A stretch of DNA of 64,000 bases from Trichosphaerium sp. ATCC 40318 (GCA_038496445.1 JALMLS010000196.1:62001-126000), one strand, 5' to 3'. Shown: positions 1 through 64,000, numbered from the stretch's first letter. Numbers and translations: made by a program. The notes: generated by a model not told the origin, from the sequence alone.

Positions 1-331
1 TAGCGCTGATAGGCGGGAGGTGAGGTACTTTGATAGGCACGTTAGAATTTTTCTTATCAGGGAATCCAAGCTCGCCATACGAGTTTTTACCCCACGCGTA
101 TACAGCACCATCTAAGCATAACGCAATACTGTGATGATCGCCGCAGGCGACACCAATGACGTTACTGAGTGCAGAGACGCGTTTCGGCTGTGTCACGTGT
201 TCGTTGTGCCCAAGGCCTAGTTGGCCATATTTATTGTCTCCCCAGCAGTACACTGATCCATCCTCAGATACAAACATTGAGTGATTTTCCCCTGCTGCTA
301 CAGGGTATAAATTATCCGCTTGTTCTTGCAT
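1..331 (-). CDS. RCC1/BLIP-II repeat protein, N-terminal part (runs off the window start)
   Basis: Hand translation: MQEQADNLYPVAAGENHSMFVSEDGSVYCWGDNKYGQLGLGH...VACGDHHSIALCLDGAVYAWGKNSYGELG, i.e. two canonical RCC1 repeats. Not in the ORF track because it is truncated. Confidence 0.92.
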   Translation of the reverse strand, partial: MQEQADNLYPVAAGENHSMFVSEDGSVYCWGDNKYGQLGLGHNEHVTQPKRVSALSNVIGVACGDHHSIALCLDGAVYAWGKNSYGELGFPDKKNSNVPIKVPHLPPISA

Positions 332-586
332 TTTGACGGTTTAAAGCGACCTGTAAACCACGTGTTAACGAATATTCAACAGATTTATACTGCGTGAGAA
401 TTGACGTACAAAATACAAAGGTACAACGTAGGTGGTACTGATGAGGGTGAAGTAGGGAACAGACAGTCAATGAAAGTTGGCTGAGGTGTTTTTTTTTTTA
501 TCTAAAAGCGGTTAAAGCTTCTGGTAGTTGCGTCGAGTATAATTTTTGTAGGCGAATAGAGCATGTTGTGAAGATACATTTATTTT

Positions 587-3500
587 ATGGAGCTTGCAAC
601 TCAGAATTCAGTTGAGAGGCCTCCTGATGGCCTCTCATACGTAGTGGGATTGTTAAATACAATTATAACGACTATGAACGAAGGCGAGGTACAAAAATTC
701 CAAAAGCGCCTCGCAACACGCGTGAAAATAGACTTTGTACAATTTTTAATGATATAACGTATTTTCAGGACCTGAAAGCCTGTATGCAAACAACACAGCA
801 TATTGGCGCTCTGGAGGACCTTCTAGGTGACCCTGTGGCGGCCCAAACGTTCGCGGTTGTACGATGACATAAAATAAATACTAGCTCGCTCAACAGCTAA
901 ATACCGCGTATAGATGACGTTACCTATCTTGACAGGCACATTGAAATTTGCTGCACAGAAATCATTTGTACAGGTATGTCACTTCTTCTTATCCTCCCTT
1001 ACGTATACGTAGCACCTAGATAGACCAATAGAAGGATGCCTTAGGTGCCTGGTAAAAATATTACCATCAGTGCCGTTAAATGTCAATCTTGTAAGCTTCG
1101 TTTTGAATGCCTTAGCAGGAATCAGATCTGTTTTAGACGACATCATGACTCCGAAGTCTCAGGGTACAGTTTTATATTTGTAATCGATCCAGCGCCTTAT
1201 ACTTAGTATAGACTCAGTGCCAATGTCACGAGATATTGAGCTACTTCTCATGCAAGTGCTTAAAAGCCTATTTGTTCGGATTGGGGAGTGTAAAGGAATG
1301 CTACCTGCTGGAATGTTTAATCGCTTGGCGACACAGATAGGGTATGCGTTAATAGATGGCGCTTGATCATAACTTACTGTGTTTTAGATATACAATCCAT
1401 TATGTATTGCAAGTTGTTACTGAGAGCGTTTCAAGAGAAAATAGACTTATTGGATTGCACGCTCTAGAAGGTCTTATAGGCGTTGTAGAATGCGACTTAC
1501 TAGCAACATTCCTACCAGGTATACTGAGTGCATTGTCAAAGGTCGCCAAAGGAGACTATAAATTAGGCCACAAAGGTAAAAACAAACAACACAGCAAGTC
1601 AATATTTACCTAACATGTCCACGTGCTTAGTAATTGGAAAGGCTTATCACTTATTGGCTAAGACAATTGGTAAAGTTTTACCTGATGCCAGCAACCCAAC
1701 GCTTCATAAAAAAGTGACGCTGGATTCTCTTCGTAATATCAACGCGGGTGAGAGTACACAAGGAAAAGCTCCTACAAAGACTGTACCAAAGCGTACACAA
1801 AACACAATAGAGATGACGAATAGAAGCGAAGCATGGTTCACAGAAGCCTCAAAGTACTGTTACTTCATGATACTCTACTGACGTAGTATGTAGGCGTTTG
1901 AGTAGTATTATTCCTGGTTTGTTTGGTATGAATTATGACCCAGAGAGTCAAGAGACACAAGGTATTTGGGCCAGCCCTGTTTATGAACATTGGGAGCTGC
2001 GTTTACACATTTTGCGTGCTGCAAAGGAGATCATTTTGAAGTCGGGTAAAACGCTGCTACCTGTTGTTCCTGCACTTCTGGATGCTATTATTGCTTTGCA
2101 AATGGATCAAATACGTGATGTAGAGGTAAATTAAGTAGGAAGGAAGTATTGCTCACGGACTTTGTTTAGGAAGAAGCATCTAGCGCTCTTAAAGAAGTTA
2201 GCGAACACTTTGCAGCTCAAGAAATGCTTAGTCTTGACAATCTCCTTCTTAAAAATATCACACATGTCCTTAATACAATCCCTAGAGTAATAAGAGAACC
2301 AGGAGATAGAGGTACGCATAGATTAAGCTAGAGTAAAGCTGACACATTAACAGGAAAAATGCAACTTTTACTTATTATTCACGGCTATCTTAGCGTGTTG
2401 AAGCCGCACACTTATGCCTCTATTATGAACTTACTAGTCGATATGATGTTATGCATGTTAGAAGTAGATCCTAACGCTGACCCAGCAGTTATTGCAATAC
2501 AACATCGGCCGAGGATGCTTGAAAGCAATCTGTCACAATTTCCTCTTTTTCAAACACGTGTTTTTCGATTTTTCAGACCTGAAAAACTTCTGTCGATATC
2601 ACAGTCCATTTTCTTCATATTGGGAAAGGGCAAGAATATGTCTATAGCATTAGAACGAATAGTACAATACCACATAAAGGAAAACATTCGAGATAGTGTA
2701 AACGGAGCACTATTGATGTTACCTCATTTGATCAAAGGTATGGCTCATCAACTTGGTTCTTTTGTTTAATGTATTTTTTAGGTAATCTATCAAGCCCTCA
2801 ACGCCTTGATAGTAATGAACTTGATTGGATTATGAGAGAGATTATAAACTTGTTCACACCTGGGAAAGAATATAATAGTGACAGAGAGCATATTTATACT
2901 CTTAGTATCGCTTTAGAGGTATCAACATTTCAAACCCTCCAAGTTGTCTTACAGTTTTTTTAAAGTGCATCGCTGGTATTGCCAAGGCGTTTGGTTCAGA
3001 GTTTAAACCAATGGTCAAAGATTATTTATACCCAACACTTCGTATACTTGGACATCCACATCAATATGCTTCATACGCTGCTTGGAGTTGTCTTGATGTT
3101 ATTTCAAAGAGCTGTGATCATAAAGATGTTTATGCTCTTGTAAATGCAAACCACGATTATTTAATTGATACAATTGTCCATCACTTTAGATACTTGGATC
3201 TATTCCCAGGTACCCTTAACTCAGCGTCTATATTAAGTTCATATCACGTGACCAAACTTTTTTTTTGTAGAAAAACTTCAAGTTTACGATTTTTTAGATA
3301 CCTTGGATGTCTTGTCGGCATTGCTAAGACACTGTGGTCAGAGTATGGTTGGTATTATCAAGGATGTCGCTATATGTACATTAGATGCGTTAGATCAAAA
3401 ATATAAACCACATAGACTAAAGCTGTTGCGAATACTTCTTCACATTCTCAAATTATTATCAACGAAAACTGATAAAAAAGAAGAAGAGAAAAAGGAAACC

Positions 3501-4592
3501 TCACTCTCTGACTTTTTTGATTCTCGTATTCAGCAGCTTCGTAACAGATTAAATGCAAGGAAGCAACTCAGAGATCGTATTGCCAAAGGCCGTAACGCAT
3601 CTAAAGATGAGGAGGAAGATGAAATTCCTGAAGATTTAGCGAACAATGAAGAACAAGATGATGAGATTGATGAAGACGCTCTCGATCTTGATAATCCTGC
3701 ACATGTCATGTCTACGTTAGTGGTTGATATCTTGAGCAAGTTACAACACTTTACAGCAGTAAAAGTACGTTTTATTCATCAAAGTATTTGAAACATGAAA
3801 CTAATCATAGCCTAGTCACTTCCTGAGAAATCAGTTGTTATGGAATGTATTGGAGTAGGTATAACTGCCTTACAAGCTTCTCCACAACTTCTCCAGACGG
3901 CTAATAAGCTATGGGAACCACTATCTAATAGATTCTTGGATACAGATAGCAGGTACACAAAAAAAGAACTCAATTTGTTTCGTGTTCTAACATTGGTCGT
4001 CCTTCTCGCTTAGGATTCTTACAAAAGCTCTTGGAGTGATGAAAGTACTCTCAATGTATTGTAAAGATTTCTTGCAGCGTAGAACATCTGCGTCATTCTG
4101 GCCAATCATGAAGGACAAGATAAAGGAACTCGCTGAAAACTTGGAGGTGACAATTTTTGAATTGAATTTATGCGCTTTAACAAGTTTTGTAGATTGCTTT
4201 TGAGAACAAGGACGTATATATTAGCCATCAAATGCGCAAAACTGTGGCTATACTAGAGTGCCTACACATTATAGTATCAAGTGTTTTCACTACACGTGAT
4301 GAGAAGATTTTAAGAGACATATCGCGTACGGATTACAAACTTACTATTTAATAATTTTTTTACCGTTTGTTGGCGCGCTAATGGGATTTCTGTAGGCACC
4401 TGTACAAATTTTTTAGCGCCTTTTATGCCTCTTAAAGTTCAAAAACTTGCTGTAACGCTTTTTGAGGATATCCAAGCCAAGGATGGGGATTACATATGGC
4501 TTCAAATGGAACAAGATCGTATTCCTTTAAATCAAACAAAACATCGTATACAATCATGTACCATATCGTCCAGTCGCAAAATAAATACTTGA
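587..4592 (+). CDS. TTI1: TELO2-interacting protein 1 homolog (TTT complex HEAT-repeat protein), multi-exon
   Basis: Exon motifs LATFLPGILSALSKVAKGDYKLG, WELRLHIL, LYPTLRILGHP...AAWSCL...ANHDYLIDTIVHHFRY, LWEPLSNRF and DGDYIWL follow TTI1 motifs in order. Ends approximate. Confidence 0.82.
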
Positions 4593-4832
4593 AGTATGCG
4601 AGAAGGGTTATCTGTCACGTGACCTTTGTCTGAGTTTTTGAAAATTCCGCGTATTCGACTGTGGGAAACAGTGGATTTTGCGCGTTATATTTTGTTTGTA
4701 TCTCTGAAGTTGACAGTTTTGTGCGACACAAAAATTTTCTCCACGTGTACTTTCTTTCATTAAATTGGATGCACGTGAGACAAACATCAATTCTTAGTTT
4801 CTCTAATTCTCACAAGGTTAACTATTAGATGG

Positions 4833-5711
4833 ATGGCAATAAATAGGACAACATGCCGTCTACTGCGTCTCCCACTGGAGCTACAGCTCACTATAATTGA
4901 TGTAGACTTTGATGTGTATGAAGTTTGGCCTCTATTGTCAAAGTACTGTGCTATAACAACAAGGTTTGATGATGCCTTGAACAGGCATGGTAAGTGGTTT
5001 ATCCGAATCCATCGTCGCATGAAAGGACAGTTTGTTGCTTTCGTTGACGAAGAACAAAATTGGAAACATGGAGAATTGCATGGTCTCACCACTGAGTTTT
5101 ATCGTTCTGGTCGACTAAAGCAGCAGTGCAATTACGTAAACGGTAAAATCCAAGAGTTCAAGAAGTGGTTTCAAAATGGGCAATTGTTGGAGCGCATCAA
5201 GTATAACAATGTGGGTTATTTACGTGAACACTGCTACTATGTAAACGGCAATCTTCACAGAAAGAAAACCGTTTGGAATAATAATGGTGACGTATTGTTA
5301 AAAATGAACTATGTCAATGGTAAGCGAGAAGGAGAGTATAAGCAATGGTCGGGCGGCAAGAATAGCACCTTGTATAAGCATTGTAGCTATTCAAATGACA
5401 GATTGGACGGAGACTATAAGAAGTTTTATGTCAGTGGTAAAATACTGAAGCAGTGTAGTTATACAAATGGTACACTTGAAGGAGATTACAAAAAGTGGCA
5501 TGAAAATGGCGTTTTGGCTGAACAAGGGTTCTATATAAATGGAAAACTTGAAGGAGAGCAAAAAACTTGGCATCATGATGGTGAGTTGAAATCCCGTGGT
5601 TTTTTCTTTGATGGTAAAGAAACAAACGAACACAAGAATTGGAACTTCATTGTACTTTCAAAAGTGCTCTTGAAGGAAAATGCAGAAGGTGGGACCTTGA
5701 AGGTCATTTAG
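4833..5711 (+). CDS. F-box-like N-terminus plus MORN-variant (MORN_2/YwqK-like) repeat protein, intronless
   Basis: N-terminal LLRLPLELQLTII, followed by about 9 repeats of the type G.LEG.YK.W..NG.L.....Y.NG in an uninterrupted 292-aa ORF. Confidence 0.85.
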   Translation: MAINRTTCRLLRLPLELQLTIIDVDFDVYEVWPLLSKYCAITTRFDDALNRHGKWFIRIHRRMKGQFVAFVDEEQNWKHGELHGLTTEFYRSGRLKQQCNYVNGKIQEFKKWFQNGQLLERIKYNNVGYLREHCYYVNGNLHRKKTVWNNNGDVLLKMNYVNGKREGEYKQWSGGKNSTLYKHCSYSNDRLDGDYKKFYVSGKILKQCSYTNGTLEGDYKKWHENGVLAEQGFYINGKLEGEQKTWHHDGELKSRGFFFDGKETNEHKNWNFIVLSKVLLKENAEGGTLKVI

Positions 5712-6205
5712 AGATGCTATGGTATAAAATAAACCTATGCTGAGTGTAACCATTGGTACGATAATAGTAAAATATAGAGCCCTATTATACTGAAAAACTC
5801 GAAGGCATACCATAGAAAAACGACGTCATTGAAGCGAGGGTGAGCAAGAGGAACGAAGATGACGAAGTTGTAAGGAGTTGAACTATACAAACAACGTCAC
5901 GAAGTATAACTTCAAAAGAGGGAAAAAAGAATATGAGGCTAGCTTTGTAATTGTACATAAAGTAATGTATGAAAAAGCTGTAGATTAAAATAAAAATTCA
6001 AAAAGTCAATCTAGTTTGTTCTTTCTGTGCTATAAAAGTAAACACCATAATCGGTGCTGTCACGAAGATTCACGTGAAGCACTTGTTAGTACAATAACAT
6101 GATACATCAGGATAATGCGAGTTTTTGCTTTTTTTTTTGGTTTCTATTTTACACGTGATTTACTCTTTTTTTTTGGAACTTTCTTCTTTTTTCCATCCTT
6201 CTTTT

Positions 6206-9200
6206 TTATGCCATTTCGAATTCCTCTTCTTCATCAGTTTCCATGTTCAATTGATCAATGGCTTGTTTAATATAATTAGCACTCTTACTATCCAAATCAA
6301 GTGCCATTGTAAAAGAGTTCATAGCTTTATCAAGATTTCTTAATTTTTTGTATATTTTGCCTTCAAGGAAAAATACAGGTGCTTCCTTTGGTGCTATTTG
6401 TTTCAACTCTGTAATGACTGCTTGAGCTTCCTAAACATAAAACATTAGCTAAAACATAACCCAAAAAAGCAAGTAACAAAAGCGTGACAAGGAAGAAAAA
6501 TCACAGAAAAAAAGTGCAAGTAGGATTATTTTCACATATTATCAGGAAAAAAGAAACGTGACAATCTGAGTACTTGAAGAACACTTGAAAAGAAGAAAAG
6601 TTTCATAATGTACCTTTAGATTATCTATCGCAAATAGTGCTTTTGCTTTTTTATACTTAGCTAATGTATTCTTTGGATCTATACGTATAGCTTCATCAAG
6701 CATTGCAAGAGCATCCATTGATTTTCCGCTTGCATTTAAGACCATACCAATGTAACAATAAAGAACAGAACTCTAGAATCCAAAAATGTTAGTTTTTGCT
6801 GTTTTTTTTTTCTTTGGAAGCACAATGCCGCCTACTATTCATACCTTTGGATTTATAACTAGTGCTCTTCTAAAGTGATACAAAGCGTAATCGTATTTTT
6901 CTTGTCTCAAATAAATCAGACCTATACCGTACCTGAAAGGTCAATATTGTTAGTTTTTTCTGGGAACAAAACGTTTTTGAGCAAAGCTTTCTTAGATGCA
7001 ACACCACAAAAACCCAAATAAGTCAATATAAGAGTGTTATATTATTACTGTCTTAATTGATCGTATAAGCATAACCACTCATTTGATATGATTTTGGACA
7101 AGAACAATGTTCAAAGTAAAAAAAAAAAAAAGAACAGAGGTAGTACCATGCGTTGTAATGCCGTGGGTCTATACGTAGAGCTCTACGGAAGCATACCATG
7201 CCTTTATCCCAATTATCACTAGCAATATATTCGTGACCGCATAGTGTGTGACCGTATGGAAAGTGAGGAGCCACTTGTACTGCCTAACCAAAAATTAAAA
7301 TCAAAAAAACTGAGAAGAAAGCTCAAACAAAGACTTACACGTTGAAAGTACTTTAGAGCAGTTTCGTGCTCCTTTTGTAACGAAAAGCAATTTCCCAAAG
7401 CAATCCAACTCTCTGGAGCACGTCTATCGCTTTTCAAAAGTTGCTGTGCCAAGAAAGAAAGCTCAACTTCTTCCCTTCATAAAAAATATGAGAACACAAA
7501 TAACAAAATCGCAGTAGCTCTATCCATCTTCACTTGGCTGCTATAAACCTGTACCTTAAGTGCCATAAAACAGTACTAAATATCGCCATACCCTCGACAC
7601 GCCATGGTTCAGTACGAATAATTCGTTGATAGATAGATTTGGCCTATTGCAAAACGTTACTTGTCAGCTGAATTTTTTTGAAACAAAAGGTTGTTTTTAG
7701 TTACCTCAAAATAGCTCGCACTCTCAAAGTGTGCACGTCCAACTTGATTTAGTATCCACCCAGATTCATATTGACACTTTGGTAACTTTTTAAATGTGCT
7801 TAGAGCCTCTTTACAGCGATAACTAAAGAAAATATTAACAAGCTTACAAAACATCAATATTTTGTAGATATCGAAATAACCAAAGGATAAATTCTTCTTT
7901 TCGTGCTTCGTACTTGCAAAGGTACTTGTACGCTTCTCCAATTATTCGTAGAAGCTTCATCAAAGCGTTGGGGCCTATGAAAAAACAAATATTAGAATTT
8001 TTTTGTACACACAAACAAAAATGATTGTAGTACCTGATGTATTGTCCACAGGCCTAGAAGGCATCGGATTCGATTCACTACGTGAACTCTTCTTTGTAGA
8101 TGCAAATAGAGGTTTGGTGATACCAGGTGCGAATAAATTGCCCTTCAAGAACAGTGTTACAGTGAAAAAAAAGAAAAAAAAAAAAGGAGTTAAGAATAAC
8201 GTTAAAAGTAAGTAGTACACGTGATGTATGGCTAAGTAGTATTTTGGTTCAAGAAGTAAGATAAAAAAGCGGGAAAATGGCATCGATGAGATAGACGTGT
8301 AGAGTAATGAACGTACCTTTCGTATTGGTCGTTTTTTTCGCTGTATTCGAACTTTTTTAGTTTTAGGCGCAGGTGGCGGTAGGGAGGGTGTTGTAAACTC
8401 TTGACGTTGTGGAGATACATCTGAAGGTGTCGTAGAACCATCTGAAACAACTACACCTTTGTTTTAATGCCTTCAAGTTGATGAACAAGCAAAATATAAA
8501 AATAAAAAAAAAGGCTCTGTGCGAAAACACATCTTTGCTGTCCATACGTCCTTGACCAAGAAGTTTAAAGTTCATTTGCTTCTTCACAGGAGGTGTTAAT
8601 AAAGGATCATTAAACGGAGAAGAAGGATAATTATTTGACATGGACATGCGAGATCCATTTTGCTTTGGAGAATCTAAAAAGCTGGTTGGCGTTTGTGGAA
8701 CACCTCTGTGACCATTGCTAACTGGCGTGTCTAACGCCGCATTTGGTGTTCCAACATTATTATTGTCACTCGTATCCATTGCTTCCCTATAAAGAGGATT
8801 AAAAATTAAAACTTTTACATCGGACGCAAACAAATGCGATGCTCCTCTGAACGCTAACATACAAGTCTAGGAGTTGTACTGGTGGTAAAACACTACTTGT
8901 AGATAATGGGAACACTGTTGCAGATGGTATATCCTCACCTATTTGCAACGGTTTGGTTAGGAACAGCTAACAACAAAATTTTGTTTTTTGATTATAGTAC
9001 CTAACTCGCACAGCGCTTGATATGCGCTCCATAGACATGGGTCAAGTTCTAATGCTCTTTTGAGATATTTTATGGCGTTCTTGAGATGACCTTGTCGCCT
9101 ACAATGTGTCAAAGGGACATGACGTGTAATGAACCAATGCTTTACTCACCTACAAATCTTTCCCAACAGGAAAAAGCCGTGAGGTCCTAAGAGGATGTCA

Positions 9201-9598
9201 ATATTATTGAAACCAATAATGACTACGCTCAGTAACGCATATGGACCATGTGGAGAACTGCAAATGTCAGGCGTGGACTTACCTTTTGGTACATTTAACG
9301 TGCTGTCCCCACCAAATAGATCACCGAGGAGTATCATTTTTGCGTCTTTGTACTTTCTGAGCTTCGTTGCCGCCACCGCGCGCAAATACCTGTTATCAGG
9401 CGAAGTAGCGCCTGCGAGCAATTGGAAGCACTCATTGACCCTTCCAGACAATAAATAGCATCGTCCAAGCTCATTTAATGCTGATTCAGATTTTTCTTGT
9501 GCATACAGCCTCTCGCCAAAGAAAATGGCGTTATCAAACAAGTATGAGTCCAGATTTTGCTTGATACAGCTTCGTAGTTTCTGTTGTAAGCTCGACAT
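6206..9598 (-). CDS. CDC27: Anaphase-promoting complex subunit 3 (TPR protein), multi-exon
   Basis: NAIFFGERLYA, ALELDPCLWSAYQALCEL, APESWIALGNCFSLQKEHETALKYFQR, YGHTLCGHEY, RHYNAWY and APKEAPVFFLEGKIYKKL are characteristic of CDC27. Confidence 0.95.
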
Positions 9599-9879
9599 TT
9601 GATTTCTCCCGCCAACGACTATTTCAACTTCAGAATTTTAGATAGTGCTTTCAAGAGTAAGTTACGACGAATGAGTGTGTTGTAGAAGTAAATTATTCAA
9701 ATTGATGTCTATTTAAGCCATTGTTTTTTTACACTGCACTGGGATAACATACACGTTTCTCATTACGCCAAACACTTCTTGTAAGAGCGTAACGCTGACA
9801 ATTGCTGTTTGTGTCAATGTTTGGTGATGTTACCTACAAACGCTAGGCACGCTTCTTAGAAAGCACTAAAACTGTATCC

Positions 9880-12201
9880 ATGAAACTTGTACGAAAGCAG
9901 TTTGCGTTTAGAGGTATGATTATCTTAAACTCAGCTTAAACGATCCAATAGCGTCAAATACGTCAAATTAATTGTAATTCAAGCCAGTATTATAGATTTT
10001 GTGCCGTTTACATTCTAAACTGCTCTAGCTCGCCAAAATAAGAACGTAACGCATGCGCCAGCTCTATTCTCCCAAAAGAATGTCCCCAGACTGCAGTTAC
10101 AAAGTATTCAAAACCAAAGGTACAGACCTTGACGCAAATCGCAAAAGAACACGTCATTTTGTACATAACATATTGACTTGCACGTGTAGAAAGTTCATGG
10201 ACACAATCGTTGCGCCAAAGTTACGAATCTTTACCAGAGAACAGTGGTACAAGACTAACTACAAGAAAATCGGTTCGTTTGGAGGCACTACCTTGATGGT
10301 GGGGTACACAGCAGAAAATACATTTCATCATCTGTGCATTCTTACTGAGTGTGTTCCAGATACAATAATTCAATCTCCAATGCTTTAAGGTCGATCTATT
10401 ATGAGTATGAGTGGAGACTTGAACACTTTGCGTACGCTAACTATGATCTAAACAACTGATCGCAAAGCGTCATAAACTAACACTTTGATCTCAGCGTGCA
10501 TCCACGTAATTTCTGGGGGAGCATGGTGAACCAACGCTCTATGTTTAATGAGTTTTCAAGGCGCCTTAACATTAAAACTGTACAATACAAAATTTAATGC
10601 TAAAAATCATTTACCTTTTTGTTAAGGTTGATGGGTGGTATGAGCATAATATTGGTCACGTTATAAAATTAGGTGGTGAAGGGCTATTGAGAGATAAGTA
10701 CGTAAAAACCTTTCAACATTTGTAACAGCCATATCTGTTGAAACTTTTGGGCTAAAACATTGGTAGATACAGAGGGTCGTTGAAACGAGCTCTAAAGGCT
10801 ATATTTCCTAGATTCAAATGGCATAACCTTGGGTTTGAGTACGTTTAACACACGCGAAACTTAATAACCCATTAATAACAGGCGTGCTCCTGCTGGTCAT
10901 TGGATTAACACAGAAAATCAACTGAAGCAAATGAACATCATTGCTAAAAATCTACGAGTTTTAACACTGGACGATTGGTACCGTGTCACAACTTTGGATA
11001 TGCTCAAATACAGAGGAAGAGGTGTAATGAATCAAAATGACGAGTCTTTGACAGCAGCTCTAAGGACTCTATATCCTCAGTTTGGATGGCGTTTCAAGTA
11101 AGTTTTTACTAAATTTTGACATAAATGTGACACATTTTATTCATTGAATCACAAGTGTCACCTTTACGCATAATTAATACTGTCCAGGCATAAAATTATC
11201 AATGTCAACAGACTTCCAAAGTCTCATTGGAATAAAGCTGAAAACAGAATCAAGTTTATACAACATATCACAGAGCAGTTCAATATCAGCCACCCTACTA
11301 TGTGGTACGTCACAAATGCTCACCAAGAAAAATATTTAATTCTAAAATTCTTACTACTTGTAGGACACGTATATCAAATAAGGACCTCTTAAACAATGGC
11401 GGTCATGGATTACTTAAAGGAGATAGATTATGGAGGTCCCTTCAGATGCTTTACCCAAACTATTCATGGAAGGCAGCAAACTTAGATTGTATTAGTTTAC
11501 GGCGCTCAAAGCAGAGGTACAACTAATTGTTTAACTTCTTTCTCTTGTTTTGAATTAAATTTCACGGAGACAAAACAAATTGAAAATTTTGTTTGTGTGC
11601 CCAACATTGTCGTGTTAGTCTTGAAATAACAGCTTATTTAGATGGCTGTTAAAGGCTGTTAAGCATATTTTCCCACAATGTAATGTAAGAGAAGAACATG
11701 GTATACAATCACAAGACCTAGAAAGGAGCAGGACTATTTCCGTTGATATTTTCGTTCCTGAGCATAACTTAGCACTTGAATATCAAGGTAAACATTTGAT
11801 TGATCATTCTTTTATTCGTGTATCTAAGCTGTTATTTCGTTTAGGAGAATTACATTACCATACAATGGTATCTTATTCGTTACCAGTTACAGTCTTTGAA
11901 GCACGTGATGATGAAAAGGCGGCATTTTGCGCTTCTGCAGGTAAGTACTTGGACTGTTTTTTTTTTGCTTGCAATAGTTTTTGTTCATTGTTCTCTTAAA
12001 GGCGTGTGCTTGGTCCCTATACCGTACTGGTGGAAGGAGGAAGATTTAGATAGTATCATTGCTACCATATTGTATTATAAACCAGAGTTGGCATATGAAT
12101 TGCCACGTGTTAAGGCTAAGCCTTTACTCGCTGATAGCTTGACTCAAGACATCAATCTCGAAAACAGTGTAATGTCACCACGTGCAGCAATGGCTCTTTA
12201 A
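9880..12201 (+). CDS. Trp-rich ~75-aa tandem-repeat protein (4 repeats) with C-terminal PD-(D/E)XK/Vsr-RAP-like nuclease domain; probable mitochondrial presequence (paralogue 1)
   Basis: Spliced translation gives repeats such as PRNFWGSMVNQRSMFNEFSRRLNIKTVDGWY...GGEGLLRDKYRGSLKRALKAIFPRFKW and ends ISVDIFVPEHNLALEYQGELHY...ARDDEKAAFCASAGVCLVPIPYWW. The first ~55 aa (MKLVRKQFAFRAS...) contain no D/E. Confidence 0.8.
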
Positions 12202-12632
12202 TAAAAATTAAATGTACTTTAAAAATAAATCGCGTGAAGAAGCTGCCTTGAGAAAGGAAAACTTTGTGATAAAGCAACAAATGATTATGTCGCACAGGTG
12301 AGACTTGTATGAGCTCTTTTTTCATAAGAAAAACTACGTAGAACGCTCGGGAAGTGTTTTTATTCAAATGCTTTAATAGCAGCCTTGAAAGTGCCCATTA
12401 ACTCCCTAGGCAATAAACGCGTCAGTTATAGGTGAACTTGTAGCGTTTTAACTTTGGAACGAATCTCAGTTCGCTGCGCTTTAAAGAACCTGCCCTTTTG
12501 TCTTTCTAGAATGATTGTTTTTGTGTGCAGTAAAATCTGATGCTCATCTCGGCGCACTTAAAAAACTTCCACTTTGTGCACGTGATGGTCAACAAAAACC
12601 AATAGTTTAAACCGCTTAAACAACGCTCAAAC

Positions 12633-13243
12633 ATGTCGCTGCGTATCTTTGCCATTACAGTTCTACTCCTCTCAACAGTCGTATGCCAAATTTGCTTCTT
12701 ATTTCGCCCTTTCTGACCAAACTACAAGGCTTTAGCGTCAGGAAGTTGTAGATACTCTTTACGCTCTCTACGAGGATCTTTCGGTTGTTTGGCTGTACAC
12801 ACTTTCAGAAACTTTTTTTTTGAAAACGCAGCTTCCCTTCAACTCTTTAATTTCGATGGAGCAGGAGGATGTACTGATATAGATTATTTCGCTAGTCCAA
12901 CAAGCAATAATCGTACTTATAACACTGCTGTATCTTGTAGTTACACAATAGACGAAAGTACGTCCGTCGACGCTAGTGACAAGGTTTTTAGTCACGTGAT
13001 CTTTTTGAAAAACTTTTTATTGTTTAAACTCTTTTAGATGGTGTTGGATCTATTACAGCTACATTGTTTCCTGCGAGTGGATCCTTTACACATAACTTCA
13101 TAATGATTGACGAGAACACTTTGATTGGAGCCAAAAATACAGCTTCAGGAGATCCAGCCGTTGGAGAGCTTTGGCACATTGAGTGCCGAAGAAGGAGATG
13201 CAGGAGACCAAGACATCATTATGACAGTTGCGATGCCTATTAA
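12633..13243 (+). CDS. Small secreted beta-rich protein (signal peptide, 2 introns)
   Basis: MSLRIFAITVLLLSTV|ALASGSCRYSLRSLRGSFGC...FNFDGAGGC...CSYTIDE|NGVGSITATL...THNFIMIDENTL...WHIECRRRRC...DAY*. Both introns are GT-AG and keep the frame. Confidence 0.75.
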
Positions 13244-14969
13244 GCGTATGGATAAGACTGCTTACAACGGAATCACACAAATACAATAAAACCTATTTGA
13301 CCAAACGATTTGAACTTTATGGCGTTATTTTGCGTACTAGAGTACTAAAGATTTACTTTAAACAGATTTCAGTTACAATCAAATATAATTTTCCATTTGT
13401 TGTGCGTGTCATGTTAAACACAGCGTTGACTCTTTGGCAAGAAAAATTACAGTAGCCGGCGTGAGTGCATCACTTTGAGAAAAATGGATAAATAACTTGG
13501 TTGGAGTCTACATTAACCATAAAAAAAAACTTACTTATCCAAAACTATTCCCAATATTTTTGCAACAGTACTGTCGGTACCTCAGCGCCTTTAACACCCA
13601 GTACTGGGTGACACTCTAAATTCATATGGACTCAAATTTATATCCCAAGTAAACATGATTGTTATTTTTGAGTCATATGAGACATAGTTTCTGTAGTCGA
13701 AAGGCAATTTTAGGACGTGCTGGCACAGAAGCAATCCACCTTTTTTTGCAAGAACGAAGCAATTTATTATCAGGATTATATCGCTATACTCAATGCTTTT
13801 AAAATGAGAACTTTTTGCTACAGCTCCGGTGTATGGAACTATAGATAATGAAAATGGAACCAACACGCGAACATTGTAGAACAAACTTAAGTTTGTAGTC
13901 TTTTCAATAGACAAAGTTTCTCAAGACAACAGTCCTCCCTACGCTTCTAACGAAACCTGTTGATAGGTATGGTGTACAAGTATGAGCCTTACATACACCT
14001 CAACACGCGATGGAGTTCACATGCATAATGCACAATAAGAGAAATAAATTGTTCTGAGGACCACAGAGCGCAGCTGCAAAATTGAAATAAATAATCATTG
14101 CAATCAAAAAATTCATAGTTGTATACTTCAAGTTTACCGTATGTTACAAGTGTATTCTAATATGCGCTGGAAATATTTGCCCGAACATTCTAATTATATG
14201 GAGTATATTAATGTTATTACCACCATTGAAGGGTATTGTAACGTTCAAAGTGAATAACATATAAATAGGGACGAACAATACCTTTTAACAAAAAACAAAC
14301 ACTGAAAAAAAGTACGTTTTGTTTTTTAGTTCCCTTCACTTGTCACGTGATTATAAGGTTTGCGAGAGTTTCACTATACCCGATACTTCGTAGATTACGC
14401 AGTATATACCTCAATTAGGACATTCCGAGAGTTCAAAGCTCCGGTATAACCGACTGAGCATGAGTTGTTCTAGAAGTGTGTAGTGGCATATTAGTGTAAT
14501 TTAAATCACGTGAACGCCTTCAGAGGTGTTTTCAGACAATGCCAATCTCATATTTCAAAAAAAAGAGGTCCAGCACCTTCCACATGACAATACCATCAAT
14601 ACACAAAAAGTTTGAAAAAGTCGTCAGAAAATTTGGATAAAAAACGTGATTGATTGAGACATTTTTGGAATTCTTAAAACCACTTTAAAAACACCTCATA
14701 TCGCAATGGTTCGTAACAGTGTATGTGTATTATTGATATTTATGCGTTTCCAAATGAAACTCTTTAGTTTTAGTTAAATTTTTGCTATCGAGCTTTAATT
14801 TTAGCTTATTTAGGGTCTCCGTGGCATTTCCAGGCGTCAAAAGCCAAATAAAAAATGTAGTACTAATTTGAACAAAAGTTTATTAACTTTATGTTTTCCT
14901 TTTCGGGTTTTGTGTACTTTTCAAGAACATATTCAACCGCAACCCACAAAGCAAGCTACACGTGATAAA

Positions 14970-16564
14970 ATGTCCAGCAAAGATAACAAACAACGCTCAA
15001 GCAATAACAAGGACCTCACTAAAGGAGCCAACGAAATTAAAAATACACCACAGTTTGGAGGCACGCTTACATTGAATCCATTAGGGCTCTGTCCTTATCT
15101 ATTTAGGATGTCCCCAACGTACAGAAGCAAATTACCAACGTATGAAGCCTATACAAAGACCCCAGAACAGTACCCACAGCTCGCAGGTTACATCAACAAA
15201 ACGAAAGTACGTTGACAAATTAAAAAAGGTTGTTGATTAGTAACCCGCTTACTAGAAATACGTCAGATGGTACACAACCAACCAAAAAGCAAAAAACTTC
15301 ACCCATTGAGTACGTGAATATTTGAATGCCATGACCAGTTCTCTGCTAAACTATTATCGTTACCTTACACCTCCTTTAGACAAATGGTAAAATCTGTACC
15401 TCCGGTGTACGTTTTACCTCTACAATCTGCTCGTGGTGTGGAACTAATTATTTGTTTTAGGTATTTTAGAAGTAAACCAGTGTGCGCTACCCCAGCTTTT
15501 CGTACTTTTTTTTTATTTTGTCAATCACGTGATTTGGTTTTTTATTTTGTCAATGGTTTGTACTTATTTCTTCAGTGTTAGAACTGGTACGCTGATAAGT
15601 AAGATAGCACCAGACCTGTACGTATAAAACAATCAAGGGTTTTGTTTGGACTTACTCTATTTAGTTATCCTACTATATTACTACCGAAAATCGGATATAA
15701 TGTAAATACATATATTGCAAACGCGCTTTTTCCGGAGACAGCGACTTTCATCGCGTTCGGCACAATACGGGCAGTAAATATGATAACATGTGCCGCATTG
15801 TATCGAGTATACTGCCACGCACTGGGTCAAAACTTGATAACAGACCAAAAAGCAAAAGCAGCAGTAAAACAGTTCGATATGTCGAAGTGGCGAAAAGTGC
15901 TTCAATATCCAATTGGTTCCAGTTACGGCCCATATACCTTATGGAAGGAAATGGCGAAAGTGTTACCTGACCCTCGAGTTGCGTTCCTCACATTTACAGA
16001 TTTGGTTGATCAAAGAAACGCGTACTATCATGGGCTAACCGACAAGTGTATCAGTTTGGATGAGGTCGTAAACACACTCCACAGCTTCATCGAATCATGT
16101 GGATTAACATGCCAGGAAATAAATAAGCACAGTACGTTGTGGCATAAGCCTTCTTTTCGAATTTATATCGTTGTTAATAGTTTATCTAGTTGTTCACAAT
16201 GCTGTGTTTAAAGAATGGACCAGATTTCAAAAAGAAAAACTGGGTATTTATAAAGTGTACGTAGTGCTTTAACTCATTCATCAGCTTACGTAACCAAAGC
16301 GACTACGTTACATCTCTGCAAACAGGAATTAAAGAAGAAAAGGCGAAGAGTAAAAGCCTGGAAGGAGAGAACGCAAAACTAAAAAAAGGGTTGGAGGTTA
16401 TGGACGGCACACTCGATAAGGTGCTCGCAAGTAAGGACGAGAAAGTAGCTGAGCTGGCTGTTGCGAATGTAAAAAATTCAGAGCTTCAAACCAAGATTAA
16501 ACGCTTGGAGAACAAACTGAAGCGGCGTTCAACCCAAAAAGATGAAGATAGCGAAAGCTATTGA
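14970..16564 (+). CDS. Putative HEPN-domain (RxxxxH) protein with disordered basic N-terminus and C-terminal coiled coil, multi-exon
   Basis: The spliced model is continuous. The core FDMSKWRKVL...LWKEMAKVL...FTDLVDQRNAYYHG (motif at 16014-16031) is followed by a heptad-rich tail IKEEKAKSKSLEGENAKLKK...LQTKIKRLENKLK. Confidence 0.6.
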
Positions 16565-16996
16565 AGTAATACCTGTTGCATCTACATAATAAATAGAGTT
16601 TTTATCTTCATTGCTTCGAGTTAACAGGAATCCTGAAACATTGTATTTTGTGTACTTGTACTGTCAGTCACTAGACATCCGGTATTACTTACTTATCCTT
16701 CAACGGATATCATGTTCTTAAATGCAACAAGATGTCATTTCAAACATTTGTCGGATTGCATGTTGTAGTGCAAAATTTCGACTAAGTCGACTTCAAAGCT
16801 GTCTCCTAATATGGATAGTAGATGTGAATTTTAGATTATTCAAAGAGGACAAATAAAGGTACGTGGCTTTGACAAATTACACAAATTACTTTTTTTGGTT
16901 CTAATAAGACAAATGCTTTATTGTAGCAAGGTACAGTTACTGGAGGTTTTTCTTTTTCTCCTGCTCATTGTATGGGATATTTATGCCTCTGAATTT

Positions 16997-19900
16997 TTAG
17001 TCTTTGGTGAGGAGTTTTGTTCTTTCTTCTGAATGATCTTCTAACTTTTTCTCTTCTACATTTAAATTGTTAACATAGCGTATAACAATCGATATTTCAT
17101 ACCTTGTAAAATATACCACTTCTTTGGGAAGTAAGTGCGATACAAACTACATAAAATGTGAGCGCAGGAAAACGCAAAAGAAGAAAAAAATGAGAATAGT
17201 TCAGCGTACTACTTGAACGTCACATCAGGCCATAAACATACAACTACTGTTAGAGCAACCATAGCATATGTCATTGGTGCACGTAAGACATATAAAATAA
17301 TATAGTATTGTGAAGGCACAGTCTCCAATAGAAAAGTTTCAGCGATGATAATCACAAAATATGCCACTAGACTTAACCACACTGTTAAGTGATATATCAA
17401 GTTCTGCGAGCTGAACAAGAGCAATAAGTACGAAAGAAAATTGTTATAAACGGTTGCACAACATTGGCTATTACGTACGAGGTCTCTAAGAGTATCTTAA
17501 TGGTGATTAAGAACATTCCTATAGTCATGACAACATGTCCGTAGGCACGTAATCCTAGTGTCTCTCCATTGAGTAACATGAATCCATTCTCGCTAAAAGC
17601 GAGGTAGGGTAGAAAGAATAATATTAGAGAGTGCATTACACCATAAACAAGCCCTGAAGATTGAAACAAAACACGTCAGCATAAGGAGTTCCAAGTTGAA
17701 GATAACTGTTATTGAAGTTTTTTGTTCAACGTACATTGTGAAAGTGTGCTTATCCGTAGACGCTTATTGTGTTGATACATTTGTGGATACTAATAACGTT
17801 ATTAGACGGTATGTTGAATGAATGTCAACTAATACCTTAGCCAGGGTTTCTGGAGACAAATCATAGTCGAAAAGCCCAAGAGCGAATACTGGAAATGATG
17901 TGATTACAATGTTAAATATCGTCATAATCCAGTCATCAAATAACGTCTAAATATTGTTATTAATGACTTTATAAATCTACAAATAGAAATTATTTAATTT
18001 ACCTGAGCAGAGTATCCGCTGTATATACTGAACCATATTTGAGCCAAAAATACTGCAAAATTTTTGTAGAAAGAGTAGTAGATGACTTTAGTATTCCTCA
18101 GCAATGAATAACGCCCGTGAACCTATTAGTCGTGTTAGGCTTTGTAATCAATACTGTGATATTTAATATACCATCAACAGTCTCTCCAGGTCCCTATGAA
18201 CAGAGTTAACACAGCAAGCTTAAAACCAATATTTCTGTACTTGAAAGTAGCCAAAGCAAAATCTGAAGCACGAGCGGCTTGAGTGCCTTCTCGGCCTTGA
18301 ATACCTACACCAATTTGTGCTTGCATTATCATTTGTACATCATTTCCTCCATCACCAATGGCGAGTGAAATAACACCGAGCTTTGCTTGTATTGCTTCTA
18401 CAACAAGCGCCTATCTTGAAATCAACATTATACAATCGTGTTTCGATTAAGTACCTTTTGTAGAGGCGTCACACGATTGACAACAACTGATACACAAAGT
18501 TTAGATACCTCAACGAAGAGGTCTTTATCGTTATGTAATAGGAATTCTAACGTTTTACCGTCTACGACAAGAGCGAAAGTGTCAGCATCGTCCTAAAAGA
18601 AATGAGCAACTGTTCAAAATGTATTCGAATACATACAGCACGATCAATATGGCTCTTTATTTGAACCAATCTAGCCTTTGTTTCGTACTGATTTGATGCG
18701 TTAAGTTTGAATACTGTCATGTCAGGTGTTAGAAGCTTTGAAGAGTAACCAATATTAATTGCAGTATCTTGCTTATCTCCTGTAATCACCCATACTTTTA
18801 TTCCTATAAAATTCTTATTAATTTTCTCTACAACTACGATCCACTTTACCTGCTAGTCGTAGGTTATTTAGTGTTTGAGGTACTTTATCTTGTAATTTAT
18901 CTTCTATGGCTGTACACCCAAGAAGCAGTAAATTCTTCTCGACGTTGTCATAGATTTTTAACATCAAAAAAGAAAGTCAGTAGGCTATTTCTAAGAAAGA
19001 CTCTTGAACCTGTTTTTCTCTTCCTTCATCAACTATACTTCCAGCATCTTCTAGATCAGCGTTTATAAGTTTCCACTCTGATTCAGTTATCTCTTTGTAC
19101 GCTACAAGAAGCGTTCGAAGACCCTTTTGTATGTCTTTTAGTTCAACACAACGAAGAGAAACTTGTGTGCATACCTCCTTTGAAAAGGTATCAACTTGAT
19201 GCTGCGTTTGCTTCTCAACATCAGCATTAAATTTATTCTTAGCTAATCTCTCTGTTATTATGTTATCGGCTCCTTTGCAATACAGTAAAATCTTATCATC
19301 TGGACATCTTACAATAACAGACATTCTTTTACGATCTGAATCAAATGGCATTTCACAAAGTAATGTATACTCTTCCCGTTTACCTTGTGGTTTATGAGAA
19401 AGAGTTATCGGGTATGGTTCACATACCCATCACATTCAAAAATATGGACATATTAGATCGAGCGCAGAACACAAATTCATTATCACGTGACGCCTAGGAA
19501 ACAATAAGAAAAGATTTTCGATTTGGTGAAAAAAAAAAGTAGTACCTCAACAAGCGCTTCTTCATCTGGTGATGATGCTTTGTAAACAATATCTAACACA
19601 GAAGTAATTAAATCACAGGTACTCAAAACAATACTGTACTTTGTAGATTTTCATAGGTGTCATCGGTAGCACTACATACAACACTGTGGCAAAGGCTCAA
19701 TGCGTATAAAAATTTCTTCATGATATCAATGTTTATATCATTCATCTGGCAATCCCTTAGTTAAGTTTTTGGTTGAGACGTTTAATACTCTACCTCTAAT
19801 TCATCACGTAAAGCTTGAGGTCGTTTCTTACAATCAAAGATAACACCATATACCGAGCACTTTACAAACTTCATAATATTCTCAGTAAGTGTCCCTGTTT

Positions 19901-22124
19901 TGTCTGTGAACACATACTTCACCAACGCAAGCTCATCGTTAAGATTAGATGTCTTTGCAATAGCTTTTTTATCTCCGTGCATCATTTCTACATCCCATTG
20001 AATATAAGCAGCCTATCAGTATGTTATTGTGATCAAAGAATACCTGACATGTGAAAATAACTCTACGTGCCTGTACAAATCTTACAACATCAAGAGTAAC
20101 TATAAGACTCAAAGGAATAAGATAACTCAATATTACAAAGTAACTGAAAAAGTTTTTCATAGCTTGGAATTCTGGATTGCTTGGTGCTAAACCAATATGT
20201 TCAAGGAACCTTCCTTTCTAATTATGCATAAGATAGAACAACCAAAACCTTGACATGTATTTACTTACCTCAAAGAAGTATCCCATGATTGTTACAAAGA
20301 GGCATAGTAATATTTTGAAAGCGAACACAGCAATAATGTACTTATTGAGGTTTACATCCTTCGTGCATTTTAGTGAATTATGTGAAAAAAATGAAACATT
20401 TCGCTTTTGTTCTTAAACTAGTGTACCAGCGTTGAAAATTTAGATGGTGGTGATCTCTGATTCATCCCAAGCTTACTTTCAGGTCCAGCATAAACACAAA
20501 CACCAGCAATCCAATCTGTGTTACGAGATGTCGATCCCTTTTTAAAGATAAGTGACTTTAAAACTTGATAACAATCTCCGTACCATCAATAAGAAATTAT
20601 CTTTTGAAAGGGTTATATGCTTGCTTTCATCTCCATCATTAGTAAGTGTCATGGCACCTAGTATTTTATGTAAGCTTTACAACATAGTTAAGTTTCAAGA
20701 GTCTAGAGATTTTGTTACAAAGCAATATTATTGAATGCTAAGTCCAATTGAAGTACAACAATAAATGGATTCATAGTGTGCCTTTAAAGTCATATAAACT
20801 AGGAGACGGATCATTACAAGTAATTCGTCCTCTTAGCGTGCTAAGTTCGTATATAGATAACCCAGCTGTCTCTGCTGGACATCTTCTTGGCTTCAAGTTT
20901 GTTTCTCTGTAGCAAGTTATTACCATCAATTATTAGTGGAGTGACTGATGTACCCATCCAATTGAGCAGTTTCTATGTATGAAATACCGTCATCGCTAGA
21001 TGCTGTAAGGAGTACCAAATCAGCAGGTATAATTTCGTCAGCACGAACTACAACAATATCCCCAACTTGAAGTTCAAAACTGGCAACTGAAACCAATTGC
21101 CTATTTGCGAACAATTAAAAATTACAATTAATCTCATTGTACGAACCCTGTATCATGTTCTACCACCGCTCGCTTTTCTTTGTTTACTTTAAGATCCGCT
21201 TGTAACCTAAGCTGAACAAAAACATGAATACAAGCACATTGTGATACTTGTAGAAAACAAGAAAAACAAACAACGAAAGGTGTACCCAATCTTCATATGC
21301 TTCTCTGATTGCAGAGACTCCTATTATAAATAACAATCCACTAAAACTCGTCCAAGGATCGATGGGTGATATTGCAGGTATAGCAACAACAACACAAACA
21401 GCTAGAAAATAAATAGACGTCATTTTCCTGAACTGCTCAAAAAGCACCTAATAATTGTAAAAAAAAAACAAAACCGCCTTTGTTGGAGTGCAAACAAAAA
21501 GCACGTGACTTACTTTAGGTAAGTATGACCATAATGTATATCTATATAACGTTAATATGTTATTGAAAGACTTATAGAGCGTACTTGGTCGTATATAACG
21601 CATTTTCAGGAAAGTTACGTGTGGCGTTATCGGCAGGATTGTTCAAAGTGATCACTAGCGAAAATACATGAGTAAGCAGGCGATTAAAATGTAAATTAAT
21701 AATATTACGCACCAGGGTAATTACCCTTTCTACCACCTTGTAAAAATTTCTTGTCTGTCCTTGTAGTGATTCTACCCATCGTTTGGTTCACTTCTATTGG
21801 CATTCTGTCTCTAAACAATATTTTTTGTAAAGCCGTTGGCAAAAATCGTACGACAGAGCGCGTTTAAGAGCGTATATAATCGATAGCGACGTACTTGACC
21901 ATTTTTAAAGGATTTTTTGTTTTATTTCGCCGTTTCGCCTTTCTCGCTGTCATCGGCGTGAGACTACGATCGGAGGTATCGGTTGTTTCGCTATCTATGC
22001 GTACGTACACGTTAAATTGGAAAGGTCAGTGATATTTTCTAGGCATACGAGCATTGGCGAGCGGCGTTGGCACCACCGCATCGGCTTGCACGTCTGTGCT
22101 ATTAATTTCTGACTCACCACTCAT
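16997..22124 (-). CDS. P4-type ATPase (phospholipid flippase), multi-exon
   Basis: [31 protein letters not shown] phosphorylation motif, [31 protein letters not shown] and YSFYKN. The C-terminus [10 protein letters not shown] carries an acidic dileucine-type motif. Confidence 0.96.
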
Positions 22125-22461
22125 ATTTTGGTACAAATGATTCAAATACCCATTAATGTGACTCTTTCTCGTTTAATACGGTACCTTGATCGGATAAACT
22201 ATTTAATAACGCCCAAATTCGTGAATTTTCAGTATTTCCGTTTTAGCCTCAACACAGGCATTAGGCAGATTAGCAGATTACTTTCTTGCTCATTGGCGTA
22301 CTGAGTAAGATAACGCGTTTCCAGCTCACTACGAGCATATGAAACTTATAGTCACCTTGAACAAGGAAACCATCTTTACTGTGTACAGTGGTGTCCATGT
22401 ATTGTGTTTATTTACAAAAAAGGGTACTACAACCCACGTGACGTGTATCTTTTTTTGGAAA

Positions 22462-24008
22462 TTAATCGTAAACAAGTATTGGAAATGATAAGCCATCAAA
22501 ACCCAACTCACAGTCTAATCCGGTTTTCTTGAGTTCAGCAAGTTCTGGGTTGACTTTGTTATAATCTATACCATGTGATAATCCAATAAAGTAAGTTTTT
22601 TTAGCCTTCAATTCTCTAGCTGCTTCAATGCTTTGTTTCAAACAAAAGTGAGATCTACGCTGTGTTACTCTTACTTCTGATAAGAAATCACTTACGAATG
22701 AGGTTCATCATACTTTAGAGCATCTATTATAAGTATACCAATGCCCTTAGGTAACCCTTTAAGCATTGTCATAACATCATCTGGTATTCTTGATACATCC
22801 GATATGTAAACCATGTTGCCAAAAATAAAGGCAGTACAATCCGAGTGAGCACCATGCTCCACCTCAAAAGGCTTGAAATTTAAACCTACAAAAAGTTTAT
22901 GTTATACAGTGTTACACAGGTGAACTGCCATACCACAAACATTAAAGGCTTCACCATCTTTAAAAGTGTTAAACTCAATATTCGAAACATACATACTCGT
23001 TGGACCCTTTGATTGCGTTTAGCAAAGCTATCATTCCTCGATAATTCAAAAAACGTACAGTCACTTTGTTTATCAAGTAAGGAAATACACTTGCTATTTT
23101 AGGCATATAAATATCCTGTAAGTGTACAGGTATAGATTTCTGTACACGCTTTTCTGATGTAGTTTTTGTAATATCCATACAAAACTCTCTGAGATCATCA
23201 AGCCCAAAACAAGCATCAGCATGATGATGTGTTAAAATTACTCCATCTATCTCAGAGAATTTATGTTCAAGCATACGCTCTACCAACAAATAAGTAAAAA
23301 TTCAAAATCGGGAAAATGTACATAATTTATGACACGTGTCAAAAAACAGGGCATGGGAATTGTCATGTGCGTACTTAGTATAGCTTCACGAAATGTTTTT
23401 CCTACATCTATGATGATATTTTTCCCTTTGTATTGTACAAGAAGAGAAGGATTCCGTCGAGTATTTTTGCTACCAGGTACATTCAATGCATCAGTACAAC
23501 AGCTGCACATGTTCGCTGACTAGAAAAGGCATGTGAGAATAAACTGTTGTTAGACAGTGCTGTACACTCACAGCACGGAGACATGGTATAAAGGGGACAC
23601 CAGATGAGCTTCCAGAACCAACAAGAATGGCTTTCGCTACCTCTATGTTTATATTTAGTGAGCGAGTTTTTTTTGCGTGCTAGTACCGTGTTTAGGCGTA
23701 AGAGGTGAGGTTGTAACATTGAATATCTCCCCCAACCGGTTTGTGAACGTAGGCAAGTCTTTGTTGTAAGTACGCGATCCATTGACGGTGAAATAGTATT
23801 TTACAGCGCAATTGTGCGTAGAAGATGCCAATTGTACCCTTTTGCGAAGGGTTACACGATTGAAAATACACAAGTGACTGTACTTAGTTCTAAATACTCC
23901 GTTCTCCTCTGTAAGTTGTATGGTAGATGTAAAATCGTCCCATTGACCTGAAATGCTGACTGTTTTGGCTTCGTGTTCCCACGTTATCTCCACAGCTTCA
24001 CTGGCCAT
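22462..24008 (-). CDS. CBM48/AMPK-beta-type glycogen-binding domain fused to a PhnP-like metallo-beta-lactamase hydrolase
   Basis: N-terminus MASEAVEITWEHEAKTVSISGQWDDF...VKYYFTVNG...NRLGEIFN. A 44-nt GT-AG intron (about 23643-23686) joins it in frame to EVAKAILVGSGSSSGVP...NTRRNPSLL...IDVGKTFRE...THHHADACFGLDDLR...VEHG...YISDVS...HSSHF...IGLSHG...LGFDGL. Confidence 0.82.
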
Positions 24009-24110
24009 TTTCCACGCGTAAGGAGTGTTGTAACAGTATTGGCGTTGACCACTAGTGGTTTTTTTCAGAAAAAAGTAACAATTGTGTAAAGGCTTGTGCT
24101 CCATAACAAT

Positions 24111-24759
24111 ATGGATAATTCGTCATGTCGCAGTAGTAGGTGTTAGATAGGCAATTGTTAACTTATAATTATTATCTAGAGGTAAATGAAGATGCCGTTA
24201 CGTTACTAGAGCTTCCACATGAACTCCAGAGGCTTATTAGCGAATACTCTGCTGAAACATTCAGTAAATATAACTTATTATCAAAAAAAGCCGCCGTTGG
24301 CACTCACTTTGACGAAGACCTGCGCAAACATGGCCTGTGGATTCATTGGCGTGGCGATGAGCGCATTTTAGTTGGAAGCTGGAGAAATGGAGTTAAGCAT
24401 GGCACGTGTTTGTTAGGATTGATTTTAGGTTTTCTCATTTTTCGTGTGTAGGAACTTGGACAACTTTCTGTGGTAGGAAGTGTAAAATAACCACATGGAA
24501 CTCTGGTGTACAGCATGGTCCATACAAAGAATGGAACTTTTCAGGTGTAGTGTTTGAGCAAGGATCAAAAAAATGGGGCAAAGATGATGGCGTTTTTGAG
24601 CAATATCATATCAATGGAAAACTAGCTATACAAAGTAACTATAAGGATGGGAAACTTGAAGGTGAGTATAAAGAGTGGTGGCTTTCGGGTAAGATCCGCA
24701 TGCATTGCTTCTACAAGGAGGGCGTTGTAGAACGTTGGGTGGAAGGTCAAAGTATATAG
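24111..24759 (+). CDS. F-box-like plus MORN-variant repeat protein (paralogue of 4833-5711), 2 introns
   Basis: LLELPHELQRLI...LLSK...FDEDLRKHGLW aligns with LLRLPLELQLTI...LLSK...FDDALNRHGKW. MORN-variant repeats follow (NYKDGKLEGEYKEWWLSGK). Confidence 0.8.
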
Positions 24760-24969
24760 ATGCATAACTTACATTGGCAATGGTATTACTCTATTGTTGG
24801 GCTTTGTCGCAATTTAATGGCAGTAAATAAACTCAACACTACAATGCTATCCTTTTTAAACGAAAGTTCAACTTTGTACAAACGCACTCGTTCACTGAAG
24901 GCCAGTGTTCCTACAACATTCTCATTTTTTGAGTTTATTGTCAACGGTTTATTAATAAACCTTCATTAC

Positions 24970-26202
24970 ATGAATAACAACAAATCAACATCTTCGTTAT
25001 ACTATGCTCAATGTGCTGTGGGAGGAGCCTTGGCATGTGGACTAACACACTCAGGTAATGAAGATAATTACTATTAGACAACAAATTGAACTGTTAGCAA
25101 TTACACCACTTGATGTTCGCAAAGTGCGAAAGCAGATTAATATGCCTTCAGCGCATTATCAGCTCCGGTCACTATGGAGACAGCACGGATTAAAAGCGTT
25201 AACTGTAGGTTGGAATCCAGCTCTTATAGGTTATGCACTCCAAGGTACTTTTTAATAACTTAGTGTCCTATGTATTCTAAAATTGGTAGGTACCGGGAAG
25301 TATGGTTTCTACGAGGCAAGTTGATGCTTTGGTTTTGTTTTTTTCTAATTTTCTCGGAAGGTGTTTACACGGATGTATGCCAATCAGGTTGGTCCCGATG
25401 CCTATAAGTATAAGGATCTTATCTACTTGGGTGCTAGCGCTTCTGCGGAATTAATAGCGGACGTAATGCTATGTCCTTGGGAATCTATTAAGGTATACAG
25501 ACAGTAACTGAATTTATCAACTACCAAGCAATGTATAGGTACAAATGCAAAGTGCAAAACCTGCAAGTGTGAATCCAGGCATGATTTCAACAATGTCCAA
25601 TATGTATGCCAGGAATGGTTTCGCAGGGTACGTTGTTTTGCTAACAACTTACAGTTTTGTTTTTAAAGAAAATTCCAGGTTCTTTTCTGCTCTTGGACCT
25701 CTGTGGGGTAGACAAGTACCTTACACTATGATGAAATTCTGGAGCTTTCAAAGGAGTGTAGACGCAATCTATAGTGTACTTCCAAAGAACAAACAGGATA
25801 TGAGTGGTGCAGAAAAACTCTGTGTAAGTTTCGCAGGCGGATATTTGGCAGGAATATTTTGTACACTTGTATCTCAACCTCTGGATACTGTAGTTTCGGT
25901 CCTTAATGCAGAGAAATTAGCAGGAAAAAATACTTCTACTTTACAAATAATGAAACGACTTGGACCAATAAAGATATGGTCTGGACTTGGAGAACGAAGC
26001 ACGTGTTTACAATAGTATGCAATAGAAACTAACAAAAAATAGTATTGATGATAGGTACACTCACGGCGCTACAATGGCTTATCTATGACTCATACAAGAT
26101 AGCGGTTGGCCTGTAAGTAGCTCGCAACATTGTTCATACATTCACGTTTTTTTCTTACCTCAGTCTAGTGAAGTTACATCAGGGATTAAAAAACCAGAGT
26201 AA
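24970..26202 (+). CDS. Mitochondrial phosphate carrier (SLC25A3/MIR1/PIC2 family), multi-exon
   Basis: CAVGGALACGLTH, TPLDV, GW.PALIGYALQG..KYGFYE, YLGASASAELIADVMLCPWE, PLWGRQVPYTMMKF and MIGTLTALQWLIYDSYK. Confidence 0.95.
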
Positions 26203-26429
26203 ACCATTTCTCTCAAGCTTTAATATTCAATCAAGATATACAACACCTTTATTTCCAGAAGGGCTCAGCACTCCTTTTGGCACTCCGTCATGCACTTCCT
26301 TGTGTTTTCTATTTACAATAAAACAGCTTTCTTTACATTACTACACGAGGAACTGATGTTCTACATGACGCGTGAAGTAATCATTTTTCTGGGTTTCTTT
26401 TTTTTTTCTTGTAGTTCTATTCAGTAGGT

Positions 26430-27312
26430 TTATAGCCTTCCTTTGTATTTACGAATACGATCAGCTGGTTTATAACTTATTCGTTGACCGATAACCGCAT
26501 AGACCTTTCCGTTTACCCAAAATTGAAAGACACTACCGCGTTTTGGTACACCTAACAAAGACGTCATTACAAATCAAAAGTGTCACAAAAATCTTTCAAA
26601 AAAAGAGCTTACATTTTAGGCGGTTCTGTGCCGTCACAATCTTAAATAGATTCTCTGTTTCTATTAGTATTATACCTTCTAATCCAATGAGCTGAGGGCT
26701 CCTGGCTTTATGAACTAAGAGAGATGAGACAGGGTTTTTCAAATTTTAAACTATTAAGGACGTACCACGCGTATGTGCACCGTGATAGTCAGATTTTAGA
26801 AAGCGTATAGCAAACTCGTCACTTTGATGTAAAATGTCAAAATTTCTCACATTAAATCGTTTGCAGCGTACCCTCTGCTACCTTCCATAACTTTGGAGAT
26901 GTATTGCTTCCATAAATTATTCAAAGGAAGGTAATCTGAGTACCTAGTAGTTTGTTTGTAACAAGCGGCGTAAAAGACGTAAAAAATAGTTTCAATACGT
27001 ACACCAACACTTTTGGTAGCGCAAAAAAGCCTTTTTGCTTCCTTTCACGCGCTGTAATTTGTTTTAATTTCCTTCTCTTCGCTGGCCTCCCATGGCGTAT
27101 TCTAGGCTTCAGGACAACATCATTTATCTTTGGCATTAGCCGTTCGATTTCTTACCAACATTTTAACGTAAAGCACCGTTTTTTATCATACCTTGCTGTT
27201 TAGTATCAGTAGCAACCTGCGCTACGTAATTAGCCATCTCTTCATTATCATCTCTGGCATTTGGCCTTTTACCACCGTCGAGTGGTTTATACAAAGAACT
27301 AGATGCTGCCAT
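26430..27312 (-). CDS. POP4: RNase P/MRP subunit p29
   Basis: LWKQYI, LKSDYHGA, SPQLIGLEGIILIETENLFKIVT, VPKRGSVFQF and GQRISYKPADR match Rpp29/POP4. Confidence 0.9.
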
Positions 27313-27426
27313 GGCGAGTACTAACGCGTTTGATGCTCAAAAGACCAAGACAGACTTTGTACGTAACAACCGAAATTCAAAAAAAAAAATTACTCATACT
27401 GAAAGAGTTGTATTTGTACAAGAGGT

Positions 27427-30400
27427 TTACAAGATGGATGTGGGCAACAATAGCCATAAAGATAGTATGAAGCAGTTCACGATTGATAGTAAGACGACAA
27501 GTGGATTTCCAGAGCATCTGTAAGGCCAAACAGGGAAGAATTGTTCAGAGAACATACTCTCATGGCTGTAAAACAGTGCACCAAATCCTATCAATGATAC
27601 GAACCAAAACAACTTGTACATAAAGGTAGGAACGCCCCTAGAAGAATTATTAGACCACTTAATAATAACCTCTAGGATAAGACATACCTGCAGAAACAGC
27701 AACACATGGAGTAAAGGTAGTAAGAAGTACGCATATACGCATTGAGGAATATTACTATCCACGCAGTTGTAAAATCTGCTTGCAACCAGCTCCAAGCCAT
27801 TATAACTTTTATACTTTGTTAGTAAACATGTAATGATAATTTTAAAGTTATTTAAAAACAGTTCACGTACCAAAAGTCACATGATACCACACGTGAGCAA
27901 ATCCAGTAGACTCTCGCTTAAAAATACGGAAAAAAGTGTCAAGGCGCTCAAAGTGTTTGTACAAATAAAATTGGTAGAACCAAAACAACATGAGTTCTAC
28001 AACAACAATAAGCCTCAATTATCCAAATTGCAAATTTTTTTCTTTTGTTCAAAAAACAAGCGTACCGCTTGGTGCCTCTTTGTAACAAAAAAATGATTCG
28101 ACATCCTCAAAACCATTATTGAATTGCTCATAAGCGCTGTACGTTATACCACCACATATGATAGCAGACCAAAAAAAGTTGACAACATGATAAGGAAATC
28201 TAAAAATAATCATGCTGCTGGGACTCTTTCCTTTCCTATATTCATAATGTCAATGCATATATAACTTACTTTTATCATACCTGAATTGAGTAAATATCAT
28301 CGCACATACAAGATACAAGAGCGTTGTGAAAACTGGGAAGTCCCAAGTCGTCATTGGCCAATCAGTTCCTTTAAATGTTGCCAAGTTATGTACCCACTTT
28401 ATTGATACACCATACTCTTGGGCCAAGCCCTCAAGTTGCCACAAAATATCGCTTGTACCGGCACTTCCAGACATCAAGTCATAAACTAACTCAGAATTTG
28501 CCACTATTAAAAAGTTGTGAGTAACAAAACGCGTTTTATATGCACTGTAAGCGTTACCTGAATCGTATATACTTCTAAATGTATTCACAAAACCTTCTGC
28601 TGAAAAGAACTCATTTGCTTGATGTGTTAAATGAACACCAAATGTCTCCGCCTCACTGAGAATAACGTCCATGTCAAAATTTCCTGAACATAAAAAGTGA
28701 GCGACTGACCATACCACAAAAATGTATTTGTACGTGTAAAGGCGTAGTATCCAGCACCACAAATAATACCAACAAACATGAGTAGGAAAAAAATAAATGA
28801 GATCCAACCTACGTGACATACTTAGTTTACATTTAAACAACCAAAACAGTTTTTTTTTGTTAACTCACCTCCTTGCTTTTCTATTTTAGTAGCTGCAATG
28901 AGTTTATCTGAACCACAAGACAATACTGTTGTGTCATCAGGAGAAATAGCGACACCTATTCTTCGTTATATTTTTTATATAGCTTTTGTTTAGTACCTGT
29001 AATTACAAAGCCATGAACGTCTTTGATCATAATTCTTTTCAAAGTTGTTGCATCAACCACTGCAATCTTTCCTTTGTTACTACCCAGAGCGACTAATCCG
29101 CCTGTACTACTCAAAGCTAGCGCTGTAATTTGCGTTTTCATAACATTTTCTTTCTGTCAAACAATCAGCGAAAGTGTCAAACAACTAGCAAACTTACTTG
29201 TATTAACTGCCATGTACGCGTACTCCATTTACACAACAATCCTTTCATTTTCCCCTGAAACCCTCTAGTATAAAGCACTCGGCCGCTGGGCGAAAATCTA
29301 GAGCCTTTAAGAACAACGTATCATCAAAGGCTCAAGCGTACTTGCAACCCATAAATTTTAAACCAGGTTGAGATATCTCTGCAATGAGGTCTCCTGTGTG
29401 CATGTTCCATATTTTACAACACTGTTCAGTAACTGTAACTGCCTTTGATTGAGTGAGCATTGTCTTTTTTAATAACTTTGTGACACTTACCGTCGTACAC
29501 TCACGGTTTATTGTCAAATCTAAAATAGCATGCTCATGCGCTTCTATTTGATCTATTTGGTGCATCTCTGGTGTCCAAACACGCACGTGACCATCTTTAC
29601 CAGCGGTGTAAATCTCATCACCATAACCTGTATTAACCCAAGCCACTGCTCGCTATTCAAATATTAGGATTAATCATTTTGACTCATTTTTTGTACTTGG
29701 CGACCCTTTGTCTCTCTGTCCATATGCGCTTTTACTTCCGCTTCTGTAAAGTCAAGAAATTGTCTATTGATTATTTAAATAACCTCAAAAGGCGCTATGT
29801 AAAATTACCTGTTCAGTTTTTCTATGTAAGCGCGTTTCATGTTCTTTAAAAAATACGTTAAAAGTTAAAAAGCAAACAGTGAACAAACCTCATATTTTTC
29901 TCCTGACGCTTTAATATCAGTTTCTACTCTTGCAATAGCTTGTTTGAGTCTGTTGTTTTCTATGTTGTAAACACAACATGTCTCGTCAATACCAACAGCC
30001 ACCTTCCTGCCCTACACAACGTTATTTAACGAGACGTAACATATTTAACAATATATACCTCAGGATGCAATGCAAGATTCAATGGCTGACGTTGCCCAGT
30101 TTCGATTGATGACACTGTACGAATGCGACCATCCTGATAATGGAGTATATCCTAGTATTGTTTTGATTAATAATTGATTGTAAAGTCGAAAAAAAAAAAT
30201 TCTCTAAAAGGGAGTTTCAATTTTAGACTTTAAAACGTTTAAAATGATTACCACTGCGTTTGGGACGCCTGTACGAGATGCTCCGCCGCCTCTGGCGACA
30301 ATAACGTGTCCAGTACTAGAACAGACTATTGAGTGACAAGGAGCCTGTACTTCCACTTGAGGCATCCATGAGCTGAAAAATAGGGGTTCCTTTACTTCAT

Positions 30401-30692
30401 TTAGCGCCTGTCATACAAAATTCGCTAATGGTACCTCTTGTTCTGCTTTAGGGGCATTGGAGACGCCATTTTGAGGTTTTCTTTCAATTGAAGATGGCGC
30501 TTTAGGAAGAGAATTTGTTGTAAGCTGTCCATTAGCGCCAATTGGTGGAGCATTAAGCGTTAGAGGGGTTTGTTGTATTTTGCGAGCACCATTTGGCTGC
30601 AACGTGTTTTTTGCTTTTAACCTTTCGTTGTCACCACCATTCGGTTCGCCAGTTTTTCTTTGACGACGCCTCTCTAGCGCTCTTTGGCGCAT
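27427..30692 (-). CDS. SEC12/PREB-like WD40 Sar1-GEF plus TM anchor, fused to a degenerate ELO (GNS1/SUR4) elongase-like membrane domain; start at 30365 or, via a 27-nt intron, at 30692
   Basis: SEC12 signature ARGGGASRTGVPN, WD40 blades and VHGFVITG, then TM GWISFIFFLLMFVGIICGAGYYAF. It continues in frame by GT-AG splicing into WPMTTWDFPVFTTLLYLV...FWFYQFYLYKHFERLDTFFRIFKRESTGFAHVWYH...WIVIFLNAYMRTSYYLY...CSGN, which is the ELO motif order. Confidence 0.75.
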
Positions 30693-30915
30693 TGTTATAT
30701 TGAGAAATGGTTTGTTTTTTGAAAAAAATGTGCTTTTGTAAAAAAAACCGGCAGGTAATTCAAGGCTTGGCTGTCTCCCCACCTGTTGAATTCGTTACCA
30801 TTTGTGAAGCCTACTTAGCCTACAAGTCTATGTGTTTCAAGGCTACCATTCATGACCGGTTTTTTATAGAGCTTCTATTAACGCAGTTAACGCCGCAATT
30901 TTTGTTGAAAGAAGT

Positions 30916-33904
30916 ATGGCACAATTCCATGTGGAAGAACTGTTTGCGTGGAACGATCTGCCTACTGGGCGAAATTTGCACTCTTGTGTTGCTGTGCGGC
31001 AATACTGCTAGCGTTATTACGGCGCTGACAGGTGTAGGTAACCTCCCATCGCAGTCAAGAGTTATTCGCGTTTGGTGGCTGTTCTAAGTGGAACGATACG
31101 CTTGATTGCAGCAGTACGAACTCGTTAAAATTATGTTTTAACCAACTTTTCACCAACAGTTTAGTTATTTTCCCCTAAAGACTAATTCATGTTTAGTTGT
31201 CCACGTCTTTAATATTGGTACAATCGCTTTTTTCAAAACGTGTTGTTTGTTGTTTGTTTTTTATTGAATCATTACAGAGTCCCTCAATTGGGAAACCAAG
31301 CCTGCAACGACGAGACACGGGCGTGGAAATCTTAAACATCGCGCTGGTACGTCTTTCGAAGTTCATTGAAACTTTTTTTTTTCGGCCGTAAAGGGGTTGC
31401 TTTTTGAGTTGAACGCGCTCTACGCGTAGGAACTCAATATGTGCTTGTTAAAAAAACTGGTTGCTGTGCTATTAACCACCACCTCTTAAGGTCATTCAAC
31501 AGTAGTTGCAGGAGATAGATTGTTTATTGTATACGGCGGTTGGGCAAAACCTGGCACCATGCATAACGACTTGTGGTTCACAAAGCGTGAAGAAAGACCA
31601 GGTGAAATTAGCTGGGCTCAACTAGCAGCTAAAGGGCATTCACCATTTAAGTTATCGGGGCATACCGCGTCATTAGTTGAAGATGATAGAAATACCAGAA
31701 TGTACATGTTTGGAGGGTTTGCTGTAATGCCAGATGGTAGAAAAAAGTTAACTAATGCAATGTGGGTTTTGGATCAATTTTTCTGTGCGTAAACAAGCCT
31801 GTCGCTCCTGTATTAATGATGAGTAATAGCACAAAATGATGAACGTGCATGGAAGAGAATGACAACGACTGGAAAAGGTGAGCGAACTCAACAATGAGTT
31901 TTATCTGTTCTGGGTTTAAACTGATTGTTTTAAAGGACCGTCACCTAGGACAGGTCACACTCAGATTAGTATCACCACTTCAGTGTTTATATTTGGTGGT
32001 CGAATGGATGAGGTACATGAGTTCAAATGCATAATATGTTTCAATAATGGAGAGTGTTATAGGGAGTATCAAACGAATTGTTTGTTTTAGACGCTTCCAG
32101 TAATGCATGGATCACTATAGAGATAGAGGTACCTTGAGTTGTTGTTGGATTTCTTTACCTTATAACTGTACGAAAGGGACCCAAGCCATCTCCTAGATTC
32201 CATCATTCAATGTTCTTTGATGAAGAAGACAATGACTACTTTTATATTTATGGAGGTACAGATGGTAACACATTTTTCAATGACATTTGGCGATTCGATA
32301 CAAGTACGATTGAACTTAACTTCTCTCTGGTCCATGTGTAATTCTTTTTTGTTTAGCTTCATTCGAGTGGATGAAGGTTCAGTTATCTGGTAATGTACCA
32401 GCTGTATCAGGTCATAAAACAGTGTGCTCGAGAAGGGTAAATTCCTAGCTTGATTTTTTTTTTACCTAGTTTCTAACGACCCTGTAGAAATTTTATAATT
32501 TTGGTGGCACTTATGAACTAAAGCCTGGGAGCTTTAAGATAGCTAAACAAGAAGCTAAATCAGGAGATGATATTGCTACTATTTTTAAAACGCTAAAGTA
32601 CTCCAACGCAGTGCATGTTATTGAAAAAGGTGCAGAGTTAATTAAGTCTATCCCTTGATGTTAACTTTCTTGATAGTTTCTCCTTCTCTTGGACCTCACC
32701 TTCCTCTTACTGAAGTAGCTCTACATGATAGACCAACTATGTTAGATTCTGTTGTTAAGTCTCTAGAAGAGAACAATAGGGCCCTGCTCGGTGAAGAGCT
32801 TGCTCTCACTCCACAAGGATTAAAACTTGTTACTGAAAGCATCACATCATTGAGCAATAGAAAACCACTACAACATTCAGCACAAAGAGTTTGCAACCAG
32901 CTGCGAAGGCTATTGTATTGGCCTACTGATAAACGAGCTCCTGGTACTACTTATCAATGTAGCTCCCTTTGACCTCCTTACAATGTTATAGCGTTACAAG
33001 CATTTAGCATACTTGTGCTTAATAAACAAGTAGCTCAGTATTGGTACTCTGCTCAAAAAAATGCTACAATGTTTATTCAAACACTCTTGGATATTGGTAA
33101 GTTCGTTACCTTGCCTGCCAAAGTATTATTACTAAGGACTTTTTTTAAAGGTGTCAATGAACCTATATGCGCAACACGTACTGCAGGATTACGTGTAATA
33201 CAAAACTTGTTTAGTCACAAAATGTTTGCACGCCCACTTTACAGATGGGTTAAGAAGGTTAAACAACTTATTTCTTTTCGGTCTGCCTTTTTGTCTTCAT
33301 TAACGCTTTTCTCAGGTAATTAATTGTATGCAACGTTCTCTTAGTTATGATGATGAAGACGCATCTGAAAACCAGCTTGTAGAGGAACACGCAGCGATGA
33401 TTGATGTTCTAACAAAGTACTTTTTTTTTACTTCTTTTTTTTTGGTGTAGTGGACAAGTTTCTATCTAACGGGGTTTTTTTAAAAAAGCTACTGTATGAT
33501 GGTACAAAGACAGCAAGGTGGTGATGTCAAGGCAGCACTGCTAGCTCTAGCATCAGAGGTGTGTATAATCGTTTGATTTTGTTAACTTCTTATCAAATAT
33601 GATAACATACTGAACAACTTTCCTTTTATAGCTCCTCGCATCTGTTGAAAACAACAATAACATATTCAATATCTTGCGCGCTGTTGGAACACTGGTACTA
33701 GATAATTCTGAAAAGTCTTAAAGCTTCATATCTTAACACGTGATTTAGGTATTCCACAGGGATAAACCTACAATAATTTTAGCTGAGGACTTTAGCTTGG
33801 CCATGAAAGGATTACTGATACAACATGATGATTGGCCTGCCAATATCATTGATACTATAGATCATATTTACGCTTTGCTTGATGAACATGATCCTTTGTT
33901 GTAA
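30916..33904 (+). CDS. Kelch-repeat protein with C-terminal PUL-like armadillo domain, multi-exon
   Basis: Kelch blades (PTGRNLHSC..FAFGG, GHSTVV..LFIVYGG..NDLW, PSPRTGHT..FIFGG, PSPRFHHS..YIYGG..FNDIW), then LLYWPTDKRAPALQAFSILVL...GLRVIQNLF...LTNY...FNILRAVGTL, which fits the PUL pattern. Confidence 0.75.
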
Positions 33905-34313
33905 TGTAACCAAAATAAATTTTGGAGATTTATTGTGTACATTGTTTATCGCTTTCCTTTTCTGCAGCTTTACTCGAAACAACCTTACAATGTTGCGGAC
34001 AAAGCGACGAATAAAGGGGCTTTAGGCGTTGGCTGAGGAGTACGTACAAGTGTTGATTGAGATGGTGTTGCCGCTTCAGAAACACGTGAGCAGGTATTCC
34101 AAATACAACCCAATCTGATTCATGACAGGCACGGAAAACAAGAATGTAAACAAAGGTTTATGCCTTCGCTGTTGTAAATGACTTGAGGGTTTACAAAACA
34201 TACCTAAGTTGTCTGGACACAGCTGATCATTTTGCCAAAAAACAAAGTCTATTAATTAAAAGTACAAGTATTTTTTATTTACATCGTTGTTAGTTTTTTG
34301 TATGGGTTTGGGT

Positions 34314-34781
34314 CTAGGATAACTCTATCCCTTGTTCAAGAGCCCATTCTTCAAACACTTCACAGAACAGCTTATCGGCAGCTTCTTCAGAGGGATTCAC
34401 CACCAAGAGTTGCTGGTCCATTGCCAAAGTGGTTGTATCGCTTGTAGCCACTGGTGATATGACGGTTGGCACCTTTGATGCGGTTTTAAGCACCTTTGAA
34501 GATTGCACTGTGTTTTCACACTGTGTCTTGCCCTGGATCTTCACTTCACGTCGGAAGATCTTCTTGTGTCGTTTGATTTCTGTTTTGGGCAGGTCATCGT
34601 GAATTACTTTTATCACTGTAGTCTCTTGGCTGTGACTGTTCGTGTGAGTGCAGACAGTGCCAGTGGTGTCTTCTCTGTAAATATTGTCGTTGTCGAGGGT
34701 GTGCTTCGGTTTTGATCGCTTACCGTTCTTCTTGAATACGTTGCAGAATGTGTTGAAGCATTGTCTGATTGTGTCGAACAT
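34314..34781 (-). CDS. Hypothetical 155-aa intronless protein, copy A of the inverted pair
   Basis: ATG-initiated ORF in both arms. Several substitutions between copies are synonymous in this frame (ggt/gga, tca/tct, aga/cga, acg/aca). AATAAA follows the stop. Confidence 0.7.
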   Translation of the reverse strand: MFDTIRQCFNTFCNVFKKNGKRSKPKHTLDNDNIYREDTTGTVCTHTNSHSQETTVIKVIHDDLPKTEIKRHKKIFRREVKIQGKTQCENTVQSSKVLKTASKVPTVISPVATSDTTTLAMDQQLLVVNPSEEAADKLFCEVFEEWALEQGIELS

Positions 34782-35547
34782 TGGATGAGGTGTTTAATCG
34801 GTTTGAGTAGATGATTTGTGTGTTTTTGAAACTCGTGTAGTTTCTTGTCCAGGAAAGTTGAGAAATGCAAATGATAACTGCATTCAGCAACTGTTTGTTG
34901 TTTTTCTCAGAGTTTTGTTTTTAACATATCACCCCAAACACACTGTGGTGCCAATGTGAACCTAATCAAAGCGTTGTAGTTGTTCTCGGAGAAAAAGGGA
35001 TACGGCAACTACTACATTTAATTAAAAAAGTCATGAATAATCCCATAGCAAACAGTACAGATGCATACACTAGTCAACAAACATTGCAACACTTTTTGTA
35101 AAGAAGCGCACTAATATTTAAATATTTGGCGCTATTTCTGTACCTTTCTTTTAGACTTTACACCCACACTCAAAAAGGTTCCATGTACGTATGAAAGTAA
35201 CATACGATAATTAAAAACTCAACAACTACACAAGTTAAAACAGACCTTAAAATACCATGAGCCTTGCGCTGTATACCAAGGACAGACAACTTGAGTTTTT
35301 CATCAAGCATAAGTACATTGTACAAACGTTTTATTAATTCCAATGACCTATTCTACGCGCAGAGAATACATAGCATAGGTACTAGAAGTGTTTGGGGTGA
35401 TATGTTAAAAACAAAACTCTGAGAAAAACAACAAACAGTTGCTGAATGCAGTTATCATTTGCATTTCTCAACTTTCCTGGACAAGAAACTACACGAGTTT
35501 CAAAAACACACAAATCATCTACTCAAACCGATTAAACACCTCATCCA

Positions 35548-36015
35548 ATGTTCGACACAATCAGACAACGCTTCAACACATTCTGCAACGTATTCAAGAA
35601 GAACGGAAAGCGATCTAAACCGAAGCACACCCTCGACAACGACAATATTCTCCGAGAAGACACCAATGGCACTGCCTACGCCCACACAAACAGTCACAGC
35701 CAAGAGACTACAGTGATAAAAGTAATTCACGATGACCTGCCCAAAACAGAAATCAAACGACACAAGAAGATCTTCCGACGTGAAGTGAAGATCCAGGGCA
35801 AGACACAGTGTGAAAACACAGTGCAATCTTCAAAGGTGCTTAAAACCGCATCAAAGGTGCCAACCGTCATATCACCAGTGGCTACAAGCGATACAACCAC
35901 TTTGGCAATGGACCAGCAACTCTTGGTGGTGAATCCCTCTGAAGAAGCTGCCGATAAGCTGTTCTGTGAAGTGTTTGAAGAATGGGCTCTTGAACAAGGG
36001 ATAGAGTTATCCTAG
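35548..36015 (+). CDS. Hypothetical 155-aa intronless protein, copy B of the inverted pair
   Basis: As copy A. Differs at C8R, Y35L, T40N, V43A, C44Y and T45A. Confidence 0.7.
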   Translation: MFDTIRQRFNTFCNVFKKNGKRSKPKHTLDNDNILREDTNGTAYAHTNSHSQETTVIKVIHDDLPKTEIKRHKKIFRREVKIQGKTQCENTVQSSKVLKTASKVPTVISPVATSDTTTLAMDQQLLVVNPSEEAADKLFCEVFEEWALEQGIELS

Positions 36016-36225
36016 ACCCAAACCCATACAAAAAACTAACAACGATGTAAATAAAAAATACTTGTACTTTTAATTAGTAGACTTTGTTTGTGGTATAAAT
36101 GATCAGTTATTGAGTAAAACTGGATAATTTGTAGTGTCCATTGAACCTCGTTTTGTTTCTTTAACCAGAAAATATGATTTGATTTATTAGTCTATACAGC
36201 AATAATTACCTTCAAAGGAGAACCA

Positions 36226-36884
36226 CTATAGATTCAGCTCGAATTCTTTTAAGTCACATGTAAATGAGTCGAATTTGTGCCACTCATCATAACCAAATGA
36301 ACCGCCAAAAACATTAAATAAAGCAGATACCTTATCAACAGTAACTTGCTTTCTATTCCAGTCTACTTCATATTCGAATGGCCCAGCTATATTAATATCT
36401 ACATAACTAACTTGATATCCCATCCGTATGACATTGGCTTCTTTCATTAGTTGATGTGACATGTGACGAAGAATTGCAGGGCCAACACGAAAAGCCATAA
36501 ACAATTTTTTAATGTCATTCGTTTCTTTTGGTGTATTTTTTAGGTCCTTCTCTGCAAGGTATTTAGGCGAGTATTTGTTAAATGTTGGTGTTGATGGTAA
36601 ACGTGTTTCTCTTGATAAAGCGATTTCAATGTATCGTGAGGGCTTGCTAGTAATGAATTAAAGGTATCAGCGTCATTATTGGCAACAATTTCTAGCTGTT
36701 CTCTCCAGCTATCTTGAGATAAATCTTTGAACCATAACACGTGATAAAAATACTTGTTTGATACCCGCAAAGCACAAAAAGTATCAACAGACATTTGGCC
36801 AGCAATTAATACCCACACTTCGTTTGGAAGAGTAGGTAGGTCTCCAGTGTGTTGGCAATCTTTGTTCACAGAGCTTCCCATCAC
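36226..36884 (-). CDS. F-box-like protein (frame change near 36650-36730: intron or frameshift, possibly a pseudogene)
   Basis: LPTLPNEVWVLIAGQMSVDTFCALRVSNKYFYHV is an F-box pattern. The downstream open frame (…KKLFMAFRVG…ELNL*) is in a different frame. Confidence 0.55.
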
Positions 36885-37824
36885 GTTTATTTGATGGCAA
36901 ACAAGTCTTGCTTTGTGTTAAGTGAAAAGAATACAACTGAAACTCTTTGACTCTGTAACTGCCTCGTGTTGCACAGCACTTATTAGGTTTTTGATGTTAT
37001 TAAAATCAAGTGCACAGGCATCAAATTAGTATGCTTGATCATAACTCAATGCACCACAACAATGATTGAACAAACCAGAATTTATCAAAAGATATTTAAG
37101 TTTTCTGTTGATTCCAGTTTATTTTGGGTTAAAATGGACCAACTTTTGTACATTTTGACCTTGAAGGTGTATAGCTTTGTAATAAACACAATATGCTGAC
37201 CATGAGCATTTTGTTAAGTCATTAGTTTCTTTTGGAATCTGTCTTTCTTCTTTTCTCCAATTCTTCAGCAAGCTTATGCTATTCTTCCGTTTCATCGGGC
37301 ACAGAGACCATGATATATCGTTTGGAGTTTGTAGAAGTTGGATAAGGATCGATGTCAATAATTGAGCGAGTACCTGTTCTTCAGAAAGCTTTTGATTTAA
37401 GCTTGACTGAATCTGTTGAGTGCTTTATCTGTACTACATTAGAATCTACAAAAGGTCTAAATAAATACAATGCATGCAAGATGTTTGGGACTAAAAACTA
37501 GCACCTCCAGACTAGACTGATTTGCCTCTTTTTGCATGTTCTACGAACCATATCCAAAACGAAAGCTGCTTTCCTTATTTATCATAAAAGCAACACGCAC
37601 ATTTGTCATTCTGTGTTTTGATTTACAGAACATTCTGGGTGCTATTTACCTATCAACGTGTGTTTACACCAATTAAAACAAATTCAATATCCATGGTAGA
37701 CTTACTAGTAAGCGAGTCGGACACGTGGGGTTTTTTTCGAGGTATCAAAACAAGGTGAGTCAGCTTGCAAACTTCTCATTACTATCTTTTTATTTTGACG
37801 TTTTAAATACATGCACAACTTGCT

Positions 37825-40800
37825 TTAAGCACTAATGATTGTTTTTAGTGGTTTATCACTGTTAACGAAAGCCCCTCTGCTTATTTTTTCGAGTTTTCGT
37901 TTTAAGTCAACATTACGTTGTTTTAACTCAGCATTGCTGTTTTTTAAGTTTTGAACGCTCTTCTTCAAAGCGACTACTTCTTGTTGTAAATCTTCACTGT
38001 GAACTGAAGGTTGAGTTCCATTCGCTGTCAAGATCACAGATCTTGTTGTCTTGCTTTTTTCTAATTCCTCTTTGGATTTTGTCATGTAATACATTCGAGG
38101 AACAATCAATGACAATATTGAGATAAAAGGGCCAAAAACAAGACATAAAGATCGAAGAATAAACGCCACCTCGCGATTACTTGATGAAAACATCTATAAA
38201 TAGTATGAGCACGTGACGGATATATATATAGATATGGATATACGCACTTGAATAATGATGATAATGAGAATGAAGAAAGTAAGGTTATAAACAGCGAATC
38301 CGATTACTCTTGATAAAAAAGGTTTAAACAAAAAACTTCTAAAAAAATCTTCAACGGAAAAAACAACGCACCTTGATTCGTTGTAGAGAACTGCTTTAAG
38401 TTTCCATATTTTATATATCCAGTAAAGTCCATATAAGAGAACACCCGCATTAAATGCCATGAGGACGGAGAAAAAAATTGTATCTGTTGTTGAGTTTGCG
38501 CAAGTAAAATAATCATCAGAACGAATAAACGCTTCTTCTTCCACAATCTCAGCACGGCCTCTACTTACTATTGTCCATATGGTAAGTATTACAACTTCTG
38601 TAGCTATAATTGCAGCGACAATTGGAATGATCATCATATTCGTGACTTTGAAAACCTTCAATGATTTAACAAGGAATATTTGACCAATTCTGTAAATCCT
38701 TGCAAACATTGCGCCGTATGTCAACTACAATCAGTTAACATCATGCTCTTTTTGCTCTCGCAAACTATGAACTTACACCAAATCCGATAGGCAGAAGCCA
38801 TCTTGTAAGATTACAATGAAGGTCGTCCGTGTGAAGAGTCCAGAAAAATACAGAAGTATACATCAAAATAGTACCAATCTAATCACTCTTTAGGGATTTT
38901 TTTCAGAAAAAAAACAGGAACCCGTACCAGTGTAAGAACAACAAACAATGGCTGGGAAGCGCGTATGACTGTGTGATCACGATAAATCAACACCCATACC
39001 ATAATGCCAAGAGTGATGAGAATTACACAAGCTACAACACTTATAATAACAAGCTCACTTGTATACTCTAGAGGAAGTTTATCAGTATAACTCCAAGGAA
39101 GTGAGCTAATTTTAGACGTACTGTACCAACCGTATGTGGTTTCTCGTTCATCCCATTTAGGCGCTGGATATACGAACTGATCAGTGACAGCGAATAGAGG
39201 AGCTATTATCTGGTATTCGATATTCTCATCAATCTGATGTGTTAACCCTGCTCTTCCAATATTTTGACCGAACTGATCAAACTCACACTCTCCACAAAAC
39301 CCTGTTATATCGATAGAATTGATTACTTCTTGAACTTTGTCAACATCAAATGTACTAGAAACAAAGTGTTGGTACAAGGTGTAATTTACAGAAAAAAAAA
39401 CTAAAGGTAAGTTGATTTGACACGTGCTTTGCTGTCTCAAAAGCGTATTGTATGATGTATCCTGCGCTGTAACCAGCCATGCCTATAAACTCATGATTAA
39501 CCAAAGAAGCAACGTAAAGAGGGTTGTACCATTGATGTTCGGTTCAATACCATATTTAGCCTTGTACTGATTGTTGAACATTAACGCTGAAGTCTCAGTT
39601 CCGTTGGTAATGAAATGATGATACCGAACTCTTTCGTCATATTCTTCATAACGCTCAGAGCGTACCCTCTTATCCCACTGAAAAAATTAGTACACTGAGG
39701 CAGATGAAGTTTAAGTTCATACATTTGAACCTCCAACCATGACGTATCGAGAGTCTTCTCCTGCCTGTTCAACCAGACATGGTATTGAGAGAACGTAAGC
39801 CTAGTTCATATACATAAGTACAACCGTATTATAGTAAAGACGGAGAATAAAGGAAGAATAACATACCTTGGCATTGTAATTCATTCTCTTTGCTGTCTGC
39901 ATGAAAGCAACACAAGAAAAGAAAGTTCCACCCAAAACAACGTCTGTTATGAATGTGAGCGATACAATCTATCGCCTATCGCAGAAAAGTTGTGGGTGAA
40001 GTGACATACCAGGTTTCTTCTCTTTGAGGACTGTGATTAGTTTATCAATATCTGGTTGTACTATTGTTGCATTCGAAGAAAAAGCAATACTTGTGTTGTA
40101 CACAAGCTGCATCCCCAAAAACTCAACACTTCTTAGAGCACCCTCGGAAATAGCCCTGGTGAAAGCAGTATCTACCAAAGCGTGATTAAAGAAATAATCA
40201 TAGTCGCAACAACAAGTGTTATTACCTTCCCAAAAAATAGCTATTGTTTTAGCATTGTTTGAAACAGCGAGTAAGTTCAATGCTTCAATCATGAACCTTG
40301 TGTTTGGCTGTAATACGCTAGTAACATATTTTAATCTTCTCCCGAAAGGTAGAGCGCATGGAGGGCTTAGATTTTCGTCACAAATGTAATTACTCGGAGT
40401 TGAAGCGCTAGCTAAAACAAGTGTTAGTGAAAATAGTCAAAAGAGTAACATGTGCCAGAATAGAAGAATATATTACAGTGTTACGTCTCATATGGGACTG
40501 TAATGGTTTAAAAAATTTGTTGACTTTGACTTTTTTTTTCAATGTCTAGCACTGAGGCGCATCTAGCCGCATTGCGTACGTAAAATAGAATTTACTTTTA
40601 ACTCGTTTGCAACGATTGCTGCAGGGACTCCCAAGTGTGTCGTTAGTGGCTATTGAGAAAGGTTAAGTTTAGACACTAAAAAGCAGTGTAAAAGAACATT
40701 AGATTTACAGAACACGTGATAGCACGTCGAGCAAGAACCATACCAACAAAAGGAAATCGACATTTTCATTCATTATTAGATGTGTTGTAGCATTAGCCGT

Positions 40801-41365
40801 CGAGGCACTATCACCCCCTATGCAAAGAGCAATATGTTATTTTCGAGACATACATATGATGACGGAGTTTTACAACTGGACTATCACGTCTAAAAATGTG
40901 CTGTTTTAACCTATACTCAAGGGCCCATACCTGTTTCTAATTCAATAATTTCTACATTGTAATTGGTTCCGTTCACTTGTATACCTCCTCGAGCGTTTAC
41001 CTGCGCGTAAGCAATTAATAATTGATCGATTTTGAGACAAGTACTAAACAGCGTTTTTCTCACTACAACATCTATATAGCACGGAACATCCTCCCTATAA
41101 GAACTAGAGTGCTATAGTCACATTCTAGAGACTGATAGCCCAATTTGTCGATGATGTGGTGAGAAAAGCACAGCTGTAACATCTGGATTTTGAACCGGCT
41201 AGGTACCGTTTCTTTCCACATTTGATAAGAGTTCCTCGCCAGAGTTTGAAAGATGACCGTGGAGCCTTCAGTAGGGTACACATGTCCGATGCGAATAACG
41301 TTTTGAGCAACAGAAGGTGCTACAATACATAATATTACCAAGCCAATAATCACAGAGAAGCGCAT
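37825..41365 (-). CDS. Class C (GABA-B/glutamate-like) GPCR with periplasmic-binding/Venus-flytrap ectodomain, multi-exon
   Basis: Signal peptide MRFSVIIGLVILCIVAPSVAQ, VNARGGI, GFCGECEFDQFGQN, YPAPKW. 7TM motifs RDHTVIRASQPLF, WLLPIGF, YGAMFARIYRI..IF, YNESR.IGFAVYN and PR. C-terminal coiled coil. Confidence 0.92.
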
Positions 41366-42179
41366 GCTGTACATGTGTGTCGTAATTTGAAATAAATTAC
41401 GAGTTAAGGAGCACAATTTTCAATCAAAATCTACGCGAATATGTGAACACAGCGACCCTTTCGAAGTAGAGGTCACAGAATCCGGTAAGGAAATTGTTTT
41501 AGTTTGATTTTTTGTTTTGGTAGAAGTGAATAATATTCGAAAAAGACTAAATTTAATAAGCACTTTATTGTAGGTAAATGCACGTGTTCGCCCATGACAG
41601 TTTTGCTGTTCAAATTTTTTTTGCGAGCACCAGACAAAACTAGAAATGAATTATGCTACGCACGTGGGGCCTGCTGTAACCTGAACTAGTTTTTGGGAGC
41701 TGCTCAAACAGGGTGAATGATCAACTCCGATCACAGGAAATTTCGTGGTGAAGACGTATCGTTGACTTTGCGTACAGCCTTTTTTTATCCTTATACAAAC
41801 TTGTTTTGGTTTAGACACGTGGTAGCTTCACACGCATACACCGCTAGCAGCACGTCTGTTTAGGCATTTTTAACGGTTTTTGGAAGTAACACGCGCCAGC
41901 ATTCTCTGCCACGGGTACTTAGTAATTGGCACTTGTCAGGCTTATGTTTCCTTGGCAACATCTTTTGGGCTAAATGTTGATTTATAACTGGCGTACCTCA
42001 TGAACGAGCGTTGGCACTACGAATGCTCGTTTAAAAAATAACTGGGAGGACTGTCTTGGTATTGTCTGTTCGAACTTGACCAATTTTTCCAAGTCCGCTT
42101 GTCAAACTGAAAATGTGCCTTAATCCAAAAGCTGTACAGTCAGCAATCGTATTTTCGCACTCAACAGAGAAGCGTTAAC

Positions 42180-42967
42180 ATGTCAAGTAACAAGTCAGAG
42201 CGAGAAAAGGTACTTGTAGAGAGAAAAGACAACAAAAGCGCTTTCAGCGTCGTTTCGTAGTTAAACCAGTCTGATGTCGCATACAAACCGTTTTGACATA
42301 ATTTTATAGATGCTTGCGAGCGAATTGTATGATGCCGGCGACCTGGAATTAGTACAAGGCCGTAAACGAGCCAAACAGCTCGTACTCAAGATGAATACTT
42401 CTGGCGAGTCGCAGGTTAGCAACCCTGACAACAAAGAAGAATCTCTTCTGAGTCAACTTGTTGGTGCAGCTGGCAAAGGCTGTTGCATCGAACCTCCTTT
42501 TTATTGCGACTATGGATCCAACATTACACTAGGCAAGATCCAGCACCTCCACTGAAGTCGCCGTTGTCCAACTAATCCTTTTATTAGGTAACAATGTTTT
42601 TATGAACTTTGATTGTGTCGTACTCGATTGTGCTCGAGTTGATATTGGTAGCTACTGCCAAATTGCTCCTAAAGTCCAGATATACACAGCCACACATCCA
42701 CTAGATCCTGCTTTACGTAAGAGCGGGCAAGAGTTTGCAAAACCTGTAAAGATTGGAGAGAATGTTTGGATAGGTGGAGGTAACAAAGCTACAAATTGTT
42801 TTGTCATGGATTATAAAAAAAACCAACTTCATTTAGGAGCTATCATTTTGCCTGGAGTGACTGTAGGTGATAATTCAGTAATTGGTGCTGGTTCAGTGGT
42901 AACAAAGGATGTACCTAATAATGTAGTCGTTGTCGGCAACCCAGCCAAAGTAGTAAAAAAAATATAA
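42180..42967 (+). CDS. maa: Maltose/galactoside O-acetyltransferase family (hexapeptide LbH), 3 introns
   Basis: EREK|[57 protein letters not shown] and [20 protein letters not shown]. Confidence 0.92.
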
Positions 42968-43003
42968 CAATAAAAGTATGCAATGATTTATATAAACAAG
43001 AAG

Positions 43004-43723
43004 CTAATAATCGCTATAGTATCCAGAATCATATCCAGAGTCATAATTCCCACTTGCGTTGGAGTCGTATCCGGATTCATAACCAGAGCTACTGTCCGAA
43101 GAAAATGAACTAAAGCTATCGCTTGAATCGTCACTGTCTGATGAGTCTGACTACGTTTGGCATTAGAAAAACGCCATTGATGGGCTTTGTAAAGTAATAC
43201 GTACCACGTCGCCACCTTGAGCACGTCTGTTAGCCTTTGCTATTGTGGACTGAACATGATTATTTATCAACTTACTTACGTCACGACCAAAAAGATGAAA
43301 GTCTATAGTATGAGTAGATTGAGAACGTTGCTGAGTAGTGATTCTGGTTTTGATTTCTACAAAAGTGTATATTCGTACCATACGGGCGTGTAGGGCGCAT
43401 TTGACGCCTTCCTCTCGTGTTTCTACGCCGTTGATTTTGCTGTCTATGTGGTGCTACGCGTTTCATGACATGGTTTTTGATGCTCTCTCTGAACAAATGC
43501 GAGAGATCTTTAATCTTAGACTGAAAGTTCTTTCTCTTGCGGCTCATTAGTTTTCGGTTTAATAAAATTAATCTCTCCCATTTCAATCAGCAGACCACTT
43601 TAAGGTAAGGTGCAATCAGAATTTGTCCCTCACTTAACCCAACAACTAAACACCCTTCCTAAAGTTAACTGGCAGCTCTTCTAGGCCGTTTACGTTCACA
43701 GTATTTACAGAATCACATATGGT
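43004..43723 (-). other. Possible small hypothetical gene with S/D/G/Y-rich C-terminal tail
   Basis: The last exon reads SDSSDSDDSSDSFSSFSSDSSSGYESGYDSNASGNYDSGYDSGYYSDY* after an intron-like segment. Upstream exon structure not resolved. Confidence 0.35.
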
Positions 43724-43820
43724 TGAGATTAAAGGTTATAGCCGTGACCTTTTTTCGTATTCTGTTTATTTTTTTCTTTTTTGCATAAAATTGTTTCATT
43801 TTTCTCCAACACTTCGGCAT

Positions 43821-44664
43821 CTAGTCTACTTCTGATAACTTTGATGCTTGAGGAACTTCTTTGGGTTTTTGTGTGATATGCTTACCTGGAAAATGACTCT
43901 TAATACAGTGTGTTCCTCTTCTTGTTCTTATTGTGTACCATACGATTCTGCGATTTCTTTACGATCTTCAGCTGACAAGAATTGTGGAGGCAATTGATAA
44001 CATATTCGCGGAGGTCTTAACCACAACTTGAGGCGATAAGCATCAACACCATTTAAATAATATCTAGTTACAACGGTAAGAAAAAAATGAGTCATTTTGA
44101 TTTTGAACATGTCAAAAGATTGACACATTGCGTGGTCGTTATACCTTAGTAATCGCTTGTCGCGCAAAAATCCAAGACCCTCGTATAGGCGCAGTGCAGC
44201 AGTGTTTGTTATTTCTGTTTCTAGAACGACTTCCTCACAACCTTCTTCTTTCATGCTTATTATGGCTCTTTCTACAAGATGCTGACCTTTAAACAAGACG
44301 TAAATTAATAGAGCTGTTTGCCTTTGTGAATTGGACGTACCCATCTTTCTACGCCTGTAGTCGTCATGTACAGCAAGCATTGCAATATAACCTCTGTATG
44401 CCTTTGCTTTGTGAATATCAAGCTTACAAACAATGGCTCCCACCACTTTGTCACCATCCAACGCCTGAACCATTAATTAAATACATTATTGTAAGCGAAT
44501 CGCACCATCCACGTTAGTTTTGGCCAATTGTTTATAAAATACCTATACGTGTATATACAGTACGGTTCTGAGAGGTTTGCTTCCATCAATTTCATAATGG
44601 GCTGCATTTGCGCCTCACTTGTAAATTGTTCATACGTCAACTCTCCCTTTCCTGGTTCTGCCAT
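43821..44664 (-). CDS. NAA30: N-alpha-acetyltransferase 30 (NatC catalytic subunit)
   Basis: [75 protein letters not shown]. The probable last exon ends LSEVD*. Confidence 0.95.
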
Positions 44665-44785
44665 TTCGCACTACGGAGAGTCTGTAATTGTCTTGATCTG
44701 GTTTTTTTGCGTCGACCAACGTTTACTTTGCTTTAAAACTTGTGCTTTTTTTGTTTATGTGCCACCACTAGCGTTGAAGTTTTAA

Positions 44786-47700
44786 ATGGCAAATCTTACG
44801 CGAGTGACCTCTACAGGAGCAGGCTTGACTCATAAAAAGAAAGACAAGACGTCAACCAGCTCCAAATCGGCTGTATTCAGCATTGAAATACGTAACTTGC
44901 GCCTAGAGGCGGTGCAGGGTGGTATTGGCTCTGTAAATATCACTTTTAAAGTCTCTGAAGAGCGATGTGAACCAGTACACTTGAATGTGGCTAGTGGGTG
45001 CGCAAAGGGTGGAACAGATGACAAATGTTGCTTCAAGCCTACTTTTAAAGCCAAAGGCGACTCTTGGCACTCACGGGAGTTGACTATTATTTTACGAGCA
45101 GACGGAAAGGTTCGTCATCGTACGTTTCGCGTCTTAGTCGTTAAAAAAGATGTTAGGAAAAGCGTTTAGCCAAAAAGACGGTAGAATTGAATAAATACGT
45201 AAAACAGCACAAAGAGAAGTCTGTGTTCGTGATGTGTGAGGTATTATCCAAAAAAGAAGGGACAAAGGTAAATAATAAACAAATAAAAAACACGCAGCTA
45301 ACAAAGTTTGAAGCTGCATTTCAAAATGCACGTGCAAAAGGATATTGAGCGCCCTGACAGCATACAGCGCATTGGCACTTCGTACGAAGACTCACACAAA
45401 ACTTGCTTTATTTGTCATAACTTTTTTAGACACTCTCTATCTGGGGCACGGTTTAAACTAAATCTATCGAGTCCTGGTTTCACCGATGTACCGAATTATT
45501 CTGGTGAAAGTTTACAAAGCGCGTAAGTGTGATGCGTGCATCAGTCGCATGTTTTTTATTTTTTTTATTTCACCAAATGGGCGGTTTAAATCTTCTATTA
45601 CAAATAAATCAGCAATAAAATTACCTCATACGTGTGTAGGAAGAGCCCACGTTCGCTCAAGACGCTAAAGAAGCGATCAAAACGAGCTGAGAGTGCAGGT
45701 GGCAAGACTGCTAGGGAAATTGAGCGACCAAAAGTGCATGTACAAGTACCTAAACGAAAATCATCGGATTGGACGAGTGGTGCTGTGGATACTGATTTAA
45801 CAATATTCTTACCTTAACCATAGCGCTTCCAGTTGACGATTATTCAAGAGGATCTAAAGCAAGCAACAAGTTCATGGCTGACTATTTGGCACCGTTAGTA
45901 TTTTATTTTACCTTGCTCTGTGGCGTAACTATGCACGTAGATCTTCTGAGAGGATTGGGAATGCTAGTAGCACTAGAGCTCCTTTAAGCTCGGATGCAAC
46001 TGGTAGTGAACGTCTTACACACGGTTACTCTAAGCTTAGAGTAAGTGCTGGCGCTGGATCGTTGCGCAATGAAGTGCGCAAAGGTAAAGTAGGTTGGTCT
46101 ACTTCAAAAAGTGCTTCAGGTAATCAAACTGGCTTTTTCTTTTATTTTTGTGATTAAGTGTATTTAGGTTTCAACGAACTCAACAAAGCTGAAGGAGGCG
46201 TCTCGTTTGGTAAAGAAACTAAAGGTGGATCAATGGACAACACAAAAGAAAAGAGTGATACCCAAGCTGAACGTGCAGCGAAGCTTGCAAAGAAACGTGG
46301 TGCACATCGTCGTGCAAAGAGCGAAGATCCTCGGGCAAAGTGCGGATTCCTCACAGAGTTCTTTTTTTTTTTTTTGACTGATGTAGGCGCAAAACAACTG
46401 CGGCGTCATTTCAGTGCTTTGATATCGCTGGTTCTCGAGGTGCTGAGCGTGGTTTAGTAAAATCAAGTGATATGGTGGCCAAGGAACTTAGAGAAGAGGA
46501 TGAACAATATTTAGTGGTATGTTTGGTTTTATCTTTGTTTTCAACTAAAAAATTTCGTTGCAGGAGCAATTGATTGAACGTGGGAATTTTCAATTTACTG
46601 ACTCTGGTATATCTATGCTTTCATACATCATTTTTCGGTGTATGAGGCATTGGAAATGCTTTGAAGCAAACCCTGGGTTCCTTGACAGTCTGTTAGTTTC
46701 ACTTCCAAAAGTAATTGAGGTATGTCTGAGTTGCGTTTATTTTTTTTGTGCTTATTATGTTCTAGATTTCAAAGGATAGGAGACCTCTTGTTTGTTATTG
46801 GCTAGCAACGTGCCATGATCTCTTACATTTTGTAATTCAAGAGAGTGAGCAAACAAACTGCACCAATGATGACTTGCAACAATTTATCATGGATTTGAAG
46901 GATGTAGTTGCACAAGCATACAGGAATCTGATAAGATTAATGAAACAGGTAACAAATACCAATGCGATTGATTGATTTTTTTTTAAATATCAGCGCTTAC
47001 AAGTTACTTGTGACGCTGTAAATCTATTCCTCTCGTTTTGTTTTAGTCGAAACTGATTTTATTACTAACGCCGTGCAGGAAGTTAAAACGATAATTGTGC
47101 CTGCGATTCTGCATGCACCATCTCCTTTGGATGAACCGTACGCGTTTGGTCTCTATGCTGAGTCTTATAGTTTTTTAATTAGAAAGGAACAGTCTATTAA
47201 TGTACTGCAATTACTTACTAGTATGGTTGATCAACTGAAAGCAAATCACATTGCACATGAAGTGTCAAATCAGTTTTATGTAGACACTTTCCGTTATTTG
47301 AATGTACGTGCAATCTGTTCATTTATGAAATCATTTTGCGACCAGTCAAAAAGGAATCTGTTCTGACATTTATCTACAGGCCACTCTTTTGAACGCATTT
47401 CTTGGGAAAGAGAATGATGTTTGTAAGTGCTCTGTTGGTCTTACTGTAAAAATGCAACTTGGATCTCTCGATGATTGGACTGCTTCGCATATGGAGCAAG
47501 ACACAGCAACAGATTGTATCCAACAGGTACAGAAATGGTGATTTTTATTGTCTAATTTTTTCAATAGTTGGACATGGTGAAGCAAGGCGTTAACGTTTTG
47601 AGTGTAAATAAAGAGCAACTCGCTGATGAGGCACTTCGTAAGGACATATGTCCTGGACTTTCAATACAACAACTCTGCCTTATTTTACGAAATGTACAAC

Positions 47701-47998
47701 CAGATCAGTACGGTTTTACATTTTTTGGTTTTTGTACTTGTTTACTAATTGCTTTCTTCACAGATTTGACCCTGAGCCAAACACTGATAAAGTATTATCT
47801 CTTTTGGACGAAGGAAATGCAACTGGGGATTCTTTTTACCTACCAGAAGAGGATCAAGACGATCTTTATGTGGATTTTACAGAAGAAGATCCTATTGAAT
47901 ATGGCACTATAGAGTGCCCTCCTAGTGTTTATGAAACACGTGTGCGATTCAGTTTTCTACGCGACAAGATATCTGTAGACTCTAGCACGCCATGGTGA
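44786..47998 (+). CDS. Dilute (DIL)-domain protein with N-terminal C2-like region, multi-exon
   Basis: C-terminal CYWLATC, NQFYVDTFRYLN|ATLLNAFL..CKCSVGLTVKMQLGSLDDW, VKQGVNVL...ICPGLSIQQLCLILRNVQPD fit the DIL consensus. N-terminal beta-rich region. Confidence 0.8.
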
Positions 47999-48127
47999 GT
48001 ATTCTCACCAATGTACAGTATCGCATTATTTGCGTATGTAAATACAGCAGCAACTACGCATTTGCTTACTTTTGAAGCAGTTTTTTTGGTACAAATTACT
48101 TTTTTTATTTAATTTGAGGTTAAAGTA

Positions 48128-49229
48128 TTAGATTTTCCCCTTCTTTTTCTGGTCGTTTATTATCTGTTCCTTGGCTTGTCCAGTGATTTCTATAACACCA
48201 GGCATATTCTTTAGTTTTGCTGTGCCGTATCTAGATGGTTGTTAGTTCACTAGTACCGCATGATGACTCTTACTTTAAGTGTTTTCCGAAAAATGCCATC
48301 AAATCTCTACTCTCAGTCTGGGTATGATAATTAGGACATCAAAGGTTTACTTAATTTCGTACCGCATCGCAAATCATTGAATGTCCTTTATTGTATTGTT
48401 TCCATGTAATTGCGTGAGTCTTGATTTTAGAATTGACACATTTCATAAGAAAATCAAACTAGATAACAAATAAGAGATGATTACTTTTCCTACTTATTTC
48501 TTATGGTGAACGTACACTTCGTTTGGCGGTTGCTAAAGGTATGGCTTTATCACGTGTACCATGTGTCACTAGAATAGGTGGTAAAGATGTAGTAGTCACC
48601 GCGTCAGTTGCTGCGAGTGTAAATTCTGGTAGTATGCTGCTAGATACACATATACATCCACCAAATTGTTGTTCTTGCCAATGTAACACAGTGTCAAGTG
48701 CAACTTGCGCTCCCTTTTATTATAACGTGAGTCTCTAACTTAGAAAGGAGTGGTAAGGAACACATACCTGTGAGAAACCAAGGAAGAACATGTCTGAGAA
48801 AGCAAAGTTGTACTTGTCACGTAATACCTCCACCACTTGTTTTATTGGCCCACGCAATGCCTCGAGTGCTTTTCGGCGTTCAATAGAAAATGGAATTGCT
48901 GTACGTTTATGTAAGGTGATAGAACGTTACGCAACTTACGTGCGTTCTCCTTGGGGTGTAAATGATGGCAACCAACAGAATCCAATGTCTAAAATTGGCC
49001 GTGGAGCTTGTAGTGCTATCCAAGAAGTGTTTGGCAATTTCATTGACTCGCCAAGCTTAGCGTAGGGCTACAGGGCATTAAGGAGGGATTTTAACTGTTA
49101 ATTTTGATGTACCTTTGGCGTGTCACCTACACCATGTAGTAAAATGAGTAAATTCATGCTGTTAGGTGCAATATGGCCAATAAAGTTGTTAAAAGGGCTT
49201 GGGAAGTCACTTTGCTTAAAGCTAGTCAT
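48128..49229 (-). CDS. Phospholipase/carboxylesterase-family alpha/beta hydrolase
   Basis: LLILLHGVGDT, ALQAP, FLGFSQG nucleophile elbow, ILVTHGTRD (Asp) and KGHSM (His). Confidence 0.9.
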
Positions 49230-49339
49230 TTTAGAACTGTCAGTGTAGTTCTATTCGCTGTGGAGTGATGCTGGTTGTAGCCGTTGTTTTTGAAAGTCAA
49301 AACTGAGTCTTTTTCACTGCGTGTTGCTTGTAGCTTGCT

Positions 49340-51095
49340 ATGGCGAAGACCTTCGTTGGCTTTCGCCAAGTTAGACACAGAAAACAAACAAAGAGCCCAA
49401 AATTAAGTAGAATACAGCAGTTTGACGCTATCGCCGATCAGTACGCGCGCTTCACGCCCTTGACCACTAAAGTGCATTTAGTTTAAACATAAAGGTTCTT
49501 GATGATTTTTACAACGTGACATGGCTTAATTTGGTCGATGCAGGAGCAGGAGCGCTATTGAGACAGTAAGTAACTGATACGAATAGCTTCTAGGTAGTTA
49601 AAAAGTAACAAGCACATAGATTCCGTAATTCTACGTTCAGAGCGCTTAGTATATTGTACCCAGAACATGAGTGGAAACCATGGAAATTTACGTAAGTGAC
49701 ACTTGAAAAAAATTGATTGACATTTATTTCGTTTATAGACACGCTCCACATAATCACTGGGAGTCCGTAGAGCATCAAGTTTCGTTTATTAATGATTATG
49801 CAAAACGTTACAATATTAAGACTTGTGATGGCTTTTACACTGTCAGTTGGACTGACATAAATGAAAATGGAGGAGCTTCAGTGATACATAAGTACGTGTA
49901 GCTTTTTCTTTTGACACATTAGTAAAAATAAGGTTTATTTAATTTTGTTGCTAGATATAATTTTTCAATGTTGAGTATGTTGCGTGCGTTGTGCCCACAC
50001 TATGACTGGCAAGCTTGGAAATTCGCGTATGTATATTAGACGTTTCTAAGACCTGAGCTAAGTACAAATCAGGTCATCACGAATGTCACATTGGGGAGAG
50101 CGGTCTCGTCAACACTCCAAATTAAATGCAGTTGCTGCGTCTCTTGGTGTGAAAACTTTAGAAGATTGGTTCCTAGTTACAAAGGAAGACGTAATCGCAT
50201 TAGGCGGTAGAGTAGTATTACAAGTGTACGTGCATTTATTCGTTACATTGCGTAATTTCTTAAGGCATTCTGGCTCGTTAGAAGCCACATTGACAGCTCT
50301 TTTCCCAAAGTTTGAGTGGAAGCTTGGTAGATTTGCGTACGTGACTATGACATGGTTGTAATGGCTCATCTATACACTAGTCGCAAACGACTACCATACG
50401 CCACGGTTGTAAAACGTAGTGTTTTTGATAGAGTAGCAAACTCTTTAGGCATCACAACCCTCTCTGACTGGTATAACGTTCCCACAGATGCTGTATATAG
50501 CTCGGAGCTTAGAGGAATTATGAACACGTAAGCTTAGGAATGGATATTACAATATACTGACAGCGTTTTATCCAGATACAAGTCTCTTTCTAAAGCCCTT
50601 ATAGCTGTGTATCCGGAGCACAACTGGCACCGCTGGCACTTTTGGTAAAAAGCTACAAAGCAGTTAGTATAATACTAACTAGTTTTTTGCTATAAAGGCG
50701 TCAGCATAGAGAAGCTTTACCAATCGGGTATTGGCACGAACGTAAGAATCAGTTTGAGTTCTTGCGAAATATAGAAGCAACATACAGCGTCACTAAGGCG
50801 ACATGGTACTGCAGTTTACCTTTTGTTGTTGAACAACCGCTCACTACTATATCAAGGCCTAGTGTCTCCATCCAACAGATTTGCAAGTTGGGCGGACACG
50901 GTATTCTGTCTTACTACCCTCATATACTATCACAGTACTATCCGGAGGTCCCTTGGCGTTGGCAGGAGTTTTCCTCCGTCACAAAGAGATCAAACCAAAG
51001 GTAAACTAAACTACTCTAGTTTAATTGAACAAAAAACCTAAATTTCATACAGACACCTTACATCACGTGCCAAAGGGCTCTTTGCTGGAGCATAA
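49340..51095 (+). CDS. Trp-rich ~75-aa tandem-repeat protein (5 repeats) lacking the nuclease domain (paralogue 2)
   Basis: Repeats such as HAPHNHWESVEHQVSFINDYAKRYNIKTCDGFYTV...GGASVIHKYNFSMLSMLRALCPHYDWQAWKF. Ends KRSNQR|HLTSRAKGLFAGA*, where paralogues 1 and 3 continue into the nuclease. Confidence 0.75.
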
Positions 51096-51514
51096 AACGT
51101 CCTTAACTGCAATTATTGCCAAGGAAACCTTTCTGACTCCCAAAAAGTCACACATCGATGTCTATCGTTTGTAGGCTGCGCAATGCAGATCCTAGTTTGT
51201 ACTGTGCGGAGGACATATTTGTTCCGTAACGAAGGTGGTCTAACAATAGCGACAACAATCGCGATGAAAGCACACACCCCATAAAAAACCTGCCAGCAAC
51301 TTGTCAGAGCGTTGTATGCGAATCCGGAATACCAGAGGACATTTAATACACAAATCAGAGCCTATTAAAATGCACGCAAATTGGCACATTCGCACCGCCC
51401 ACGTGCAGCCAGTACAGAAAAATTGTAGCTGTACGAAAATTAATAAAAGTCAGTGCTTTTTTTTTTTCTTCTCTTTGTGATTTTTTTTAAGGAGTTCAAA
51501 CCAAAGCAGCACCT

Positions 51515-53861
<2,347 letters not shown>

Positions 53862-54202
53862 AATCACACAAAATATTCAAAAAAAAAGTAGTGTGCTTTT
53901 TGTACAAAGGTGTTATGGTTTAGAATAAATGATTAAGTTGACGTATGACTGTTTTCTTTCGCTTTTGTGGACGTGGTGTTAAGGTACGTTGGTTAAGGTG
54001 CAATTCAAAACAAGGCGATAATGTCAGTGTTGAATTGTACAGTGGTAGGTTTTTTTTATTTTCCCCTACAATAGTTTTTGCCGCTTTCTCGGATTTGGTG
54101 CGCATTCAGCTTGCATGCTTGCAAGGTACTGTTCATTTAAAGTAGTTAAGTCTCCATACTGCCTATAACAATGGATTAGGAGTACGGCCTAGATAAAAGT
54201 AC

Positions 54203-55095
54203 TCACTGAGAATTTTGTTGTTTTGCAGAAAAGAGTGTGAGCATGCGATCAATCTGTGGTCTAAAGGTACTCAATTTAAGCTGGTAGACTGACCTTGCCC
54301 TATTTTTTGTTGAACAAAATTAGCATCACATGATGTCGAATTCCATCGTACCAAGTACGTTCATTGTGCCAATTCACTTGGTGTTCTGCAAGTAAATCTT
54401 GCATGTTAAAATTTCCTTCTCTGCGCACTACCCACTTCTATAAGCGTTGTTAGTAAGATGTCGTTCATTAATGTATATTACATCAAAGTCCTCTGCTGTG
54501 TACTTCTTAGCATGCTCCGGTTTGGGTGGGAGAGCGACTTCAAGTGGCTTTGGTTTTGCTAAGGCAATCCCTCTCTGTTCGGTCATTTCGCTCTAGTGAA
54601 CAATTACGAATTCGGAGGCCTAACTACCCAAATGCGTGCCTTTTCGTTTTCTGGTATGGTATGTCTGTCAGACGCCCACTCTCTCAGAAGAGCGTAAAAC
54701 GATGCGTCCTTAGGCAAGTCCAAGTTTATTGCTCGTTTCCTCACCATAACTTCGCCACTGGGGCCACTTTTTAAGTGATTAGGTTGGTACCACAATTTGT
54801 GCAAACAATGACAAAAAAAATAAATACGAACCGTTGTGACCGTTGCGGCGTCACTTTGGTAGCAGCGCTACGCAAAGGAGATGGTCTTGTCACTATTTTA
54901 GTAGGCGTAAAATGTTAGCTCATTCCGGTGTAAGGTTTCTGTTTGAAAAACAAGCGAACGAGCTATCGTACGTTCTCTTGTGTTGTTTTGGGCAGGATCA
55001 GGCATCTGATTATCGGTGTAGTATTCTAACATCTTTTCCGTCGGTTTTGGCGTGCGACTGCTACGTCGCCTTTCTAGGCGATCTCTTCTTGACAT
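54203..55095 (-). CDS. LIN37: LIN37-like subunit of the MuvB/DREAM complex
   Basis: VMVRKRAINLDLPKDASFYALLREWASD resembles the LIN37 motif 'R.V.L.....LY.LCR.W'. The C-terminal QDLLAEHQVNWHNERTWARSVYQLKLSTFRPQIDRML resembles the LIN37 terminal helix. Confidence 0.6.
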
Positions 55096-55478
55096 GACGG
55101 GTACTTTCAGCTCCAGAAGGTTCGCGGTACGTGTTTTCAAATAGAAAGCTCTACTTTTCGAAACTAAGGTGTGTAAGTGCCGTTATGGATAGGGTAATAA
55201 ACTGTGTGAACAGTAATAGATCACCTAATAGCAACTGTGGCGATTTCAGATACAAGCCATTACCACGAGATGAGGGTCCCGAAATGAGTTGGTGTTTGTG
55301 AGAGTAACCGTTTTGAGGCGCTAGTGCGTTTAAAACAAAAAGAAAGTAAAAGAACGTCTACATTTTCACACAACGACCAATTTTTACACTAAATGCCATA
55401 ACTGTTTCGTTGCTTACGATAATGAACGCCCTATTTGCGATAATGGTTACAGCGCACGGTTTAGCCTTCATTTAACCA

Positions 55479-57793
55479 ATGAATACCCTAACCCGCTCAA
55501 AGCTTATAGAAACGCTTAACGTGGTGTCACGGGGTAATGTTACGCGTATAACACCAAAATGTACGATTATTTTATTACATCTACTCTAACGCGTGTACAA
55601 GGTATGTACCGCGCTTACAAGCCATCTGTCAAGCATGATGCCTTTACTTCACTGCAACAAGTGTTGAATAACTCTGTTTGCCCTAAACACCGCGTTTTTA
55701 CAATATCAGATTGGCAACGCATCGATTCAAGAGGCATTATGGGTTTTGACGCCCAGATTGACAGGGCATTGGAAGAGTGCGTGTGTCATTATCTTTAACC
55801 GCTTACTTACACCGTTGAATAACAGGAGAGAGTACTCTTTGTACAGTTTAGTTGGCTGGCTAATGCCTGAACACAAATTTCGAATAACTGACTTTTTGTA
55901 CGTCATTTTTGTGTCAAATTTTTTGGGTCTGATCTCTTTCAGAGTCGTGTCCCATGGACATTGGACATCTCCCAAGCACCGAAGGACTGCCTTAAATGTA
56001 GTTGCACAGTCTAAGGGTGTGAAGGTACTAGAGGACTGGTACAACTTTACAGGCGTGGATATATTTCGACAAGGCTATGGCTCGCTAATTAATCGGTATT
56101 AACATCGGATGTTACCCTCTTTTAAACAATTGTATATGTAGGTATCAGTACTCCCTTTATGACCTTCTTGTTGCATCATTTCCTTTCTATGAATGGAATC
56201 AATTCAATTTTCGAGAGACATGGCTTTCACAACAGCATGCATGGCTAGATAAGGTTGGTAAGCGTCATGGTATTAAAACCTTATCAGGGTGGTATAATTT
56301 CAGTCGCGCAGAGGTATTTGATGTTGTAGATGCACCCAAGTTTTTGTATGTTCGCCTCTTTCTTCAGATAAATATTTACCCTTCAATGTCAGGTTCAAAA
56401 AAACGCCACGGCTTGCTGATTTATTGCGAAGAATCTATCCTAACTATGACTGGAAAGATTACTTATTCAAGATTGCAGCTATTGGGGCGCATGATGACAC
56501 CACATTACTACGGGAACACTTTAATGACATTGCGCGAACATTAGGTGTTAAATGTTTGGACGATTGGTATCATATACAGGCTGCTCAAGTTTCTCAAGTT
56601 GCAAAACATAGTACATTAAAAAAGTGAGTAAGATTCGTTTAATGCTTTTATATATTAACACGGCATAGGTATTCTTTGTCACTTGTGAAGGCCCTCAAAG
56701 ATATATACTCTGAAAAGGACTGGGAGGATTGGAGATTCGGGTACAAATAAGGATGGTGCTTCGAAGATAACCTCTTATTTAGTACTGGATCACATGGTTA
56801 CTCTAATTTTATGCGAAGACATAAAATGACTCTTGAAACAGCTGCTGAAGCTCTTGGATTAAAAATTGTAGATGATTGGCAACGTATTTCAACTACCCAA
56901 TTTGGTGAGATGGCTCAACCTGTGTTAAATGCGTTTAATAACTCGATGAGAAATGCGCTTACTGCAATATTCCCTGGCCACAAGTGGGATTTAAACATGC
57001 CGCTATACCCTCCTAATCACTGGGATATCCAGAGGCGAAGAGTCTCATTTTTGCGGTCTGTGGAGCAAAAGTTTAATCTCACCAATCCGGAAATGTGGTA
57101 TGTTGATTTTTATTGACTGTCGTTCTTTCTTACAGTATTTAGGTATCGCGTGCCTGTTTCGGATATATTTAAAAATGCAAATGGATTACGTCGCCACTTT
57201 TTACACGACCTTGAAACATTGCATCCGAACTATGGATGGGCTTGGGAAAACTTTGGAAGACTAACAAAAAAGGCGACTCAGAAGTACTTTACCGTTGTCA
57301 TTTGAGTTTCCTTAACCCACGTGCTAGGCGGCTAATAAATGCTCTTCAAAGAATTTTACCGGGTGTTCTTATCGAAGAAGAACTCTACATTGGCACTGGA
57401 GTCAATGACGCGATTACTGTTGATGTGTTTTTACCACAATTTAGTGTGGCCTTGGAGTATCAGGGTAACAAGAACTTTTAATGACAATTTTGCTGAGTAC
57501 AATTAGGTGAACACCATTATCAAAGCACATTTACTTATGGTAATCCTGTAAGTGTGTATCAAGCCAGGGATGCAGAGAAAAGAGAGTATTGTGACAATGC
57601 TGGGATCACTCTTATTCCAATTCCTTATTGGTGGGACGGTAGCGCAGCTGAGCTGGCTTCTCGAATTGATGCCCATAGACCAGATTTAAACCTCAGCACC
57701 GAGAAGTTGATACCACGACAACCGCAGCTCGGGATTGTAGAACACAAGTTGCCATTCAAAGGCATGATGGTAACAGAAAGTGCAACAGTGTGA
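55479..57793 (+). CDS. Trp-rich ~75-aa tandem-repeat protein (~6 repeats) with C-terminal PD-(D/E)XK/Vsr-RAP-like nuclease domain (paralogue 3)
   Basis: Repeats such as VSHGHWTSPKHRRTALNVVAQSKGVKVLEDWYNF...GYGSLINRYQYSLYDLLVASFPFYEW. C-terminus ITVDVFLPQFSVALEYQGEHHY...ARDAEKREYCDNAGITLIPIPYWWD. Basic, acid-poor N-terminus. Confidence 0.8.
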
Positions 57794-57936
57794 GGCACCG
57801 CGTTTGATGTAGAGAAACTGTACAGTAGCAATATATAAAGTAACATATAAAAGAATGGACCTCCCATTATATTTCTATTGTTGAATCACGTGTCAAACCA
57901 TTTCAAAGTCAGTTCGGTTAAGGTTTTAGCAACATC

Positions 57937-60340
57937 ATGTCACATGTCAAAAATGATGAAACAACCGCACTTCTCTTGACGGATGATGAGTTTAACAAGA
58001 CAGGCGCGGATTCTGTCGAAATTACTTTAGTAGAGCAAAAAAAACGCACTGGTTGTTGGCAAACGACAAAAAAAATACCGTTTGGGCTGATTGTGGGCTT
58101 AATTGGATTTTTCGCATTCTTGTTCATACCAATTAATAAAACCAGCCCAAAGTCAAACCAGCAATCACACACGCTTGGTACTTTGTAAACAATGGCAACT
58201 GAACCTTCATGACGATTGAAATTAGGCGTACTAATCTTAATGATGTCATGGTGGTTTACAGAAGCTCTTCCACTTGCTATCACTTCTATGGTGCCTCTTG
58301 TGCTTTTTCCTGTGTTAGGCACGTGCTGAAGCACAAAACGCTTTCCCAAAAAACACAACTTTGCTGAATTTAGACATTACCACAGGTGTATTGTCTTTGG
58401 AGGAAACTGCATCAGAGTATTCAAACAACGTAATTTTCTTGCTTGCAGGAGGATTTATGATAGCACTGGTACATCCTTTTTCGGTATTCACTCTCTCAAA
58501 GAGTTTGTTAAGGCAGTAGAAAAGTGGAATTTGCACAAAAGAGTTGCGTTTGCTTTCTTGTTAAAGGTAAACATGTGACACAAGGCGGTTTATTCGGACT
58601 CAACACTACTGCAGGTCGGAACATCTCAAACGCGCATTTTCATCGGCTTGATGTGCGTCACAGCGTTCTTCAGTATGTGGATGGCTAACACTACTGCTAC
58701 CTTGGTACAACCAGTGTTGTGATGCATGTTAACACTGATAAGGTCATGACACCAGTAGCAACGGCTCTCAGTCAAGCGCTAAATTCCCCTCCAAATATTC
58801 TGAAAGGTTGGCTTCTTGGCATCGCATATTCTGCTAGTATTGCCGGAACCTCAACGCCTATAGGTGCTTGACAACTATTGGTACATATGCTCACTATTTG
58901 AAGGATCTCCGCCCAACTTGGTGTTAATCAAGCTGCTTAATGAATTCTATCCTAACTCTCCTGAACTTTCTTTCCCTGTATGGATGTTGTTTGGTGTACC
59001 GTTAATGATTGTTGGTCTTTTGGTACCTCAATAACACGTGTACTACTCACTTACCATTTTCTTTGGATATTGGGAGTTGCATTGTGGATCATGTGGATAC
59101 GTAAATCAAAGCGTAACCGTGTGGAAATATCTGATCTATCTAATCCGGATGATTTTATTGCCAATGGCATTGTATCTAGCAAAACCTATCTTAGACAACA
59201 GCTAGACAAGCTAGGACCTATTGCAACTTGTGAATGGATTATAATGGTACAGACATCTACTTTTCTATTTCTAAGTAACCAAATTTGATTAGGTAGACTT
59301 TTTGATTGTTGTATCTTTGTGGATATTTAGACCTGACATAAACTTTTCGTCTGGAAAGTGCAACCCTTGGAAAGGTATGTTGTTCCAATTACATTTGTGT
59401 TAATATAACGATTTGAAGGCTGTATGCCTGGTTGGGCATCTTTGTTATCAATGCCAACATACGTGGCAGACAGTTGTGTTGCAATGTTTGGTGCTATTCC
59501 TCTTTTTTTCATACCTGCTTTTGATGGCACTAAAAAGCATGTATTTGTATTGTTTCACACTAATAAAGTTAGCAAAATAATGGATTTCGAAACGTGCAGG
59601 AAAAATCTACCGTGGGGAGTATTGTGGCTGATGGGTTTGTTCTATGTAGCCTATTGTATACTAAATATTTATTTAAAGGCGGTGGATTTGCTTTGGCGCG
59701 GGCTATAGCATCAAGTGGTCTTGCTGAGTTCATAGGTGAACAGCTAGTGTCAATAAAAACGTGGCCTCCAGAGGCATTGTTGCTACTTGTTTGTACGTCA
59801 CTGATTTGTGTTGCTAAATTTATAATTTATTTTAGTGGTTCTTATTGTGTGGTTGACAGAATTTGTAAATAACACAGCCGCCAGTCAGATATTTATAACG
59901 ATGTACGTGCAGTATAGTTGCAGCCCAATAAGCTTACCTGCGTAGATTGGCCAGCATTTCATCCGAGATTTTGGTACATCCATTCTACCTCTGTGTTCCA
60001 GCTGCACTAGCCACTTCCTTTGCATTTTGCTTACCTACAGCGTAAGATATCTCATTTATCCTTTTTCTTTTGCTCATCCAATTCTAGTACAGCACCTAAT
60101 GCCATTGTATTTGCTACCAACAAGTTGCGTATAACAGACATGGTACCACATTCTAAACTTTTATTACTGTTTTTCATCCTGCTTAACTTTGTTTATCAGA
60201 TAAAAACAGGAGTGTTGCTAAACATTATCATGAGTTTATTGGTTTATGTAATGTGGTTAGCGCTTGGCCCCGTTGTATATAATGCACGTGCGCGTGATTT
60301 CCCTGAATGGGGTTTTTTAAATGATACAAGTGTAATTTGA
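57937..60340 (+). CDS. SLC13/DASS sodium:dicarboxylate/sulfate symporter, multi-exon
   Basis: [82 protein letters not shown] and SFAFCLP...APNAIVF. Confidence 0.95.
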
Positions 60341-60381
60341 AGCAAGATGACAATAAAATCTTTTAGATATATCTATTATTA

Positions 60382-61609
60382 TTAGTCGTATTCTATTGTC
60401 TTGTTGTCTTTTCTTTCGCTCTTGAGGTTTGCGATAACTGCTGCTAGCCAATCATCTCGCTTTTTCTGTGTTTCTTCATTTTGTTTTTCGAGGTGGTATA
60501 CAATATTCTCAACGCAAGACACACAAAAGAAAGTATTTTCAAGCTCCTCATTTTGAGTATGCCAAAAAAGGATCGTGTCCGGCATAATACTACCTGAAGT
60601 ATGCTTTTAACTCGAGGGATGACAGTAAAAAAATCAAATAAAGTATAGCCTACCTTGACATGCGTGACATTTGTGATTTTGTGTTGGTACGCCATAACTA
60701 AAACGTCCAAAAAGGAGTATCTACATGGAATTAAGAGACTGTATTTTTTTTTTGAAATGTCTTTTTTTTTGTACCGAATGTTTACCCTTGTGCTCTTCTT
60801 CATGGTCTTTGATAAACGCTGCACGTGAGTTATATTTTTTGTAGCACTCCCAAAAGTCTTTGCAACCCATAAACAGAGGCGCAATTGCCGAACACTTATC
60901 CAAGGCTTCTTGATTTAATTTAATAGTTGCTGCACGCTTCTTTGTGTTAGTTTTGGATGGATAATGGACCTCAAAAAGCCCAGAATCAAATCTAGCCCTT
61001 GTATACTCCTCCCCCCAAAGCTTATGTTTTGCAAAATTACAAAGAGCTTCGATGCTATTGTCTGATTTTACCTGTGAAAACATGCGTTTCACACGTACGT
61101 TCACCCCTGCAAGTAAATTACTTAAAACTGCTTTTTGATTTTAGGCTTTGTAAGTTGGTACTTAGAATGTTCTTCTCCTCGCTTGTTAGCATTTTGGATG
61201 AGTCTTTTGGAATTTTGGGTGGTGGAGTGTTGTTTTTTTGTATTTTTGTTGTTTTCTCTTTTGTTTTGTCTTTTGGGCTCTCAGAGGCAACTCGCTCTAC
61301 TGAATTATTATTAACGCAAACGTAGAGAATTCTGTACTTCCTTCGCCATTATTACACGTCAAAAACTGTGATGTTTTCAATTTTGTAGAAAGAAACAAAT
61401 AAAAAGATAGAAAAAAAGCAAAGCCACGTACGCGTAGGTGCAGCTACTGTGGTATCAGGGCTCGCGTCTTTTTTTGTAGTTGACGCATTTGATGGTGGTA
61501 ACCCTTCGTGTTGTCTTTTGGCCTTTTTAGCTGGCGGTTGCGCCGTTTTTACCTCGTCAGCTTTTTGTTTGCTGGCATTTGAGCAAGTTGTTTTACGCTT
61601 TTTTTTCAT
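60382..61609 (-). CDS. Hypothetical protein with lysine-rich NLS-like N-terminus, multi-exon
   Basis: Consecutive minus-strand ORFs separated by intron-like T-rich segments (MKKKRKTT...PPAKKAKR; SIEALCNFAKHKLWGEEY...; ...DDWLAAVIANLK). No family recognised. Confidence 0.5.
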
Positions 61610-62090
61610 TTGCGGCTGTGATTGTAACAGTATTGGGTCATAACGATCTACTGGCTTTCTCTGGCTGTACGCTTTTTTATTAATAACAAATACAGTGTAC
61701 GTGCGAGCAAAAATAAGTTCGGTACCGTTTAGTGTCCACTACAACAGCTGTAGCGTCAGGATCCTGATTATACGAGCTCAAACTTACCACTTCATTCCTG
61801 TAGATGTAATAAGTGACAACAATCAACGTATTCCGGTATAACTAAAGCGCCCACGCACCACATGGTGTGCTCGAATGCAATTACAATAAAAACAATTAAA
61901 AAAAAAACCAACAAATTGAAAAAAAAAGTCCAGCAATGTCTAGCCAGAATAAAAATACGCTCAATAAACGGGTGCTTCCTAATAACGTAGGGCGTGTATA
62001 AACCAGATTAAAAACAACCGCTACAAAATAAGGCCAGTTGGGACTTTAACCATCGGAACAATAGCAACACGCATAACAGTGTAACTACAA

Positions 62091-64000
62091 ATGGCGGGGT
62101 ATCCTCAAGGGAACTTTCCAGGGCAATTTTATCAAGGCAACGTGTCTAACTACAGTGGTGGGTCTCCACAGCCTAATTATGCTAATGCAGCGCTACCAAA
62201 TAATCGTACGCATTATTATAACTTGCTAATTTAACTCAAGCTTTTTTTGTAGAACAGTGGTTTGGTCCCCAAGGTACAGGTATGCCAAATGCGCAACCTT
62301 ACGCGAATGTAAGCCCCCAGCCAATGTACACACCTAACGCTGGTATGTTTGTTTTTCAAATAACCAATCTTTTTTTATTTTGAAGTTGAAGTACAATATT
62401 TTTTTCTGGTTGGTAGGGAAAAATACTGACGTGTTATTTTCAGCTGCCCAATTTAATGTATCTGTGGGAGGCGGTGTCCCAGCAATGAATCCAGTTAGTT
62501 GGCAGGGTGCAAATGTTCAACAAGTGTTGCCACGTGTGGCTAAGGTACGCAATATTTTAGTCTAACAATTGATTTAGCGAGTGGTCTTTTTTTATTATTA
62601 CACCACTCCCTTTGTTGCGTTATACTTACAGATTTTCTTGTACATAGCCCAAAATTGTTAAAAAAAAGAAACAAGAGGCGCCAGTGGTGAAAGCTATGCC
62701 AAATCCACTAGACAATCTCTTTGCTATAGCGTGCGTTACTCCAACTGAGATACACATTTGCTAATTATGTGTCTAATATAGTGCACCTACTCCGACACCA
62801 GTTCAGCCTGTAACAGCTACACCCAAGCCTGTGTTTATAATTGATGATCCTGGTACTAGTAACAGTACTATAGCGCCACAACCATCTACACTAGAACCAC
62901 AGGCTACCCAGTTTGCTGTGTCTGCACCGTATGATGATTTTATTTTTTTTGCTTTGTTAATTTGGCAATAGTGACATTGATGGATTAATTATGGAATCAC
63001 TGGATCTTAAAAAAACACGAAAAAGGACGATAGCTCCTCGTAAAAAGTCTGCAAGGCCAAAGCGACAAACAGCGTCCTCTGCTGTGGATTGGGGATCTAG
63101 AGGCGATACGGTTAGGAATATCTTTGCAGGCAAGTGGTTGTTGTAGATTTTGTTTTTTTTTAAACCTGGTTTGACACATTGCGCAATGTGTCAAAATAAT
63201 TTTTCTCATTTTTTTTTGCAGAGATTGATAGTCAAGAAGAACAAGCGCGAAAACAAAAAGAGCGTGAAGAAGCAGAAAGAAAGCAACAGGAGGAAATGGA
63301 GAAGCAGCTTGCCGCACAAGCATCGCAACAAACCACACCACCTGCTCAACAGCCGCCTGGGGATATGGGCCACCAATGGGCCGCATTTACTGGTCCGGGA
63401 CAGCAGGGTAACGTGGATGATATTGATCAAGCGTTTAATTCAGGTTGAATTACTACTCATCCGTATTCCAAAGTTAAAGGTGTTTGTAGCGAGAAGCAGC
63501 GATGTAGACTTCTCAGCGTTTGGATCACAAGGCCCAGGAGCAGCAGTGTTTGGATCCTCTAGTTCACTGGCCCCACTAGACGTGCAACCATCGTACGTTT
63601 TGTGTTGCCAGACTACAAGATCAAGCTAAATCTGGAAATCTAGGACGCATACCGCGGCGCCTCTATTTCCCTCAACCAGCGCTCCCCTTGCACCGATTAG
63701 CGCTCCCATTTTGGTATTTTAAAGAAAATTGTTGCTCAACCATTCTTGTTGACACTTCTTTTAGAATAATACCGTGGCTGCAACACCTGCAATAGGTTTG
63801 TTTAGAAGAATTTTTTAAGACTTTCCATCTTGTTTTAATGGTGTTTCTTAGGTTCAGTTGCTACTACTAACACACCAGCTAATTTTGGAGACTTTTCAGC
63901 GCCGCCAACGCAGAACACAGATTTTGGGAACTTTGGCGATTTTTCAACACCTAGTGCAAACACTGAGGCAAACTTTGCTGACTTTGGCGATTTTTCAACG
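62091..64000 (+). CDS. Low-complexity P/Q/G-rich protein with coiled coil and repeated DFGDF/NFGDF motifs; candidate AP-1/GGA gamma-ear-binding accessory protein (runs off the window end)
   Basis: MAGYPQGNFPGQFYQG..., EEQARKQKEREEAERKQQEEMEKQL, and terminal NFGDFSAPP..DFGNFGDFST..NFADFGDFST. FGDF motifs are established gamma-ear ligands (synergin/aftiphilin/epsinR type). Confidence 0.65.

Follow-up and report, generated by a model that had tools for sequence, protein, structure and literature searches.

In bacterial LigD the nuclease-polymerase-ligase logic is combined in one enzyme, and topoisomerase V bears tandem (HhH)2 domains on a DNA enzyme. The homing endonuclease I-Bth0305I carries its catalytic domain C-terminal to a separate DNA-binding NUMOD/HTH region, and the residues D51/H64/H69/D97 of Vsr are described in the same work (PMC3239194). 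The mitoribosome of T. gondii includes RAP and HPR proteins (PMC11652630), while DUF2726 is described as a bacterial family of unknown function, whose members are found near mobile elements (PMC3424549). The window analysed here, a 64-kb stretch of Trichosphaerium sp. DNA (64,000 nucleotides), contains three genes, designated g1, g2 and g3 (Table 1).

The gene models are based on GT-AG rules and homology only (an anchored GT-AG search). Judging from these models, g1, g2 and g3 are diverged paralogues of one repeat-plus-nuclease family, with mutual identity of 25-30%: each has 10 introns, the positions and phases of which are common to the three genes, and a phase 1 intron follows EYQ at the identical place in the nuclease-like domains of g1 and g3. 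The earlier note had described such a family of three, and the agreement of introns bears it out; the 4, 5 and about 6 repeats that it had counted are recovered in the spliced models (4, 5 and 6, respectively), and the C-terminal motif that it had assigned to two of the paralogues can be read directly, as VD.F.P...ALEYQG..HY...RD.EK...PIPYWW, in exons 9-11 of g1 and in exons 57328-57464 and 57507-57793 of g3. Its coordinates were exact for g3, for the start of g2 and for the end of g1. However, the end of g2 lies at 51004 or, when an alternative last intron is spliced, at 51095, and the simplest start of g1 is not 9880 but an ATG at 10053 that shares the reading frame of the first repeat. A possible, unproven additional 5' exon of g1 with a start at 9880 would require an intron of 173-197 nt, compared to 32-116 nt elsewhere, which makes 10053 the simpler choice. 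The statement that the first paralogue lacks D and E in its first ~55 residues could not be reproduced, as the model starting at 10053 has D at positions 13, 25 and 27, whereas g3 does begin with a basic, acid-poor stretch (1 acidic and 6 basic among 30 residues). Neither a C-terminal nuclease domain nor a remnant of it was found in any frame of g2 and the 800 nt downstream.

Table 1. Features of the three paralogous genes in the 64-kb window.
Feature	Coordinates	Strand	Details
g1	10053..12201	+	11 exons, 495 aa, 4 repeats, then C-terminal nuclease-like domain; pI 9.8
g1 exons 1-6	10053-10303, 10360-10431, 10495-10579, 10627-10697, 10767-10838, 10882-11097	+	
g1 exons 7-11	11188-11304, 11364-11516, 11633-11787, 11845-11940, 12002-12201	+	
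g1 repeat array, 4 units	10188-10429, 10499-10830, 10886-11191, 11216-11481	+	repeat HMM; introns included
g1 predicted Vsr/DUF559-like PD-(D/E)XK domain	11506..12132	+	matches C-terminal domain HMM; interrupted by introns 11517-11632, 11788-11844, 11941-12001
g2	49340..51004	+	11 exons, 395 aa, 5 repeats, without nuclease domain
g2 repeat array, 5 units	49412-49689, 49743-50024, 50080-50334, 50382-50642, 50720-50971	+	
g3	55479..57793	+	11 exons, 613 aa, 6 repeats (first degenerate), then C-terminal nuclease-like domain
g3 introns 1-5	55534-55601, 55777-55825, 55898-55942, 56096-56141, 56346-56392	+	
g3 introns 6-10	56624-56668, 56741-56782, 57098-57142, 57284-57327, 57465-57506	+	
g3 repeat array, 6 units	55646-55877, 55953-56211, 56215-56465, 56478-56738, 56799-56999, 57009-57254	+	first unit weak/degenerate, iE 6e-5
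g3 predicted Vsr/DUF559-like PD-(D/E)XK domain	57264..57706	+	C-terminal domain HMM; introns 57284-57327 and 57465-57506 inside

A repeat HMM was built from 26 exon pieces of the window, and when the window was scanned with it in six frames the matches were confined to the three genes, the best one outside them (60095-60154, minus strand) having E=0.029. The units of g1 match this HMM, itself built from those sequences, with iE 1e-22 to 9e-31; independent support for the repeats comes from the recovery of 8,762 proteins by the window-repeat profile (see below). The period is 75-76 aa across the family, and the conserved polar and glycine positions form the motifs W..(x)NQR.F, D-W-Y, GG..LL and YPEH.W....F. 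Column entropies over 1,912 repeats revealed ~23 broadly variable positions, none of which has a restricted residue alphabet. The repeats are mildly basic, with a mean net charge of +1.2 for family members in general and +2.5 for those of the window. According to a three-repeat model (pLDDT 96.9, pTM 0.86), in which each unit consists of five helices, the array is predicted to be a chain of ~75-residue domains, each folding independently.

No significant match to the repeat fold was found in PDB, BFVD or Pfam, nor was any significant structural match of the model to known DNA- or RNA-binding domains; Foldseek also gave no match to HPR, OPR and PPR-type solenoids or to mitoribosome chains. The annexin repeat, which took top Foldseek ranks together with designed helical repeats, was rejected, the matches having E>=1.3, probability <=0.1, TM 0.15-0.25 and rmsd 13-22 A, with no Pfam annexin match in any scan. 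An (HhH)2 or SAM-like domain was rejected as well: the N-half and C-half of the unit align in hhalign with E 0.085 and probability 0.7%, speaking against a two-fold internal duplication, no HhH proteins were among the Foldseek matches, and Pfam SAM_TNK matches were only faint.

The family represented by g1, g2 and g3 is very large and so far unnamed. The profile of the window repeats, searched against 1.84 billion proteins, retrieved 8,762 matches at E<=1e-3, of which 1,651 reach E<=1e-30, counted as representatives of 50%-identity clusters. The named sources are mostly Amoebozoa, with one heterolobosean; planctomycete bacteria have repeat-only versions. The contig of one bacterial relative is plasmid-like and also carries IS66 and an RHS gene. 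The number of repeats per protein varies from 2 to 25, and paralogues within a species are many (more than 20 in Cavostelium among the fetched relatives). Repeats are joined to the nuclease domain in 199 of the 302 relatives fetched, and 101 are repeat-only, like g2. In 12 of the 302, a Lig E-like ATP-dependent DNA ligase directly follows the nuclease (NF006592, E 1e-54). Since ligases of the Lig E type have no DNA-binding domain of their own (PMC7470946), the array may supply DNA binding to the fused ligase. Relative P0236 carries the palm and fingers of PolX (E 4e-25 and 7e-15), P0302 a homeodomain, and P0290 and P0292 zf-C2H2. The fusions with ligase, polymerase and homeodomain occur in a minority of distant relatives (~25-35% identical) and in none of the window genes.

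The C-terminal domain was modelled with AF2 on residues 698-839 of relative P0009, from an alignment that included the exons of the window. The model (pLDDT 90.7) has the order H-E-E-E-(h)-H-E-H, that is, an alpha-beta-beta-beta-alpha-beta core, and its top Foldseek matches are 3r3p (I-Bth0305I), 1cw0/1vsr (Vsr) and chains of the T. gondii mitoribosome large subunit (LSU) having the size of RAP proteins, with probability 0.96-1.0 and modest E-values of 6e-3 to 3e-2. The predicted structure is thus that of a Vsr/DUF559-type PD-(D/E)XK fold, as was proposed from the motif alone, and the matches belong to the very classes named then: EDxHD homing endonucleases, Vsr and RAP proteins. The domain of g1 retains D (VDIF), E (LEYQG), H (ELHY), D and K (RDDEK) and PIPYWW, and that of g3 retains D (VDVF), E (LEYQG), H (EHHY), D and K (RDAEK) and PIPYWW. 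By their sequence, therefore, both have the full set of conserved catalytic-type residues, which over ~200 domains, g1 and g3 included, are conserved in 99% (D), 98% (E), 97% (H), 99% (D) and 97% (K) of cases. This near-invariance argues for catalysis by the C-terminal domain. However, the residue preceding the conserved G is Q (83%), in contrast to D in the E.DG..H motifs of the DUF559 type, so that the activity is not to be presumed. Pfam DUF2726 (PF10881) was matched by 17 of 29 domains (best E 5e-6), relative P0154 scoring 29.6 bits, over the cut-off of 24.7; window exons, taken singly, reached 12.9 bits at most, the intron-split domain having been scanned piecewise. Membership in Pfam RAP (PF08373) was rejected, as only 1 of the 29 domains (E 0.03) and none of the window exons matched.

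We suppose that the family probably acts on DNA and not on organellar RNA, because the fusion partners found in relatives are DNA enzymes (DNA ligase, PolX) and DNA-binding domains of nuclear type (homeodomain, zf-C2H2). The best reading, which in our judgement has about an even chance of being correct, is that of a DNA-tethering array delivering a nicking endonuclease in short-patch DNA repair or processing; DNA as the substrate, nicking and the biological role are what we infer here. The array would bind double-stranded DNA and position the C-terminal domain, which would cut one strand in a metal-dependent reaction after the manner of Vsr and I-Bth0305I. The nick would then be processed by a polymerase and a ligase, acting as separate proteins in this organism and fused to the array-nuclease polypeptide in some relatives, with short-patch DNA repair or processing as the outcome. 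As for g2, consisting of repeats only, it might occupy targets of the same kind but leave them uncut, and be a competitor, regulator or partner. The basic pI of the family and the positive mean charge of the repeat count for the action on DNA, and the resemblance of the nuclease fold to RAP-type proteins, which act on organellar RNA, counts against it.

A rather unlikely alternative, close to the model of the earlier note, is that of organelle-targeted RNA-binding and RNA-processing factors like FASTK, OPR-RAP and HPR-RAP, in which the array would recognise a transcript of the organelle and the RAP-like domain would cut it or simply hold it. The layout is the same as in RAP proteins (helical repeats, then at the C-terminus a Vsr-like domain that closes with ..IPYWW), paralogues are numerous, as for PPR, OPR and HPR, and both the Foldseek matches to several chains of the T. 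gondii mitoribosome LSU and the single weak Pfam RAP match point in this direction; however, far more domains match DUF2726 than RAP, the repeat model is unlike the solenoids and mitoribosome chains with which it was compared, and fusions to DNA ligase, PolX, homeodomain and zf-C2H2 are atypical of organellar RNA factors. The N-termini are basic and acid-poor in g2 and g3, and acid-free, basic N-termini, compatible with presequences, are found in 22-34% of family members versus 1% in a Naa30 control set (a crude composition count). Yet they are undistinctive and say little on targeting, since the whole proteins are basic (family median pI 9.05, 81% above 8; window proteins 9.1-9.8), and in its simplest model g1 has three Asp within the first 27 residues.

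It is distinctly unlikely that we deal with a genome-conflict family, i.e., fast-evolving nucleases directed against viruses or mobile DNA, or selfish homing-type endonucleases, with the diverged arrays giving each paralogue a different DNA target. The nearest solved structure is indeed a homing endonuclease, I-Bth0305I, DUF2726 members are found close to mobile elements in bacteria, the diversity of clusters, of paralogues per species and of the window paralogues themselves is huge, and one bacterial relative has the plasmid-like surroundings mentioned above. On the other hand, g1-g3 have an ordinary host-gene structure with introns at conserved positions, neither flanking repeats nor a transposase came to light at the window genes, the PADLOC search gave no match, and the ligase and PolX fusions suggest that the cut is repaired rather than destructive. 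Highly improbable is a scaffold for proteins or other ligands with a non-catalytic binding module at the C-terminus: the repeat has no detectable similarity to nucleic-acid-binding folds, Foldseek ranks annexins and designed helical repeats highest for it, though weakly, and the nuclease domain is missing in one third of the family, including the planctomycete forms, but D, E, H, D and K are nearly invariant, the proteins are basic, fusion to DNA enzymes and DNA-binding domains recurs, and the annexin matches are as poor as stated above, with TM <0.25.

Returning to the DNA-tethering array with its nicking endonuclease, if this reading is true, thousands of protist proteins are DNA enzymes of a class of their own, with a fold that has no solved counterpart, and the recurrent fusions of nuclease, ligase and polymerase mark out a pathway of short-patch DNA processing, not described before, in Amoebozoa and other protists. 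The family is missing from curated family libraries and from the literature searched. A bolder, very unlikely version would make the 75-residue unit a new nucleic-acid-recognition module, each reading a short DNA stretch, so that 4-25 units would specify long nickase sites in a natural TALEN-like system, and the relatives with PolX and ligase would be self-contained machines that cut, fill and seal in DNA editing or repair. Were the arrays sequence-specific, they would provide programmable DNA targeting with a new scaffold. Even the conservative reading yields a well-defined domain (75-76 aa, with a confident model) and a nuclease subfamily for domain databases.

Among known systems, RAP-domain proteins (FASTK, OPR-RAP, HPR-RAP) share with the window family the order of a helical array and a C-terminal Vsr-like PD-(D/E)XK domain, the structural alignment with T. 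gondii mitoribosome LSU chains and the occurrence as multi-paralogue protist families; they differ in the unit, a helical hairpin of 35-40 aa versus a five-helix domain of ~75 aa, in the essentially unmatched Pfam RAP profile and in the fusion partners, which in the window family are DNA enzymes. Vsr and I-Bth0305I (3r3p, 1cw0, 1vsr) are the best Foldseek matches, with probability 0.99-1.0 and E 6e-3; an Asp/His/Asp set is conserved, and the spacing D-11-E-6-H-20-D resembles that of the Vsr residues D51/H64/H69/D97. As in I-Bth0305I, the catalytic domain lies C-terminal to a distinct region, here the array. However, sequence identity to these enzymes is 11-17%, no conserved motif corresponding to the zinc site of Vsr was seen, another kind of domain, in a long array, makes up the presumed targeting module, and, unlike EDxHD homing endonucleases, g1-g3 are nuclear, intron-rich genes, which are not intron- or intein-borne. 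DUF2726 is the sole Pfam family repeatedly matching the C-terminal domain, although the PIPYWW tail and the fusion to a repeat array are particular to the window family.

The resemblance of the repeat to DUF4046 (PF13255), loosely suggested in the earlier note, is genuine in that one repeat of relative P0240 spans almost the whole profile (positions 12-87 of 90); however, its 21.7 bits lie below the cut-off of 22.8. At E<=1 no repeat of the window and none of 81 sampled repeats matched DUF4046, precomputed matches are faint and concern ~13 relatives, and no mention of DUF4046 was found in the literature searched. As in TALE, PPR and PUF proteins and TALENs, degenerate helical units stand in tandem in the family, their number varies (2-25), an effector nuclease is attached to them, and a conserved framework goes with many variable surface positions; in contrast to those systems, the unit of the family is twice as long and is modelled as a closed five-helix domain, and a small set of code positions is not apparent in the 1,912 repeats. 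Although neither sequence nor Foldseek comparison relates the repeat to HhH domains, the family is like topoisomerase V in placing a long run of small helical domains on a DNA enzyme, and it is like LigD in that some relatives join the nuclease with PolX or ligase in one chain.

The repeat that the earlier note had proposed in three regions was present in all of them on three-frame translation, and its observation as a whole is confirmed. The repeat HMM (A1), built from the alignment of 26 stop-free exon pieces cut from these regions, has the motif HW..N..F...A..LGI....DWY.V....I...GG..LL..Y..SL..AL...YP...W....F, and in the six frames of the window its matches are confined to the three paralogous genes, g1, g2 and g3. 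The best match elsewhere (60095-60154, minus strand, HMM positions 29-48, E 0.029) is isolated, without neighbouring pieces, and is probably due to chance. The sequence is eukaryotic in character (about 38% G+C, short GT-AG introns interrupting the ORFs), and the genes were modelled with the repeat pieces as anchors, every stop-free GT-AG intron between adjacent pieces being listed. Each gene contains 10 introns of 32-116 nt, whose positions (10304-57506) are periodic with the protein repeat: within the arrays one phase-2 intron lies close to position 50 of the repeat, following GG..LL.., while a second falls at the unit boundary, following W....F. Moreover, a phase-2 intron immediately upstream of the last repeat's central Trp is common to all three genes, and a phase-1 intron of the nuclease domain, between EYQ and G, to g1 and g3. 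This regularity supports the gene models as well as the true paralogy of g1-g3, and the arrays probably grew as pairs of symmetric exons were duplicated. The paralogues that have the last-repeat and nuclease-domain introns in common share only 25-30% pairwise identity (11-37% for single repeats). In g2 the nuclease domain is absent, with no remnant downstream. What was described earlier of presequence-like N-termini holds in part only: that of g3 is indeed basic and acid-poor; g1, supposed to begin free of acidic residues, has Asp 13, 25 and 27 in its simplest model, and a start at 9880 would require an unusually long intron. The surrounding locus is compact and gene-dense, and its inverted repeat suggests that a gene was recently duplicated in head-to-head orientation.

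Features of the window (window coordinates) and planctomycete homologues of the repeat (bacterial loci)
Feature	Position	Strand	Remarks
Intron-less ORF, 292 aa	4833-5711	+	MORN-like YxNGxxxGxxxxW repeats following a distinct N-terminal region
Cdc16/APC6-like TPR protein	9146-9598	-	translation read by eye
g1	10053-12201	+	495 aa, 4 repeats + C-terminal domain; anchored GT-AG model
P4-type ATPase	18980-19429	-	translation read by eye
Mitochondrial carrier	25539-26012	+	translation read by eye
Inverted repeat, 719 nt	34223-34941 and 35388-36106		arms 97% complementary, 446 nt apart
Near-identical 159-codon ORFs	34317-34793 (-), 35536-36012 (+)		one per inverted-repeat arm
Family-C GPCR-like receptor	38194-40436	-	translation read by eye
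Hexapeptide acetyltransferase	42533-42964	+	translation read by eye
Naa30	43931-44473	-	translation read by eye; identity confirmed; exon about 50% identical to animal and unnamed proteins, 44% to Arcella
g2	49340-51004	+	395 aa, 5 repeats + short tail; anchored GT-AG model; alternative end 51095
Protein kinase	52458-52760	+	translation read by eye
g3	55479-57793	+	613 aa, 6 repeats (first degenerate) + C-terminal domain; anchored GT-AG model
Planctomycete repeat-only homologues	L001 8001-9005; L003/L004; L005-L008		Poriferisphaera corsica KS4_14440, Mariniblastus MAG (three paralogues), Pirellula, Pirellulaceae MAG

The paralogous repeat-nuclease family is real, far bigger than was supposed, and uncharacterised. 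Among 1.84 billion cluster representatives, the window repeat profile matched 8,762 proteins at E<=1e-3, of which 1,651 reached E<=1e-30. The period is 75-76 residues in about 300 fetched relatives, and some members carry up to 25 repeats. Nearly all members of named origin belong to Amoebozoa (Cavostelium, Copromyxa, Echinamoeba, Nematostelium, Physarum); one heterolobosean and MMETSP transcripts are also represented, and most of the remaining members are metagenomic; a 2,124-aa member lies among eukaryotic genes on a 1.37-Mb contig. The closest relatives of the window proteins are at most 36% identical to them, and a homologue search seeded with a relative and the g3 exons found no near-identical protein. 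The planctomycete versions (Poriferisphaera, Mariniblastus, Pirellula) consist of repeats only. One such homologue was seen on a plasmid-like contig, adjoining IS66, an RHS/YD-shell gene, ArdC, TrfA and ParA; the gene context of the bacterial relative P0294 was uninformative. Nothing in the literature searched, whether on DUF4046 or on Vsr-like or RAP-like amoebal repeat families, describes the family.

The C-terminal domain was found in 199 of the 302 fetched relatives. Of 29 sampled domains, 17 matched DUF2726, of the PD-(D/E)XK clan (best E 5e-6), and one matched RAP (E 0.03); searches of PDB sequences with the C-terminal profiles (A2, A4) gave chance-level matches only. The AlphaFold2 model, made from an 80-row alignment including the window exons, is confident (pLDDT 90.7) and has the order helix, three strands, helix, strand, helix. 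Against the PDB, Foldseek placed the I-Bth0305I catalytic domain first and Vsr, with and without DNA, second (probability 0.96-1.0). Across about 200 domains, conservation of Asp, Glu, His, Asp and Lys stands at 97-99%, and all are present in g1 and g3. Taken together, the Pfam, fold, Foldseek and residue evidence supports the Vsr/DUF559-type PD-(D/E)XK assignment.

As for the repeat, a three-repeat model from an alignment of 79 triple units (pLDDT 96.9, pTM 0.86) has five helices per unit and represents a confidently predicted fold without a solved counterpart. Foldseek returned nothing significant against BFVD or the PDB, where the best matches, annexins and designed repeats, had E of about 1 and probability of at most 0.11; an annexin identity was rejected on these scores. 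An (HhH)2 identity was likewise rejected, since both internal symmetry and HhH structural matches are absent; internal duplication within the unit was looked for and not found. Single-repeat profiles matched neither PDB sequences nor Pfam, the repeat profiles A1 and A6, run against PDB sequences, gave chance-level matches only, and a Pfam scan of the window's single exons gave no useful match. The likeness to DUF4046 suggested earlier holds in part: the repeat of one relative aligns to almost the whole of that profile, yet below threshold, and this is the only named relation besides faint summed matches to Myb_Rap1, SAM-like and CH models.

What the proteins do is suggested by domain fusions in relatives. 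A minimal ATP-dependent DNA ligase directly follows the nuclease domain in 12 of 302 relatives, transcript-derived proteins included; it has the NT + OB_2 layout and matches NF006592 (E 1e-54). Lig E-type ligases are without a DNA-binding domain of their own (PMC7470946). In two transcripts, from Nematostelium and Physarum (P0212, P0235), the order is array, nuclease, ligase and second array, which indicates that the array can stand on both sides of the enzymes. The fingers and palm of PolX are present in one relative; in another a homeodomain follows the nuclease, and a C2H2 finger occurs in two. Such partners speak for double-stranded DNA and nick processing, not for organellar RNA; as the fusions sit in distant relatives, we infer the same for g1-g3. 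The best-supported mechanism, to which we give about an even chance, is that a DNA-tethering array delivers a Vsr-type nickase, g2 being a non-cutting variant. The interpretation of an organelle-targeted, repeat-programmed family is partly supported, its nuclease fold and paralogous repeat-nuclease family having stood. An organellar, RAP-like role is unlikely given the fusion partners, even with the next Foldseek matches of the C-terminal model, several Toxoplasma mitoribosome large-subunit chains of 390-490 residues (probability 0.96-1.0); that mitoribosome contains RAP and HPR proteins (PMC11652630). A role in genome conflict is rather improbable. NCBIfam and PADLOC gave no match for the repeat or the nuclease domain. 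That the arrays form a scaffold not acting on nucleic acid is the least probable reading. The repeats are mildly basic, and the median pI of the family's whole proteins is 9.05.

Every unit has the conserved polar and glycine motifs NQR at positions 11-13, GG at 43-44 and K/R at 72. Broad variation is seen at about 23 positions, and no position is limited to a small set of residues. The arrays could carry a TALE-like code. In a residue mapping that is inferred and not superposed, the spacing of the conserved residues of the C-terminal domain resembles that of the I-Bth0305I/Vsr catalytic set (PMC3239194).
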